The notes below the pieces were generated by a model. The model saw only the letters and a list, made by a program, of their open reading frames with translations. It was not told where the DNA came from and ran no database searches. A stretch of 62,952 bases of DNA, the filler included, from Chrysochromulina tobinii (lineage: Eukaryota), in NCBI GenBank assembly GCA_001275005.1. It is 4 parts of 4 records of this genome, joined end to end, with 100 filler letters (N's around TTAATTAATTAA, not from the genome) between each part and the next. Parts side by side here need not be neighbours in the genome. Positions count along the whole stretch, not along the records: positions 50,022 to 62,952 come from JWZX01001368.1; 3 more parts are not named here. One strand, 5' to 3'. How positions within the stretch are numbered: the first letter of the stretch is position 1; every line of letters begins with the position of its first letter. The translations under genes and the position numbers were made by a program. Below, piece after piece: positions 1 to 62,952 of the stretch.

Positions 1-1212
1 AAAGTCCTCGTCGACGCGGGTCGGCCATGGGAGGCGGCGGCGGCGGGGAGGATGCTGCCCAGCCTGGCCCGACTGCGCTGGGAGGGCTTCGAGGTGAATG
101 TGGCCGCGGTCCGCGGGGTGGATCTGGACGAGAGGGATGATGACGAGGACGAGTACGAGGACGAGAGTCCTCCGTTCCTTGGAGGCCCTGCCGAAACCGC
201 TCTCCTCAGCTGCATCGAGGGAGAGGGCGAGCCGCCGCTCGAGCTACTACTTGTAGCTGTCGCCTGCGCCGGCTCTGGCGAGGTTCGCGGCATACCTGTG
301 CAGATGATGCGCGACGACTCCGTCTCTGAGCTCGACCTGGAAGAGAGTAATATCGGCGTCGAAGGCGGCATGCTTCTTGCGTACCTCATGCCTGTCATGG
401 GCGGGCTGACGTCGCTCAACCTCTCGTCGAATGATATCGGAGGCTACTGGGATGACATCCGGGAGGAAATCGTCTCCACCCCTGAGGGGCCAAAAGCTAT
501 TGCAGACGCACTTTTGGTCAATGGTGGGCTGACAAGCATCGACGTCCGCCAAAACAGCATTGCGGGCGACGGCGCTGTGCAGCTCGCTGCTGCTGTCCTT
601 GGCAACCTCAACATCAATTTTTTCAATGAAATCCCAATCAAGGAGATGCGCGCCAACTCGCTCACGGAGCTGGACCTGAATGGGAAGTACGTCGGAGTCG
701 AGGGAGGCATGGTCGTTGCGGGTCTGATACCCGTCATGGGCGGGCTGACCAAAATATCACTCGCCAACAACGAGTTGGGGGAGGAGGGCACCAAGGCCAT
801 CTGCGAGGCACTCAAACAGAACAAACAGAACAAAATTCTCAAGGAGCTCAATTTGTCTGGCTTCATGGGAACCAATATCGGAGGGGCAGCAGGCGCCATG
901 CATGTGGCAGACATGCTTGGCGTCAACGGCGCGCTGACGGCCCTGGATTTGTCCTCTAACTGCCTCAAGGATGAGGGCGTAAGCGCAGTCTGCGCGGCTA
1001 TCCAGAGCAACAAGGAGACCAAGCTCGCGTCGCTCAACTTCTATTACAACGATATCGGTACAGTTGGAGCAAACGCTGTGGCGGCTATGGTAGCTGTCAC
1101 AGGCGCATTGACCGAGTGCAACCTCCAGTACAACCCTTGCATTGGCAAGAAAGGGGAGGCCTTGATTCGGAAGGCAATGCAAGGAAGGGCTGGGTTTAAG
1201 CTTCGTATCTGA
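1..1212 (+). CDS. Ribonuclease-inhibitor-type (NLRC3-like) leucine-rich repeat protein, 5'-partial
   Basis: Frame 1 is open from base 1 (KVLVDAGRPWEAAAAGRMLP...) to TGA at 1210-1212. Repeated ~28-aa RI-class LRRs (LTSLNLSSNDIG, LTKISLANNELGEEG, LTALDLSSNCLKDEG). The N-terminal part resembles the linker of the 16908-18830 protein. Confidence 0.85.
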   Translation, partial: KVLVDAGRPWEAAAAGRMLPSLARLRWEGFEVNVAAVRGVDLDERDDDEDEYEDESPPFLGGPAETALLSCIEGEGEPPLELLLVAVACAGSGEVRGIPVQMMRDDSVSELDLEESNIGVEGGMLLAYLMPVMGGLTSLNLSSNDIGGYWDDIREEIVSTPEGPKAIADALLVNGGLTSIDVRQNSIAGDGAVQLAAAVLGNLNINFFNEIPIKEMRANSLTELDLNGKYVGVEGGMVVAGLIPVMGGLTKISLANNELGEEGTKAICEALKQNKQNKILKELNLSGFMGTNIGGAAGAMHVADMLGVNGALTALDLSSNCLKDEGVSAVCAAIQSNKETKLASLNFYYNDIGTVGANAVAAMVAVTGALTECNLQYNPCIGKKGEALIRKAMQGRAGFKLRI

Positions 1213-2191
1213 TATGAACAATTATTGAACGAGGTGGAGTCGGTGAGCTGCGGGCGCGCCATTCCTCCCGCCGCGCTTACCGCCGCCCCAGGGAGACCAC
1301 GATCTCCCCGCCACCCCGCCCTGCAGAGCAATCCCCGGGTACCGCTACCCCGTACCCGCTACTGTACCGCTCGCTTATAGTTTCAGAGAGCATGACGTTC
1401 GGCCGGTTCCCCCCTGGTCGTCGCACACCGTCCTACCGGGAGCAGCGTCTTGGCTGTTCAAAACGCAACGCGCCGTCGTTGCTGGCGTCCTCGCCTGTGG
1501 TCACATCCACGTTGGATGGCCGGGTGGCCGCGTAAGACACGCGCCTGCGCTCAAAACAGCGCTTTTTTCCGTCGCTGGCACTCTAAGGGTCCTCAAAAAC
1601 GAGTCCGGCGAGTCGGGTCGGACCACTCGGAGCGATCCGGGGGGGCCGTGATGCATGGGGAGTCGGACCTGGAGATACGATAGACATCGAGGTTCGAGTG
1701 CGTCGAGCGTTCGAGGTACCCTCTCGGCTCCGCCGCGGCTTCTCAGGCTCTCTACGGCTCGGCTGTGGTGTGTCTATGTGTGCACTGTCGACTGTCCACC
1801 GACCAGGCACACGCAAATTTTTCGTCGGTAACACGAAGTGCTACTGCGGGTAACACGATGGGTGCAATGGGCTGTACAGCACCCACATCTCGGGTCATTG
1901 CCGTCCACGTCGCGTCATCACAGTCTGCGCGCCCTCCTGTTCGCTGTTGTTGCCCAGTCGCGCCATCGGTAGGCCAAGGTCTCCCGCCCTGCCTGCCGGC
2001 CCTCGCTGATCGTGTATCTCTGTGTTCGGAGCACTCTCGCGTGCCCTCGTGGACTCGCGAGCGCTGTGTTGAGCACTCTTCGCGTCCTCTTGTGGACTCG
2101 CGAGCGCTGTCGCGAGCGCTGAACGCCGGCGCTGACCTTCGGCACCGACCGGCACCGACGACCGGCACCGATCAGCGCCTGACCCCGGCGC

Positions 2192-5173
2192 TCAGCCGAA
2201 GCGTGCGAGCGCGGCGAATCGCTGGATTCCTCTCTGGAGCGCTTGGAGGCGCTCCTCGCTGATGCCCTCGAGCTCAAGGTCGGCCATCTCGCGTTGCCGC
2301 TCCTCCAGGCTGCCGTACATTTCGGTGAGCGTCGAGACAATCTCCTTGGCTGAGATCGCGGGAGGCGCATTCTCGGCGTCGGCTCCGGTGGGCGCGCCGG
2401 CGGCGTCGGCGGCGGCCGGCGCAGCACTGAGCGCAGCACGCGGCTTGAGGCCCCGAGCGAGCAGCTCCTCAATCCGGTCGGCGAGCGCTGCAGCGGCCGC
2501 TCGCTTTTCATCGACGAAGGCATCCCACATGGCATGCCACTCACGCAGGCGGCTCGACTCGGCCGGCGTGATCGCACACACAGGCACGGAGCACTCGGTT
2601 GGTGGCCAGGCCACCTGCCCGTGCGTCTGCAACACCTGTAGGTCGATCATGCCCGGAAGCTCCGCCGGGTGCTTCCCCTTGGGCCGCAGCCCGCGCATCG
2701 GCGGCCAGAGCGGCGCATTCTCCGGCAGCTCGGTCGGCGCGCGCGTCACGATCAACCCACGTGGCAGCGGCCCAAGCTTTCCCAGCGAGCCGTCAGCGAG
2801 GGTGACGAAGGCGCCTGCACTGGGCAGCTTGTGCTCGATGAAGGGCGACGTGCGCACGTCGTCGCCCTCCTGGTACAGCACGGCCACCACAGAGCCGTCG
2901 CGCACGATGATCTTGTAATTCAGCGCGGCGCCCGTCGCGTCCGGAGGGAAGGCGCAGCACTCCTCGTCATCGAGCGACGTGTCGGTGCCCGTCAGGTTGA
3001 GCACATCGACGGCCACCTCGTCGCGCAGGTCCGAAAAGTAGACTTGCACGATGTTGTGCGTGTCGGCGTCCACCTCCTGCGTATACAGCTCGACGGGCGT
3101 CTCGGAGAAGACTTGCTTCTGAGCGGCGGGCTCGGCGCGGCAGCGCACCGGCCCGTCGAGCCGGTGCTCCACGCGCAGGGCCGCGGCGCCCGCGGCGAAG
3201 GAGATGTCGTACTCGGCGAGCGAGAGTCCCTCGGGAAGGATCTGCACCGGTTCGATCGGCCCGCCGTGCTCGCCGCCCGCGTAGCGCACTACAAAGATGC
3301 GCTCGTTGGCGGCGCGCGTGGCGGCCTGCGCCTCGGCCTCCGAGAGCACCCGCACACGCGCGCCGAGGAGGCGCAGCGGAAGCTTGACCTCGGTCTGGCC
3401 ACGGCCCGAGCGCGAGAAGCCGTCGAGCGGATCGTCGGCCGCGGGCAGCATCGCGATGCCGTTCCGGTCGGAGAGCTTCTCGAGCGTCACGAGGATGCCC
3501 GACGAGACCGGCACCACTCCAACTGAGCGTGACGTCGACGGGCAGTTGGGCGCCCGCAACGGCGCGTCGAGCTGACCAAAATTGACCGCGCGGATGCGCG
3601 CGAGCGGGCCGGGCAGCATGTCCTGCGGCACGCGCGAGGACGCGGGCGGCCGGTGCTCGCACAGCCGGCACAGCTTGCCCACGAGCCTTCTCTCGAGCTC
3701 GACGCAGACCGAAGTGCCCGTCTCGTACGTCGGACGCAGCGCGGCGTCGCAGCTCTCGCGCAGCTTCTTGCGCTGGCCGAGCTGCTGCTCCTGCAGCCGG
3801 CGCTTGCGCTCCTCAAACTCGAGGTGCATGCGGCTCTGCTTCAGTCGCCACTCACCCTCCGCCTCGGTCTGTTGACGCTCCCACGCGACGATCTGATCGA
3901 TGAGCTCAGAGGGAAGTTCGAGGGCGCTCAGGATGGCGGCCTGCGTGGCCGCGACGGCGGCGACCACCTCGGCGGCCTGCCGCTCGTGCTCGAGGCTCTC
4001 GTCCGCCGCCGCCGCCCGCGCCACCAGCGCCGACGCGGCCGCGGCCGACGAGGCTGCCGCGCCGTTGTCGTGAGCCCGCGCGGCGATGGAGGCGCGGATC
4101 GCCGCCTCCTCGTCCTCCTCGTCCTCCTCGTCCTCCTCGTCCTCCTCGTCCTCCTCGTCCTCCTCGTCCTCGTCGTCCTCGTCGTCCTCGTCCTCGTCCC
4201 CCTCCTCACCCTCCTCGTCATCGCCCTCGTCCTCGTCGTCTTCCTCCTCCATCGCCACGTCCTCGTCCTCGTCCTCCTCGTCCTCGTCCGCGTCCGCCTC
4301 TTCTTCGTCCTCGTCCTCCTCTCGCCCCATCCGGTCGGTGCTCCCCTCGAGCTCCGCCGTGCCCGCCGCGCCCACCGCTTCAGCCCCTGGCGCCCCCGCG
4401 CTCTCCACGGCCGCGCCGGCCGGCGCAAGGCCCTGCGTGAGGCGCTGAAGCAGCGGCGAGACGAGCGGCATGTGCGGCAGCACCCACTGCAGCAAGTGCA
4501 GCGGCAGCAACAGCCGCGCCGCCGCCACGCGAAGCATCGGCAGCCCGAGTAGCGAGCGCAGCGTGGGCGCGGCTGGGGGGGCGACGACGGTGGACGCGAG
4601 CAGCTCGACCTCGTCCGTCTGTACCTCAGCCTCGAGCAGCTCCGAACGCTCCGCGCGGTCCGCGTCCGCCGTCGCCAGCGTGCGCTCAGTCTCGCGTAGC
4701 CGTCGCACGAGCGCCTCGCACACGCGCGTCGCCAGGTCGAGCTGCTGGTCGCGCTCTGCGAACAGCGGCGAAACGATGCGCGGGTGAGCTTAGAAAACAA
4801 GCGTCGAGCCAGGCAGGCAGCCAGGCACACGGGCAGCGCAGGGCTGGCAGGCGGCGCGGAGAGGAGAGCGGATGCAGCGCGCAAAGGTGCAGAGCCTTGT
4901 ACCTGCGAGCTTGCGTCCTTGGTCCTCGAGCGTCTTGAAGAGCGTGCTCATGACATCGTCGCACACTTGCGGGGCGGGCGGTGGCACTGGCGATCCACCG
5001 ACCCCATCAAAGAAAGCGCTGCTCCCACCGATGACCCCATCAAAGAAGGCGTTGGCTGCAGCGGCCACATCGCCTCCCGATCGGACGAGCAGCATCTTGA
5101 GACGGTCATCGGGCGGCCCTTCGCCGACGATGGAGCGCAGCATGTCCAGCATTTCGTCGTCAACCTGGCTCAT
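2192..5173 (-). CDS. Hypothetical protein with N-terminal UBA-like domain, coiled coils and a long Asp/Glu tract; 2 exons (5173-4903, 4755-2192)
   Basis: Exon 1 encodes MLRSIVGEGPPDDRLKMLLVRSGGDVAAAANAFFDG (UBA-like). A 147-nt intron 4902-4756 (CAG|GTACAAG ... CTAAG ... TTCGCAG) joins it in phase 1 to the 843-aa ORF, giving ...RKLAERDQQLDLATRVCEALVRR. Confidence 0.7.
4106..4320. repeat. Coding (TCC/GTC)n trinucleotide tract encoding poly-Asp/Glu on the minus strand
   Basis: Tandem TCCTCGTCC units seen directly; translated as DEEDEEDEE... Confidence 0.9.
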
Positions 5174-5285
5174 GGCGGCGGGCGGGATGATCGTTTAGGG
5201 ACGCCTCGACCCATCATCGCGAAAGAAATCGCGTTTCCAAGATGGCGAGCGCTCCACTCGCCCCTCGCGCGACTCCTCGCTCGCG

Positions 5286-5801
5286 ATGACGGCGCTGCGT
5301 GAATTATTGGGCCCCGATCCGCGCGAAGGAGACCTGCTTGAGCTCCTGCAACGCTCCAACATGGACGTCAACGCTGCTGCGGACACCTACTTTTTGGGAG
5401 GACACGCAGAAGGGGTGCCAGTTGCACGGCCCGTCTCGAAGCCGCAGGCTACCGTGGCCGCGCCGCCGCCGCCACCACCACTCGACCTCTTCCAGGTCCA
5501 GTGCCCCGCGGGCAAGTACGTGGGCGACGAAATCACCGTGAGCACACCATCGGGAAGGCGCTGCTGCTCGCGCCATCGCTTGAGCAATGTCGTGTACGTA
5601 CGGCAGCCGCCGCAGGTCGTCCACGTGGTCGATTCTCCATACGGGCCGTACGGCGGATACTACTTTCGCTCCGGCGGATACCCTTATGCGTACGGCTCGT
5701 TCGGCCGCTACTACGGACCACGCTACGGGTATGATCCGGTGGTCGGCATGGGCGTTGGGTTCCTCGGTGGGATGCTCGTCGCCGACGCGCTCTTCTGGTG
5801 A
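5286..5801 (+). CDS. Small protein with N-terminal UBA-like domain, Pro run, Gly/Tyr-rich region and hydrophobic C-terminal glycine motif
   Basis: MTALRELLGPDPREGDLLELLQRSNMDVNAAADTYFLG (UBA-like); ends YGYDPVVGMGVGFLGGMLVADALFW*. Confidence 0.7.
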   Translation: MTALRELLGPDPREGDLLELLQRSNMDVNAAADTYFLGGHAEGVPVARPVSKPQATVAAPPPPPPLDLFQVQCPAGKYVGDEITVSTPSGRRCCSRHRLSNVVYVRQPPQVVHVVDSPYGPYGGYYFRSGGYPYAYGSFGRYYGPRYGYDPVVGMGVGFLGGMLVADALFW

Positions 5802-5936
5802 GGGCGTGAGGCGGCCCGGTCCGGAGCGCGGAGGAGGTCCGGAGGAGGAGCGCGTGATCCACACCACTACATTAACAGAAACTACGCTTACGCTGGACGT
5901 TGAACGCTAAACGCTAACGCCGCTCAAACGAGGTTA

Positions 5937-6271
5937 TTGCTCAACACGGATCTAATTGTCACACCACATGCTCAACACGGACTTGCTAAGTCCGTGTTGA
6001 GCTAAGTCCGTGTTGAGCATATTCACAGCTCACTAAGTCCGTGTTGAGCATATGTTTTTTTTTCTCAACACGGACTTAGCAAGTGTGACTATTAATTCAC
6101 AGTTGCTAAGTCCGTGTTGAGCATATGTTTTTCGGTGCTCAACACGGACTTCTTGGTGTGAATGAGGATTAAGTCCGTGTTGAGCATGTTCACAGGATGG
6201 TTTTGTGAATCTGCTCAACACGGACTTGCAATTGTGCTCAACACGGACTTGCTAAGTCCGTGTTGAGCATG
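5937..6271. repeat. Array of 12 copies of a ~16-nt motif (TGCTCAACACGGACTT), six in each orientation, forming palindromes
   Basis: CTCAACACGGA at ~5940, 5971, 6064, 6138, 6214, 6237; reverse complement TCCGTGTTGAG at ~5991, 6007, 6038, 6111, 6175, 6257. AT-richer than its flanks. Confidence 0.9.
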
Positions 6272-7089
6272 CTTAAAAAAAATTCACAGACAAGCCCCCG
6301 TTTGGAATCTTTGGAATCTTTGGAATGTTAAGACCACTTCGCGCGCAACCATGTCCGCTGGCTCCGCTTGGCCTTGGTCGGGGGTGCTCTCGTGTCCCAC
6401 GGATCTCTTGTTCGCGTCATTCCTGCATCTGACGCGCGCGACATCATTATTGCCGTTGTTGTGCAGCGCCTCATCGTGCGCCGACGTGCGAATTCCCTGC
6501 GCACGTCATCGCAGTTCTGGTTGGCTGATTCACCGATCTCATGGACCTCAAGATCTGGTTATTCCCGGTGTGCATGGATCTCATCGATGATCTGGGGATG
6601 TGGATGATCCCACCTGCGTTTGGCGCTCGGCTTCGAAGTCACGAGGACTAGAGCACATTGTCACCTGTCATAGCTGCAGCGGAAACGTTCCATGAAGGCG
6701 GTCCATCCCATCCGGCATTCAGCGAGTCATCGGTTTCTACCGGTGGCAAGGCTCCCTCGGGTTCCGAGCGTGGGTCGATTGTGCTGAGGGGGGGAAGTGG
6801 CCAAAGGACTTCAGTCCGGAACGTTGCTTGCTGTGGTGTGCTCGGCGCCGTCGCTGTCCGTCGATCTAGTCAGCCTCCAGAGTGGGATCGGCGCGTGCTT
6901 TAGCTGCTATGGTAGGCGTTTCAAAAGAATGGCGTGCAGCAGTGACGAGCCAATCCTGGTGTCGCGTCACCTGCATGCGTTTCCCTCGAAAGGTGGCAAT
7001 CGTGACGGCTCTTCTCCTCTCCGCCCGCCACCCGCGCCGCTGGTTCGGCCGTCCGCTTGCGTACGACCTTGTCGTGGGCGACGGTGGCC

Positions 7090-7959
7090 ATGGCTGACGA
7101 TGAAGAATCTTTCGGCTCCGATGATGACCTTCACCATTCTTCGGATCCATCTTCGGAAGAGGAAGATGAAGATCGTGAGGTTCTTCCGCGCATTCTTCCG
7201 CGCAGAGGGCCGCTGCGCGGCGCAAACGGATGGCGTACTTCCAGTCTGAATGGTGCTGCTCCTGCTGCGGACGGGTGTGCTTCCTCTGCCGCGCCTCGAA
7301 CAGATTCAGAGCAACCGGAAGTCAGCCCTCATGCACACCGGGGTGCTTTCCGTTCTCCTCGACGCCGGGGGCATTCCGAAGATTCGCGCAGTCATTACAA
7401 GCGTGAGATCGAGTGGGTGAAGGAGGGTGCGAAGGAAGACCTCATCAACCAGGAGTTTGATGGCCATTCGCTTCATCATCCCGAAGTGCAGAGTGAGTGG
7501 TCCAGCTTCATTCAAAGTGCTGCGAGCGTCTCCAAGGAGATGCAATCCGTGCCCGAACGGAATACACTTGACGGAATGCACTTGTACTATAGATTTTTCG
7601 TCACACAAGAAACTGGTGGCGGCAGGTCGTTGTCGCGCGCGAGGACTGAAGGGCTGCGGCAACGAGGGAGGTGGCGGCCGGGACAGTGCAGGCGAGTTGC
7701 TCACGTTAGACCTCACGATATACTGGCGTCTCCAATTCCAGGGGAGCGCAACAACAATAAAGGCGCGACGCGACGCACGCAACGAAGCCTGAGATTCCAA
7801 AGATCCCAAAAAACAAATGGGGTAGTGAGGTCAATCGACCGTGCCAACCGCAGCCTTCCCAAGGGGGGACCGATCGGCCTACCATACACACCTGCATCCA
7901 AGCACCCCACATACAACTATCTACTATATAGCAGGCCAAGCTCGTCCAATCAAAGTTAA
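7090..7959 (+). other. ORF of unknown status with an acidic N-terminus, possibly a mobile-element remnant
   Basis: MADDEESFGSDDD...SSEEEDED start. Lower GC than neighbouring genes and no recognisable domain; the distal part looks non-coding. Confidence 0.25.
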
Positions 7960-8631
7960 GTACTTAACGCGGTTATGAGAGGGAAGAGGGAGGCGAGAAA
8001 CGACTAAGGCTACCCAACGGGCTACTCTCAGGTCACTCTGGTCACATTAACAGGACTGCCGGGACCCCCCCCAGCGGCTATGTCTCGCGCGTTCGGAGTA
8101 ACGGTAAGCCGCGCTCGCGCTTACCGTTTCAAGAGCCGACGAAACCGGCTACGCTCTCTCAATCTAAGCTGCTGCTCTTGCTTACTGTGCTTGCCAAATC
8201 TGCTAATCTGGCGAAGCCGAAGATCCGTTAATCGAATTATTGCGTGACGTGTCGCATATCTCCTGAGACGTCGCCTCAAGCGCGTCGCGCATTCTGGTCA
8301 GCGGCTCCGCCGCGTTATGGAAGCCGAGCTAGGCGGAAACGCGGAATGTTCAATCTACTCTCGAGGCTAGCAGTCGCGCCAGTGGAGGCGAGGTGAGAGT
8401 CGAGTTGACGGATGATCGAGCTTCGAGGAGACCGTCGGCATACACGGAACACGTGCGAGACTTGACGCCGTTGACTTTTCTCGTCTCCTTCTTGTGGCTG
8501 GCCGACACGGCGCGATCGTGACCCACTACCTATGCTATTATTAACTTCTCAACAGGCGCTCGCACCTCCGGGAGAGAGAAGCCGAGTCGCACTCAACATC
8601 ACTCACACATATCCCTGCTCGCAGCTCGGGT

Positions 8632-11600
8632 TCACCCTCCTACCACGAGTTCGATAGGCCACAGATCGTCTTGAGAATCATCACTGTCGTCCTGTGAGTC
8701 CTCACGTATGTGCTCCGCCGTCGAACCCTCAGTTGTGGATGTCGTGGAAAAACTCAGTGCCTCCTGAACATCATCCTGAGCAACCCCGAGGCCAAAGTCG
8801 GGCCAGTAATCATAGTCGTCATCATCGTGGCCATCGCCTTTGTCATTATCAACTGGTTCATGAGAGAACTGCATCACAGGACGTGCGAGAGGCTCGACTG
8901 GTTCTACGGACTCCACTTTGCGTGCCGGTGCCGCAAAAGACGAGACAAAACGCGTCGCGCGTGCGTCTTGCTCGCGAGCCTGTCGCATCTCCTTGCGGAA
9001 GAGGCCAATGAATTGAGCAAACGCATCGCTTTCGTCAACGCGTGTCCAAGGCAAGCTGCCGCCCAGTGCACTGGGCGGTGGAGGGACGCCTGCGGGCAGC
9101 GGGGGGGCTTGCGGTGACGCTTGCAGCGAACAGCCCACAAAACCTGCACCCCTGACAAGGCCCGGCGACGGCATGGGACGCTCGGTTCCCAGGGCACCAA
9201 TAATGGGAGGAAGAGTCGCACATCCGGGAGGCGGCAGCATGCTGTATGCCGGTCCCATTGCCGCGGTACGAGGCCCAGCCATCTGAACCGACAAGTCGCT
9301 GGTTCGGCAACCCCCCGTCTCTGCTCCGCCAGCTACACCCATTCCGATAGCTTGTATGCTCATGCCTGGCGGCACGTACGACGCCGCCTCCGAGAGGAGC
9401 TTGGCCAGATGATCCTCCGTGTAACCGGCAGCAAACGTATCCTCGATGCAGTCCGCAATTGACGCATCGATTGCCGCCATTCCTGGTGGCAACGCCCCAG
9501 CCTTTCTCGAACCCGGGCCTTCATCGTACGTATCTACATGCTCGTACTCGCCCTCCACCATCCAGATCCGGTACCGATCGGCGACCCTGATGGTCACTCT
9601 CTTGGCGAAGCCCAGGAACAGTGAGACGCCGAGGAATACGGGGATCGCCATCGGGTCGCCGAAAAGGTTGTGCTGCTGGTGGAGCACCAGCATGTATCCC
9701 AGCACGGCGAAGACGATCCCGCTGCAGTGCAAAGAGCCGAGCAGGTAGAATTGAACTGATAGGCACATTTGATCGAGAGCTCTAAGGTCGGGTGGCAGCT
9801 CTTCGTTGATTGTGTCGTCCAATCCGACCCAGCGACGGCTGCGGTTGGCGAAGCGTTCGTTGCAAAACTGGATGTACTCGAAGAGCTTCCAATTCCAGAG
9901 TAGTTCCTGTACGTTGAACAAAAAGATGTCGATCACCCACAATGCCGGCACCAAGAAGGCCGAGAAAAGCACGAAGTATACTAGATCAGTAGATCGGATG
10001 CCGTAATATTTGCTGACCTCGAACTGCTCCCTGAACAGGAAGATGATAACGACAGCGATTGGAGAGATCACGGAGCCGAGCGCATCAACGGAGAATCGAT
10101 ACATGAGCCTCAGCATGTCCGACATGATCCCGATGGCTTCCAGCTCCGGTGTCATGACCGGCACAGGCGCCCCACTGCGCTGCGCCTGTTGCACCGCGAT
10201 CCTGAAACGAAGCAATCGTTGCACACGAAAGTTCACGGGCTGGACTGCAACGCGTAGGAATACCATGACAGAAAGCTCCACGACATTAGCTTGGATGAAG
10301 GCTAGGAACCCCGCGGCACCCAACGTCATGACGTACTGGATCGTCTGGAGTGCGCATTCAAACGGAAGCGCAATCAGCTTTTCGGTGAGCGCTTGCATGA
10401 GCCAGACCTCCATTGACATCCACACGACCCTGAATCCGAGCATGCACGGCACCGGGTACAACGAGAAAATGATGGAGAATGAAACCTCCAGCGCGAGCAG
10501 GAGAATGATGAACAGCCATATGGAAGTGTACATCACGTGCCGGCGTTGCCAAAAGCCTGGCCGCCAGATCGAGCCAGGCATATCTTTGCGAGGGCACAGC
10601 AACTCGGCCCCGTTCACCATGAGATTGAAGCCCAGGCAGAGGAGCATGATGCCGACGCGTCCGCTGAGCCACTTCTCCTCCACAGACAACGTCACTTCCA
10701 GCGCGCCCGGCCCGATGTAGCCCCAATCTCCAGGGTACGACCCGAGAGGGTTGATCTCGAGCATCACGCCACGCATGAAGCCAGCAACCATGGCAATGGG
10801 GATGAGGACCATGGTGAATCCGATGATCGGGTTGAGCTCAAAACCTCGGAGCCATCGAAGAAAATTCAGTCGGGGAGGGTTGGTCTGCGTCGCAGCCTGT
10901 CGGAAGCAGCCCCACACCAACATGACCGCCAGGATGGCGACGAAGTCCAGCAGGACATAAAAGACCAAGTATGTGGAAAGGTCGAGCGCAAAGTTGTCCA
11001 GAACGTCGATCCATGCGACGGGAAACCAGGTGATCCTCAGATCGTACTCGTGGCCCCTAAGCGTCTCACCCGGAACGCTAGTAAAGTCCCCGAGGATGAG
11101 CTTGCCCTTGATCAGCTTCTTCGCGTATCTTTCAATTCTGCTGTCGCGAGTCTGCCAGTATTGCAACAACAGCTGCATGCGGTGCGGCGTCCAGTCCATG
11201 CCGTGCCTTTCCGACTCATATAGGCTAACATCTGCCTGGATGAAGATGAAGTTCTCGTCGTCCATGTATGCTTTGACCTTACTAAAGTACCTCAAGTTCG
11301 CACCACAGCTCCTCTCGAGCTGCTGCCGTCTGGCAGCATCCGTTTCCAAATCGGGGAAGCAAAAGCCCCCAGAGACGTGCTCGGTAGGTATAGGCTCGCG
11401 CGTCATGTAGAAGAGCATGTCATCACTTTGCGCTTGAAACCAGTAAGGCTTCCCCGCAAAAAGCTCCGACCGCTCCTCATACATGCATGTCATGATGTAG
11501 TCGCACGCATCCGAGTAACGTCTAGTGGCGAATATGTCCCATTGGCGAATGTGGATGGTGTCTTCTTCGCTAACAAGGTGGCAGGCTGAAGGGTGCTCCA

Positions 11601-14600
11601 GCACCCACGTCAGCGGTGCCCGCGAATCCCATCCGGGTATTTGGAGAATGGCGCCTGTGGGCGGATAGAAGGCGTCCCTGGGGTAGGGATCGCCCGGATC
11701 GGCGCCGTTGATTGCTGATCCACAGTTTCGGCATCGCGGGCTGACAACCCACTCGCTGATAAGGTGGTACTGGTCGTTGCCTGGTCCAAGGCTCGGATTC
11801 TCGAAGATGACCGGCGTAAAGTCTATATTTCTGGATTCGTCGCCATTAGCATCTTTGAATGTCGTGCACCCTGGCGGGCAGACGTCCACAAATTGGGGGC
11901 GAGGCTGGTCGGAGCACTTACACTTAACAAGACTGCCTCGGGCTCGGACTGGTGCCCCGCCCTGAGCGTCCGGGCATCCTATTGTAAACGGCTGACCAAC
12001 ATCGGCATGGTAATTGTTTGTCGAAGGCGTTCTGCCGAACCGCACGCCACGGGAGCACAGCGAGAAGTAGGGCAAGTTCGGCATCGGCGCCACCGTCAGC
12101 AAAGACGACCCCCAGAATGTCTCCGCCGAGTAGTCTGCCGAGTATACGCCCTCCAGCGGGTCCATCAGGATACCGCCCGTGCCCCCGAGGGGTAAGGTGT
12201 AGTTGATCATCGAGTACTCGAGGACTGCCACGACGTTGTCGGATTGGTAAGGCTCGAGATAGCTCGCGCCAAGGTATATCTCCTTCGTCGGAAGCAAACG
12301 GGGAAGGTTCAGAGGCAGAGCTAATGCCTGCCTCTCCTTGTCAAGCCCGATGAGGAACACTCGCCGGGACAGGCTTCCATCTGCGCGGTACCTGCCTGGG
12401 TGCCCGCGATCTGGACCCCAGGGCAGGTTGACATCCGGCAGGATCTCCATATCCATGCTCCGCTCGAACAGCGAAACTTTGTCGGTGTACAACCCATGCA
12501 AGATCTGCAGCTCCAATCGGAAAAGCACCTCTTTCATGGAGTGCAAGTGCAGCGCAAAACGACTTGTCTTGCTCCACCGATGGCTCTTATACATCGCGTA
12601 ATCCTCGTCAACAGGCATGTCGAAGCCGAATGAGGGCGGGTACGGGCTCGAATGCTTGTGCCCATCGACAAAGACACCAAACCGATAGTGGTCTGAGTAG
12701 ACCAGCTCTTGAGGCAGTTTGCCAGCGAGGTCGAACACGAAACGCGCCATGGTGAATGGAGGCAGCCGGAACACGGTGAACGCGGGGGGCTCGCCCAGGT
12801 ATGCAGAGCGCGCAGAGGGCTCGGATTGCAACAGGCGTGCGTTCATCGAGTAGTTGCGACGCTCGAGTTGCTCGTCTGCCGAGTGGAGCGCGTCCTCGAG
12901 CTCTAACGCGGCAGTTTGCAAGAGGGCTGCAGCACTTCCGTCACTTGTCGAAATCCCAGACAGATTCTTCCCTATCCGTTCAAGCGAGAGCCTCCGCCTG
13001 GTGCTTGGCACCTCTGCCTCGCACGAGGGCGGGTCCGGAAAGGGTCTGCACACGAACGCAGGGTCCGTTACAATGTAGTCCTCGAAAGCGACGAGCGCGT
13101 CAGGGTCTCGGAATATACCAGGTATTGTGGCAGTCGTGATCGCTGAGGTCACACGAGCATCTATACGGAAACAATCTGTGCTTGCCATGGACTTTGGCAA
13201 ACTTGACGTTCCATCAGGACATTTATACTCCGCTTCCATTCGCTCCGGAGATGTCCCTTCAGGACAGTAGTAACCTTCCAGGCAAGGATTGCCGGTCCGC
13301 GTATCCGCCGATGTGGCCGCGTAGCATATGTAACCAGCAGGGCACAGGCCAATAGGACAATAGCAACGCCGTCCGTCCGTTCTCTGTGTAGTGCCGATGG
13401 TTCCAAGGTCCGTGCAGATGGGATCGTCGACCGATGTCATTTGCTGCTCGATGAGGGCGCGCACTTGTCGTACGGCCGCGGTACTGGCACATTCAAGGTG
13501 ACCTCGGTGACTCTCACGGTCGCAGTAGTAGCCGGGTAGACACGGATCGTCGTACTTCGTGCTCGAAGAGGTATTCCAGTCGCACATGTGACCGGCAGGG
13601 CACGGGTCGCTCTGGCTGAGGTTTGTCATGCCCTTCACACCGCAAACCCGCCCACGCGGGCATGGCATGCAGAGCATCTCCATAGGATTGGCATAGTACG
13701 GGTTCCACGAGCCTTCTGGACACTGCTGGCAAGAGACTGTTCCGTTGTAAGCGCGAAAGGTGCCCGGGCTGCACGGCAGTGGCTCGATCGTGCCTTCCTC
13801 TGCGCAGGAGTACCCACCAGGGCAGAGGAAGCACGTATCGGTGCCGTTTAATGGGTTGTATTTAGACCACGTCCCAGCTAGGCACGGAATCGCCTGCGAC
13901 TTGCCTTCGCCACGGCTGAAAAACCCTGCCGGAGACGGATACGGATTCGCGGTTCCCTTGGGGCAGAAAAATCCAGCAGGGCAACGTCCTGTGCCGAAGG
14001 GCGAAGTAGAAGCCTCCTTGCAGTACTGTCCAAGTGTGCACGGCTGTGGCGACCTGTAATCATTTTCGTCCGTGAGGTTGCTCGTGATGCCTCCGAGACA
14101 GTACACCGCCTTCGGGCAAGCAATCGGCTTGAAGTTGCCCTCCGAATTCCAATCTGCCGTCTCAGTTCCCTCCCAGCAGTAGTATCCGGGTGGGCACGCC
14201 GTCGCTGGGACCTGAAGACCGGGCTCGTTGCAAACGGAGCCAGCTGGACATATTGTAGGTGATGATAAGCCCACTTTGTCGCAAATGTAACCGATCGGAC
14301 ATTCTGTGCATTTGTCTTGGCCAGTCTTGTCGTTGTAGAACCCTGGTGTGCAGAGTGACGGGAATACGTTGCCCACCCCCGGGCAGTAGTTTGCTTGCGG
14401 GCATTCGATCGGCAGGGAGCCAGGAGGGCAGAAGTACCCCGCTGGGCAGGGGCCACTCCCTTGTGGGTTATCAGACCCCCTGAAGCACACGAATCCCGCA
14501 ACACATGGCTGCGGGGTGGAGTAGTTTCCAGGTATGGACACGTTGGAGGCCACCCCTGCTGGGCACCAGGTGTTTTCGGGGCATTCCTGTGGGGCCATCG

Positions 14601-16038
14601 TGCTGGAAGAGGATGTTGGGTTCGAAGTCGAAACTCCTAGAGGGCAAAAGTGGCCAGATGGACAAAAAGAATCTGGAAAGCTCAGCCCAGAGAGAGAGCA
14701 GACCATCCCAGCGGCGCAAAGAAGCGGCGAGGATAGCCCTTGAGATGGACAAAAGTATCCGGGTGGGCACGGACTGCAGCTCGCGCTCCGGTCGTTCGCC
14801 CGGAACGTGCCTGGTGGGCAGGCTGTGAAGTTGCTTCCTGCCGATGGGCAGAAAGCTCCAGGCGGACAGGGCACGACCTCGAGCTGAGGGCACCATGTTC
14901 CTCTGGGACACGCGATGTACTCAAATGTTGTATACGACCTCGAAAAGTCATGTGCGTTGGTGCTGACTCTCACCGGCACAACGAGGCTGCCTGCAAGGCG
15001 TGGGCCAACGTATTCTGGAGCCATGCAGAGAGCCGTGCGATTGTCTATGAATGACGCGTTCGACCGAGCGCTACCAAATGCGCATGTCAGCGACGAGGAA
15101 TTGACGAAGCCCTCGCCATGCACGTACACTGGCGTCGGCGAGGTCACAAGACCTCGTCTAGGCACGATCGACAAAATGTACGGCTCACGAACAAATTCGA
15201 ATGTAAACTTTGCTGACGCGTTGTCTGAACGGGCCATCAGCAAGAATGGTACACGCCCAGTGGCGTGCGACGGAGTGCGGCACAGCAGTTGGTTCGCCAC
15301 TGACGATCGCGCTGCCGCTGATGGTGGAGCGTGGCCGAACTGACAAGAAAAGGGAGTTGCATCGACCTCACTATCGAGATACACCACGATGGTTGTGCCG
15401 CCAGACGCCGGCGCACGGGCTGGGATCAGGTGCGTGATCTGGAACGCAACGAAGGCGAATGCGATGCCGCTCCTCGAGAAGCCCTGCCCGCCAAGTGTCG
15501 AGCCAAGTGTCACCTCCAGCGAAACCGAGGACGCAGCATGCCTCGGCGTGCGGCACAACATGATCGATGCGTTCACGTACGTGGCGAACGTTGAAAGCTG
15601 TCCAAAGTGGCAATGAAGCCAGGGGTCGAAAGTTGGCATAAAGTGACGGCCGACCAGAGTCACCAACGTCCCACCAAAGACCGGACCAGAGTTCGGCAGC
15701 ACGGCACGAATGTAAACGTCGGGAACGTACTCGAAAGAGGCCACCGCGATCGTTTCGAAGTTTAGCGTGCCGTGGTGGCTCGGAGCACTGGAACCGTGTG
15801 AAAGGAGCTGAACGGTGAGCTGAGCCGCACCGGGGGTGCTTCTCGGCGAAACACACAACGCGTGCGCAGATCCGCGGGACGTGGCTGGCACAACCGCAGC
15901 CGCGAAAGAACACCGCAACATGGAATTGGAAACAGGGACCAACGTGACGGCAATGTTGACAACAGTGCCACCGTGCACAGGGCCGAGCACAGGGTGCACC
16001 GATCGGATCTCTGGGGCCGTGTATGTGAAGGCGATGCC
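8632..16038 (-). CDS. Large IPT/TIG + GCC2/GCC3 (ephrin-receptor-like cysteine repeat) multi-pass membrane protein, 5'-partial at the gap
   Basis: At least 4 IPT/TIG repeats (PVLGPVHGGTVV, PNSGPVFGGTLVTLVGRHF) at ~16036-14920. Many CPxGxYC repeats at ~14915-13150. A series of hydrophobic helices at ~10980-9600, then a Pro/acidic tail. Over 2450 aa without a stop. Confidence 0.88.
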   Translation of the reverse strand, partial: GIAFTYTAPEIRSVHPVLGPVHGGTVVNIAVTLVPVSNSMLRCSFAAAVVPATSRGSAHALCVSPRSTPGAAQLTVQLLSHGSSAPSHHGTLNFETIAVASFEYVPDVYIRAVLPNSGPVFGGTLVTLVGRHFMPTFDPWLHCHFGQLSTFATYVNASIMLCRTPRHAASSVSLEVTLGSTLGGQGFSRSGIAFAFVAFQITHLIPARAPASGGTTIVVYLDSEVDATPFSCQFGHAPPSAAARSSVANQLLCRTPSHATGRVPFLLMARSDNASAKFTFEFVREPYILSIVPRRGLVTSPTPVYVHGEGFVNSSSLTCAFGSARSNASFIDNRTALCMAPEYVGPRLAGSLVVPVRVSTNAHDFSRSYTTFEYIACPRGTWCPQLEVVPCPPGAFCPSAGSNFTACPPGTFRANDRSASCSPCPPGYFCPSQGLSSPLLCAAGMVCSLSGLSFPDSFCPSGHFCPLGVSTSNPTSSSSTMAPQECPENTWCPAGVASNVSIPGNYSTPQPCVAGFVCFRGSDNPQGSGPCPAGYFCPPGSLPIECPQANYCPGVGNVFPSLCTPGFYNDKTGQDKCTECPIGYICDKVGLSSPTICPAGSVCNEPGLQVPATACPPGYYCWEGTETADWNSEGNFKPIACPKAVYCLGGITSNLTDENDYRSPQPCTLGQYCKEASTSPFGTGRCPAGFFCPKGTANPYPSPAGFFSRGEGKSQAIPCLAGTWSKYNPLNGTDTCFLCPGGYSCAEEGTIEPLPCSPGTFRAYNGTVSCQQCPEGSWNPYYANPMEMLCMPCPRGRVCGVKGMTNLSQSDPCPAGHMCDWNTSSSTKYDDPCLPGYYCDRESHRGHLECASTAAVRQVRALIEQQMTSVDDPICTDLGTIGTTQRTDGRRCYCPIGLCPAGYICYAATSADTRTGNPCLEGYYCPEGTSPERMEAEYKCPDGTSSLPKSMASTDCFRIDARVTSAITTATIPGIFRDPDALVAFEDYIVTDPAFVCRPFPDPPSCEAEVPSTRRRLSLERIGKNLSGISTSDGSAAALLQTAALELEDALHSADEQLERRNYSMNARLLQSEPSARSAYLGEPPAFTVFRLPPFTMARFVFDLAGKLPQELVYSDHYRFGVFVDGHKHSSPYPPSFGFDMPVDEDYAMYKSHRWSKTSRFALHLHSMKEVLFRLELQILHGLYTDKVSLFERSMDMEILPDVNLPWGPDRGHPGRYRADGSLSRRVFLIGLDKERQALALPLNLPRLLPTKEIYLGASYLEPYQSDNVVAVLEYSMINYTLPLGGTGGILMDPLEGVYSADYSAETFWGSSLLTVAPMPNLPYFSLCSRGVRFGRTPSTNNYHADVGQPFTIGCPDAQGGAPVRARGSLVKCKCSDQPRPQFVDVCPPGCTTFKDANGDESRNIDFTPVIFENPSLGPGNDQYHLISEWVVSPRCRNCGSAINGADPGDPYPRDAFYPPTGAILQIPGWDSRAPLTWVLEHPSACHLVSEEDTIHIRQWDIFATRRYSDACDYIMTCMYEERSELFAGKPYWFQAQSDDMLFYMTREPIPTEHVSGGFCFPDLETDAARRQQLERSCGANLRYFSKVKAYMDDENFIFIQADVSLYESERHGMDWTPHRMQLLLQYWQTRDSRIERYAKKLIKGKLILGDFTSVPGETLRGHEYDLRITWFPVAWIDVLDNFALDLSTYLVFYVLLDFVAILAVMLVWGCFRQAATQTNPPRLNFLRWLRGFELNPIIGFTMVLIPIAMVAGFMRGVMLEINPLGSYPGDWGYIGPGALEVTLSVEEKWLSGRVGIMLLCLGFNLMVNGAELLCPRKDMPGSIWRPGFWQRRHVMYTSIWLFIILLLALEVSFSIIFSLYPVPCMLGFRVVWMSMEVWLMQALTEKLIALPFECALQTIQYVMTLGAAGFLAFIQANVVELSVMVFLRVAVQPVNFRVQRLLRFRIAVQQAQRSGAPVPVMTPELEAIGIMSDMLRLMYRFSVDALGSVISPIAVVIIFLFREQFEVSKYYGIRSTDLVYFVLFSAFLVPALWVIDIFLFNVQELLWNWKLFEYIQFCNERFANRSRRWVGLDDTINEELPPDLRALDQMCLSVQFYLLGSLHCSGIVFAVLGYMLVLHQQHNLFGDPMAIPVFLGVSLFLGFAKRVTIRVADRYRIWMVEGEYEHVDTYDEGPGSRKAGALPPGMAAIDASIADCIEDTFAAGYTEDHLAKLLSEAASYVPPGMSIQAIGMGVAGGAETGGCRTSDLSVQMAGPRTAAMGPAYSMLPPPGCATLPPIIGALGTERPMPSPGLVRGAGFVGCSLQASPQAPPLPAGVPPPPSALGGSLPWTRVDESDAFAQFIGLFRKEMRQAREQDARATRFVSSFAAPARKVESVEPVEPLARPVMQFSHEPVDNDKGDGHDDDDYDYWPDFGLGVAQDDVQEALSFSTTSTTEGSTAEHIREDSQDDSDDSQDDLWPIELVVGG

Positions 16039-16138
16039 NNNNNNNNNNNNNNNNNNNNNNNNNNNNNNNNNNNNNNNNNNNNTTAATTAATTAANNNNNN
16101 NNNNNNNNNNNNNNNNNNNNNNNNNNNNNNNNNNNNNN
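16039..16138. other. Artificial contig spacer (N44-TTAATTAATTAA-N44)
   Basis: 100-nt N run with a six-frame stop linker. Confidence 0.97.
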
Positions 16139-16737
16139 GGCGCCGCCGGCGCCGCCGGCGCCGGCGCCGATCCCGGTGCCGGCGCCGCGTTTCTCCCCCC
16201 CGCCGTGCCGTCCTCGTCCTCGTCCTCGTCCGTCTCCCCGGCCGCGCCGTTGTCGGTCTGGTTCTTGTTCTTCGCCCCACGCCTCTTGACAGCCCCGTGA
16301 TCCCCATTCCCCCTCCCGCGACCACGGCGTGCACTCTTCGGGGTAGTCGTCCTCTCAGCCGCCGGTGAACAGACCCTGCGCTTGCGCTTCACCGTCGTCT
16401 GAACTGCCGGATTTCGCTCACCCGCGTCCCCAGACACGATGCCATTGATCTCGGTGATGATCGAGCTGGATTTCTTGATCCAGCGCATTACGTCCATTTG
16501 GAGGCGCACAATCTTCTCGAGCTTGGGCGCGATGTGCTTCAACCCCTCCAACTCCGGATTACCGAGAAGCTTGATCAAAGATTCGGCGTATAACCCGACG
16601 TGGTCGCACATATGCTCCTGGTTGGCACAGCTGCAGCACATCTGCTCCCAACCCTCCTTAAACTGCGCGAGCCGTGGCTCCTCACCAGCGGTCCTGGTTC
16701 GAGCTCGTTCTTCTGTTGCATCCGCCGAGGATCGCAT
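16139..16737 (-). CDS. Hypothetical protein, 3'-partial at the gap
   Basis: Open frame from MRSSADATEE with a CCSC...HMCDH cluster, an amphipathic helical stretch and a basic KRKRR motif. No family recognised. Confidence 0.4.
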
Positions 16738-16907
16738 TGATAAATTTTCGCCAAAACTTTGTTTTTGTGGGCTTTCTTGTTTATGCGGCCCGAGGTCTGT
16801 GAAGCGCACCCTGTGAAAGACAACGTCAAAGACAAACTTTTGTAGACTTCTGTGTGAAAACCCTGTGAAAATCCCACCGAAACCTCGTGCACGAAGGGCC
16901 CTTTCCG

Positions 16908-18830
16908 ATGAAGCGAATCGTACCTCCCTTGGGGCTAGACGAACAAACCACAGCCAAGGTGGCCAAACAGGACGACCGATTAGGCGTGATGAGCGCCGAG
17001 GGCGAGGTGGTCGCGTGGTCCGGTAAGGCCGCGGCGCGATCGGCGGCGCTCGCCAACTGGGTGAGCGACACGGGCGGCGCCAATGGGGCGTTCGCCAGCC
17101 AAATTGCCACGGCAGCTCTCATCACGCTCGCGCACGTCGCCGAGTGCGGCGATGCGGATAATGACAAAGCTCTAAAGAGCTGCTCGCTCGCGCAGCTCGC
17201 GCAGCTCCTGCACGCCGCGCACTTTCTCGACGTGGACGACGAGCTTCTCCGCCTGCTCTCGCGGTGCCTGTGCACCTGTCACCTCGCCGGCAAGAGCGGC
17301 GCGGAGCTCGATCAGCTGCTGGGCGTCGTGAGCGACTTCCCCACCGAGGCGGAGCGGCAAGCGGCGACCGAGGAGCCGCTCTACACGCAGGACCCTCGAC
17401 AAGACGCCGACGCACCCGCACCGCCAGCGCCCGTGTGCTGGCTCTCGACGCAGCTCGTCAACGAGGACGCCCTCGAGGACGCCCTCGCGGACGCCGATGT
17501 GCCGACGCTGCGCGCGCTCAAGGGCGTGAGCCGCGCGTGGCGTTCGCGCGCGCGGCGCGTCCTGTGCACGCGCCTGTGCGCCCGCCTCGGCCTGCCGCTC
17601 ACGAGCCGTTTAGACAAGGTTACCGAGCTCGACCTCTCGGGCAGCCGCGCCGCCGATCGCCTCATCGCCGACGCGGCCGACGCGTCGCGCTGGCTGCCCA
17701 ACCTGGCAAGGGTGACGGGGCTGGGCAGCTCGATCGAGGTGGACGTGGCCGCGCTGAGGCGCGTGGCGTCTTCGGGTGACTACTCGTACCCGATGGCGGG
17801 GGTGCGCGCGTGCATCCGCGGCGAGGGCGAGGCCTCGATGGAGGTGCTGCTCGCCGCGTGCGCGCTGCGCGACGGCAAGGCGCATGTGCCGGCGTCCGCG
17901 TTCCGCGATGACAGGTCCATGACGACGATCGCGCTGCCCGCCGGCCTGACCAGCATCTCTGCGAACGCCTTCCAAGGCTGCACCTCGTTGACTTCGATCG
18001 AGCTGCCCACCAGCCTCACGAGCATCGGTGGGTCCGCCTTCTGGTGCTGCTCCTCGATGACGTCGATCGAGCTGCCCGCCACCCTCACGAGCCTCGGCGA
18101 GCACGCCTTCTCTTACTGCTCCTCGCTGGCGTCGATCGCGCTGCCCGCCGGCCTGACCAGCATCTCTGCGAACGCCTTCCAAGGCTGCTCCTCGTTGACT
18201 TCGATCGAGCTGCCCACCAGCCTCACGAGCATCGGTAGGTCCGCCTTCTGGTGCTGCTCCTCGATGACGTCGATCGAGCTGCCCGCCAGCCTCACGAGCC
18301 TCGGCGAGCACGCCTTCTCTTACTGCTCCTCGATGACGTCGATTGAGCTACCCGCCGGCCTCACGAGCATCGCTGCGAACGCCTTCCAAGGCTGCTCCTC
18401 GATGACCACGATCGAGCTGCCAACCAGCCTCACGAGCATCGGTGGGTCCGCCTTCTGGTGCTGCTCCTCGATGACGTCAATCGAGCTGCCAGCTGGCCTC
18501 GTGAGCATCGGTGCGTACGCCTTCTACGGCTGCTCGTCGATGACGTCGATTGAGCTACCCGCCGGCCTGACGAGCATCGCTGCGAACGCCTTCTATGGCT
18601 GCTCCTCGATGACGTCGATCGCGCTGCCCGCCGGCCTCACGAGCATCGGTGAGAGCGCCTTCTATGGCTGCTCCTCGTTGGCGTCGATCGCGCTGCCCGC
18701 CGGACTCACGAGCCTCGGCGAGCACGCCTTCTCTCACTGCTCCTCGATGACCACCATCGCGCTGCCCGCCGGCCTGACGAGCATCGCTGCGAACGCCTTC
18801 TATGGCTGCTCCTCGTTTACTCCTCGTTGA
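16908..18830 (+). CDS. Skp1-like + F-box-like + BspA-type (LRR_5/TpLRR) leucine-rich repeat fusion protein
   Basis: Skp1-like at ~16977-17380: LGVMSAEGEVV ... LAQLLHAAHFLDVD ... LAGKSGAELDQLLGVVSDFPTEAE. F-box-like at ~17454-17565: NEDALEDALADADVPTLRALKGVSRAWRSRA. Then 13 x 23-aa SxTSIELPAGLTSIGxxAFxxCS repeats. Confidence 0.85.
   Translation: MKRIVPPLGLDEQTTAKVAKQDDRLGVMSAEGEVVAWSGKAAARSAALANWVSDTGGANGAFASQIATAALITLAHVAECGDADNDKALKSCSLAQLAQLLHAAHFLDVDDELLRLLSRCLCTCHLAGKSGAELDQLLGVVSDFPTEAERQAATEEPLYTQDPRQDADAPAPPAPVCWLSTQLVNEDALEDALADADVPTLRALKGVSRAWRSRARRVLCTRLCARLGLPLTSRLDKVTELDLSGSRAADRLIADAADASRWLPNLARVTGLGSSIEVDVAALRRVASSGDYSYPMAGVRACIRGEGEASMEVLLAACALRDGKAHVPASAFRDDRSMTTIALPAGLTSISANAFQGCTSLTSIELPTSLTSIGGSAFWCCSSMTSIELPATLTSLGEHAFSYCSSLASIALPAGLTSISANAFQGCSSLTSIELPTSLTSIGRSAFWCCSSMTSIELPASLTSLGEHAFSYCSSMTSIELPAGLTSIAANAFQGCSSMTTIELPTSLTSIGGSAFWCCSSMTSIELPAGLVSIGAYAFYGCSSMTSIELPAGLTSIAANAFYGCSSMTSIALPAGLTSIGESAFYGCSSLASIALPAGLTSLGEHAFSHCSSMTTIALPAGLTSIAANAFYGCSSFTPR
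17916..18830 (+). repeat. Coding 69-nt tandem repeat (13 BspA LRR units) with a 207-nt higher-order period
   Basis: Near-identical DNA units; the variable segment cycles ANAFQG / GSAFWC / EHAFSY through the first eight units. Confidence 0.93.
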
Positions 18831-19438
18831 CCTCGATCGAGCTGACCACGAGCTGCGACCTGAAATTGTCGAGCCTCGACAATCTCAGGTCCGCTGGACT
18901 GCCCCCGAGTACCATCCTGCGCTATGCACCACACACGGGCTGATCACCGCGCGCCACCGGACAGGCTGAGCAACTGGCAAGATAAATAGGTTCTGCGCGC
19001 CACGGAGATGTGTGGCAACTGTGAGTGTGCTGGGACAGCTCAATGCGGTCGACCGTCGCGAGACCCGCGCTTTCTCGGGACGTGTACGCTTGACCGGGGG
19101 TGGCGGTTCATTCAATCAAAGGAGAGGAGTGGAGACGCCGGAGCGATGTGAGTTTGCTCTTATTTCGGTGTGGTGGGCCCGTCGTGTGTCAATACGAGGA
19201 ACCTTACGGAACGGATTGACACACACGGCGGTCGGACAGGAGAGGACACGGTTCCATTACCATTTGCGTTGACGAACACAGATTGGACAGCGCGATCAGC
19301 GTGTCAGGCGAGGACGCACGAGAATCGAGATCGACCAGCTGTGTAGGTGCGATACCAGGACACAGGTCGTCCGCCTCGGGACTCGGCCTATGCGTGCCCG
19401 ACCACCGCCGCGCCCCCCCCACTCACGTCGCGTACACT

Positions 19439-20865
19439 CTACACGTATGGAAACTGCCCCTTCACATGCTTTGCGATCACAGTTGGGAACTGCGTCGTAC
19501 GTAGAGTCGTGTCGCCGATCATTGTGTTGTCGTTTGGCAGTTGGACGCCGGCGTGTGTTACGCGCAGGTCATCCAGGGGGATTCCTGTCACGTCCGCGAC
19601 GCGACCATAGAACTGCCCAGTTGTGTGGTCGAGCCCGATATCGCCGACGTTTCGATCATCGCAGCCGAGGGTCTGCACCCTGATCTCCAGCCGCGTTACG
19701 TACCTTTTGCTCGCCGCTGGTACTGGGGTAGGGGATGCCACCGCCCCCGGCTTCTTGAACGCCACCACGTGCCACGGGGGCATAGTCGCGTACACAAATG
19801 GGGACTGCGTCCCACGTAGAGTGGTGTCGCCGATCAATGTGTCGTCGTTTGGAAGTGGAGTGCGCTCGCCTGTTGACACGCATAGGACATCCAGGGATAT
19901 TCCTGTCACCTGTGCGACGCGAGCATACAGCTGCCCAGTTGTGTGGCGGAGCCCGATATCCTCGACCTTGTAGCTGACGCCGGTCATCATCCTCACGGTG
20001 ATCTCCAGCGGCTTCAAGTACCTCTCGGTGGCTGCTGGTGTTCGGGAATCGGATGCCGCCTTGTCCGCCAACGACTTGTTGGTTATGGACGCCACCACCG
20101 CCTTCCTGGTTATGGTCACCGCCACGTGCACGCCGTGCTTGTTTTCGGGCCCAGACGTGCCGATGGAGGTCTCACAGAGTAGAGTCCCATCATTGGGTAT
20201 CAGTCGCCCAAGATGTAGCACGGAAATCTTATCATCCCGGGTGGCTCCCAGCCTCGTGGCGATGACCTCGTAGAGCTGCTTCGTGCTATTGCTCATCTCG
20301 AAGTGTCTCATCACAAGTGTGCCTCCACATGGTTGCGAGCGCACCGTTATGTCCACGACCCCCCCGTACTTCATCGCCACTCGAGCCGACGCGACCTCAT
20401 CCATCCTTTGCCCACCGACAGCCTCGCCATCCGCCGCGAGCTCGGCATTCGTGTCGGTCGCCGCCGCGAGCTGGTGTCGTAGCTCGGCATTCGTCTCGGT
20501 CGCCGCCGCGAGCTGGTGTCGTAGCTCGGCATTCGTCTCGGTCGCCGCCGCGAGCTGGTGTCGGAGCTCGGCAATCGTGTTGGTCGCCTCCTCGAGCGCC
20601 TGCGACTTGGCGCGCAGCGTCGCCTCGAGCTGCTCGCGCGACTCCCGCTCGACGACTGCCTGCTCGCGGCTCAAGGCAAGCGCCGCCTTGTCCGCCACCG
20701 CCCTCTCTTTTTCCGCAGCGAGCTGCTGCTCGAGCAGCGCGCAGCGCAGCGGCCTGCTTGTCGAGCTCGGTCTCGATGGCGCTCGGACACGGCGCGTGCC
20801 TCGTGCTGCGCCTCGCGCAGCTTCTCGCTCCACGCCTCTTCACGCTCGGCGAGCACGCGCGCCTG
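19439..20865 (-). CDS. Coiled-coil protein with three divergent ubiquitin-like domains; 5'-partial, with apparent frameshifts near the contig end
   Basis: Three beta-grasp-like units: DITVRSQP...LYEVIATRLG...LHLGRLIPNDGTLL; EITVRMMTG...TTGQLYARVAQVTGI...PNDDTLI; EIRVQTLG...TTGQFYGRVADVTGIP...HAGVQLPNDNTMI. The coiled-coil-like reading switches frame twice between ~20865 and ~20740. Confidence 0.7.
20436..20572 (-). repeat. 42-nt coding tandem repeat x3 (AELRHQLAAATETN, two heptads)
   Basis: Direct repeats of AGCTCGGCATTCGTCTCGGTCGCCGCCGCGAGCTGGTGTCGT. Confidence 0.9.
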
Positions 20866-20965
20866 NNNNNNNNNNNNNNNNNNNNNNNNNNNNNNNNNNN
20901 NNNNNNNNNTTAATTAATTAANNNNNNNNNNNNNNNNNNNNNNNNNNNNNNNNNNNNNNNNNNNN
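20866..20965. other. Artificial contig spacer
   Basis: N run with TTAATTAATTAA. Confidence 0.97.
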
Positions 20966-21608
20966 CTTGTGCAAATCCGCTGCTCAGATCAAGCAGCTCG
21001 ACGTGCTCGTTTGGGCAGTCAAGCAAGGTTGCGAATGCGACGTAACGGTCTGCCAAGCGGCAGCTGCCGCTGGCGATCTGACCATATTGGAATGGCTCTG
21101 GACGCATAATGCGCCGATGGACACGCATAGTGCAACGCTCGCACTGTGGGCTGGGCACAGGGACGCCTTCAATTATCTCACGGGCGGCCCAATGCTCAAT
21201 TATCTCCTGTGCGGCCAAAGCGTCACCGTCCCCAAAGTGAAATGGCAGGACCGTTTTATGCTTCGCATCAAGTCGGAGGCTGACATGGAGGGGCGGAGGT
21301 ATCTCGTGCACTTCCTGACGCCCTTAGGTCTAGTCATGCGGAGGTATTGCAACGAGGTTGGCATTGGCCTCGATGCGTTCCAGTTTGAGCTTGACGACGG
21401 CACCGCCAGCCGAAAGGTCGTCGACTATCATCAATTTCCGCATGACCTGCGGATCGATACGCAGCGTGCGGCGTATCCGCAGACCGAGGCAGAGTATGTA
21501 GCAGAGCTCGGAGCGACGATGACAGAAGACTGGCTCGAGCACGTGCCTACCCTTTGGGCCGTTGAAGTTGACGCTCAGCGCGATGATTCGAGCGACGAAG
21601 GCGAGTAG
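20966..21608 (+). CDS. Ankyrin-like repeat + SUMO-like (Rad60-SLD-type) domain protein, 5'-partial
   Basis: Short ankyrin-like units: AAQIKQLDVLVWAVKQGC, CQAAAAAGDLTILEWLWTHNAP. FMLRIKSEADMEGRRYLVHFLTPLGLVMRRYCNEVGIGLDAFQFELDDG follows the SUMO pattern (TPL.KLM..YC...G......F.FDG). Confidence 0.7.
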
Positions 21609-22382
21609 GCGAGGGGCGGGGAAGGGCGGGGTGCGAAGATGCGGTGAGTACTGAGTAGATCGCTTGGACCTCGGTCCGTCGGATACGCACCCCGCGTCTT
21701 CTCTGTGCAGCGCATCTCACTGTGAAAGGGATGTTGAAATTAACAAACAGCCCCAGGAGCCGGCCACGGGCCGGGCTCCAAGTCCGCTAGTAAGAAAACG
21801 ACTCCGTACACGGTACCGTGTACGTCGTACCATGAGCTTTCCCGACCTCGACTCCACCCACCGGGCGTTCTAACCATGGTTCTAACCCGGATAACCGCGC
21901 CAACCGCGCCGCGCCTGCGCACGGCACGACGCCGCCCAACCCGGCCAATTGCAATACCGCCGTCTTTCGGCACATCACACTACCTGGGACTCAGAGCCGG
22001 CCCTTGGCCAGCTCTCGGGGCTGCTTATTTTCCATAACCATCCCTTTAATTAAATGATTAATTAACATTGCACAGAGAAGACACCCACCAGCACCGCACC
22101 ACATCTCCGCGCACACCGCACTGGCCTCGCCTGGCCGGAAAGCGATGAAGTACGCTACGCAAGAACCATGACGCATTGACGCAACGCAGGAAAAGCGATT
22201 AATTGTACGGCATGAGGAACCCAGTGCAACATACGAACACATCTTTTAATTTTAAGCTTCCCGCGCCCCTGACATTCGGACAGCAGGCCTCCAGGACAGC
22301 TGGTGGCAGGAAAAACATCCCGGTGATTTTGCCCAGCCTCGAATTTGTCGCTTCGGGACGGGGGTGGAATGTAGCGGCGTGG

Positions 22383-22615
22383 GATAGCGGCACGCACATC
22401 ACCCCAGGCCACGCCCCCCCTGCAGTCGGCCTCGTAGGCTCTCTTCGTTTGCGGTCGCCCTAGGCCACGCCCAGCCCCCCTGCCGTCGGCCTCGTAGGCT
22501 CTCTTCGATATCGGCACGCACATCACCCCACATCACCCCAATCCAAGCCCCCCTCGTCGTCGGCCTCGTAGGCTCTCTTCGATAGCGGCACGCACATCAC
22601 CCAAGGCTACGCCCC
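22383..22615. repeat. Imperfect ~65-nt minisatellite (~3.5 copies) overlapping the stop codon of the giant ORF
   Basis: Recurring blocks GATAGCGGCACGCACATCACCCC and GTCGGCCTCGTAGGCTCTCTTCG. Confidence 0.85.
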
Positions 22616-25600
22616 TCGGACAAGAATCGAATCTGTTCGACGGTGGCCGTCGTCTGCGACAGCATCTGCTCCATCATCTTTTCCTTCCTGCGCTGGAGTA
22701 GCTGCTGCTCCGTTTCGAGCTCGATTTTGACCTCGTTTTCCTCCCACCTGCGCAGCGCAACCCACGAGAAGTGGAAGCGCTCTCTAATGGCCTTGTCATC
22801 GTACCAGTCATTGCCTTTGTCGTCGCGCTTGTGGGCGTACCAAAGCACACCGCCACCGTTGCCGCCGCCCGCCTCGCCCTTGGAATGCACCGCCACCGTC
22901 GTTGTATATTTTTCGACCAAGGCGTCCACGTCCTCCGCATCCCCAGTCACCTCCCAGAAGAATGGCTCGCGTAGGAAGAAGCCGAGCCATGCCTTGCGCA
23001 GTGGGCCCCGCCTGATCCACCTTTTCCAGCCCGAGCCAGAGGCACTGATACAACAAGGCACGCGCGCTTTTGCGAGGAGCTCGCCCAGCCCCCGAAACAG
23101 GTCGCCCAGCTGAAAATGGCGGCGCGCCCTGTCGCGGCCCTGATCGAGCACTCTACGTATCTCGTTGAAAAGCGTCTCGTTCTTATTCGGCTCCTTGCGC
23201 CATGCTTTGTTCATGGTGATCTGCTCCCAAAGCGCAGATTGCATGGAATGCGTCACGCGCTCCTTCCACTTTTCCTGGCATTCCTCGATGTGCACATTAT
23301 ACTCCTCGCTGATGATGGCAATGAAGATGTTGGAGAGCAGCGCGACGCCGAAGAGTATGAGGATGATCCAGAACAGCGCTCCGAGGCCGCCCGACGCCTC
23401 GACGAGCACGTTTTGGTCCATATTGCCGAAGATGGCCGCGTAACTCGCGAGGATGGCGCTGCCGAGCTCGTCGAACTGCTGCACTTCGTTGCCAAAGGCG
23501 ACGTGCGTCCCCACCCCAAGGATGCATGCAAAGAACCACGTGACGGCGATGAAGACGAGCACCTTGAACGAGAAGAGCGTCGTAAAGAAGGCATGCAGCA
23601 GAGGCCCGAGCTTAGGGATGTTCTCCGAGCGTCCGAGCAGCCGCAGCCACTGGAAGAAGAGACCGAGGGCCAGCATCGCGCGCTGCACGAGGATCAGTGT
23701 TGAGAGCGGCTGGAAGCAGCCGACGTACGCGGCGGTCTGCAAGTCGAGACCGTGCCAGCTAACCAGCGCGTGCCACCACAGGGTGCGCGCCGCGATCCAC
23801 ACGAGGAGCAGAGAGAGGCCGATCACATCGAGAAAGTTCCACACCGTTGAAAAGTACCCGACCGCTACGCCGGCCTTGCAGGCCTCGCTAAGCTCGAACG
23901 TCGCCTGTGCAAGCGTCCACGCGACAACGGTCGCCTCGCAGCCCACCATGATGCGCTCGCCCAAGTAGAGCGGCCAGTAGAGCGGCAGCAGCACCTTCAT
24001 CGCTCGGGGTATCATGGTGCCCGACGGCGGCATCTCGACGGTCAGATGCACCACGACGGCGGCGCTAAGCGGCCGGTTGTACAGTGTGTAGTCGATGAAC
24101 AGCGCGCGTGTGAGGCCATCCTCCAGCACCCCATCGTCGATTACCGCCTGCAGCGCCGCAGCGCTCTCGTTGGTCCGCGATGGGTGCAAGTCGAGCACGT
24201 AGCCCGCCGTGCCGAGAAACCAGCGGTCGCCCGGCCAGTAGCCAAAGAGATGGCGCGCCGCGTGCCCGCTCGCGTTACAGAACACACCATCCTCGCAGTG
24301 TGTGTACTCTCGCCCACTCGCGGGGCCTGCAAAGCTCGCGAGCGAACTCGGCGCGCTGCCTCCGACAAACCACTTCCGCATGATCTCGAAGACCGCGTAG
24401 AGGTACCAATCATCGTCCGCGCATGCGCCGTCGGCGGCGAGCCAGCCATCGTGGCACGCCGCGGGACCCGAGCGCACGAGGCGCAGCCGCACCGCGCCGA
24501 GCAGCTGGGTGTTGGGATCGACGTCGACGCCCTCTAGCAGGCCGGCGAAGAGCGGACCACCGTTGGGGTCAAGGAAGCCGTTCAGCCGTGCACCCTCGTT
24601 AATGCCCGAGAACTCCTCGCCGCTCACCAGCCCACCCACCTCATTCTGCAGCAGGAACGACATCGACAGGCCAGAGCCCGAGGCGCGGCCCGGCCACGAG
24701 CCCACCCCTGTGGTGTGCAGGGCGACGGCGGTGAGCAGGATCAGGTAGATCAAGAAGCCAAACGCCTGCCTGGCCTCGTGCGCCCAGAGGAAGGAGCGCC
24801 GGTAGCGCATCGTCGAGTCCTGTTCGTTCATCAGGCCGAGAAAGCGCTCGGCGAGGAGCAGCGCCCTGCCGGCGTTCCTCTTCGACTTCTCGGACAGCGA
24901 CTCGATCAGCGAGGACTGCTGGCCTCCCGATCTGCTGCCGTGAACTCGAGCCCCGACGCGTTGCCGCAGCCAGCCCAGCCGCCGCGCGTGGACCTCGACG
25001 GCGGCTGGATCGCTTGCCTCTTTTGAAGAGACAGCGGCGGGGCGGGCGTCCGCTTTCTTTAGGGCGCCCGACGAGAGATTAGGGCGCACGACGCGCTCGT
25101 AGTGGTGGCGGAGCAGCGCAAGCACAAAGGCGCAGGGCACGCGTTTCTCGTCCTTGATGATCGGGACCGGGAATGCGCCATACTCGACGAGCAGCTCGGC
25201 GACGCGAAGGTGGCCGTTACTCACGGCGAGGGCGAGGGGCGTCCAGCCCTGCTCATCGGTCGCATTGAGCAGATCGCTCTCGCTATGCTCGTGCCCGTTG
25301 CCAGTGAGGAAGCCTTCAAGCCGCAGCATACCAACATGGCCAAAGGCCGCGGCGTAGTGCAGCGGCAGGCGGCCGTGATTGTCGGCCTCGTGGAGGAGCC
25401 CCCAGCCGACGGCTTCGCCGTTCGCCGACTTGAGCGCGAGCACCTGTTTAGTCATCTCGACCATCTGGCTGCTCGCCTGCGCATACTCGATGCCGTCGCC
25501 GCGCGGGAGCAGCGTGCGACAAACGTCGTGCAGTAGGGTGCGCCCCTCACGGTCGCGCAACGATGTGAGCATCCCACACGTGCCCGCAATCTTGTGGCAC

Positions 25601-28600
25601 GGCTGATTGGCCGTTGTGCCGAGGGCGAGCTTCCGGTACGCCAGGAGCGCAGTGACCACCGACGGCATGCCGCGCACGGCGGCTACCCGAAGCGCCTCGG
25701 CCGCCCCAGCCCTGTCAGCGACTCCTCCTTTGTCGAAGGCGCCTTCGACGGCCGAAAGGCCGACCGCGTCGGGCCACTCGGGCACCGTGAGCTTTGTGTC
25801 GACTGGCGGGACGTGGAGACCCCCCTTGGCCAGCTCGTCGCACGCGGCGGCATTGAGCGTCATTGAGAATGCCATCGCGCCTTCTCCATCGGTCCCCAGC
25901 TTGCCCGCCGCGTCGATCTCGAACGAGGGCCCGGCATTGAGCCGTCTGGCGAGCACCAACGCTGCTGTCTGGTGCCCCTCGTGTAGTGCTGCGAGGAGCA
26001 CCGTGCGGTTGGGCACTGTCGGCTGCCCATCCGGCTGGGCACTGCCGGTGCCCACGATCGGCGGTGCCACGGCATTCCACGCGAACGTCGAGAGAAGATC
26101 CTTATAGAGCTGCGTATTAGGGACTGGCAGCGCTGCCGACCAGAGGTCCTCACGCAGGGTCACATTAAGCGTCACATGCCGTAGCTTGTTGTCCGCAGAG
26201 TACAGGAAGGCCGCAGGATCCGGACGCGCCTTCTGTGATGGTTGGTCCGGATGGTTGATCGATGGGAGGAAGCGTGAGTCGCCCCACCACGAACTGTCCT
26301 GCGCAGCCTTCACGTCGGCTTCGGGGGCGTGCAAGTCGGCTTCGAGCTTCGCCTGATGAGGCTCGCTCGCCTCCGCGAGTTTCGTTTTCTTCTCCGCTGT
26401 GTCCAGGTTTGCGAGACGGCCCTGCTGGGCTCTTAATGTGACGGACCGCATGCCGAAGCCCGCTCCGCTGCCAACCATACGTTCGAGGGTGGAGAGGTTG
26501 GCTGTCTCCACGTCAGGCAGCAGCACAACCTCGAGAAGCGCGCACTGAGCGTCCTGGTCTGACACGTACGACTTGCGCCCGCGCACGCCACGCGCCTTCT
26601 CGGCGCTGCCGTACGCGTTCCGATCGTCGATGAGCAGCCCAGCGAGCTCGTAGCGGGGCCGCGCGAGCTCGCGCCGCCATGCCTCTTTAGCCCCCCGCTC
26701 GTCTTGCGCCTCGTGCACGGCCTCTTTCGCCGCTTTCTCGGCGGCCTTCTGCTGCACTTTGTCACACCGGCGATCATCATCCTTGGTGTCATCCTTTTGC
26801 ACCGGCATGAGCGATCGCACGCAAAAGGAGAGCGGCCCTCTGAAGAAGCGCTTGCAATGCGTTTGGCCGTCGACGAGAAGAAGCGAGCCAAAGTCGAGTA
26901 AGCACTCGGCCTCCTCCTTGGCGGCGGTCACGGCAGCCTTGAGGCTGAAGAGCAGCTTTGCACGAGTGTGCAGGTCCACTGCGTCCTCGTGCACCACCAG
27001 GCTGGACAGCGACGAGTTCTCGTTCTTCTTCAGCACCTCTGCGAGGGCGCCGAGCCCTTCGGCATCGATGCTGTTGCCGTGGCCGAGGACAAGACGCGTG
27101 AGGGTATCATTGTGCGAAAGCGCCTCCGCGAGCGACGTCACACCCTTCGTACGCAGCCCCGTCTCAGAGAGCGAGAGGACTCGCAAATGGCTGTTGCTCG
27201 AAAGCGCGTCGGCGAGGTGCTCGGCGCCCCCAGGCCCGAGCCCGTTCTTGTCGAGGTAGAGCTCCTCCAGCGGCAGCCGCGCGAGCGCGTTGCCGATCGC
27301 CTGCACACCTGTCGCTGAGATCGAGTTGCGCGCGAGCCGCAGTACGCGAAGCCCCGTGGGCCCGTTGACGGTTGGTGCTGAGATGTTGCTACAGAGCGCG
27401 GCGATGCCCTCGTTACCGACATTGTTATCGGATACGTCGAGCTCTTCGAGCGCATGATTGTTCATTGATCGCAGCGCCACCGCGAGTGTGGCGATGCCCT
27501 CCGCGCCCAAGGTGTTGTTGCTCAGGTCGAGCCGCTCCAGCTGAGTCTGCGACTCGATACGCTGCGCGAGTGTCTCAATGCTCACAGCGCGCAGCAAGGA
27601 ACGCTTGCACACGATGCTCGAGACCACAACGGCAGGTGGTCGCCCTTCCACAACGGCAGGTGGTTGCCCTTCCAGCACATCAAAGATCGCTGCGATCGTG
27701 AGCGGCTCGCTCAGATTGAGCTCGCTCAGATTGAGCAGCGAGCAGCCCGTGATGAAGGGGCGGTACAGCGCTTCGCCGAGTTCTGTGGGCTTGCCCTCGG
27801 CCCATAGCACGCCGGTGTGCTTGGCCTCTTCCATGGCACTTCTTGCAAGTTCCAATCTCCCCCCCTCCTCCCTACTCTGCTTCGTGAGCTCACCCGCAGC
27901 CGCCAGCACATCGCTGCGCGTCTTGTGGTTTCGCCGCGCTTCTCGTGGCGTCGCCGCACTTCTTGGAGCGTCGACGCTCGCCGCAGCACTCAAAACCGGG
28001 TTGAACCCTGAGGGCGCGTGGTTGAACTTGCCGCCATCGCCAAAGTTGACGGTTACACACATGTTCGCGTGCAGAGAGATGGCGGGCATCACGCCATTGA
28101 GCAGGAGGTTGTCGCGGATTCTTGTCGTATGCACCATTTTGCCGTTGTAGTAGTAGTCAAGGTGGCCGGTGGCGTCGGGCTGGATGGTGATCGCGCAGCC
28201 TACGACGCCGCCCGTGGCCCATTTTGCATTGTCCTCGTGCCATGGGATGGGCGGTGAGGGCGACGCATCGGCAGACTTGAAGAGGGCGTACTGGTGCAGC
28301 CTATCGTCCGCCTCACCCTCGTCGCCGCCCTTGGCCGCCTTCCCGCCATCCTTGTCGAGGTTGGCGCCGGCGAAGCCCCACGAGATCCGCTCGTCGCCCA
28401 CGCCAACCATCTGCGAGTAGTCCCCTCTGAAGCGCGAGGTCGCCCACCCGAATGCTGCCGGTCCGCCCTCCTGCACCACCTTCTGACCAGGCTTGTCGTC
28501 GCTCTCGACGTACTCGCGCGCCTCTAAGTCGAAGACGTCGGAGGCGGTACCCGCGCCGCCGAGACGCTCGATCTTCACCTCGTAATACAGCTTGCGAGGC

Positions 28601-31600
28601 ACCTGGCTTGGCGGGTACGCAGTGAGACCCGGCGCTGTGAGCGAACCGAGAAAGGCCGTGCAGTGGACTTTGTACGTGTCGTCGAAGAAGAGAGTGTTGT
28701 GGCCGCTCGTGGGCAGCAGGCGCTTCGTCATCCGATCGATCGACGTTTCGAGCATCGGCGTCGCGACGCTTGCGCCCTTTGTGATCGCGAGGAGGTTGCC
28801 GATTGGCCGGTACTCAGCGAGCTCGGGCGGCAGCTTGGCCGCCTGCAGCAGCTCGCAGTCGTAGAGTCGTACGATCGGCTGGTAGCAGTACAACGTGAGC
28901 GAGGGGATGAGGCCGCCCGCAAAGGCCACACCCTCATACGCGACATTCACGTACAGCTCCCCATTCTTGTCCTTAATTACGTAGCGGATCGTGCCGCGAT
29001 CAACGTCTATGGCGCAGCCGATTAGCCCAGTGGAGAGGCCCTTGAACTTGTCGTCCCACTTGACGCGCTTGCCCGCGTGCCGGAGCAGGCCGGTGCGCCG
29101 TCGGAAGCCACCCACTTCGAGAGCCCACGAGTGCTTGTCGTCGCCCAGCCCTTGGTCGCCACTGGCCGGCTTGAAGAGCGTGTCGTGGCACCCAATCTGC
29201 ATGTAGCCGAACGGATTGGTTCCCAGGTCGACCTCGAAAAACCACTTGCCGTGCGTCAGCAGCACACCGTCGAGCGAGACCGTCGGATCGCGCCAACAGT
29301 TCGGGACGCGCTTCAAGCTCCACTCGTTTCCGCTCGGCTCGATCTTGACGGCCCTCCGATTGAATAAGGCGCGCATCTTGCCCGGAGCGTTGCTCATACG
29401 GAGATGCTGGAGCGTGCGCTGCTCCAGCACGAACGCGTAGACCGCCTTCACACCGGCCATGTTCGGCGGATACCGAAACGGCGACTCGCCGAGGTTGAAG
29501 AATCCGAGGAAGCCGCAGTCAATGGTGAGGGCGGGGCACAGGCCAATCTGGCCCCGCACGTCCAAAAAGGAGGCGACTCCGCCCTGCAGCTCGAGGCCGT
29601 TGCGGTAGAATCGCAGCTCTGCCTGCTTGCAGTCGATCAGGCAGCCAACCACGTCGCCATCCTGCCATAGATCCCCTGACGAGATCGGCGTGTTCTGGTT
29701 GGCGTGACGCAGTCCCTTCTCGCCCACTCCCCAAGAGAACTCGTCCGCGCCCACAGCCTTGCTCGCCGAATTGAACCGCTCTGTCACCACCCCAAAGATC
29801 GTGCCGCCCGACGCCGACGTCCGATGGACGTTCAGCTCCATGTACCACCTGCCGCTGCTCGGCCGAAGCAAGCAGCCGCGCGGGCAGACAGTGACAAACG
29901 AGCCCGAGCGCGTCCAGAGCAGGTTGGAAGCGTACAGCTCGAGCTGCGTGCCCGCCACCATTGAGAGCTCACCAGCCGTCTCTGGAGTCACGGCGATCAG
30001 GTGCGCCGACAGCCCAGCCGGGGTGGCTTCGGCGGTGGCCGGCGTCAAGACGCTTGAGTCGGCCCTCTCGACGGCGCTCCGCTCGCCACGCATACGCGCC
30101 TCGCGGACGACGGGTTTCCTGCTCGCGCTCGCCGTCGCGTCGTCCTTGCGCACCTCTTTGATGCGCTCCTCCAAGGTTGATTGCTTGCTGCCAAGGTTTT
30201 CCTCCTTCTTGTTGGCATTCTCCAACTCACAGAGCACGTCCCATTCAGTCGCCTTGTTGCCCAGGAGCGCATGCAGGTCCGTATTCAAGATGTCCGCTTG
30301 CGACGTGTCACGCCGCCGCCCCTTGTGCAGCTCCCAGAAGACCTTCGCGACATCCGAAGCCGTGAAGCCCAGCGACTTGAGGCTGGCGAGCAGCGCAAGG
30401 AGTTCTGACGACGCGAAGATGAACTCTGAATTCCAGAAGCGCAGTCGCACAAAGGTGGCGGTCAGCAGGAACCTCTCCTTGGCCGAAGTTTTCTCGCGCA
30501 TGCTGCCGAAGTGCATGAGAAGCCTCTCTGGATCCTGGCTCTCGTCGTCCTTATCTAAATTATCTAAAAGGTACTGCTCGCTGATGAGCCGGTTGCCGAG
30601 GTCCACCGTGACCGCCTCGTCCTTCTGCTCCTTCGGCACCTTCTGCTCCTCCTGCTCCTCCGTCGAGCCGCCGCTCGTGCCGTGGCGGGACAGCAAGACG
30701 CCTTGGAGCGAGTACATCTCGATGATCGGATCTGAGCCCTGCTTTGTTGCGGCGGCCCGGGCGTTCGAGGTGCGCGGCGCGCGCTCCGAGAGCGCATCAA
30801 GGGAGGTGCGCGGCGCGCGCTCCGAGAGCGCATCAAGGGCTCGCATGATTCCCTCCGCCTCCTCCAGAGTCACAAGCACAAGAGAGGAGCTCGTAGGCGA
30901 GTGTATCACGCGCACAAGCACCTCGATGTTGCGCACACGTCGCGTGCGACTGCCTCGGTACTCACGCGCTGCCCAGTTGGGCGAGAAGAGGAGTGACATT
31001 TCCTGAGCATTCTTCTCTGGCCACAACACGCCCTCGTGCGCCGTCTCGCCCTTCATCTTCAGCGTCTCGAAGGGTAAGAGCTTCTCGCGCAGCAGCGTTT
31101 CACGTTTCGACGCACGCAGAACGAAGATGGGGCACCATCGGAGCTGCTCGCGAATGATGTAGTCGTCGAAGTCGCCAAACTCAGTCTGCTGCTCGACTTT
31201 CTCTACCTGCTGCTGCTGCTCCTGCTCCTGCACCATCTCAGTGTTGAGGCCGCGCTCTTCCGCGCTCTTGCTGCTGCCCTTGCCTTTCGAACTTTCGAAG
31301 TCGCGCAGCTCTTTGAGAGCGTCCATCATGCGCTGAGTGATGAGGTAGTCCCCGATCTCGCTGATGGTGCGCGTGTCCGTGGCGCCCGTGCTGCTCAGGA
31401 TTGAGTCGAAGACCGCGCTCGGATCCTGTAATCGCAATAGCACACGCGAAGATACGAATTTCGCTTCGGCCGAATCAAGGTTTATGCGGGTGTGGACGCC
31501 GCCTTCGACTTGCAGTCGCTGCATGCGGTCAAAGTGTAAGGCGAGGTTGGCGTAGAGCGCGATGGTCTTGGTCACGTTCTCCGCATCGCTCGCCACAAAT

Positions 31601-34600
31601 TTGGGTTTGGGCACGATCAGTAGCGATTCGGTCACGTCCTCGCGGTGCAGCCGGACGCAGCCCCGAATGACTTCGCCACTCTCGAGCAGGCGGGTTGTGT
31701 AGATCTCTTGAGGAGGGATCTTGTTGCCGCTTCCGTTGAGCTTGGGCGTCGGCCAGCCGAGGAGATCCAGCCCGACGTGGTACACGGCCTCACGCTCCTC
31801 GCGGAGCTGCTTCGCCTCACATGCCTTGCGTTGTAACTCTTCGTTCCGCTCCTTCGCCGTCGAGATCAGACGCTGGTCGAGTGCGAGGAGCCGCTTCGCG
31901 CCGCCGTGCACGAGATCCTGGATTAGCATGAGCTCGCTTATGATCGATGCATCGTCCCGTGCCATTGCTGACACACCCTTGGCGTCTCGTTTGCCGATGC
32001 GCTCATCTCGTTTACCGATGCGCAAGTGAGTGCGCAGCATGTACCACGTCTCTTTCACCTCGTACCTGCTGTTCTCGTCGCTGCCAGCCGCATTGCTGGT
32101 GAGCGGCGATGAGAGCTTGAGGTCAAACTCCTTGAGAATGCTCTCTCGAGTCTCCTCCTCACGGTCGGCCTGCTCGTCGCCCACCGTTTCGGCCGTTGCC
32201 TTATCCTCGTTGTAGTCCAGCCGAATGCGCAGCGCGCCCTCGAAGCACGTGCCAATTTGATGCGGATCGTACCCCACCCAGCCAAACATCGCGTCGTGCG
32301 CGTACTCCTCGCCGTTCTGCTTGAGACGCCAACGCAGCATCTCGTACACGGTCGCGAACGCGCAGAATGTCTCGCTCACGTCGCACCCCTTGAACTCGAC
32401 CATGAGCCGCAGATGCTCCTCCGCATTGACCCAGGCCAGCACCGAGCGGTCGTGGTCGGTGTTGCGGAAGAGCGCGCGGTGCTTCTGCCATTCGACTTCA
32501 ATCTGCGTGTGCGCTTGCGCTTGCTCTTGCTCGTCATCATCAGTCACGACACGCGCGAGCGAACCGATGGCAGGCTGCTCGAACAAGGCGCCTGCCGCTT
32601 TCAGGTTGAGCTGCTCGTTGGCGTCGATCGAGGTCAGCTCGCGGTACACACCTTGAAAGAGCTCGGCGCAGCGCTTTGGGTCCGCAAACTCGCCGCGACC
32701 GCTGGGCTCAATGGCGGCAGCGGCAGGTGCCGCAGCGGCAGGTGCCACTCGAGATGGACGCTTCCAACGTGAACCTTCGCCCTCATCCCTCTTCGCCAGC
32801 ACTTCACTCGCCTTCGCCGCCTCTTCTTTTTTGCATAGCTTGTCCAGGTCCTGCTGGGTCTTCGTGAACGCTTTCTTGAACGTGTCCGAGATCTCCGTGA
32901 ACGCTTTCTTGAACGTGTTCGAGACATCCTGAAGGGCTTTGGGCCCACAGGCGGGCAAAAAGGGGTAGGCGCTTAGGTTCCGCGTGCACCAGAAGGAAAC
33001 AGACGCGACGTGCGTGGTGAAATTTCTTGTCTCGTCCGCTTGTGCCGCCATCTGCGCAGCCACCACAGCTTCGTCATTGAGCTGCGTGAGCTGGACCTCC
33101 TGGCGCTCGAGCTCTTTGCGTCCCTCGGACGTGATGGTGCCGTTGGTGAGCTGCGCCTGCAGCTCGCCAACACGCGCTCGCATCGCCTTCGCCTCCATCG
33201 CCTTGGCCTCCGCCTCGTCGACCGCGAGACTTGCAAGGAACATTTCCACCTCCGTCGACCACATGTCAGAGCAAGATTTGACAGTCTTGTCGAAGTAGGG
33301 ATGCAGTCGGCGCACGACGGGCAGAAATAGCTCGCGCAGGTGCTTGTACGAGGAGATGCCGCCCGCCACACACATGTCAGCATGCGGCCCGCCCTCTTTG
33401 AGGGCGGGCTTCAGGCATTGCTTGATCGTAAAGCCGCCGAGTTCAGGCTCAAAACTTTTTCTCTTGAGCGTCGCGAGTAAGTCCTTTGCCAGCGGTCTTG
33501 GCCCAAAGTACTTGCCAGAGGCATGCAAATAGTTCTCGGTCAGCAGGCTGCTGACGCCAAACGCGTCCCACTCGGCCTGCGAGAATTTGGTTCGGCCCTC
33601 CGCGAGCGCCGCAGCGAGCTTCTCACAGCTCAGCTCGACGCCGCCCTCGGGCTTGTCCTGCACGGAGAGGAGCTGCCACTCCAGCGGGCTGAGGCTGACC
33701 CTTGCAAGAGCTTTCCACATCGTGTCATCCTCATTTGTCTCCTCTTTCTTCTCGCCTGTACCGTGCTGCTTATCCTCATTCTTTGGCTGTGTGCCTCCTT
33801 TTTCTTCTCGGTTCTGTGACAGTTGGCGACAGTTGGCGACCACTTTGCTCGGCTCGGTGAAGACCGAACCGGTGAAGAGGCTCTGCATCGTCTTCTGCGG
33901 GAAATGAAACCTGGTGAAGATGTACCAGTACCAGTAAGTAGACTCGTCGTGGATGTTCTTCAGGCACTGATGGAGGTTACTCAACTCATTCTTGTCCATC
34001 CCCCCGGCTTTGCTGCCATCGGTCGGGTCGAAGATGGCGGACACGTCGTCCGCAACCACCCCCGACCAAGATAACACGTTAATTGTAGCTTTGATGATTT
34101 GCTCAGGGGTAGCGTGGCCATAATCGCGCAACGGCGCGGGTGGTGCGTAGAGGTTGCGCACCAGCACGTGAATCGCGTCCCGAGTGTTCTTGATATGCGC
34201 ATACTGGCCGTCGTCGGCTGTCCTGCTCTCTTTCTCCTCCTCCATCTTGAGCTCTGCATGGAGGGCAAGGAGCTTCACGGTCAATGTGGGCAACTCCTCG
34301 ATGAGCACCCCCGGCGCGTCGCTGTGAGAGAGCGAGAAAAGAGAGCTCGGCACGAGCGGCGCGTCGGCGGCGGCGCGACCAGCTCCACCGACTGCTGCGG
34401 CACCGCCGCCACCGCCACCATCGCCACCGTCATGAGATTCGCGCAGGAGCAGCGAGAGCGCGTGCTTGCGCAGCACGTTTTGGGCCTGCTGTATCAGCAG
34501 CTGCTTCGCCATCAGCATCTCGGCGTCGAGCGAGTTGCATATGAGCCAGCGCATGATCGCGTTCAGGTCGATCTTCAATTCGATGGGTGCTGGAGGCTTC

Positions 34601-37600
34601 GTCTCGACTGTCGCTGGCTGCGAGTCCAGGTCCTGCACAAAAGTACCGTCAGGCCTTGTTGCTGCTGCAGGCCCGGCGGCTGCCTTAGTCGACGCTGGCT
34701 CGTCCGGCATCCCTGCCTTCTTGCGGCGCGAAGTTTCCGGAGCATCCTTGCGAGGCGTTGCCATCGGCGCGTCAGGGTCGCGGCCCTTGTCAGACAGCTT
34801 GAAGAGGCCCAACGCCGGCCGCGCCGTGCTCTCTCCCGCGGCAGCAGCTTCCTCCTTCTTGTCCTTAGCTCCGCGCGCCGTGAGCGCGGCGATTCCCGTC
34901 GATGCCAACACTGGCCGTACAATCTCGCCCGCGGAGCTCGGAGGCTCAGCCGCGTCGCTCATGCTATCAATGAGCTTCTCGATTTCTGGGGGGAGCACCA
35001 CGGTGAGCGTTTGTCCCTCGCCCAGCTGCCGCATGCGCCAGCACGCCTGCGTGTGGTCGCGCATCACCATGCCCTTGCCAATTGTCACCGCGGCGCGCGC
35101 ATCAGCAGCCTGCTTGATGTCCATGCCCGTCGTGTGCACTTGGTCATAAAAAGTGAAGCGCTCGCTGAGCGAAATGCTCACGTTGGCGAGCGGCGTCGCC
35201 GGCCCGCCGCCTTTGAGAACCACCATCTGCCTGTCCTGCGGGTCGAGGAAGACCGCAGCCTTCGCCCATTTTAGGCCGTGCGTCAGGCAGTACCTGGCCA
35301 CCTCCTCGTTGGTGAAGCCAGTGACGAGTGCGCCCGTGTCGATGAAGGCGTGGAAGGGTGGCGACGCGAGCGCCACCCACAGGAGCAGGTCCTCCACGCT
35401 CCATGGGTGAGCGATGTCTTTCAGACGCTGGAGAGTCACGTACTTCGGCGACGTGAGCACGTTGATCATGTTGGCGTCCGAGCCCTTTTGGACGCGAATA
35501 CCTCCCTCTCGCTCCTGCATATCTTTCGGCACGAGGCTCGAAGGCGTGCCCGAAAAGCCAACGACCCTTTTGAAGAGATTGGATCCGAGGTCCATGCCGC
35601 ACGCCGAGAGCTTCTCGACCGCGTAGCCGCCGCCGCCCTCCACGTTGCGCTGCGTCAGCCTGAAGCAGTACTGGTCAAGGTAAAAGCAGATAAGTGACGG
35701 CTCTCTGTGGAGCAACTTGGACAGTTGCGCCACCTGCTTCTCGTCGCCCACCCGGATGTGGTTGAGCGCGAGCTCGCCCGCAGCTCCAGGAACGACCTCT
35801 TCTTCGCCGTGGGTGCGCTTCCACCGCTCCTGGCCCAGCTTGATCCAGCGGTCGAAGCGCACCCACTGCGGGCGCTTCGACTCCTCGCCTGTTGAGCGGT
35901 CGAAGTCGAGGCGCTCCTGCTTGACAAGGGCGGCCATGTCGTAGCGCTCGCGCAGCCCCTCGATACGGTACGCGGCTACCGTGAGTCCGATGACCACGTC
36001 GGGGTTGGAGAACTCAGCGGCACGCGACGGCGCGTCCTTGCCGACAAATGGGACGGCGAGCAGCTCGCGCGACTTGCGGCGGATCTCAAGGAGCTCCTCC
36101 CTGATCGGGTTTTCTCTCTTACCGGTACGCTGCTCCTTCTCATCGAACTCTAGCTGCTGGATGCGGATGGCGTCCTGCTCCTGCAGCAGACCAAAGTCGA
36201 CGCGGATGCGCTTACCCAGCACGTGCGGCAGTAGTGAGACGAGATAGAGCTTGCACAGATTGAGCAGCGCGAGTGCCTGCTTGTCGACGATTTGGCGCAT
36301 GAAGTCGTCAAAATCGCCCGGGTTGATCTCGCCGGTCGTCATGTACGTAACCACTCCATCCCCAAGGTCGAGCGCCCCCGAATGCGCTATCTTGGCCGCT
36401 TTCACTTCCTTCTGGACACAAGCCTGTGCCAAGTACCACAGACAGCACCACCGCCCAAGCGGCTTACGCATCTGCTTCTCGTAGAATGTCTTCTGGAGCA
36501 GCACGAGGTGTGGCAAGCGCGCGATGCTGCTCTCCACACTGCCCGCCTCGATGCATTCTTGCAGCTGTTTGAGGATAAGTGGCGCCTCATTCGCTGGATC
36601 CTCGAGGTGGTGATGCAGCGCTTCTTCCTTGCGCCACGCGAGCTCCGCCATCGGGTCATTCTCGAGCGCGGCGTACACGCCGTCGAACAGGTGAATCGGC
36701 AGCAGCCAGCGCAGCTGGCCGTTGTCCTCGTCTAGCGCGTCCTCCTCTTTGCCGCCCTTGGCGCCCTCGCTCTCCGCCTCGGGGATGCGCATCAGTTGTA
36801 GCTCGACCTTCTTGCCGATGGGGAAGTTGAGCTCGGAGCGCAGCGGGTGCAACACCATGTCGACCTCGTCGATGAGTGCTGTCGCGCCTTGGAAGATGCA
36901 CAGGATGCGCTGGATCACGTCCGCCTCGTCGGAGCGGGTGCGCATCGCCAACGCGATCTTGTCGACGCTCGCCCGCTGCTGCTTCTCGAGCTTGAGCGCG
37001 CTCTTCGGCAGGAAGAAGAGGCGCGGTGCACGCTCCTCGAGGTGCATCCGATCGAGGAACGAGAGGAAGATCGACTTGATGGCGCCGGGCGTCGTGCACA
37101 CGACGCCGCCCTGATCGCATGCGATGCTGAGCCGCCGCTGGATGCCGCGCAGGAGCTTAATCATGTCAGCACCTGCGGCCGCGCGTTCGAAGGCGAACGA
37201 GACGATGGGCTTGACGATGGTCGTTCCAAAGGCGTTGCGCATCACGCTGATGCTCATGTTGAGCAACGCGTCCGGGACGATCTGCACGACCAATCGGGCG
37301 CCACTCGAAACGCCCGCCGTCGCGCTGCCGTCGCTGGGTGCGCTCTCGGACCCGCCGCCGCCGCCGAGGAGCAGCGCAAGCAGAGGTGCCACCACTGTGG
37401 TCTTGCCGGAGCCCATCAGGAACTGCTGGCAGCACGACTGCCCATTCTTCCACTGCTCTGCCATGCCCTTGATCATCTCCACCTGCTCTTTGCGCAACAT
37501 AAACTTTGCGGCAAACTCAAACGCCAGGAAGCGCGGGTCGAAGCTCACACTCTCGGAGCTGCCATACTTGCGCACCACGTCGTCCGTGGCCCCATCCTGC

Positions 37601-40600
37601 TTGACAAACCAGCGTTTCGTGCGCAGGCTTGCCGCGAGCGTGCCCGCCTTTTGGGCAAGCACATCGATCTCTGCCTTTGTGGGCGGCAGGGCGTTCGATA
37701 TAGCGCTTCCGATATCGAGCGGCACGCCGTTCCAGCACACCCCACGCTTGGTGCATCGGACCGCCTCCATCAATTCCTCCGCGCTCATCACATGCATGCC
37801 CGCGAGTAGTGCCCACGAGGCCGGGGAGATGGTGATGGAGGCGGTCTGGGTGGTCGCGGTGGTGGCGGGGTTGGAGGAGGTTTTTCCGGAGGTGGAGGTT
37901 AGGGCAGTGGCCTGGGCGTCGGCGTCGACGGTGGTGAGGTTGGTGGGGACGGAGGAGGGGATGACGGTGGGGGCGAAGGCGGCGGCGGTCGTGGGGGAGG
38001 TGTTCTCGATCGGTTCATGCTTCACGCTGATCGCGCCGGTGTCAAAGCCACAGCCGTGCACCAGGAGGTACGCCGCGTGCCCCGCCTCCTCTTCACTGAA
38101 CGAGCTCACCTCTTGCAGTTCCACCGCCAGCTTCTTAATCGCCTCCGTTAGTTGAATGAGCCCGCCAAGCGCCTTGAGCACGTCGCTGCCGTGCTTCCGA
38201 AGTGAGTGCTGCAGCAGCTCGGCCGTCGGCGCGCGAGAGGCGGGGCACGTGGCTGCAAAGCTCGCGGCGAGCAGTCGCATGCACATCTTGCTCGTCGTCG
38301 CCTCAAGGTCGTCGCAGCCGCCGGCACACGCGCCCAGTAACCGCAGCCGACAGCCACGAAGCTGGCATGAGATGATCTCGGCGTTGAGCTCTGGCATGCG
38401 CTTGCACAGCTCAGGGTCAACCATCCTCAGGTCAGCTTCCTGCGTCGAGGAGAGCATTGAGGCGAGTAGGCGCTCAAACGAGGGACGCACGGCACGCTGG
38501 CTGAGAAGCAGCAGCGTCTGCGTTGTGCTGTTGCTGTCAGCGCGGCTGCCGATTTCTTCCACGCGCGCCAGCGTCTGCGTCGTGCTGCCGCTGTCAGCGC
38601 GGCAGCCGATTTCTTCCACGCGCGCCACGCCGCGCGCCATTGCAGCCGTCTCCTTGCGAATCGTCTGGCTGAGCTGCACGCTGAGTCGCACGAGCCGCTC
38701 GTGAAAGCGGGCGAGCGCCTGGCTGGCCGCGTTCGGGTCGCTGACTGGTTTGCTTGGCGCCGTGCTTTGCTTTGCTTGGCGCTCAATCACTTGCACGTGG
38801 TCAGAAAGCTGCTCCAGCTCGATTTGCGGGAGCCCCTTTAGCTGCACCCTCGGCCGCGGGTCCTCCGCCTTTTGTTTCTGCTCGTATTCGAGGTCAACGA
38901 CTAAGGATTCGACTAAGCGCTGGTCCGGCAGCCCAGGCGCTCGTCGACTGTCATACTCATTGTCACCTGGGTCTTTCTTCTTCGGATAATCTTCATGGAA
39001 GCGCGTGCTCCATATATTCTTTAGCTCGCTGACAAAGGGCGTCTCGAGTTGCGACTCCGCCTCAACCACCCTTGCCTGCTCCTCTGTGTGCTCGTCCGCA
39101 AACGCGTGGAGGGGTTCCTTCACCTCTTGGAGGGTGAGGCGAGCGTCGGCGGGTCGCGGGAGCTCCAGCAAGGCCGAAGCATTAGCACTTTCGGACACCT
39201 GGATATTCACTGGCCGGATGTCGTGGCGGCTCAGCTTCACGTAAACATCCTTCTGGCTCGTCGCGCGTTCGAACCTGCTCAACACCTGCTGCTGCTCCTC
39301 GGTCAGGGCGGCTTCTTCCTCGCCACCTTCTTCCTTGCCTCCTTCTGGCGCGCGTTCATCCTGCTTGACCCCCGGCGCCTCCTGATTGTCGTCATCTGCC
39401 ACCGTCTCCACAGTGGGCGCCGCCGCCGCTGCCCTCTCCGCAGTGCCAAAATCGCCAAAAAAGCGCTGGGAAAATTGGCGGAGATCGGCGAGCATGCCCG
39501 TCTGCTGGACCTCGCCACCTTTTTCCTTGCCACCTTCTTCCTCGCCACCTTTTTCCTTGCCACCTTCTTCCTCGCCAGCTCCTTCCTTGCCACCTTCTTT
39601 TCCCACGCCAGCTTCTTCCTCGCGGAGCAGCGCCACCATTCTGGGCGTCTCGCGGAACAGGATCTGGAAGAAGGTAAAGGCTTGCCCCGCGTCCACGCGC
39701 AGCCCTGCCGTCGAGTCCAATGCCGCGACGTTGCGCGCCACTGGAAAGAGAGGCAGCGTATGCATAAGCTTGCGGCCAGCGTCGAACTGCATCACCTCGA
39801 CCAACACCGAGAGCAGCGCCACGAGGCCCTCGTGATTTTCGACCGTTGCATCGCCTTGGTCCACGAGCGAGCGCATGAGTATCTTGCAGAGCACCATCTT
39901 CAGCACGCTCAGATTCTCGGCGGGAACGGCTGCCGTAGGGTCAGAGGACGACGTTCTGCTCTCGTCGAGGTCGAGGGGGTGTACGACCACCGAGGGTATG
40001 ATGTCAGCGCTCTCGTCTTCGTAGCTGTGCTCCATTCCAGGATACTGCTCTGCCTCACTGGGCGCGGTGGCCGGCTCAGGCTCCTCAGAGGTCTTATCAA
40101 AGGTCTCCGACAGACGCAGCCGACAGCGGCCGGTGACGAGGCCGTACAAGTACGGAAAGCCCATTTGCACGTGACGTTGCCAAAGACCATCATTTTGGAG
40201 CATCTTGAGAAGGTTGACCATCTGCTGGCGGGATGAGGTGGGCTCAGCTGTGGTCGGCGTGAATCTAAGTGCTTCAGGCCAACATTCTGTCTGATTGTAG
40301 CCCTCAACTGTCGCTGCCCTCGACCGCGAAGGCAGCTCCTTGGTGACATCGCGATCGGCTATCTCCTTGGCGTCCTTCTGGTTCGGAGCAACAGGCCCGA
40401 TGCCCTCCGTCTTCGTCTTCGCAGGATCTTGCATCTCGAGGGGATCCGACGTGCCCTTCCGGCTGACAGCAATCACGCGGAATGTGTACGAGACTTCTCG
40501 TTGCAGTACTTCCGCCATGTCGCCGCCGCCCAGCAAGAAACTCGTCGTGGTCTGCCACACGACGACAGGCTTCTCGCCCCTCTTCTCCTTCTCGACCCCC

Positions 40601-43600
40601 TTCTCGCCGCCCTTGCGCCCCTTGCGCACCATCTCCAGCTCGCTCAGCGTATTGATCCACACGTGCGCGTCGCCAGATTCGGTACCCACCACTCTGTGCT
40701 CAATGATGTAGCCCTCCACAGGGGCTATCTTGACCAACACGGGCTTGTAAAACTGGCCGTCGCAGCCTTTGATAAACTGGCCAGCCTTGAGGCTCCCCAC
40801 GCGAAACTTTTGCCACTCGGACGTGGTGAATTCGTTGTGCGATGGAAGCTCTCGACACAGTTCGTCGTTATGCAGCTCGAGATCCTCCGCGGCACTTGGC
40901 CGTGAGGTGCCGATTGCCTCCCACCACAAACCAGACGGTGTCTCGGCCGCCGGCTGGTCCCATGCGAGCATGATGCAATGAGTCTCGCGTCGTGCGATGC
41001 GCAATTTCATCGGCGGGCCCGGAGGTCCCTCCAAAAAGTGTGCTCGAGCGTTGGCCAGAATCTTGGGACAGCGCGAGATCCACTCGCGCCAAAAGACGCC
41101 GCCGTTTGCACGCGGTTCGAGCTCCCTATTCCGCCGCTGGAACTCGCCGCCGGCCGTCCGGGCAGGAGGGATGGGAAGCGACTCGGATGTCTTGTCGCTC
41201 TTGAGCAGACGCAGCTCGGCCTTGATTAGCTCCTGCCGCCCCAACATACCCAACCACTCACAGAGCAGCAGCTCGTGCTCAGGCTCGACGAGGCATTCGG
41301 GCGAGACGTCTTTGATTCCGATCACGTACCGCATGTATATTGTGCGTATGCTGTTGCCTTGCAATGCGGCGATACTGACCGTACGCCAAAAGCCATTCTC
41401 GAGGCACGCGAGGATGAGGGGCATGATGCACGCGATCCCGTCTACCGCGATATGAGAGCTCTCCTTGAAGTTCAAGATCTCAACCACGAGGCCACCCTCG
41501 ATCTGATCATCGTACGGCACGTCCTTGAACGCGGCCTTGATCAGTGGCGGCACGGCATTGTACTCGCGCGTCATGAGGCGAAGGTGAGCCAGATGGAGCG
41601 CGGCGGCCACCGACGTGATGCGTAGATGGCTACCCGAGACGTGCAGCGGGTACAGAAAGTAAGAGACCGGATCGCCCGCGTGTGGATGCGCGTTGATACT
41701 GTAGACAGGCGTCCTGAACCCGACGTGGCTCTGCCGGCCGATGGCATACGTGTAGGCGAAATGGTAGTCCGTGCTCAGCTTGCAAAAGGGAATCAGTCTC
41801 TGTTCCAACTTGAGCAGTGGCAGCAGGAGAAAATACTCGTGCTCCGAGTTCGTGAGCCACACGCCGTGGCGCAGCCGTTGAATGTGCTTCTGCAGCGCGG
41901 GCTGCTCGCAGTCTTCCACGAGCCACATGCTCGTGAGCTCGTCGCACATGATACGCAGGCTCGGATCCGACGCCCCTGGCTCCCACACCATCGTCGGTCG
42001 AAACGTAAGTTCGTGGCGAGGGATTTGAATGCTGTGCAGCCTGCAGCCCTCGCCATCAGTCGGTTCGGCCGCGTCCGTCCAGAAGAGCATCTCGGTCTGC
42101 GGCACGAGGCGTACGAGCACCCGCAGCAGCCGCTGTGCCGTCGAGTGCGGAGGGCAGCGGAGCACGTTGAGCAGCGTGAGCACTGGCGGCTCGTTGTCGC
42201 GCTGAAAGTCACGCCGCACGGGGTCGAAGCGTCGGATTCGGCGCACGGTTGCAGCGTTGCCACTGCTATCGAGCACAATGTGCAGTGCGAAGCCGTCGTA
42301 CCACTCTTTACGATAGACCGATTTCATGCTCTTGCTAGCATGGATTTCCTCATCGTCGCGCGACTGGAGCGCGGCCGTCATGCGATAGCCCCACAGCGTG
42401 CGCGGCCCCGCGAGCCAGAATTCGAAGGAGCGTGTCAGCACACCCGGTAGCAGCCCATCGACGAGCCTGGGCGGCACGTACTGCAGATGCAGCCACAACT
42501 CGTCCTCGGAGAGGTGGGACAGATTGGCGCTACAAAGGGCTTTCATGTCAGCGGTCCGCTGCACGTCCGGGCGTGTGCAGCGCAGGCCCACATGTCGCAG
42601 GCTGGAGCGCTGTTGAGTGCGGGGATCCACGTCAGGGTCCAGGAGTTCGCCGGTTGGTTTGTAGAGGATGCCAAAGAGAAAGCCGCCCTCGTGGCGCAGG
42701 CCGGGGAGGATGGGCTCCCCGTTTGAACCCGCTTGCGCCAGGTAGCACGTGTGCCCAAATAGGCACGCCTCCTTGTTTGAGGAATACACGCTGAGACGCG
42801 AGAAGGCCTGCTGGCCACACGGCACCAGCGCACGCACGATGAAGTCCGGACGCGCACTCTCTGGCTGCGCTGAGGGCGGGCCGACCTCGTACAGCATGCC
42901 GGGGTTGCCATCGGCATGGTCGCCAAAGGCGGGCATGTACATGAGCAGCGGCATCTGAGCGTCAGGGCAGTAGAAGAGCAGCAGCTTCTCGAGCAGATCT
43001 TGCAGGTCGCCCGGCTGGGCGCGCGTGTATCGCAGCTTGCGCCAGAAGAGAAGCATCCACGGCTCGCGCGAGGGAGCGTCGGCTTCGGCCGACACGTTGC
43101 CACCATCCGTGGGCTCATTTGCTGCCGTGCGCTCGGGCTGCAGCACGGAGACGGGCTGAAAGAGGCGGCCACAGAAGCGCAGCCCCTCCTTCTCTTGCGC
43201 GAGCAAGGGTGGTGGCAATCCCGGAGTGAGCGCACGCTCGTCTAGCCCGCCGAGGATCCACGGGCCGCTCGTGGAGGAGGATGCTGCCTTGCTGCCCTTC
43301 ACCTCGCGACGTCGCTCGCGTTGCTTGGCGAGCGCGTCGAGGGCCCCATGGTGGAGGAGGTGCGCGAAAAGCTGACGCTCTGCAGGCAGCGGCAGCACCT
43401 GCTCGGGCAGTGACGCGGCCAGCGCTTGACAGTTGGCAACGTCAACGAGGAAGCAGAGCCCATTCGGCTTGCGGCTCACTCCGAGGTGCGCTAGCGTCTC
43501 GAGGCAGCGCGTGCGCAGGGCGGCGGCGTCCTTCTTGTCGATGTGAAGATCGCGCAGTGCGTCGATCGTGCGCGAGAGAACGCCACGCAGCTCGGGCTCG

Positions 43601-46600
43601 CTCCCGCAATGCGCGGCGGAGGTGGCGCCTTCGAGCGCCTCCAGCTCCTCACCCAGCTTGGCGAGCTCCTGACGTGCCCTGATCGCGTTGGGCAGCTCCG
43701 CCGGCTTGGTCTTGTACGCGAACGCGTCGATGAGCGCCCCATCGGTCCGGCGCTTGATCTGAAGCCATTCGCCCTCCTCATTGCTCCCCATGGTCGAGCA
43801 GAACATCGCGCCCCAGCCCATCGCCGCCCGGAAGTCCTCATGGCTTGCGACCTTCTCCGGCACTGGGATGAGCGCGCGGCCGTTGATCGTCACCTCGCCC
43901 GTCTGCAGCGAGACCCGCAGCTGGTTCTTTCGCTCTTCGTAGATCCCGCCGATCGCCATGTTCTGGAGGCGCTGCCGCTCGCGCCTCCCGTCGGCCTTGA
44001 GCGACTCGAAGTTCGAGTCGAGGTACGCGCGTGCGCGGTGGTAGTCGTTGTCGCTCGCCTTGAGCGCCATGCGGCAGGCGAACAGCGCGTCGTCCTCCTC
44101 GCCGTCGTCCTCCTCGCCGTCGTCCTGCTCGCCCATGCCCTCGTCAGCGTCGAAGGGCTTACTGTTGGCGCCGTGGTGGACGGCGAGCAGCTGACGCGCG
44201 CTGCCCTCGCTCACCGGCGCCTGAGCGGTGAAGTGGAACCCGCGCTCGCCGATGGAGGCGTCGCTCCGGAAGTGGACGAAGACGTGATCGTCCGGGACGA
44301 CAAGAGCGCTCACGCCGTTCACCCCTGGCCAGCCCGCGCGGCCCGAGTAGCGCCGCTCGCCCCAGTGGCTTGTGCAGCTCGCATCCTTGTAGAAGGTGAC
44401 ATAGTCGTTATCCTGCTCGAGCTCGGTGTCCTCGTGAAAGGTGATTACGATGCGGGATGCGTTTGGGAAGCGCACCTCGCGGAAAAATCTCGTTGACGGC
44501 GGATAGCGCTGCGTCCGCTTGTCGGCCGTCTCGTGCCATCCCGGGCTGTGGACGCTCTGAGAGCACGAGAGCGGTTGCGCTCCGAGCGCCTTCCACTTGT
44601 CAGTCTTCTGCCGCGCGCGGCCGCCGCCCCCCGCCTGCACGAGCTCGCCGCCTGACTGCTCGCGCTGCGCGACGCGCACAATGCGCTCGAGCATGCCGTC
44701 CAGCTTCGCCGCCTCGTTGCCTCGCTGCATGCGGCGCGCGCACGCGAGCACCGTTGAGCGGCTCTCTTGGATCGTCGCGTACACGTTGGGGAGTAACTCG
44801 GCCGGCGCGGCGTCGTGGCAACCCTTGAGCAGGTACATCAGCCAGGCCGTGTCGACGTCCACCTCTTCGATGGACGCGGATCTCATCCACTGCGCCACCA
44901 CCGCGAGCGAGGGCGAAATAGCCATCGCGGACTCGGCATCCGAGGCGGGGGATTTCGAGGCGCCCTGCTTCCTTGCGATGGCGTCGACAATAGCGTCTGG
45001 CCAGCCGCGGTGCAAGTTGCCGCGGATGAGGATGAGGTGCGAGTGGAAAACCACCGGCGCGAGCGTCTTGTTGTGCTGCTCCCCCGACGCGTGCTCGACG
45101 AGCCAGTGCTCAAGGAGCGAGGCGGCGTGGACGAGAAAGTCCTTGCGCAGTGCAGCCAGGTGCTCCGCCGTCTCGTCGAGATGGGCGGCGGCCATTGTCT
45201 TGTGTGTCTTGTGTGCAGCGCGCTTTTGCTCACTTAGGCTGAGGCTCGGATCCTCACCCTCCTCCTCCTCCATGTAGAGTGTCTCGAGCACCGCGAGCGC
45301 CGCTGCCTCCACAGTCGTTGCGAGGCGAACGAGGAACAGCAGCAGCGCCACGTACGACGAGGACGAGGGCACGACGGAGTAAGAGAGGCCCGCTTTGCAC
45401 AGGCGCAGCGTCGCGCGGAGCACCACCGCCGGCCGAAGGCGCAGCTCCCACGCCATCAGGCCGTGGGGAGTGCCGAGGCAGATGTCACGCTCAGTGCGCG
45501 GATCATCCTCGCGGAGGGGCTTGCGCTTCAGTGGCACCGATAAATCGCCGGCGTCGACGCTGGCGTCGCAAAAGGCTTCGGGCTGCCAGAGCAGCTTTGT
45601 CAGGATGAGACACAGGGAGTTGTCGAGCAAGCAGCGCGCCACCTTGTCGACGAAAAAGTCCAGCACGAGGGACAGCGAGACAAAGGGCGCGGCGAGCAGT
45701 GTGAGGAGGCTCTCCGCCTCCTGCTTCGTCAGGCTACGGAGGAAGGTCTTGGGCAGGTCACGCTTCAGTAGGATCTCGTCCTCCGTTAAACTCACATGGC
45801 GCAGCCGATGTGGGATCTCGTTCGGCTTCTTCTGGATCGCCTCCGTCTCCGCGCGAATCTGCGTCTCCGTCTGAAGTTGACACACGAGACTGGACTGCAC
45901 GCCCAGACCATCAAGTCGAAGGGTCCGCAAGTCGGAATCTAAGCCGTGCAAGCAATCGCCGTCGATGCCAGACCCGCTGCCTGTCATGAGGTAGCGTCTA
46001 CTTTTCCCAAACCAGACGGCGACGATGATTTTGTCAGCGCCATCGTTTGTTCCCACGTCATTGCAGAAGATGCCCGGAGAGACGTCGCGCGGCAGGAAAG
46101 TCGTCGTGCTCCTGACTTGTTTCATCTTTGTACATGCGACCTTCCAATCGACTCCCGCCTTAAAGAGGATGAGCATATCGCGCAGCGCATCGAACTCGGG
46201 CACGGGCACGTCGAGAAGGGCCCACTCCTGGGTGAGCTGGCGATACGTCTTAAGTGCGCCCGTGCCAGCTAACGCATTCTTGATCGGCTTCTGCCTGCTC
46301 TCGTGCAGGTACTTGGGTGGTCTAATGTCCTTGTCGTCGAGGTCGTGAACTTGGATGAGATCCATGACGATCTCTTCGATGCCGTCCTCTCGCGCGCCAC
46401 CCCTGCTGCCCACGTTGAAGTTGGTCACCCGCCCGTTTTGGCTACTCTGACCCTTTACGTCTTGGTCCTTCTCGGCGATCACGCTGAATTTCCCCATCAG
46501 CACGAGCAGCTCCTGTCCGCGCTCCTTGGTCTTGGCCGGCGAAAAGTCCGACTCGGCACCAAAGTAGCGCAGCGCAGCGCGGCGCGCGCGCAGTGCGCGC

Positions 46601-49161
46601 GGGCGGCGGACAAAGAGCTGTGAGGCGAGAAACTCGAGCGAGAAGTCGAAGAAGGACGAGGTGCTGAGCGCAAAGAGGCGCCCCGGCTTGTGCACACCGT
46701 TGAGCATCTCTGTGAGCGCAAGCGGCTTGTCGGAGGTCCTGCGGCGGAGGACGGCATCAAACATCGCATACAGCGCTGCGAGTGTGGCGAGGTGCTCGCC
46801 CTGGCACGCTGCACCACCGCGGCCGTGCTGCTTGCTCTCCGTGCGCTCGTGCTGTTGCACTTGGGAGGTGAACAATGCGGCGAGGTAGTGCTCCGTGAGG
46901 GCCTGCAGCTGCGCCAGTAGCAGCTGCTGCTCGTACCGCGTGAAATGGTTGCGCTCGCTCGGCGCCGTTGCCTCGCCCAAACCGGCAGCAGTGGCACCGC
47001 TTGTCGGGTTGTACAGGTCGTTCTTGGAGCCGCCGCCGATGCGCCACGGCAGCGGCAGCGGCAGGAGGTGGCAGACGGAGTGCTCAATCAGAGCTTCCAC
47101 CATGTGCGTCGCGGCGAGCTCCTCGAGGCCGTGGCTGCCCTGCCGCAGCTCGTCGCAGATGACGACAATCAGCTCGATGGCCTTTGCGAGCTTGGCGATG
47201 CTCCGCAGCCGCCCCGCCGGACGATAATAGACGCCGTTCACGTTGAGGTAGTGGAACGAGCGCGCTTCGAACGACTCGGACGGCGCGTGCTCGACGCGGA
47301 TTTCCTCGAGCTCCTCGGCACTGAAGTTTGTCTGGCTCGAGAGCCGACTCGCGAGGGCCCCCCAATGGGGCCTCTCCACTGGCAGCTCTTGCTCGGGGTC
47401 GGGCATCGTGCCGTCTGGGAAGCGCTCCCAGCGCCGCGCACTCGGGATGGGGCTCTCTGCAAGGAAGCCACGGTGTAGGTCGAGGAGGACGGTCGTCGAG
47501 GTACGCGCCGCCTCCTTCATCTGCTCGAACGGCAGTACGTCGACAAGGAGCTCGAAGCCGAGGAACCGATGGAACTCGTCGGTAGGCATCAGCGGCGGCA
47601 CATCGAGCCGCTCGATGGCGCTCGCGCGCCCGTCGACGATGCGCCCAGCGCGCAGCTGGCCCGCCTTGCTCCGGATATTCGCGATTCGCTCGTGCACCTC
47701 CTTGTGCACCTCGCTCGCCATCCCACCACCTGCCGCCGCAGACGACGATGACGATGCTTGGATAGGGAAGGTATCGAGCGTCTTTGCAAGCGCGCGCTGC
47801 GTGATGAGCTCGATCGTCAGCACGTCACTCTCGACGACGAGCAACTTGTCGGCGAGCAACTTGTCCACATCCGCCTCGACCGCGACGAGCGTCTGCTGCT
47901 GGAGTCGCACGACAAGCGTCGCCGAGAGGCGCGCGAGGACTTGCCGCGCCTCCGGGCTGAGGTTGACAGGGCGGTCGAGCAAGCAGTTGAGCGCAGCGAC
48001 GACAGTCGCCTGGTTCACGGAGGCGTCTTCAGCAAAGCGCACCATCTCGGCAGTGCACCATTCATGAATGGGGGTGTGGTCGAAGGCTGCGCGCAGCGTG
48101 GTGCCGGGTGGGAGCAGATGCGGCACGAAGCATTCGTAGAAATCTGCGAGCATGGGATTTCGAAGGTCGACACTCAGCAGCGGTGTGCATCGGGGGTAGC
48201 GGGTCGAGGGGCGCGGGTCGAGGGGCGACACAGGTCGGATCGAAAACTCCGCAGATTCCGCACATAGGTAGGCTTTGGAATTGACGGTGAGATCGTACGA
48301 CACGGGTTTGGTGCGAAGCTGAACGAGCATCCAGCAGACAGCCGCGTCCTCGAGCTTCTCGCTCGCAATGTGTTCCAAGTGCACACACGGGCGCAGCCGC
48401 ACCGAAGGCGGCACGGCGTCTGTAGACGGATGGTATTGGAAGGCGCCGTCGCCGGTATTGATCAACGTCATCGAGAAGTGCGAGTCGCTCTCGCGCTGGA
48501 TGACGAGCAGCACGAGGGTGAAGGAGCGCCCCTTTGCAGGATCCGGCCAGTGGGCGAAGCCGCCCGGGAAGAGCATCAGCTCGCCGACGGGCAGATCGGT
48601 AAGCTGAGCGCGGAGCTCCACCGCCTTTGCGTGGATCTGCGGCGCGCGGTGCTCATCCTTATCGATAGTGAGAAGGGGCGCGAGCTTTTGCTCCCACTTG
48701 GCCGCGCCGCGGAAGGCGCTCGCGAGCACGCTCGCCGCGCCGCCCACCTCCTGGAGCAACGATGCCCTTAGCACCTCCTCCTTGGCCTTGCTCTCGGTGG
48801 CTTTTTCCAGCGCGTCCGCAAACTCATTCATCATCGTCGAGAGCGGCGACACGCTCTCGTCAAAGTCGTCGCCGCTGCCCATGTTGCCGTCCACTTCGGC
48901 GTCTACGAGCTCTCGCTCCTTCTCGCTCAGCGGCCCGACGAAATTCTCTAGTTCGGCCAGCAGCTCCTTGCGCCTCCAGATGGGCTGAGTGGTGATGAGC
49001 CCCACCGTCACGTCCACCTCGGCTCCGGTGTCCCCGAGTGCCCCAGCTGGGCGGCGTGGGGTATGGGAATCGTCAGATGCGAAGTAGGAGCGCAAGAAAC
49101 TGTCCCACGCCGCCGCAGCAAGCATGCTGCCGTCATCATCCGCGGCGTCATGCTGGCTCAT
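22597..49161 (-). CDS. Giant (~8,850 aa) multidomain protein: CUB-like, UBA-like, FN3, DUF3638/DUF3645 SF2-helicase-like ATPase, degenerate ATP:guanido phosphotransferase, 3x SPRY, RI-type LRR, ankyrin repeats, polycystin (PKD2/TRPP-like) channel
   Basis: Stop-free 26.6-kb frame; first ATG at 49161; probable in-frame 120-nt intron 48263-48144 (GTGCGG...CTCGCAG). Motifs: FLMGSGKTT (~37400), LIDEVD (~36870), AVPFVGKDAPS...EFSNPDV (~36030), GFSGTPS (~35550), QACWRMRQLG (~35035), WVNAEEHLR (~32420). SPRY x3 at ~29920-28010, LRR ~27740-26990, ANK ~25700-25170. Channel at ~24770-23290 (LLGAVRLRLVR, TRALFIDYTLYN, YFSTVWNFLDV, LLSNIFIAIISEEY). Confidence 0.88.
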   Translation of the reverse strand: MSQHDAADDDGSMLAAAAWDSFLRSYFASDDSHTPRRPAGALGDTGAEVDVTVGLITTQPIWRRKELLAELENFVGPLSEKERELVDAEVDGNMGSGDDFDESVSPLSTMMNEFADALEKATESKAKEEVLRASLLQEVGGAASVLASAFRGAAKWEQKLAPLLTIDKDEHRAPQIHAKAVELRAQLTDLPVGELMLFPGGFAHWPDPAKGRSFTLVLLVIQRESDSHFSMTLINTGDGAFQYHPSTDAVPPSVRLRPCVHLEHIASEKLEDAAVCWMLVQLRTKPVSYDLTVNSKAYLCAESAEFSIRPVSPLDPRPSTRYPRCTPLLSVDLRNPMLADFYECFVPHLLPPGTTLRAAFDHTPIHEWCTAEMVRFAEDASVNQATVVAALNCLLDRPVNLSPEARQVLARLSATLVVRLQQQTLVAVEADVDKLLADKLLVVESDVLTIELITQRALAKTLDTFPIQASSSSSAAAGGGMASEVHKEVHERIANIRSKAGQLRAGRIVDGRASAIERLDVPPLMPTDEFHRFLGFELLVDVLPFEQMKEAARTSTTVLLDLHRGFLAESPIPSARRWERFPDGTMPDPEQELPVERPHWGALASRLSSQTNFSAEELEEIRVEHAPSESFEARSFHYLNVNGVYYRPAGRLRSIAKLAKAIELIVVICDELRQGSHGLEELAATHMVEALIEHSVCHLLPLPLPWRIGGGSKNDLYNPTSGATAAGLGEATAPSERNHFTRYEQQLLLAQLQALTEHYLAALFTSQVQQHERTESKQHGRGGAACQGEHLATLAALYAMFDAVLRRRTSDKPLALTEMLNGVHKPGRLFALSTSSFFDFSLEFLASQLFVRRPRALRARRAALRYFGAESDFSPAKTKERGQELLVLMGKFSVIAEKDQDVKGQSSQNGRVTNFNVGSRGGAREDGIEEIVMDLIQVHDLDDKDIRPPKYLHESRQKPIKNALAGTGALKTYRQLTQEWALLDVPVPEFDALRDMLILFKAGVDWKVACTKMKQVRSTTTFLPRDVSPGIFCNDVGTNDGADKIIVAVWFGKSRRYLMTGSGSGIDGDCLHGLDSDLRTLRLDGLGVQSSLVCQLQTETQIRAETEAIQKKPNEIPHRLRHVSLTEDEILLKRDLPKTFLRSLTKQEAESLLTLLAAPFVSLSLVLDFFVDKVARCLLDNSLCLILTKLLWQPEAFCDASVDAGDLSVPLKRKPLREDDPRTERDICLGTPHGLMAWELRLRPAVVLRATLRLCKAGLSYSVVPSSSSYVALLLFLVRLATTVEAAALAVLETLYMEEEEGEDPSLSLSEQKRAAHKTHKTMAAAHLDETAEHLAALRKDFLVHAASLLEHWLVEHASGEQHNKTLAPVVFHSHLILIRGNLHRGWPDAIVDAIARKQGASKSPASDAESAMAISPSLAVVAQWMRSASIEEVDVDTAWLMYLLKGCHDAAPAELLPNVYATIQESRSTVLACARRMQRGNEAAKLDGMLERIVRVAQREQSGGELVQAGGGGRARQKTDKWKALGAQPLSCSQSVHSPGWHETADKRTQRYPPSTRFFREVRFPNASRIVITFHEDTELEQDNDYVTFYKDASCTSHWGERRYSGRAGWPGVNGVSALVVPDDHVFVHFRSDASIGERGFHFTAQAPVSEGSARQLLAVHHGANSKPFDADEGMGEQDDGEEDDGEEDDALFACRMALKASDNDYHRARAYLDSNFESLKADGRRERQRLQNMAIGGIYEERKNQLRVSLQTGEVTINGRALIPVPEKVASHEDFRAAMGWGAMFCSTMGSNEEGEWLQIKRRTDGALIDAFAYKTKPAELPNAIRARQELAKLGEELEALEGATSAAHCGSEPELRGVLSRTIDALRDLHIDKKDAAALRTRCLETLAHLGVSRKPNGLCFLVDVANCQALAASLPEQVLPLPAERQLFAHLLHHGALDALAKQRERRREVKGSKAASSSTSGPWILGGLDERALTPGLPPPLLAQEKEGLRFCGRLFQPVSVLQPERTAANEPTDGGNVSAEADAPSREPWMLLFWRKLRYTRAQPGDLQDLLEKLLLFYCPDAQMPLLMYMPAFGDHADGNPGMLYEVGPPSAQPESARPDFIVRALVPCGQQAFSRLSVYSSNKEACLFGHTCYLAQAGSNGEPILPGLRHEGGFLFGILYKPTGELLDPDVDPRTQQRSSLRHVGLRCTRPDVQRTADMKALCSANLSHLSEDELWLHLQYVPPRLVDGLLPGVLTRSFEFWLAGPRTLWGYRMTAALQSRDDEEIHASKSMKSVYRKEWYDGFALHIVLDSSGNAATVRRIRRFDPVRRDFQRDNEPPVLTLLNVLRCPPHSTAQRLLRVLVRLVPQTEMLFWTDAAEPTDGEGCRLHSIQIPRHELTFRPTMVWEPGASDPSLRIMCDELTSMWLVEDCEQPALQKHIQRLRHGVWLTNSEHEYFLLLPLLKLEQRLIPFCKLSTDYHFAYTYAIGRQSHVGFRTPVYSINAHPHAGDPVSYFLYPLHVSGSHLRITSVAAALHLAHLRLMTREYNAVPPLIKAAFKDVPYDDQIEGGLVVEILNFKESSHIAVDGIACIMPLILACLENGFWRTVSIAALQGNSIRTIYMRYVIGIKDVSPECLVEPEHELLLCEWLGMLGRQELIKAELRLLKSDKTSESLPIPPARTAGGEFQRRNRELEPRANGGVFWREWISRCPKILANARAHFLEGPPGPPMKLRIARRETHCIMLAWDQPAAETPSGLWWEAIGTSRPSAAEDLELHNDELCRELPSHNEFTTSEWQKFRVGSLKAGQFIKGCDGQFYKPVLVKIAPVEGYIIEHRVVGTESGDAHVWINTLSELEMVRKGRKGGEKGVEKEKRGEKPVVVWQTTTSFLLGGGDMAEVLQREVSYTFRVIAVSRKGTSDPLEMQDPAKTKTEGIGPVAPNQKDAKEIADRDVTKELPSRSRAATVEGYNQTECWPEALRFTPTTAEPTSSRQQMVNLLKMLQNDGLWQRHVQMGFPYLYGLVTGRCRLRLSETFDKTSEEPEPATAPSEAEQYPGMEHSYEDESADIIPSVVVHPLDLDESRTSSSDPTAAVPAENLSVLKMVLCKILMRSLVDQGDATVENHEGLVALLSVLVEVMQFDAGRKLMHTLPLFPVARNVAALDSTAGLRVDAGQAFTFFQILFRETPRMVALLREEEAGVGKEGGKEGAGEEEGGKEKGGEEEGGKEKGGEVQQTGMLADLRQFSQRFFGDFGTAERAAAAAPTVETVADDDNQEAPGVKQDERAPEGGKEEGGEEEAALTEEQQQVLSRFERATSQKDVYVKLSRHDIRPVNIQVSESANASALLELPRPADARLTLQEVKEPLHAFADEHTEEQARVVEAESQLETPFVSELKNIWSTRFHEDYPKKKDPGDNEYDSRRAPGLPDQRLVESLVVDLEYEQKQKAEDPRPRVQLKGLPQIELEQLSDHVQVIERQAKQSTAPSKPVSDPNAASQALARFHERLVRLSVQLSQTIRKETAAMARGVARVEEIGCRADSGSTTQTLARVEEIGSRADSNSTTQTLLLLSQRAVRPSFERLLASMLSSTQEADLRMVDPELCKRMPELNAEIISCQLRGCRLRLLGACAGGCDDLEATTSKMCMRLLAASFAATCPASRAPTAELLQHSLRKHGSDVLKALGGLIQLTEAIKKLAVELQEVSSFSEEEAGHAAYLLVHGCGFDTGAISVKHEPIENTSPTTAAAFAPTVIPSSVPTNLTTVDADAQATALTSTSGKTSSNPATTATTQTASITISPASWALLAGMHVMSAEELMEAVRCTKRGVCWNGVPLDIGSAISNALPPTKAEIDVLAQKAGTLAASLRTKRWFVKQDGATDDVVRKYGSSESVSFDPRFLAFEFAAKFMLRKEQVEMIKGMAEQWKNGQSCCQQFLMGSGKTTVVAPLLALLLGGGGGSESAPSDGSATAGVSSGARLVVQIVPDALLNMSISVMRNAFGTTIVKPIVSFAFERAAAGADMIKLLRGIQRRLSIACDQGGVVCTTPGAIKSIFLSFLDRMHLEERAPRLFFLPKSALKLEKQQRASVDKIALAMRTRSDEADVIQRILCIFQGATALIDEVDMVLHPLRSELNFPIGKKVELQLMRIPEAESEGAKGGKEEDALDEDNGQLRWLLPIHLFDGVYAALENDPMAELAWRKEEALHHHLEDPANEAPLILKQLQECIEAGSVESSIARLPHLVLLQKTFYEKQMRKPLGRWCCLWYLAQACVQKEVKAAKIAHSGALDLGDGVVTYMTTGEINPGDFDDFMRQIVDKQALALLNLCKLYLVSLLPHVLGKRIRVDFGLLQEQDAIRIQQLEFDEKEQRTGKRENPIREELLEIRRKSRELLAVPFVGKDAPSRAAEFSNPDVVIGLTVAAYRIEGLRERYDMAALVKQERLDFDRSTGEESKRPQWVRFDRWIKLGQERWKRTHGEEEVVPGAAGELALNHIRVGDEKQVAQLSKLLHREPSLICFYLDQYCFRLTQRNVEGGGGYAVEKLSACGMDLGSNLFKRVVGFSGTPSSLVPKDMQEREGGIRVQKGSDANMINVLTSPKYVTLQRLKDIAHPWSVEDLLLWVALASPPFHAFIDTGALVTGFTNEEVARYCLTHGLKWAKAAVFLDPQDRQMVVLKGGGPATPLANVSISLSERFTFYDQVHTTGMDIKQAADARAAVTIGKGMVMRDHTQACWRMRQLGEGQTLTVVLPPEIEKLIDSMSDAAEPPSSAGEIVRPVLASTGIAALTARGAKDKKEEAAAAGESTARPALGLFKLSDKGRDPDAPMATPRKDAPETSRRKKAGMPDEPASTKAAAGPAAATRPDGTFVQDLDSQPATVETKPPAPIELKIDLNAIMRWLICNSLDAEMLMAKQLLIQQAQNVLRKHALSLLLRESHDGGDGGGGGGAAAVGGAGRAAADAPLVPSSLFSLSHSDAPGVLIEELPTLTVKLLALHAELKMEEEKESRTADDGQYAHIKNTRDAIHVLVRNLYAPPAPLRDYGHATPEQIIKATINVLSWSGVVADDVSAIFDPTDGSKAGGMDKNELSNLHQCLKNIHDESTYWYWYIFTRFHFPQKTMQSLFTGSVFTEPSKVVANCRQLSQNREEKGGTQPKNEDKQHGTGEKKEETNEDDTMWKALARVSLSPLEWQLLSVQDKPEGGVELSCEKLAAALAEGRTKFSQAEWDAFGVSSLLTENYLHASGKYFGPRPLAKDLLATLKRKSFEPELGGFTIKQCLKPALKEGGPHADMCVAGGISSYKHLRELFLPVVRRLHPYFDKTVKSCSDMWSTEVEMFLASLAVDEAEAKAMEAKAMRARVGELQAQLTNGTITSEGRKELERQEVQLTQLNDEAVVAAQMAAQADETRNFTTHVASVSFWCTRNLSAYPFLPACGPKALQDVSNTFKKAFTEISDTFKKAFTKTQQDLDKLCKKEEAAKASEVLAKRDEGEGSRWKRPSRVAPAAAAPAAAAIEPSGRGEFADPKRCAELFQGVYRELTSIDANEQLNLKAAGALFEQPAIGSLARVVTDDDEQEQAQAHTQIEVEWQKHRALFRNTDHDRSVLAWVNAEEHLRLMVEFKGCDVSETFCAFATVYEMLRWRLKQNGEEYAHDAMFGWVGYDPHQIGTCFEGALRIRLDYNEDKATAETVGDEQADREEETRESILKEFDLKLSSPLTSNAAGSDENSRYEVKETWYMLRTHLRIGKRDERIGKRDAKGVSAMARDDASIISELMLIQDLVHGGAKRLLALDQRLISTAKERNEELQRKACEAKQLREEREAVYHVGLDLLGWPTPKLNGSGNKIPPQEIYTTRLLESGEVIRGCVRLHREDVTESLLIVPKPKFVASDAENVTKTIALYANLALHFDRMQRLQVEGGVHTRINLDSAEAKFVSSRVLLRLQDPSAVFDSILSSTGATDTRTISEIGDYLITQRMMDALKELRDFESSKGKGSSKSAEERGLNTEMVQEQEQQQQVEKVEQQTEFGDFDDYIIREQLRWCPIFVLRASKRETLLREKLLPFETLKMKGETAHEGVLWPEKNAQEMSLLFSPNWAAREYRGSRTRRVRNIEVLVRVIHSPTSSSLVLVTLEEAEGIMRALDALSERAPRTSLDALSERAPRTSNARAAATKQGSDPIIEMYSLQGVLLSRHGTSGGSTEEQEEQKVPKEQKDEAVTVDLGNRLISEQYLLDNLDKDDESQDPERLLMHFGSMREKTSAKERFLLTATFVRLRFWNSEFIFASSELLALLASLKSLGFTASDVAKVFWELHKGRRRDTSQADILNTDLHALLGNKATEWDVLCELENANKKEENLGSKQSTLEERIKEVRKDDATASASRKPVVREARMRGERSAVERADSSVLTPATAEATPAGLSAHLIAVTPETAGELSMVAGTQLELYASNLLWTRSGSFVTVCPRGCLLRPSSGRWYMELNVHRTSASGGTIFGVVTERFNSASKAVGADEFSWGVGEKGLRHANQNTPISSGDLWQDGDVVGCLIDCKQAELRFYRNGLELQGGVASFLDVRGQIGLCPALTIDCGFLGFFNLGESPFRYPPNMAGVKAVYAFVLEQRTLQHLRMSNAPGKMRALFNRRAVKIEPSGNEWSLKRVPNCWRDPTVSLDGVLLTHGKWFFEVDLGTNPFGYMQIGCHDTLFKPASGDQGLGDDKHSWALEVGGFRRRTGLLRHAGKRVKWDDKFKGLSTGLIGCAIDVDRGTIRYVIKDKNGELYVNVAYEGVAFAGGLIPSLTLYCYQPIVRLYDCELLQAAKLPPELAEYRPIGNLLAITKGASVATPMLETSIDRMTKRLLPTSGHNTLFFDDTYKVHCTAFLGSLTAPGLTAYPPSQVPRKLYYEVKIERLGGAGTASDVFDLEAREYVESDDKPGQKVVQEGGPAAFGWATSRFRGDYSQMVGVGDERISWGFAGANLDKDGGKAAKGGDEGEADDRLHQYALFKSADASPSPPIPWHEDNAKWATGGVVGCAITIQPDATGHLDYYYNGKMVHTTRIRDNLLLNGVMPAISLHANMCVTVNFGDGGKFNHAPSGFNPVLSAAASVDAPRSAATPREARRNHKTRSDVLAAAGELTKQSREEGGRLELARSAMEEAKHTGVLWAEGKPTELGEALYRPFITGCSLLNLSELNLSEPLTIAAIFDVLEGQPPAVVEGRPPAVVVSSIVCKRSLLRAVSIETLAQRIESQTQLERLDLSNNTLGAEGIATLAVALRSMNNHALEELDVSDNNVGNEGIAALCSNISAPTVNGPTGLRVLRLARNSISATGVQAIGNALARLPLEELYLDKNGLGPGGAEHLADALSSNSHLRVLSLSETGLRTKGVTSLAEALSHNDTLTRLVLGHGNSIDAEGLGALAEVLKKNENSSLSSLVVHEDAVDLHTRAKLLFSLKAAVTAAKEEAECLLDFGSLLLVDGQTHCKRFFRGPLSFCVRSLMPVQKDDTKDDDRRCDKVQQKAAEKAAKEAVHEAQDERGAKEAWRRELARPRYELAGLLIDDRNAYGSAEKARGVRGRKSYVSDQDAQCALLEVVLLPDVETANLSTLERMVGSGAGFGMRSVTLRAQQGRLANLDTAEKKTKLAEASEPHQAKLEADLHAPEADVKAAQDSSWWGDSRFLPSINHPDQPSQKARPDPAAFLYSADNKLRHVTLNVTLREDLWSAALPVPNTQLYKDLLSTFAWNAVAPPIVGTGSAQPDGQPTVPNRTVLLAALHEGHQTAALVLARRLNAGPSFEIDAAGKLGTDGEGAMAFSMTLNAAACDELAKGGLHVPPVDTKLTVPEWPDAVGLSAVEGAFDKGGVADRAGAAEALRVAAVRGMPSVVTALLAYRKLALGTTANQPCHKIAGTCGMLTSLRDREGRTLLHDVCRTLLPRGDGIEYAQASSQMVEMTKQVLALKSANGEAVGWGLLHEADNHGRLPLHYAAAFGHVGMLRLEGFLTGNGHEHSESDLLNATDEQGWTPLALAVSNGHLRVAELLVEYGAFPVPIIKDEKRVPCAFVLALLRHHYERVVRPNLSSGALKKADARPAAVSSKEASDPAAVEVHARRLGWLRQRVGARVHGSRSGGQQSSLIESLSEKSKRNAGRALLLAERFLGLMNEQDSTMRYRRSFLWAHEARQAFGFLIYLILLTAVALHTTGVGSWPGRASGSGLSMSFLLQNEVGGLVSGEEFSGINEGARLNGFLDPNGGPLFAGLLEGVDVDPNTQLLGAVRLRLVRSGPAACHDGWLAADGACADDDWYLYAVFEIMRKWFVGGSAPSSLASFAGPASGREYTHCEDGVFCNASGHAARHLFGYWPGDRWFLGTAGYVLDLHPSRTNESAAALQAVIDDGVLEDGLTRALFIDYTLYNRPLSAAVVVHLTVEMPPSGTMIPRAMKVLLPLYWPLYLGERIMVGCEATVVAWTLAQATFELSEACKAGVAVGYFSTVWNFLDVIGLSLLLVWIAARTLWWHALVSWHGLDLQTAAYVGCFQPLSTLILVQRAMLALGLFFQWLRLLGRSENIPKLGPLLHAFFTTLFSFKVLVFIAVTWFFACILGVGTHVAFGNEVQQFDELGSAILASYAAIFGNMDQNVLVEASGGLGALFWIILILFGVALLSNIFIAIISEEYNVHIEECQEKWKERVTHSMQSALWEQITMNKAWRKEPNKNETLFNEIRRVLDQGRDRARRHFQLGDLFRGLGELLAKARVPCCISASGSGWKRWIRRGPLRKAWLGFFLREPFFWEVTGDAEDVDALVEKYTTTVAVHSKGEAGGGNGGGVLWYAHKRDDKGNDWYDDKAIRERFHFSWVALRRWEENEVKIELETEQQLLQRRKEKMMEQMLSQTTATVEQIRFLSEGRSLG

Positions 49162-49765
49162 CGTCTCGAGCTGGTTCTCGAGCGTGGCCCACCGCCATAG
49201 GATTCCAAATGAGGTAAGAATTTTTCCTAACGATTTGTTTTCGAAGAATCCGAGTTCCTTCTTTGGGCGTTCTCTACGCACGTTTTGGGCGTTAATTCCC
49301 ACGCGTTAAATTTCCGATCCTCTCTCGTCCACCCGCGAGTCGTCGTACGGCGTGAAGTCGAAGACTGCTGGAAAGAGCCGCTCGAAGAGCAGCGGCACGA
49401 CCAGGTAAACTCTGCCCAGCCAGCCGAGGGCGAAAAGCAGCTCGCTGTATAGCGTCGCGCGATGTCTGCTCGCAGGTAGGACTGTGGGGCGTCGGCGATG
49501 ATGTTGCACGTGAGCATGGCGCGTGCGCGCGTCGGGCAGATGCCGAAGGAAGATGCACCAGCGGCGCCGCACAGATGCATGTGTAGCCGCGCGCGAGCCG
49601 ACCAAAAAGCTTAATGGAATCCTATTAGAACGACGGATCCCACTCCTGGAGGGGTACATCTCAAAATCCATGAAGGCCCGATATCGACGAGGAAAGCAAC
49701 AACATTTGCCGAAACTTTGCCGAAACGGTAAAGGCACACACATCGCACATCGCCTCCGCACAGGC

Positions 49766-49768
<3 letters not shown>

Positions 49769-49806
<38 letters not shown>

Positions 49807-49825
49807 ATGCGTGGCGTGCGTGCGT
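49769..49825. repeat. (GCGT)n tetranucleotide microsatellite
   Basis: Direct observation. Confidence 0.92.
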
Positions 49826-49921
49826 GAAGCAGTGGCGCGCGAGCACATGCATCTCGCTGCGCATGGCGTCGAGGCAGCTTTGGCCACGGCGGTGCTCGAG
49901 GTGCCGCGCACCCGCCCCGCC

Positions 49922-50021
49922 NNNNNNNNNNNNNNNNNNNNNNNNNNNNNNNNNNNNNNNNNNNNTTAATTAATTAANNNNNNNNNNNNNNNNNNNNNNN
50001 NNNNNNNNNNNNNNNNNNNNN
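49922..50021. other. Artificial contig spacer
   Basis: N run with TTAATTAATTAA. Confidence 0.97.
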
Positions 50022-50697
50022 GCCTGCGGCGGGCTAAGGGGCAACTTGAATACCCCTTCCAGAACGCGCCCCCCTGTCGGTCCTCGACAAGTGGTACCTA
50101 CCCATTGCGACTCGCAGTTCCGACCAACTCAGTTCGGTTGCCAAAAGAGGCCTCCAAATGTCGGTTCTGGGTAACTATCGTGCTTCGTGGAAATTAGGAA
50201 AAGCGCGTAGTGCGTCGCTCTTGGACTTGGTCGAATGCAGTTGGTGCACCCACACTTGTGCACCCGCAGCTCGCATGCTCGCTCGCGGCTCCACGTCGAC
50301 ATAGATGGGCGTCGGCTCGCAGGAAATGTGCGTAACGTTTCGGTTCGCGAGGAATTCGCGAGGTCGTCCGCACGTCGTCCTCGGGCTGCCGGTACCACGG
50401 CGCTACCGTTCTTCGCACTTCGGTCTTGTTCCGGTCCGTATACATGCTGTTCATCACCTCAAGGGGATCACCTATCCAAAAGGCGGCTTGAGGGGGGGGC
50501 ACACCGCACACGCCGCGCGCGGGCGGCCATGCGCAGGGGCGACCGCGTCGGCGGGGCATTCCGGTCATTCCGTCTTTTCTCATTGACATTGTAGATCGGA
50601 TTGGGTCAAATCCCATGGTTATCCCACATTGTTCAAGGTAAATTGTTCTCATGTGATGTGATGTGACACGTTTGCACATGCGGAACTATTCCTGGAG

Positions 50698-50769
50698 AAC
50701 GCGTTCTCTCAGATCTCGGCGGGCCATCAAAGATTTGGCATTTATTGCCTCGATCGTCATGACTACGTT
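50698..50769 (-). promoter_or_regulatory. Candidate type II SECIS element in a 3' UTR
   Basis: Minus strand reads AACGU-AGUCA-UGAC-GAUC-GA-GGC-AAUAAAU-GCC-AA-AUC-UUU-GAU-GGC-CC-GCC-GA-GAUC-UGAG-AGAAC-GCGUU. Helix I AACGU/GCGUU, AUGA.../...GA non-Watson-Crick quartet, helix II GAUC-GA-GGC/GCC-GA-GAUC, unpaired adenines and an apical mini-stem. Folded by hand. Confidence 0.72.
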
Positions 50770-50809
50770 GTTGCACACATGTGAACGCCAGATCCGGTAC
50801 TCGCATATG

Positions 50810-51112
50810 TTATCGCAGCTGCTGTAGGATGGGCTGCAACAATTGTCGCGCCTTCATCTCCATGGCCTGTGGCGACATGGGACTGTCAGGACATCTGATT
50901 CTGACGTCACCACGGCCGTGGGATGCGCCAACGACCACCTTGACTCCTTCGCTGGCTCCTTCCGACTCAAGAGCGGCCAGACACGCACGGTGAAAGGTCG
51001 GCACGATGTAACCGCGACGGTCCTTGCCTCAGCAGTTGCCAGGCTCCAGGGCGCTGGTGTCGATCACCACAATGAGCTGTGCCGCCTTCGGCGTCGTGTC
51101 TGTCGCCATCAT
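50810..51112 (-). CDS. Candidate selenoprotein, 100 aa, Cys27-Sec28 (in-frame TGA at 51031-51029)
   Basis: ATG ATG at 51112/51109; MMATDTTPKAAQLIVVIDTSALEPGNC-[TGA]-GKDRRGYIVPTFHRACLAALESEGASEGVKVVVGASHGRGDVRIRCPDSPMSPQAMEMKARQLLQPILQQLR-TAA. A SECIS-like hairpin starts ~40 nt after the TAA. Confidence 0.7.
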
Positions 51113-51424
51113 GTCGTCGAAAAAAGTCACGATCCGCGACGATGTGCCCAAGTCAGAAGTTTATCTTTGTACATGTGTTTACTCTCGGATTCGTCAGACG
51201 TAGTTCGGCGTCTAACGAGCTCCAGGTGTGCAAAGTGCATGCTAGAGACTATATGGTTATTTCTTTCTAACAATTTCTTTCTCAGACTCGGACAGTTGTG
51301 TTGCCGTCCCGACCGAAAACCACGATCTTTACGCAGGGCCCGTGCCCGCGCCCGGTGAGCTCGTGCAAGCCACTTTTAGCTAGATTGAGCTCGCGTGTCA
51401 TAGTCGAGCGCGCCTTGCACGACA

Positions 51425-52309
51425 TCACCAGTTGTCCCAGGCGATCGGCGCGTTCGGCGAGCGGATCACGCAGTGGGGCGTTGGCCCATGTTTCGTCCAG
51501 AAGGCATCTGGCAGTTTGGGGGCGTGTGTGTCCTTGAGCGAGGCGGGCGCCCACTGCTCGAAAGGTGGAAGCGAGACCACTTGGGGCTGCGCCGAGCAGT
51601 ACGGCCGTGCTCCCGGCTTGGCGAGGTATTGCTCTGCGCATGACGCGAAGAGCGACAAGGACACGACAGTGAGTGGGTCGCACGAGCAGCCGTATCTCGC
51701 GACGTCAGGCGGAGGGGCAAGGCGCGCACGGTGGTAGTCCTCTCCGTAGTAGAAGATCGTATCGAACTCGGACGCCGCCTTCATCTCGGTCGTGATTTTA
51801 CGGGGCTTGCCAGCCTTTTTGGACAAGGCCGCCTCGTACGCCGCGGCACTCGCCTCGATCAGCTGCCGCTGCTCATCGTCGGTCCAGTAGAACCCACTCC
51901 GGTACTGGGTGCCCCTGTCGTTGCCCTGGCCCATGCCTGCGGTGGGATCGTGCGCCTCCCAGAACCAGCGCAGGATGTCGACGAAGGAGATCTTAGATGG
52001 GTCGTAGACGACCTGCACCGCTTCAGTGTGGCCAGTGCGGCCGGAGCACACCTCCTCGTACGTGGGGTTGGGCGTGTAGCCGGCTGCGTAGCCTATGGCG
52101 GTGCTGTGGATGCCGCCACCTGGCAGGCGCCAGATGCCCTTCTCCGAGCCCCAGAAGCAGCCATTCCCGAAGACAGCCACCTTGAAACCTGCCGGCCATG
52201 GCCCCTTCATCGGCGTGCCAAGCACGAAGTGCTTGTCTGAGACAGGCATCTCGGAAGGGCGTCCGGGCAGAGCCCTTTCCTTCTCGACCATCGTCTCTGA
52301 GCCGCCCAT
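51425..52309 (-). CDS. msrA: Peptide methionine sulfoxide reductase A; 2 exons (intron 51729-51634)
   Basis: GNGCFWGSEK, GYAAGYTPNPTYEEVCSGRTGHTEAVQVVYDP and HDPTAGMGQGNDRGTQYRSG. Removing the 96-nt GTGCGC...GCGCAG intron restores EDYHQQYL. Start uncertain: a hydrophobic stretch continues upstream to ~52351. Confidence 0.95.
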   Translation of the reverse strand: MGGSETMVEKERALPGRPSEMPVSDKHFVLGTPMKGPWPAGFKVAVFGNGCFWGSEKGIWRLPGGGIHSTAIGYAAGYTPNPTYEEVCSGRTGHTEAVQVVYDPSKISFVDILRWFWEAHDPTAGMGQGNDRGTQYRSGFYWTDDEQRQLIEASAAAYEAALSKKAGKPRKITTEMKAASEFDTIFYYGEDYHRARLAPPPDVARYGCSCDPLTVVSLSLFASCAEQYLAKPGARPYCSAQPQVVSLPPFEQWAPASLKDTHAPKLPDAFWTKHGPTPHCVIRSPNAPIAWDNW

Positions 52310-52774
52310 GAGAAGCGAGCAGACGAGCCCCGTGAGAGCTAGTGCGAGCACGAACTCCGTTTATGCGTGGGGTCCATCGTCGGCGACCGAAATTTTCTGA
52401 GAAAGTTCCGAATGAGACTGCGGTCAGTTTACGTTGATCCGTTGTTGCGGGATGCTCGGGTTAAAGGCGCCGAAGCGCGTAGGGGGCGCGCCCGGCGGGG
52501 CGGTGCGCGAACGCCTCAGACGCGTGCCACGATTTGTGCGTTGTGCGGACTGGGGCGCGTGCTCCTTGGGTCCTTGTGGTACTGTCAGTATCAACCTAGT
52601 GCACACGACCAAGCTCAGCGCAGTTTCTCAGAAGGCGATGTGAAAACTAAAACGGGTACCAATCGCGCTGATTGGTTTTCCACACAGCTCATCGAGAGCG
52701 AGGTCGCGATCAGCACGCGGAGGCCTTCGCCATCGTCGCAATCGTCGTGTCGACGTCCTCTATTCACTACGGTC

Positions 52775-53020
52775 ATGAGGAGAGATCACTTGTTAGTATC
52801 CACGCTTGCGGCTCTGACATCCGTTCGGGGCGCCTTCTTCGCCGGTACGCCGCTGCCGCAGTCGCTTGAGCGGTCCAGCAGCAGCGCCGGCGCGCTCGCC
52901 CATCCTCTGCAGCAGCAGCAGCACGGCACTGCGTTCCTGGGCAGCAGCCGCGTCTCCTGCTTCGACAGCGGGATTTCCAGCAGCAGCAGCAGCAGCAGTA
53001 GCCGAAGCAGCAGCAGCAGC

Positions 53021-53055
<35 letters not shown>

Positions 53056-55282
53056 GTGTCGCAGGCGTGCGACATTGCCTGCGTGTGTCGCGACCGATGC
53101 CGATTCGGCCCTCAAGGCGGCCGAGATGCGCGCGCGTGCAGCCATGGAGGCGGCGGACGCGGCGGAGAAGGCGGCCAAGGGCCGGACGGCAAGCTTCGTG
53201 CCGAGCGTGGCCTCAGGGCCGGCCACCTTTCCGCTCGCGGCGGTCGTGGGCCAGGAATCGATCAAGACCGCTCTGCTACTGACGGCGGTCAACCCGAGCG
53301 GCGTGGGTGGCGTGGTTATCTCGGGCACGCGCGGCACGGCCAAGTCGATCATGGCGCGCGGTCTGCACGAGCTCTGCCCGCCGATCGAGGTCGTTAAGGG
53401 CTCTCCCTTCAATATTGACCCGAGCACGGGCACGATGCAGGAGATCGACTCGTTCCTCCTGGCCGAGTTGCAGGCGACGGGCAAGAAGCTCGAGGATCTC
53501 GAGACGGAGATCATCCCGACGCCGTTCGTGCAGGTGCCGCTCGACGTGCTCGAGGACCGGCTGCTCGGCTCGGTCGACGTCGAGAAGAGTGTGCGCACGG
53601 GTAAGACGGTCTTCGAACCTGGCCTGCTCGCTCGGGCGCACCGGGGTGTCCTCTACGTGGACGACCTCAACCTGCTCGACGAGTCCATCTCGAACCTGCT
53701 CCTCGAGGCGCTCTCGACAGGCTGGGTGAGCGTCGAGCGCGAGGGCCAGTCCGTACGCCATCCATGCCGGCCGCTCCTCATCGCCACCTTCAACCCCGAG
53801 GAGGCCGAGCTTCGGGAGCACTTGATGGACCGGATCGGCATCTGCCTGTCGGCGGACGCGGAGCCGCTGACGCAGGAGGAGAGGCTCGAGGCGACGCAGC
53901 GCGCGGTCGAGTTCAGCACCGACCCGCAGGCCTTCATCAAGAAGTACGAGGAGGGCACGAGTGCGATGAAGAGCGCCATCACGTTTGCCCGCGAATACAT
54001 CAAGCCGATCAAGACCAAGAGAGCCCAGATGAAGTATTTGTGCGAGAACGCGATCCGCGCGGGGGTCCAGGGCAGCCGCGCCGACATCTACTCGTCCGAG
54101 GTGGCGCGCGCGAACGCGGCGCTCAACGGCAACGAGATCGTGGACGCAGATGACCTTGTGCTTGCGATCAAGCTGTGCATCGCACCTCGCGGCACCGAGA
54201 TCCAGGCGCCTCCGCCACCCGACGACCAGCAGATGCAGCAGCCGCCGCCGCCGCCGCCGCCGCCCGAGCAGGAGCAGGACCAAGACGAGGACGAGCAGGA
54301 GCAGGAGCAGGAGCCCGAGCCCGAGCAGGAGCAGGACGACGCGGCACCCCCTATCCCCGAGGAGTTCATGTTCGATGTCGAGGGCGTGGCTCTCGACCCC
54401 GAGGTGATGAAGTTCGCCAACAAGGCCAAGAGCGGGCGCAGCGGCTCGCGCGGCAAGATCTTCTCCGATGAGCGTGGCCGCTACATCAAGCCGATGCTCC
54501 CCAAGGGCAAGGTGAAGAAGCTCGCCGTTGATGCTACCATGCGCACCGCCGCGCCTTACCAGAACAAGCGTCGCGCGCGCGAGATGGAGAAGACGGGCGT
54601 CGACCAGGCAGGAAGAGTCTTTATCGAATCGGCCGACGTGCGCTCGAAGAAGATGGTGCGGAAGGCGGGCTCGCTCATCATCTTCGTCGTGGACGCGTCG
54701 GGTTCGATGGCGCTCAACCGGATGAACGCGGCCAAGGGTGCTGCCATCTCTCTCCTCGCGGAGGCGTACCAGTCGCGTGATAAGATCTCGCTCATCTCCT
54801 TCCAGGGAGAGTTTGCTCAGGTGGTGCTCCCGCCCACACGTTCGATTGCGATGGCTAAGAATCGACTCGAGCGCATGCCGTGCGGCGGCGGCTCGCCGCT
54901 CGCACACGCGCTCAACATGGCAGCGCTCACGGGCATGAATGCCCAAAAATCGGGCGATGTGGGCGAGGTGCTGGTCGTCTGCATCTCGGATGGGCGCGCG
55001 AACGTGCCCCTGAGCGTGAGCGTGGGCGAAGGCCCCGTCGAGGGTGCGCCCCCGGTGGACAAGAAGGAGCTCAAGGAGGAGGTGCTCAAGACGGCGCGGA
55101 TGCTCGGCATGCTTCAGGGCTTCAAGCTGCTCATGCTCGACACCGAGAACAAGTTCGTTTCCACCGGTGTCGCCAAAGAGATCGCCGCCGCCGCCCAGGG
55201 CAAGTACCACTACATCCCCAAGGCCTCGGAGGGCGCCGTCGCGAGCGTCGCCTCGCAAGCCATCGCAAACATGCGCGGCTGA
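52775..55282 (+). CDS. chlD: Magnesium chelatase subunit D, plastid-targeted
   Basis: AAA+ domain (FPLAAVVGQESIKTALLL, SGTRGTAKS, FEPGLLARAHRGVLYVDDLNLLD), Pro/acidic linker, C-terminal vWA domain (FVVDASGSMALNRM). N-terminal signal peptide followed by a Ser-rich transit-like region. Confidence 0.96.
52978..53052 (+). repeat. (AGC)n microsatellite encoding poly-Ser in the ChlD transit-like peptide
   Basis: Direct observation. Confidence 0.9.
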
Positions 55283-55699
55283 GCTCGGAGGTGACGAAGT
55301 TCGGGCAGTGAAGAGATTTCGATCACAGGCGGAGGTGACGAAGTGCGGCTGAGCTCGGAGGTGGGTCTTCTCTCGAGCATTCATGGAGTGCACGAGGACG
55401 TGTGGATGGACGAGGAGCGCTCGCGACGACGCGGAACATGGCGGTTTCATCCGAGTGCAGGCTGGTGTCCATGAAGAAGGGGCGTGTGGCGTATTGCATG
55501 CGGCCGTCGTCGCCTGCCTGCCGATGGTAGGCACGGGTGTGGCAACGGGGGGGGGGGGGGGGCATATCGATCGTCGACGGAGGGGGCGGACGAGGGAGCG
55601 GCAAGCGCGCTTCGCTTCCCACTCGTAATGAGGCATCCCATTAGGTGGGGATGATGGAGCTGTGGGGATGTCGGAGCTCACTTTCGAAGTGCGGGCAGT

Positions 55700-55830
55700 G
55701 ACGAGATCGTGACGAGATCTGGGGCGGGGGGCATGCGAGCTGAGATCTCGTCACGATCTCTGGGGCGGAGGGCATGCGATCTCGTCACGATCTCGTCACG
55801 ATGGGGCGGGGGGCATGCGAGCAGAGATCG
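55700..55830. repeat. Compound short repeat (GATCTCGTCAC / GTGACGAGATC and GGGGCGGGGGGCATGCGA units)
   Basis: Three GGGGCGG.GGGCATGCGA blocks interleaved with GAGATC/GATCTCGTCAC motifs in both orientations. Confidence 0.75.
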
Positions 55831-56422
55831 GGCGGAGACCGGGCGGCCGGCGTACCAAGGAATAGCGGACGGCGGGCGCGGCGACACCTACACACACAGG
55901 CACGAGGACGCGCCGGTGCGTAGGGACGTGCCATGCTTGGGGAGCACGGTGTCGGTTTTTGTGAAGCATTGTTCACTCGCGCGGGATGATGCGTCCCGGT
56001 GACGACGTGTGCAGGTGTGTTAAAAAATCCAAGGGGACGGCCACTTGTTTTTCATTTCTGAGAGTCGGCGCCACGCCTCCGTGCTCCGCACCGCTTTTTC
56101 GATTTCGTCCCTGGATCTCGCTATCTGCAAGACTCCCGGCCGGCGGCGGCGGCGCCCGCCCGCCCCCCCCGCGTGGGGTGGCGGCGGGCGGCGGGCGGGG
56201 CGCAGCTGTTGCATGGGCACGTACACTGCGGTTAGTATGGTACGCCCAATCAACGCGCCGCCGGCCGAAGTGACGCGTCTCCGGGCCCCTCTTGGCCAAT
56301 CGCTAATGGCTGAAGCAATTCTATGTGATTGCGCTTCTCCAAAATAAACGCCCTGCAGCAGGAGCCGTCCGAGTAGCCGACCACCCTGGACTCTCGTTTC
56401 CTTGGCTCCAGGAAATCAGGCA

Positions 56423-57334
56423 ATGAGCGAAAATCAGGCGACACAGGCAGCCGCCGCTGCCTCTTCGTCAGACACTGTGCAAGCGCCGCCCGCCACCAAG
56501 CCGGTGCGAAAGGCAAAGACGTCACGGTCACCGCCCAAGCCCCAGCCAGCATGGGACTCACGACCAGCGAAGCCCCGCCAAAAGACGGAAGCGGAAGAGA
56601 TGGCCGAGCTGCGCGAGATGATTGCATCGCCGTCCAAAGAGGGCGGGGGAGGCCATCACAGCAAGGACGTTACCGATCCGTCGCAGACGTCGCAAGCCTC
56701 CTCAGGCGAAGGAGGCCGACCAAGGTGGGACAAGCGCCCTTTGATAAACCCGCCAGGTGCAGTGCGCGGCTTGCGGCCGGTGACGCAGGAGCCATGGGTG
56801 GAGGTCCAGCAGGAAGATAACAAGACGAAGCACAGCTTCGGCCACGAGGATGAGTACGAGTACAGCGACGGCTACAATTTCTTGGTCGACGAGGCACGCC
56901 GCAATCGTGAGGAGAACTCGAGCGGCCAGGCGTGGCGCGTGACACCGGTGCGGCACGTGCCGGCGGCGCTCCGCGGCCAAAAGCCTCGACGCAAGGAGCC
57001 ATGGACCGCCTCGAATGACGACATATCATTTCTTAACGCCATCGACGGCGTCTCGGTCAATGAGTTTTACGCCGTCACCGCCGACCGCGACAATCGCGTC
57101 ACGCCGACCATCGTGCAACCGTCGTGGGATGGCAGCCAGAAGCTTGGGCGGCCGTCCATGCGACCTGATCTCGTGGCTGAGCGCCAGTGGCGAGCCCAAC
57201 ACTTCCGCGCCGCGCGGGCGCCGGGAGCGCCTGAAGGTGGACCAGTCCATCGCAGCCCTCCCAAGGCCAAGAGCAAGCTGAAGGCGAAGACCGAGCGCTC
57301 CGCCACAGCCGACTCAAAGCCAAGGGAAAGCTAA
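56423..57334 (+). CDS. Hypothetical, largely disordered protein with spaced P-x-W motifs
   Basis: 303-aa ORF with coding-like codon usage; motifs QPAWDSRP, RPRWDKRP, QEPW, KEPW, QPSWDGS. Confidence 0.6.
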   Translation: MSENQATQAAAAASSSDTVQAPPATKPVRKAKTSRSPPKPQPAWDSRPAKPRQKTEAEEMAELREMIASPSKEGGGGHHSKDVTDPSQTSQASSGEGGRPRWDKRPLINPPGAVRGLRPVTQEPWVEVQQEDNKTKHSFGHEDEYEYSDGYNFLVDEARRNREENSSGQAWRVTPVRHVPAALRGQKPRRKEPWTASNDDISFLNAIDGVSVNEFYAVTADRDNRVTPTIVQPSWDGSQKLGRPSMRPDLVAERQWRAQHFRAARAPGAPEGGPVHRSPPKAKSKLKAKTERSATADSKPRES

Positions 57335-58565
57335 AGGCCACGGCCGAGCGCCATGTCGAGCGCTCCGTCACAGCCGAGGCGTACTGTCGACGTACCGCGT
57401 ACGTTTCGGCATGCTGCCGCCCACCGTCGGTTCCCTGGACCGACGCGTGGCGGTGTGATGTTGTGCGCCTTGTTTCATCAATTTGGTATTGGTTTCGTAT
57501 TGGTTGCGCATCACTGATTAAATGTTGAGCGCCTTCATGCCGCAGTTCCATGTGCACGTATTGCACGCGGATATTCACAGAAAAGATATGTTAGTCGTTC
57601 ATGTAACCTTTCAGTTATAATTCAGTTAACGCTTAACGGACCGGACGGCGCCTCGGCGCGCGATCCGCGCGTTAGGGCCTCGATCCGGGCTAGACGATAA
57701 CTATTGGGCTTATCGACCGGCATGGACAGCGCGATAGGTCGACAACATGTTTTACATCCCTCAACATCCGAGACGAGCCACAGACGCGGCCCCAGCACGG
57801 TCGCGCCCACGCGCGCCTCCCACGACCTGGACACCACGCTGCACGCAGAGGGTGAGGGGATTGTGGTAGGGGATTGGCGGATTGCACACGACCCGCACCG
57901 GCGTGCAACAGCCGGTGACCCGGGCGCCGGGGCGACGGGTCGCACGTCGTCACGATCCCGCACCGTCGCAATCGATCGGAACGAATCCTCGTCAACGACT
58001 CAGTAACACTCGTCACCCTCGACCCACACTGTGCAGTCGTTTCCTAAAACCGGAAATTTTTGACTAGGACCCTACGGCGTACGGGGTAGCGGCAAGCGGG
58101 GGTTCAGGCGTATCTAAGGCGGCCATGAAGGCGGCGAGCGGAAGCAACGATCAAATATGATCAAATTTTATCTGCGGCCTGCGCGTACGTCGAATATTTC
58201 GTATTTGCACGTACAAAATCATTCAGACATCAGAGCTCTTCACATGCGAGTCATGCCACATCGCCCTGACGTGCGTCGTCCCGTCCAAACTGTGTGAGTG
58301 TTACTGAGTGACCCGGACGGCTTTACTCGTACCGTCGTGGTCGTCACACCGCAGTGTTTTTGATTTCCCGGTATTTGGGTGGTAAATACCACTTTTGGGG
58401 TTTTTCGGGCACTGGTATGCGGTGGTATTGGTATGCGTGGTATTTTTAGTTTCAAGGTTTTTACGGAGGCTTCGGGGACGTTTCCCGCACGACAAAACGA
58501 TGGACCGCGAGTCGTGTGGGTGACGGGGGGTTTCCTATACAAATTGGGGGGGTTTTCCTATACAA

Positions 58566-59000
58566 TACGTATCCTGATGTATCCTGCATGTATCCTGCAT
58601 GTATCTTGCATGTATTCTGATGTGTCCCGTTCAAATACATCAAGATACATCAAGATACATCAAGATACATCGAGATACAACAAGATACATTTGTATCTGT
58701 CACTTTGGCCATCATGCATCAAAGAAAATGTATCTTACCTAGGGATATGTATCCTTCTTTACGATACATTCAGGATACATTTAACGATTTAAGATACATT
58801 GTATCTTAACCCTCAGATACATGACACACAAGATACATTCCCCGTAGCCCCAGAGATACGTATCATGCATGTATTCCGAATGTGTATCCTATATGTATCC
58901 CGTATGTATCTTGATTACCTTCTAGGGGCCTTCTAGGATACATGTATGCTGCATGTATCCTGCACGTATCCCGCATGTCTCCTTCATATCAGATACGTCG
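58566..59000. repeat. Array of GATACAT/ATGTATC motifs in both orientations (10- and 11-nt tandem sub-arrays)
   Basis: ATGTATCCTGC tandem units at ~58577-58620, CAAGATACAT tandem units at ~58641-58690, and many further copies to ~59000. AT-rich. Confidence 0.9.
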
Positions 59001-59018
59001 ATCTCTGGATGCATTTGA

Positions 59019-60572
59019 CTCACCCCACACGCTCTACTGACCCACGCGGCGTTTCCGGCCGTGTTGCCCTGCCTCCTGACGGTGGGATTGAAGGGGGCGG
59101 ACCACTCGATCTTCTCGACCCTCGACATCCCCCAGTACCTCGAAGGGGCTCCGGAGTACAACGTGCTGAACTTCTCTAACCTCTATCCGCGTCTGAACCT
59201 CGACCAGTTGTCGGCATACGCATGCTTCGCGTTCCCGCACGGCGCGGCACCGAAGGCGGCAGAAAGGGAGTCTCCTCTCCTGCTGGGGGATTCCCTGTGC
59301 AAGGCTCCCTTGAAGATCTTTCCTTGGCGCACTGCAGTGATGTCACTCCTCTTCCTCGCGCCGTTGTCGTCGACGGTACGCGTGGGCGCCTTCGTGTTCG
59401 CCAACCTTGGGTACGCAGAGGCCACCGTCTGCCCGCACTGCAAGGATACAATTCTGCCTGCGGCGCATCCGGCTACGGCATGCCCACTTGTGACCGAGCT
59501 CAACAACAACGCTGCGATCTTCACCAACAAGAGACTGGGCTCCTCGCCGACGGTCGTCCATTCTTTGACGCACGAGTTAGCGATGCAGTTCACCCGGCCT
59601 GTCATTGATGCCATCGTCGGCCTCGCGTGTGCACCTGTACATGGTTTATCTATCGACTTCACCGACGCGATGTACACTCAGTCGAATGCAGTCGTCAAGG
59701 CGGCGGTGTACGGGCACTGCTCCTTCGCGGAAGCGTCGGCGATCTTGTCGGAGCGACTCGACGCCGCCGGCGACATGCCCAGCATCGAGAAGATCCGCGG
59801 TGCAATGGACTCACTCAAGTCGGCCAGCGAGTCTGCGGTGAACACTGCCACTGGCACTCACATGTTCGTTTGGGCACGGGTGTCCAACGTGATCTCCAAG
59901 CGCCTGGACCTCACCTTCAAGCTCGAGGCGGCCGGTAAATCGAAGGCGACCAGCCACTCCGCTACCCTCGTGCGCCCGGAGACTGAGTCCGAGTTCTACG
60001 AGATGGTCCACCTCTTCGTGATGGTTGTCATCTCGCTCGGCTTGTCGTCGGCGATCATCGTCATGAAGTTCATTGATGATGTGGTCTTCGGGACAGTCCG
60101 TATGAAGGAGCACTTCGGCTCGGCTCATGAGTTGCTCCTTCTGTACCTCCGCGAGATCGACTTTGACCCGGCTCGTGTTCTGCACATGGCCAATGTTTTC
60201 CGCCGAGGCGGTCAGGACACGTTGATGTCGGAGGCGCGCCGCAACGCGGCCGCCAGCTTTCGTACGTGCGGGGCGAACCTGCTGCAGCTCGACGGAGCCA
60301 AGTACCCGGGTAGTGACCGGGTCACCAAGAACCTCAAGCCCGACCTCAAGCCCAACGGCAAGCACGACGACTCAAGCAAGAAGCCCTGCGCTGACTTCAA
60401 CGCCGGCCGGCCGTGCCGCACGCTTAAGGCTGACGGCTCGTGCGCTTTCGCGCACAAGTGCAATCAGTTCGTTTCCGACAAGGGGCCTCTGGGTTACTGC
60501 TTTGGCCCTCATGCTCGGTGCACAGGCTGCACCTACGCCGACGACAAGAAGCTCAAGTCGCCAGCTAAGTGA
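59019..60572 (+). CDS. Gag-like ORF of the YR retroelement, 5'-truncated
   Basis: Frame is open from just after the GATACAT array (TGA at 59016) to TAA at 60572. C-terminal CADFNAGRPC...C.FAHKC...CFGPH..C zinc-finger-like region; directly followed by pol-like sequence. Confidence 0.62.
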   Translation, partial: LTPHALLTHAAFPAVLPCLLTVGLKGADHSIFSTLDIPQYLEGAPEYNVLNFSNLYPRLNLDQLSAYACFAFPHGAAPKAAERESPLLLGDSLCKAPLKIFPWRTAVMSLLFLAPLSSTVRVGAFVFANLGYAEATVCPHCKDTILPAAHPATACPLVTELNNNAAIFTNKRLGSSPTVVHSLTHELAMQFTRPVIDAIVGLACAPVHGLSIDFTDAMYTQSNAVVKAAVYGHCSFAEASAILSERLDAAGDMPSIEKIRGAMDSLKSASESAVNTATGTHMFVWARVSNVISKRLDLTFKLEAAGKSKATSHSATLVRPETESEFYEMVHLFVMVVISLGLSSAIIVMKFIDDVVFGTVRMKEHFGSAHELLLLYLREIDFDPARVLHMANVFRRGGQDTLMSEARRNAAASFRTCGANLLQLDGAKYPGSDRVTKNLKPDLKPNGKHDDSSKKPCADFNAGRPCRTLKADGSCAFAHKCNQFVSDKGPLGYCFGPHARCTGCTYADDKKLKSPAK

Positions 60573-62431
60573 GCTGGCCGCGGCGTTCGGCCCGGACGCT
60601 GTGTCGTTCTACGGGGGTGCGAGCTCCTACGTGAATGGCTTGCCGATGGGCTGGCATGAGGAGGCGGACGTGTCGGGCACCTTCTCCGAGATGTTCGCCT
60701 GGGCGCGGATCGTGTATGATCAAGGGGCATGCGCCCTGCCGGGCGTGAGTATCTGCATGAAGCCTTTCGTGGCTCACATGTGGGAGGCCGTCCGACTGGG
60801 CTTCGTGCGGGGGCAGCACGCCGAGTTCGTGCAGCAGGGGCTGCGATGGGGCTTCGAGATTGGTCTCCATCCTGATCGGGTTCAAGGCCATCGGTTTTTC
60901 AAGAACTATGAGAGCAGCGTTTCTGACGCTGCGCGTCCGCGTGAGGCGCTCCGCCCTCGATCTGCCCTTGACCGCCGACTTCTGAAACGCCTGATTGTCC
61001 ATGTTGTAGCGGACGATCTTGCCCTTCCAAGTCGGCCCCTGCGACTCCACGCTGCAAATCATCGTGTCGCCCTCGAGGAAATCGATTGGCTTTCTAGAGG
61101 CCGCTGTGCCATATCGCCAGAAGTCGAATGGCCCCCAGCTCGAGCACCATCCGCCGCCTGAGTAACGCGAAGATCTAGAAGCGTCCGAATACACCGTCGG
61201 GCCCTCTTGGAACCGATCTGTCGTGTAATAGCCCTTGCCCAGGTTGGAGTTGAGAACGTCATGAAAGAAGCGGTAATCTTCCCGCTCCTTCCGAGTTGTC
61301 CGTCGCTTCTGCCAAGCCAGGGAGAGGCCGACCATGAGCAGGAAGACATTGGCTAGCAAGCAACTCGCGCCCGGCGGCATAGTCTTCACGGCGCGCTCCA
61401 TGTAGCCTGCGACGCGCTGCCTCTTGTTCAAGGTGAGGGACGTGCGCGTCGAGAAGGAGAGAAGCACGTCGAGGTACTGGGACAACTTGCGCTCCTCCAG
61501 TGCACGAGTGCCCTCGAACGAGTCCCACCAGAAGCCGATGAAGAGCTGAAGCTGCGACGCCACCTTGTCCTTGAGGCGTTTAAACGCCGCCAACGTGGAG
61601 TCGACGACCGCGCCAAAATGTAAAGTCTTGCCGATCGCCACGCGCGCCTCGGTGGCCGCCGTGACCACCTGTTGCTCAAGCGCCTCTTCGTGCTGCAGAT
61701 CTTGCACAACTGCCTCTTGAGGTGCAGGCGCACCAGCCCACCGCCCCTTCCGGGAGCGGGGGATCGTTCCTCGCCCCGCGGGCCGCGAGCCATCGCCACC
61801 ACACCTGGATCGAGCGTGCCGAATGCTCTTGTTTTACTTGAACGCACTCGTCAGCCGAGAACTCGAGTTGCTGATCGTCTTGGAGGATCGAGCGATCCGC
61901 CGCGCTCAACCCAAGTAGCATGCCTGTCACGAAGCACGCCGCGAAATACGAGAGGCCGAGGCCGAGCGCAAGTACCCTGACGAAGAGGCGCTCCCCTTCG
62001 GCCTCTGGAAAGAAGTAGGCCCACTCAAGGCGGCCATAGGCGCACCTTTTTGCGGGAGCCCATCGGCCGATGAAAGCTCCAAATGCCTCCGAAGAAGATC
62101 CCGACAGACTCCGCGCGTGTTCTTGGGCCCGGCGCGCCAGCCAGCCCCGAATCGCCGCTTGCATGCAGACGACGTAAGGGAGGATACGGGACAGCCACCG
62201 CCGATCGACCGGAGCTTTAGCCCGCGCGGCGATCATCGCCATGTCCGCCTCATTGAAAGGTGCCGACATGTCGAGGTTGCGGACGCGACCGGCACCCGGC
62301 ATGGCCTGAAGAGAGGCGGGGGCGAACACGAAGGTGCGCCGAGCGACGGCCTCGGGGAAGCGCTCGATGCCGCCCTCTCGCGAGAGGAGGTCGGCCATCT
62401 CGTTGTCCTCCGACGACACCCACGAAAAGAG
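60573..62431. pseudogene. pol (RT remnant / RNase H) broken by two inversions and an RT-core deletion
   Basis: + strand 60573-60941, - strand 61666-60942, + strand 61667-61719, - strand 62431-61720 reassemble into a continuous pol-like reading. Confidence 0.75.
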
Positions 62432-62459
62432 TCTGCCCGCTACCGGTCTATCCGGGCGA

Positions 62460-62610
62460 AGGTTGAAGCGCGAGTAGCGAGAGGCATTGCCCGGCTTCCA
62501 CCCTCCGTGAGCTTCCGCCAGGTCCGGGTCCACCGCCGCTCCCAAGTTCCAGCCTTCGACCCGCAGGCCATGGAGGCCGTAGTCGATGTCGTCGGGTGAG
62601 ACGCGGCGTA
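62460..62610 (-). pseudogene. Tyrosine recombinase C-terminal fragment
   Basis: VSPDDIDYGLHGLRVEGWNLGAAVDPDLAEAHGGWKPGNASRYSRFNL contains HxLR, the H/W position and the Tyr nucleophile. Confidence 0.75.
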
Positions 62611-62952
62611 GCAGTTTCTTGTGATGGGCTTCTACCCTGGGCCGAGGGCGGAGACGTCCCCCTTCTTCCTGTCGGTGGATAAGACGCGGCCCTTGACGTA
62701 CGCGGGCGCGATGTCAGACTCGCGCCCGCGTACTTCAAGGGCAGCGTCTAATCCACCGACAGGAAGAAGGGACTTTCCTGCCGACAGAGTCCGAACGAAG
62801 CGTCTCATTGGCGGCTCGCTCGGCGATGACGTTCGCCCTGACAGGGGGAGAGACGGGGGAGGCACGGCTTTTGGAGGCACGGCTTTTGGATCTTTTATTT
62901 TGCCGCGTCACCCGCCGCCCTCATCGAATTCATCACTGCCGCATGGCACGTA

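What the first reader, a model, noticed from the sequence alone, without database searches (positions are those of the whole stretch)
22597..49161. ~8,850-aa 'chanzyme': DUF3638/DUF3645 helicase-like ATPase fused through SPRY-LRR-ankyrin to a polycystin/TRPP channel
Seen: one stop-free 26.6-kb frame. It carries intact Walker A (GSGKTT), Walker B (DEVD), GFSGT and QxxxRxR motifs, then 3 SPRY domains, RI-type LRRs, ankyrin repeats and a six-helix channel with the large extracellular polycystin loop after S1. Established: DUF3638/DUF3645 giants are SF2-like proteins of unknown function in fungi and protists; PKD2/TRPP proteins are cation channels. Inference: I know of no description of this fusion. 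An NTPase plus sensor repeats plus an ion pore resembles an immune or stress sensor wired directly to cation flux.
Basis: partly seen in the sequence, partly recalled or inferred. Interest (0 to 1): 0.88.

Follow-up and report, generated by a model that had tools for sequence, protein, structure and literature searches.

The report
Giant ATP-motor-fused polycystin ion channel
This stretch of algal DNA belongs to an apparently undescribed family of 7,400-8,900-residue protist proteins that join a helicase-type ATP motor to a polycystin-type ion channel, so that the motor would likely control the pore; in this strain the gene is probably broken by a 3.3-kb duplication that the assembly collapsed.

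Summary
The 8,854-codon frame (49161-22597, minus strand) and all listed motifs and domains are in the window. The fusion is real as a family: 4 of 35 other giant homologues, including a chrysophyte gene model and a single 24-kb Logan contig, carry motor-SPRY-LRR-ankyrin-channel in the same order. The motor models as an SF2 ATPase with intact motifs; SecA is nearest, tied with DEAD-box helicases. The channel models as PKD2 (TM 0.67-0.78). Main correction: a 3,262-bp segment (32513-29250) has twice the read depth in 5 of 5 DNA runs. Another assembly holds it twice in tandem and out of frame, and 15 ENA contigs carry the two split proteins. So the unbroken frame is probably a collapsed repeat, and this strain's gene is probably disrupted. 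No RNA links the halves. Ten paper searches found no description of the fusion. The scan earlier called other DUF3638 giants SecA-like, never channel-fused. Best mechanism: a cytosolic motor-sensor gates a cation pore (inferred, about 0.4).

The parts
22597..49161 (-). Whole reading frame as assembled, 8,854 aa, no introns needed; probably a collapsed version of a gene that carries 29250-32513 twice
47977..48618 (-). N-terminal His-Asn-Gln-Cys protease-like domain (aa ~182-395); the His and Cys motifs seen in relatives are absent here
   Evidence: local profile E 7e-15 and alignment
44230..44529 (-). CUB domain (aa ~1545-1644)
   Evidence: Pfam CUB E 3e-4, at cut-off; same place in 12 of the 35 other giants
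40402..41028 (-). Possible fibronectin type III domain with insert (aa ~2712-2920), weak
   Evidence: Pfam fn3 E 0.016, below cut-off; fn3 precomputed for P0003
34987..37548 (-). SF2 ATPase motor (aa ~3872-4725): Q-motif, Walker A 3917, DEVD 4098, ~430-aa insert holding DUF3645, GFSGT 4535, motif V, motif VI 4705
35572..36816 (-). Helical insert between motifs II and III, at the site of SecA's preprotein-binding domain and DinG's arch domain
   Evidence: spacing; substrate-engaged SecA chains align about 470 residues against about 330 for other SF2 chains
31882..33486 (-). Degenerate phosphagen (arginine/creatine) kinase-like domain (aa ~5226-5760); catalytic Cys and NEED-type motif altered
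   Evidence: Pfam E 3e-12; PDB arginine kinase E 3e-11; shared only with P0002 and P0003
29250..32513 (-). Segment (aa 5550-6638) present twice in tandem in another assembly; 3,262-bp period, frameshifting
30307..31278 (-). Post-motor domain conserved in DUF3638 giants (aa ~5962-6285)
   Evidence: 35 of 36 giants, local profile
28012..29952 (-). Three SPRY domains (aa ~6404-6570, 6626-6760, 6857-7050); best solved relative is ryanodine-receptor SPRY2
26962..27579 (-). Ribonuclease-inhibitor-type leucine-rich repeats (aa ~7195-7400)
25162..25704 (-). Ankyrin repeats (aa ~7820-8000)
23200..24897 (-). TRPP/PKD2-type channel (aa 8088-8654): S1, polycystin (TOP) domain, S2-S4, S5, two pore helices, S6
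   Evidence: PKD2L1 E 6e-24; model pLDDT 75.6; PKD2 E 6e-22, TM 0.67/0.78
23416..23430 (-). Selectivity filter F-G-N-M-D (aa 8578-8582); Asn where PKD2L1 and most relatives have Asp

Best explanation
The gene belongs to a protist family in which a DUF3638/DUF3645 SF2 ATP motor is joined through three SPRY domains, leucine-rich and ankyrin repeats to a polycystin-type six-helix channel; the intact protein would likely sit in a membrane as a cation channel whose opening is likely controlled by the motor when it engages a target, probably a protein, and in this strain the gene is probably broken by an out-of-frame 3,262-bp tandem duplication. Steps. (1) Shown: the domain order and its recurrence in relatives (my odds 0.95). 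(2) Predicted from the fold: the C-terminal part is a TRPP channel. By analogy with PKD2 it forms a tetramer and passes Na+, K+ and some Ca2+. (3) Inferred: with no signal peptide and no clear membrane helix before S1, all ~8,100 N-terminal residues face the cytosol. (4) Inferred: the motor hydrolyses ATP, since all SF2 motifs are intact in all five full proteins. It more likely grips a polypeptide like SecA (about 0.5) than RNA or DNA. (5) Inferred and untested: SPRY and LRR select the target, and the LRR-ankyrin arm next to S1 passes the motor's state to the gate, giving a cation or Ca2+ signal. The dead protease-like and kinase-like domains act as binding modules. (6) Inferred from depth and a second assembly (about 0.85): this strain makes at most a soluble 6,641-aa motor protein. 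The channel half has lost its frame unless splicing removes one copy.
For: Same order motor-post-motor-SPRY-LRR-ANK-channel in P0002, P0003, P0015 and P0032, 4 of 35 non-self giants. P0032 is an Epipyxis (chrysophyte) gene model and P0015 lies on one 24-kb Logan contig. Four further fragments begin in the post-motor domain and run to the channel (P0044, P0224, P0061, P0132). Motor and channel trees agree on two sister pairs: this protein with Prymnesium polylepis pieces (74% in both), and P0002 with P0003. All five full proteins and all six SPRY-LRR-ANK fragments fall in one 18-row channel clade, SH-aLRT 96. In an 88% relative the domains differ less than the linkers: TOP 4 of 240 and SPRY1 1 of 150, against linkers 21 of 80 and 29 of 207. 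Motor: SecA ranks first in both VIA searches (Z 15.7 and 15.9, rmsd 4.1, about 340 aligned). Substrate-engaged SecA aligns 468-470 residues. DEVD and GxxGT match SecA alone among six E. coli SF2 proteins. Channel. Duplication.
Against: No experiment, localisation or expression data for any member. SecA is tied within 1 Z with eIF4A, Dbp5, DbpA and RIG-I. Foldseek gave no hit at E<=0.001. Profile comparison with E. coli SecA is not significant (E 0.09; DinG 0.006), and DinG also has an insert after motif II. 31 of 35 giant relatives have no channel, so the motor has a function without one. In the 51-row motor tree P0032 falls apart from the other four (long branch), so a single origin is not shown. 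The filter has Asn at the first acidic position in 2 of 5 full proteins. EF-hands near the SPRY block in P0015 and P0132 suggest control may run from Ca2+ to the motor instead. P0002 and P0003 are N-terminally incomplete.
Confidence: 0.4

Rival explanations
1. The motor is a nucleic-acid sensor (RIG-I- or DEAD-box-like) that detects viral RNA or DNA and opens the fused pore to trigger Ca2+ influx or cell death: an innate immune receptor and executioner in one chain.
For: DEAD-box helicases and RIG-I tie with SecA by Z (15.0-15.8). SPRY and RI-type LRRs whose solved relatives include NOD2-type and NLRP proteins. DUF3638 genes appear among lineage-specific or polymorphic genes (passages of PMC6237848 and bioRxiv 10.64898/2026.10.14.759018). 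Probable loss in a cultured strain fits a dispensable defence gene.
Against: Motif III is G-F-S/T-G-T, not S/T-A-T. The large insert superposes further on SecA than on RNA helicases. Family members carry protease-like, ubiquitin-related and thioredoxin domains, which point to protein substrates.
Confidence: 0.2
2. Control runs the other way, or not at all: the channel anchors the giant at a membrane (cilium, haptonema or vacuole) and supplies local Ca2+ that switches the motor on, as in a signalling scaffold.
For: EF-hands in P0015, P0132, P0051 and many channel-less giants. About 3,400 residues lie between motor and S1. Polycystins are ciliary channels (abstract listings).
Against: No EF-hand found by Pfam in this protein or listed for P0002, P0003 or P0032. 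Ankyrin repeats directly before S1 are gating elements in TRPA, TRPN and TRPV (recalled).
Confidence: 0.22
3. The chain is a polyprotein that is cut, or transcribed in two parts, so that motor and channel work separately.
For: Most giants lack the channel. Many database entries are C-terminal pieces only. This strain seems to tolerate a split. TRPM7 releases its kinase (recalled).
Against: The pieces mostly begin inside the post-motor or SPRY region, as expected from introns or contig ends. The protease-like head lacks its His and Cys in all 3 channel-bearing proteins whose N-terminus is present, so self-cleavage is unlikely.
Confidence: 0.1
4. For this strain only: the window's intact frame is the true gene product, because the extra copy is a separate 3.3-kb circle, or one copy is spliced out exactly at an AG|GT site inside the repeat.
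For: Short-read graphs cannot tell a tandem copy from a circle. Nine AGGT sites lie in the segment. A duplication can create a working intron (abstract of PMC3265369).
Against: Depth ratio is steady near 2.0 in 5 of 5 runs. 15 ENA contigs carry both split products. None of the nine sites has a pyrimidine tract before the AG.
Confidence: 0.15

Closest known systems
DUF3638/DUF3645 giant proteins (Pfam PF12340 + PF12359), e.g. Bigelowiella P0005, Thecamonas P0011, Chromera P0010
   Same: Protease-like head, CUB, SF2 motor with insert, post-motor domain; three SPRY domains in a subgroup
   Different: Adds LRR, ankyrin and a membrane channel at the C-terminus; catalytic His and Cys of the head lost; a dead phosphagen-kinase domain in one subclade
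TRPP channels PKD2 and PKD2L1
   Same: S1-S6 with the polycystin (TOP) domain after S1, two pore helices, S6 pattern and G-D/N-x-D filter
   Different: ~8,100-residue N-terminus with ATPase and ankyrin repeats; 20-23% identity; Asn at the first filter position in this lineage
SecA / SecA2 protein-translocation ATPases
   Same: Top-ranked fold, DEVD, GxxGT motif III, insert between motifs II and III
   Different: No significant sequence-profile match; insert 348-897 aa against 182; the fused pore is an ion channel, not a SecY protein pore; SecA's C-terminal scaffold and two-helix finger not tested
TRP chanzymes TRPM2 (NUDT9-H) and TRPM6/7 (alpha-kinase) (recalled, not tested)
   Same: Enzyme and TRP channel in one chain
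   Different: Those are TRPM channels with small C-terminal enzymes; here a TRPP channel has an N-terminal ATP motor
Ryanodine receptors
   Same: Giant cytosolic N-terminus with three SPRY domains before a six-helix cation pore; best solved SPRY relative is RyR1 SPRY2, E 5e-8
   Different: Pore is polycystin-type; no other RyR domain found by Pfam; RyR has no SF2 motor (recalled)

Membership tests
DUF3638/DUF3645 giants | PF12340 and PF12359 above cut-off, in order | tested here: met
   57.7 and 50.8 bits against cut-offs 31 and 25
DUF3638/DUF3645 giants | Intact His-Asn-Gln-Cys head as in several relatives | tested here: not met
   Domain present (E 7e-15) but the GGH and QxSGxC motifs are missing; also missing in many channel-less members
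SF2 helicase-type ATPases | Two RecA-like domains with motifs Q, I, Ia, Ib, II, III, IV, V, VI | tested here: met
   Motif alignment of 66 sequences; model pLDDT 76; Z 12-16 to SF2 proteins
SF2 helicase-type ATPases | ATP hydrolysis and substrate translocation | not testable with these tools
   Needs biochemistry
SecA | Sequence-level homology to SecA | tested here: not met
   hhalign E 0.09, hmmsearch E 0.16 against E. coli SecA; no SecA hit in PDB sequence searches or Pfam
SecA | Preprotein-binding domain inserted after motif II | tested here: inconclusive
   Insert at that site; 468-470 residues align to substrate-engaged SecA at rmsd 5.2-5.7; insert not folded alone; DinG has an insert there too
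SecA | Helical scaffold and two-helix finger; SecYEG partner | not tested
TRPP (polycystin-2-type) channels | Six membrane helices with a TOP domain between S1 and S2 | tested here: met
   (TM 0.67/0.78 to PKD2; PKD1 chains score lower, 0.46-0.49)
TRPP (polycystin-2-type) channels | Acidic G-D-x-D type filter | tested here: inconclusive
   G-N-M-D here; G-D in 3 of 5 full proteins and in Prymnesium polylepis. PKD2L1 D523N still conducts with 19-fold lower Ca2+ selectivity (PMC4922860 passages); that this is the equivalent position is my inference from the alignment
TRPP (polycystin-2-type) channels | Placement among named TRP subfamilies in a tree | tested here: inconclusive
   The tree had only unnamed PKD2-like outgroup rows that I chose by motif
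TRPP (polycystin-2-type) channels | Tetramer that conducts cations | not testable with these tools
   No complex job was run; needs electrophysiology
PKD1-type (11-helix) polycystins | Extracellular N-terminus, GAIN/GPS and PLAT domains, 11 helices | tested here: not met
   No such Pfam hits; no hydrophobic N-terminus; only four isolated weak hydrophobic windows before S1
Phosphagen kinases | Catalytic Cys motif and NEED-type motif intact | tested here: not met
   Aligned to arginine kinase, the Cys is Asp and NEEDH is NAEEH; also altered in P0002 and P0003

The most novel reading that the evidence does not exclude
A family of motor-gated ion channels in algae and other protists: 7,400-8,900-residue TRPP subunits, longer than ryanodine receptors, in which a SecA-like ATPase grips a target protein and mechanically opens its own cation pore. 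It would be a one-chain sensor-and-alarm system and would give the first functional handle on the DUF3638 giants.
Probability: 0.3. Interest if true: 0.92.

Novelty: new variant of a known kind. Interest (0 to 1): 0.76.

Why it matters
Known enzyme-fused TRP channels carry small kinases or hydrolases (recalled). An SF2 ATP motor fused to a TRP pore did not turn up in ten paper searches. The fusion is kept in haptophyte-like and chrysophyte lineages. It makes two open questions testable. First, what the widespread DUF3638/DUF3645 giants do: a fused channel gives an electrical or Ca2+ read-out of motor activity. Second, how protist TRPP channels are gated. The strain in the window may be a natural loss-of-function mutant to compare with intact relatives. 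The case also shows that a perfect giant frame in a short-read assembly can be a collapsed duplication.

Tried and rejected
Sequence searches of the motor against solved structures found nothing useful (0 hits; one chance P450 hit, E 0.18). Foldseek on the motor gave no hit at E<=0.001. Profile tests against six E. coli SF2 proteins were not significant, best DinG E 0.006. Pfam found nothing in aa 1-1500, and 8 of the 17 smaller pieces scanned had no hit, so most of aa 400-3800 stays unannotated. The Atlas look-up for the motor returned DUF3638 clusters, with a recognition value below its threshold; the look-up for the N-terminal domain did not complete. Rfam found no RNA family on the contig. 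RNA: three freshwater metatranscriptomes hold scattered 150-445-nt contigs over motor, SPRY, LRR and channel. None listed bridges 29250 or links domains, their word shares were small (0.08-0.13), and DNA carry-over was not excluded, so I do not count this as expression evidence. No RNA run of this strain was offered. The 14 DNA holders may be the window's own source and are not independent of it. No whole genome was held. The metagenome scan returned only the same-strain locus L001, so the DNA of P0002, P0003, P0015 and P0032 was not seen. A 22-base pattern search in the window was a failed guess. Considered and rejected: chance ORF (codon pattern, domains, homologues); a chimeric join between unrelated genes (colinear relatives across every junction); PKD1-type receptor; active protease; active phosphagen kinase; a dispersed second copy of the segment (the L001 junction joins its end to its own start). 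Trees: 51 of 66 motor rows (11 short rows and 4 near-duplicates dropped). A hand-picked 30-row tree put the channel group on one side with support 98, but the SPRY-only P0025 lies inside it and 8 rows, P0025 among them, were outside the test sets. The channel tree used 27 of 33 rows (6 near-copies dropped). All were quick LG+G4 trees without the mixture model. Papers: search listings only; passages for PMC4922860, PMC12615304, PMC6237848 and bioRxiv 10.64898/2026.10.14.759018; abstract for PMC3265369. No supplements were read. Genome-paper supplements or subscription reviews of protist TRP channels could list this architecture.

Full report
1. The observation. The minus strand of 49161..22597 translates to 8,854 residues without a stop. 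It holds no N, and GC3 stays at 0.71-0.88 throughout. Pfam confirms DUF3638, DUF3645, three SPRY domains, LRR_6, ankyrin, Polycystin_dom and PKD_channel. The window is several contigs joined by N spacers, and this gene lies almost alone on the piece 20966-49921, so the other genes in the window are not neighbours. The nearest named relatives are Prymnesium polylepis pieces at 74% identity for both motor and channel. I infer a haptophyte.

2. The frame is probably an assembly collapse. Two database proteins match aa 1-6637 and then stop after four other residues (P0001, P0038). In 5 of 5 DNA runs laid, contigs break at 29250/29279; the four laid also break at 32484/32513. The segment between has 1.82-1.99 times the depth of its flanks. 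L001, another assembly of the same DNA, is 100% identical but carries 32513-29250 twice, head to tail, with a 3,262-bp period and a 2-bp overlap. That shifts the frame: one product ends in the second SPRY domain, and a second frame of 3,306 codons runs from aa 5550 to the end. Each split product is on 15 ENA contigs with the same longest length. The unbroken protein is not on record. A ratio near 2 argues against one intact and one duplicated allele, which would give 1.5. A separate circle or exact splicing at one of nine AG|GT sites cannot be excluded; none of the sites has a pyrimidine tract. I put the break at about 0.85. Collapsing the repeat gives back the ancestral gene, so the window's protein is still a fair picture of the intact form.

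3. The fusion is real as a family. Of 35 non-self giants found with the motor, four (P0002, P0003, P0015, P0032) continue through SPRY, LRR, ankyrin and channel in the same order. P0032 is an Epipyxis gene model, P0015 sits on one 24-kb Logan contig, P0003 on three contigs, and P0002 has four near-identical members. P0002 matches in one alignment across the duplication point (aa 6328-7450). A search with the ankyrin-channel part gave more C-terminal pieces; P0044, P0224, P0061 and P0132 start in the post-motor domain typical of the giants. In the channel tree all five full proteins and six SPRY-LRR-ANK fragments lie in one clade of 18 rows (SH-aLRT 96). In the motor trees the haptophyte-like members group firmly. 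P0032 joins the channel group in the 30-row tree but not in the 51-row tree, so one origin is possible, not shown. An 88% relative differs little in domains and much in linkers, which fits purifying selection.

4. The motor. All SF2 motifs are conserved in the alignment of 66 family sequences wherever the rows reach them, and are intact in the five channel-bearing proteins. The model (pLDDT 76, pTM 0.62) matches SF2 proteins. SecA is first against 48,161 representatives (Z 15.7, rmsd 4.1, 340 aligned; next FANCM 14.4). In the second look it is tied with eIF4A, Dbp5 and DbpA (15.9 against 15.8-15.4), but the substrate-engaged SecA chains align 468-470 residues where others align about 330. Motif II (DEVD) and motif III (GFSGT against GMTGT) match SecA alone among six E. 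coli SF2 proteins, and the 348-897-residue insert lies where SecA has 182 and DinG 211 residues. Against this, there is no significant sequence link to SecA and no Foldseek hit at E<=0.001. It works like an SF2 motor and leans towards SecA; it is not a SecA family member. Earlier scan notes reached the same SecA-like reading on other genomes; that is not independent evidence.

5. The channel. The best solved relatives are PKD2L1 and PKD2 (E 6e-24). The model has six long helices, the TOP domain and two pore helices (pLDDT 75.6) and matches PKD2 at E 6e-22, TM 0.67/0.78, ahead of PKD1. The filter is G-N-M-D. Three of five full proteins and P. polylepis have G-D, and the 88% relative has S-D. 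In PKD2L1 the D523N change keeps current but lowers Ca2+ selectivity 19-fold (passages of PMC4922860), so this lineage would be less Ca2+-selective if the positions correspond.

6. A His-Asn-Gln-Cys protease-like head is intact in several channel-less relatives but lacks His and Cys in all three channel-bearing proteins with an N-terminus, and in many others. I took this lead from earlier notes and tested it. There is a CUB domain and a weak FN3. A degenerate phosphagen-kinase domain lies behind the motor, shared only with P0002 and P0003. The SPRY block is closest to ryanodine-receptor SPRY2 among solved structures.

7. Mechanism. No signal peptide and no clear membrane helix before S1 put everything upstream in the cytosol. 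My preferred reading (0.4) is that the motor engages a target, more likely a protein, chosen by SPRY and LRR, and that the LRR-ankyrin arm carries this to the gate, giving cation entry. Rivals: nucleic-acid-triggered immune pore (0.2); channel as anchor and Ca2+ source for the motor (0.22); separate products (0.1). None of the functional steps is shown.

8. Novelty. DUF3638 occurs in 6 papers and DUF3645 in 2 in the library; the three passages read say nothing about function or channels. Six searches for the fusion or for protist TRPP architecture returned nothing relevant by title or abstract start (four of them returned no paper at all). The scan's own notes hold no channel-fused member. The library lacks most subscription papers. 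The parts are known; the combination appears undescribed.

9. Verdict. A real and strange protein family, shown by relatives more than by this assembly. The copy in this strain is probably broken. Interest 0.76.

Noticed in passing
window 16039-16138, 20866-20965, 49922-50021: Artificial joints (44 N, 12-base stop spacer, 44 N): the window is four contigs, so gene neighbourhood across them means nothing.
   Followed up: yes
window 8632-16086 (-): 2,484-codon frame with several IPT/TIG domains, cut by the contig joint.
   Followed up: no
window 16869-18830 (+): BspA-type leucine-rich repeat protein with 13 copies of a 69-bp unit.
   Followed up: no
window 52343-55282 (+): Magnesium chelatase ChlD-like frame (AAA plus vWA) with a CAG run; points to a photosynthetic host.
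   Followed up: no
window 19439-20839 (-): Coiled-coil protein with a C-terminal ubiquitin-like domain, cut by the joint.
   Followed up: no
window 20967-21608 (+): End of a small convergent gene with weak ankyrin repeats (E 0.01), the only neighbour on the giant's contig.
   Followed up: partly
window 51428-52360 (-): Peptide methionine sulfoxide reductase (E 1e-48).
   Followed up: no
aa 1991 of the frame (window ~43190); proteins P0037, P0039: A 97%-identical variant leaves the alignment at this point in two records, which suggests an intron or insertion that this strain lacks.
   Followed up: no
window ~22390-22596: A short repeated unit of about 75 bp directly after the stop codon.
   Followed up: no
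proteins P0136, P0138, P0095, P0137: Other polycystin-type channels with unusual N-termini: WD40 plus ankyrin, LRR plus ankyrin, long ankyrin arrays.
   Followed up: no
proteins P0033, P0034: DUF3638 giants that end in ankyrin plus an ADP-ribosyltransferase domain (PF01129) instead of a channel, so the family swaps C-terminal output modules.
   Followed up: no

What the first reader, a model, noticed from the sequence alone, without database searches (positions are those of the whole stretch)
50698..51112. Hidden candidate selenoprotein: Cys-UGA ORF with a type II SECIS-like element, just downstream of msrA
Seen: the ORF track lists only the 64-aa part after the TGA. An ATG at 51112 opens a frame with one in-frame TGA directly after a Cys codon (GNC-U-GK), then 72 more sense codons to TAA at 50810. 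About 40-110 nt downstream the 3' sequence folds by hand into helix I (AACGU/GCGUU), the AUGA/GA quartet, helix II with a tandem GA/GA mismatch, unpaired adenines and an apical mini-stem. Established: eukaryotes recode UGA as Sec using such a 3'-UTR SECIS, and haptophytes have large selenoproteomes. Inference: the vicinal CU in mid-sequence does not match families I recognise (Rdx CxxU, SelF CxU, TrxR C-terminal GCUG). The strand-CU-helix-strand-'GRGDVRI' layout loosely suggests a thioredoxin/Rdx-like fold, so this may be a new family. Helix II (9 positions) is slightly shorter than canonical.
Basis: partly seen in the sequence, partly recalled or inferred. Interest (0 to 1): 0.93.

Follow-up and report, generated by a model that had tools for sequence, protein, structure and literature searches.

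The report
Orphan algal Cys-Sec selenoprotein gene
A small algal gene beside msrA is transcribed, unspliced, across an internal UGA codon and a SECIS-like hairpin, so it likely makes a 99-100-residue selenium protein with neighbouring cysteine and selenocysteine, predicted to act in redox chemistry and matching no family in the libraries searched.

Summary
The frame 51112-50810 (-) has one TGA (codon 28) right after Cys27, then 72 sense codons. RNA contigs show an unspliced RNA, separate from msrA, spanning TGA and hairpin with no differing letter (2 of 6 runs in one piece). The hairpin at 50769-50698 folds into a type II SECIS shape, passes my re-implementation of loose SECISearch rules (chance 2.6% per 410 nt) and Rfam SECIS_1 is its best hit, though far below the gathering score (14.2 of 35 bits). 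Three natural variants keep the TGA; the post-TGA frame has only two synonymous changes and no indels while flanks diverge. No covariation, no distant or Cys homologue was found among 1.84 billion representatives, Pfam, NCBIfam or PDB. The proposed Rdx fold has no sequence support; two low-confidence models disagree. Verdict: likely real selenoprotein gene (about 0.85), probably a lineage-restricted new family, most likely a small redox protein. The scan had not noted it on other DNA.

The parts
50810..51112 (-). Candidate selenoprotein CDS, 100 codons (99 from the conserved second ATG at 51109), single exon, ends in TAA
   Evidence: unspliced RNA contigs; frame intact in L001-L004
51029..51034 (-). 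Cys27 codon (TGC) and in-frame TGA, predicted Sec28
   Evidence: TGA kept in 4 of 4 loci and in RNA contigs of 4 of 6 runs that cover it
50698..50769 (-). Type II SECIS-like element, 41 nt after the stop and 269 nt after the UGA: helix I, AUGA/GA core (50760; 50711-50708), 9-position helix II, A-rich bulge, mini-stem
50622..51136 (-). Extent of RNA-contig cover of this gene (one 3' piece reaches 50467); strand inferred from ORF and SECIS, not shown by contigs
   Evidence: X13 50622-51108, X14 50653-51136, X12 and X15 in two overlapping pieces; X16 50753-51007, X17 50664-50964
51425..52309 (-). Neighbouring msrA (Cys form, no TGA), two exons with a 96-nt intron 51729-51634; its RNA contigs end at 51262-51290 and do not contain the SECIS
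   Evidence: Pfam PMSR E 5e-48; splice joint in 6 of 6 RNA runs

Best explanation
This is a separately transcribed, intronless gene whose UGA at codon 28 is likely read as selenocysteine by way of the type II SECIS-like hairpin in its 3' UTR, giving a small soluble protein predicted to use its Cys27-Sec28 pair as a redox switch. Shown: the open frame, the RNA across UGA and hairpin, the fold of the hairpin, conservation of TGA and downstream frame in variants. Inferred from established eukaryotic Sec biology: SBP2 binds the AUGA/GA kink-turn core and eEFSec delivers Sec-tRNA at the UGA; without selenium the UGA stops translation after 27 residues. Inferred from analogy: adjacent Cys-Sec closes a selenenylsulfide ring as in the GCUG of thioredoxin reductase and the SCUG of selenoprotein N; it sits in the loop between the first strand and first helix of both models, where thioredoxin-like proteins carry their active site. 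By inspection there is no signal peptide or membrane helix, so a cytosolic thiol/peroxide redox role is my commitment (about 0.85 that it is a selenoprotein, about 0.65 that the site is redox rather than metal-binding, given that).
For: Unspliced RNA spanning TGA and SECIS with 0 differing letters (X13, X14 in one contig each), starting about 24 nt before the ATG and separate from msrA; introns are spliced and intergenic DNA uncovered in the same libraries, so these are transcripts. SECIS shape is the MFE and passes published loose thresholds of -12.6/-3.7 kcal/mol (PMC1802603 section 7). Rfam SECIS_1 best hit here but not at two other AUGA candidates tested as controls; E 3.1 over 4227 families equals about 7e-4 for that one model (my arithmetic). 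Variant L004 (89% identical over 2.5 kb): 2 substitutions, both synonymous, and 0 indels in 219 nt after the TGA versus 17 events in 333 nt of transcribed non-coding sequence, Fisher p 0.005; L001 p 0.04. Codons 13-100: 3 of 3 changes synonymous (chance 0.015). 72 stop-free codons have about 5% chance. All 20 N-terminal database fragments viewed end at Cys27. Algae have large selenoproteomes with families almost only in Sec form (PMC7539508). SelN has Sec462 in SCUG and a disease-linked Arg466; here Arg32 is also four residues after Sec (PMC8967691).
Against: No distant homologue and no Cys-form homologue, the usual proof for a new selenoprotein. No compensatory change in the SECIS; L004 has a 1-nt insertion in helix II, drops to the loose level of my scan and is not hit by SECIS_1 at E<=10; the SECIS is not significantly more conserved than other transcribed non-coding sequence (p 0.28). 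Rfam score is 14.2 against a cut-off of 35. Codon-usage score of the post-TGA frame is weak (-11.1; best of its strand, but 12% of background pieces score as high). The conservation test rests on three related variants and on regions chosen after seeing the data. Two database proteins (P0002, P0010) have Trp at 28; probably a gene caller reading TGA as Trp, but their DNA was not seen. Sec machinery of this organism was not checked (no genome held). Fold unresolved (pLDDT 49 and 53).
Confidence: 0.6

Rival explanations
1. A real selenoprotein that is a much reduced, diverged member of the selenoprotein N-like superfamily: only the thioredoxin-like C-U-G catalytic module, without membrane anchor or EF-hand. 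It would then be an odd offshoot of a known family rather than a new one.
For: Internal vicinal C-U-G after a hydrophobic strand with Arg at Sec+4, as in SelN; I recall two more matching residues six and seven places before Sec (recalled, untested). SELENON occurs in algae, nearly always as Sec form. Earlier scan notes describe a broad bacterial SelN-like C-U superfamily (unchecked).
Against: phmmer over 1.84 billion representatives returned no SelN-like protein at E<=0.001; the 'longer' search none at E<=10. 100 aa against a SelN with Sec at 458-462; Asn, not Ser, before Cys. No SelN sequence could be obtained for a direct test.
Confidence: 0.15
2. A real selenoprotein, but a ferredoxin-like (HMA-type) metal-binding protein: the Cys-Sec pair in the first strand-helix loop would chelate soft metals (Cu, Hg, Cd, Zn) as a chaperone or detoxifier.
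For: The better model (pLDDT 53) is strand-helix-strand-strand-helix and all top VIA hits are ferredoxin-like, Z 5-8; the metal-binding extension of CzcP (4u9r) is rank 16, Z 6.1, rmsd 2.9, 79 aligned. HMA domains carry their Cys motif in the same loop (own knowledge).
Against: HMA profile from 38 domains scores -0.6 bits, 733 of 2000 shuffles as high; hhalign probability 0.3%. Z below 8 is common background; the other model gives a different topology.
Confidence: 0.12
3. UGA is a true stop: a 27-residue micropeptide gene or a non-coding RNA with a conserved 3' part, the open frame and hairpin being coincidence.
Confidence: 0.1
4. A recent pseudogene (nonsense change at a Cys or Trp codon), or a gene on the opposite strand.
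For: Trp at 28 in P0002 and P0010. The antisense frame is open for 171 codons and also has 5 of 8 changes synonymous.
Against: TGA is fixed in 4 of 4 loci and the same allele as P0002 is also called ending at Cys27 (P0019); no decay after the TGA; a SECIS lies where expected. The antisense frame has no ATG in its conserved part and is frameshifted in 3 of 3 variants.
Confidence: 0.03

Closest known systems
Eukaryotic SECIS-dependent selenoprotein genes with type II SECIS (Rfam SECIS_1, RF00031; algal selenoproteomes, PMC7539508, PMC2375036)
   Same: In-frame UGA, Cys next to it, 3'-UTR hairpin with AUGA/GA core, adenine bulge and mini-stem on one mRNA
   Different: Protein matches none of the profile libraries searched; SECIS scores far below the Rfam cut-off; no Cys homologue found
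Selenoprotein N (SELENON/SelN), SCUG motif
   Same: Internal vicinal C-U-G with Arg four residues after Sec; present in some algae, almost only as Sec form
   Different: 100 aa, no membrane helix, no EF-hand, NCUG not SCUG, no detectable sequence similarity
Thioredoxin reductase C-terminal GCUG (fish TXNRD1 ends in GNCUG, PMC13134290)
   Same: Vicinal Cys-Sec; the same five residues G-N-C-U-G occur here
   Different: Here the motif is internal, followed by 71 residues, and there is no flavoprotein domain; resemblance is best read as convergence
Rdx family (SelW/SelT/SelH; PF10262)
   Same: Size about 90-100 aa, Sec after the first strand, strand-helix-strand-strand-helix layout
   Different: CU instead of CxxU, ten-residue longer loop, no profile similarity

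Membership tests
Eukaryotic selenoprotein gene | In-frame UGA in a mature, unspliced-at-that-site mRNA | tested here: met
   RNA contigs cover the TGA without intron or differing letter
Eukaryotic selenoprotein gene | [quoted passage not shown] | tested here: met
   Loose SECISearch-like rules passed (loop 23-24 nt, at the limit), Rfam SECIS_1 top hit below cut-off, on the same contig as the TGA; a weak pass
Eukaryotic selenoprotein gene | Coding conservation on both sides of the UGA | tested here: met
   Three close variants only: no indel, synonymous-only changes in codons 13-100
Eukaryotic selenoprotein gene | Sec/Cys pairing in distant homologues | tested here: inconclusive
   No distant homologue found; databases split genes at TGA and hold few algal transcriptomes
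Eukaryotic selenoprotein gene | Covariation in the SECIS | tested here: inconclusive
   Variants too close; only a core C>U and a 1-nt insertion in L004
Eukaryotic selenoprotein gene | Sec machinery in the genome; selenium in the protein | not testable with these tools
   No genome held; no tRNA in the window; needs 75Se or MS
Rdx (SelW/T/H/V) | CxxU motif | tested here: not met
   Motif is C-U; no Cys at position 25
Rdx (SelW/T/H/V) | Profile similarity to PF10262 | tested here: not met
   No Pfam hit; profile of 29 bacterial members -1.3 bits, at shuffle level (members from one phylum only)
Rdx (SelW/T/H/V) | Thioredoxin-like fold | tested here: inconclusive
   SelW 2npb Z 3.9, rmsd 3.8, 73 aligned, rank 43 on a pLDDT-49 model; not in the top 50 for the second model
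SELENON / SelN | Internal SCUG motif | tested here: inconclusive
   NCUG here; C-U-G and Arg at +4 agree
SELENON / SelN | N-terminal membrane helix, EF-hand, Sec at about residue 460 | tested here: not met
   100 aa, Sec at 28, no upstream exon or open frame: stops in frame upstream, RNA starts near 51136
SELENON / SelN | Profile similarity of the thioredoxin-like domain | not testable with these tools
HMA domain (PF00403) | Profile similarity and CxxC motif | tested here: not met
HMA domain (PF00403) | Ferredoxin-like fold | tested here: inconclusive
   Second model ferredoxin-like at Z 5-8, pLDDT 53
Poorly described algal families (Hypo 1-3, UGSC, MSP, SymSEP etc.) | Sequence similarity to catalogued members | not testable with these tools
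NCBIfam gave no hit

The most novel reading that the evidence does not exclude
A so far uncatalogued eukaryotic selenoprotein family, confined to one freshwater algal lineage, that exists only in Sec form and places a vicinal Cys-Sec pair inside a stand-alone 100-residue domain unrelated to Rdx, SelF/M, SelN or TrxR; invisible to homology-based selenoproteome surveys and to gene callers.
Probability: 0.55. Interest if true: 0.75.

Novelty: new variant of a known kind. Interest (0 to 1): 0.62.

Why it matters
New eukaryotic selenoprotein families are rare: a survey of 137 algae reported 42 families, three of them new (PMC7539508). An orphan found without any Cys homologue suggests that homology-dependent surveys undercount algal selenoproteomes. 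A soluble 100-residue protein with an internal Cys-Sec pair would also be a minimal model for vicinal selenenylsulfide chemistry, which is otherwise studied on the tail of thioredoxin reductase or in the membrane protein SelN. The recoding mechanism itself is ordinary.

Tried and rejected
Whole-genome search: none held. Pfam, NCBIfam: 0 families at E<=10. PDB by sequence: only interleukin-37 at E 0.058, rejected. Word-index searches near/longer/shorter: 4, 0 and 3 hits, all the gene itself or close variants cut at the TGA. phmmer on 1.84 billion representatives: 6 hits, 5 self or variant fragments and one repeat protein (P0008) rejected as chance. Viral contigs: 0 relatives; 9 matches to a degenerate pattern of the motif, none in an open frame. 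Prokaryote genomes: one hit, L005, lies antisense to a bacterial gene among stops, rejected. Phage tblastn: E 0.1 on tape-measure genes, rejected. Lake DNA runs X18 and X21 hold no copy of the ORF at 80% likeness; no inference drawn. Foldseek: no match at E<=0.001 for either model. Rdx and HMA profile tests negative. A hairpin just after the UGA (SRE-like) is no more stable than shuffles and not kept in L004. SECIS belonging to msrA: rejected, msrA is Cys-type and its RNA ends about 490 nt earlier. Attempts to obtain SelN relatives by short patterns: 0 of 401 genomes, 5 of 151 (controls 13), 0, 1 (chance) and 0 viral matches. A plasmid search with a metal ATPase was not used. No language-model look-alike search was obtained, so remote families visible only that way remain open. 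Literature: ten searches found no description of this protein; the library lacks most subscription papers.

Full report
Observation. On the minus strand an ATG at 51112 opens a frame of 100 codons with a single TGA at codon 28 (51031-51029), directly after a Cys codon, and ends at TAA 50812-50810. A standard ORF list shows only the 64-aa piece after the TGA. The MFE of 50770-50697 has helix I, an open core with AUGA (50760) opposite GA (50710-50709), a 9-position helix II with a tandem G.A/A.G mismatch, an A-rich bulge and a 4-bp mini-stem: -16.6 kcal/mol whole, -10.6 upper stem. It is not more stable than shuffles (z -0.77), and in a 91-nt context helix I is not in the MFE.

Is the SECIS more than chance? 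I re-implemented the loose SECISearch rules given in PMC1802603 (section 7 read). In the window 36 sites pass the loose level and 5 the strict level (MFE agrees with the pattern), this one included; 39 of 1500 surrogate 410-nt UTRs pass strict and 233 loose. A pattern of my own, designed after seeing the element, hit only this site, with 3 hits in 10 shuffled windows. Rfam gave no SECIS hit on 901 nt, but on 131 nt SECIS_1 was the best of 4227 families, over the full model, on the right strand, at 14.2 bits against a cut-off of 35, E 3.1. Two of the other four strict candidates were run as controls and gave no SECIS hit. The evidence is real but modest.

Transcription. Seventeen runs hold the stretch, six of them RNA. 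In X13 (50622-51108) and X14 (50653-51136) one contig spans TGA and SECIS with no differing letter and no joint; X12 and X15 cover it in two overlapping pieces (X15 down to 50467); X16 and X17 cover only the part after the TGA. msrA has its own contigs (52377 to 51262-51290) with a 96-nt intron removed in 6 of 6 runs, and 51137-51261 is uncovered, so the libraries are RNA and the two genes appear as separate transcripts. Contigs give neither strand nor true ends; these runs are of the same culture type as the window and are not independent organisms.

Natural variants. One scan of metagenome contigs gave four loci. L003 is identical to the window; L001, L002 (95-96%) and L004 (89%) are variants. 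All keep TGA, TAA, the frame and synteny with msrA; the second ATG (51109) is the start they share. Against L004 the 219 nt after the TGA have 2 substitutions, both synonymous, and no indel (msrA CDS: 5 in 786 nt), while the upstream spacer has 51 substitutions in 141 aligned nt and transcribed non-coding parts have 17 events in 333 nt (Fisher p 0.005; L001 p 0.04). Across variants, codons 13-100 carry 3 changes, all synonymous (chance 0.015); the three amino-acid changes are in residues 5-12. Against this: few, related variants; regions chosen after the fact; the SECIS shows no compensatory change, L004 has a core C>U and a 1-nt insertion in helix II, passes only the loose level and is not hit by SECIS_1; the codon-usage score after the TGA is weak. 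All 20 N-terminal fragments viewed in the protein collection end at Cys27; two records read on with Trp at 28, probably a gene caller's code choice, DNA not seen. The long antisense frame lacks an ATG in its conserved part and is frameshifted in 3 of 3 variants.

What protein is it? No family in Pfam or NCBIfam, no PDB relative, and nothing but itself and close variants in three word-index searches and a full phmmer pass over 1.84 billion representatives. These collections are mostly called with bacterial rules, which cut such a gene into pieces of 27 and about 64 residues, so absence is weak evidence. Two AlphaFold2 models (pLDDT 49 and 53) agree on strand, long loop with CU, helix 38-50, strand(s), C-terminal helix, but not on topology: the first matches assorted alpha/beta folds (best Z 5.0; SelW Z 3.9, rank 43), the second ferredoxin-like folds (best Z 7.9; CzcP metal-binding extension Z 6.1). 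Profiles built here for Rdx (29 sequences) and HMA (38) score the protein at shuffle level. An internal vicinal CU does have a precedent: selenoprotein N carries Sec in SCUG (PMC12839072, passages) with a disease-linked Arg four residues later (PMC8967691, passages), and the same C-U-G-x-x-R spacing occurs here; SELENON is listed among algal families found almost only in Sec form (PMC7539508, parts 1-4 of 8 and passages; supplement unreadable, and it may list a matching 'hypothetical' family). But SelN's membrane helix, EF-hand and length are absent, and I could obtain no SelN sequence for a direct test. Fish TXNRD1 ends in GNCUG, the same five residues (PMC13134290, passages), there as a C-terminal tail. 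Earlier scan notes on bacterial SelN-like C-U proteins are unchecked leads seen after I had noted the idea; the scan holds no look-alike of this protein.

Organism. No call names it. GC of 55-70%, few introns, a nuclear ChlD gene whose likely N-terminus looks by eye like a signal plus transit peptide, and relatives in environmental contigs fit an alga with a complex plastid; haptophyte is plausible but inferred. Selenium requirement is reported for several prymnesiophytes (PMC6254913, passages). MSRA is among the families most often found in algal selenoprotein gene clusters, but this msrA is the Cys form and adjacency alone shows no functional link.

Mechanism. Shown: one RNA holds the UGA frame and a SECIS-shaped hairpin 269 nt downstream, and the frame after UGA is constrained. 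Inferred: SBP2/eEFSec-dependent Sec insertion gives an approximately 11-kDa soluble protein; its Cys27-Sec28 pair cycles between selenolthiol and selenenylsulfide and passes reducing equivalents to an unknown partner. I put about 0.85 on a true selenoprotein gene; within that a redox role of a family of its own is most likely, a reduced SelN-like offshoot or a metal chaperone less so.

Verdict. A likely real, unannotated selenoprotein gene using the ordinary eukaryotic recoding mechanism, with a protein that fits no family searched. New variant of a known kind; interest 0.62, limited by the lack of distant homologues, covariation and a reliable fold. Other papers touched: PMC2375036 (passages: three unnamed hypothetical selenoproteins in Ostreococcus, sequences not seen) and PMC4807772 (passages: nothing relevant); the rest only as search listings.

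Noticed in passing
window 51634-51729 (-): The msrA intron is 96 nt and stop-free in frame, so gene callers read through it (294-aa record) whereas the spliced protein is 262 aa; joint seen in 6 of 6 RNA runs.
   Followed up: yes
window 52377-52309 (-): msrA RNA contigs begin at an ATG (52377) that opens a 12-codon out-of-frame upstream ORF; an in-frame GTG at 52351 would add a hydrophobic, signal-peptide-like leader.
   Followed up: no
window 49922-50021, 16039-16138, 20866-20965: N runs around a short palindromic linker: the window is several contigs joined, so the giant ORF below 49302 is not a shown neighbour of this gene.
   Followed up: partly
window 22597-49161 (-): A single open frame of 8,854 aa; by eye it has LRR-, ankyrin- and polycystin-channel-like parts near the C-terminus (recalled, not scanned).
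   Followed up: no
window 52412-55282 (+): Magnesium chelatase ChlD gene, divergent from msrA, with a possible bipartite plastid-targeting N-terminus from a later Met.
   Followed up: partly
window 51918-52235, RNA runs X16 and X17: A second, diverged msrA-like transcript aligns here, probably a paralogue.
   Followed up: no
L007-L035: Rdx/SelW-like genes occur in 128 of 201 genomes of the phylum of G001 (L005, a Gemmatimonadaceae record) and 128 of the 129 listed matches carry an in-frame TGA.
   Followed up: no
G061:C12:34504-34692 and G040:C2:123175-123354: Two HMA-domain matches with an in-frame TGA, possible Sec-containing metal-binding domains.
   Followed up: no
clusters 5 and 6: Unrelated long proteins (P0018, P0026, P0027) are listed as cluster members of the short fragments; looks like a database artefact.
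   Followed up: partly
window 6474 (-), 7646 (+), 9769 (+), 25157 (+): Four other sites pass the strict SECIS-like scan; the two with AUGA gave no Rfam SECIS hit and are taken as chance.
   Followed up: partly
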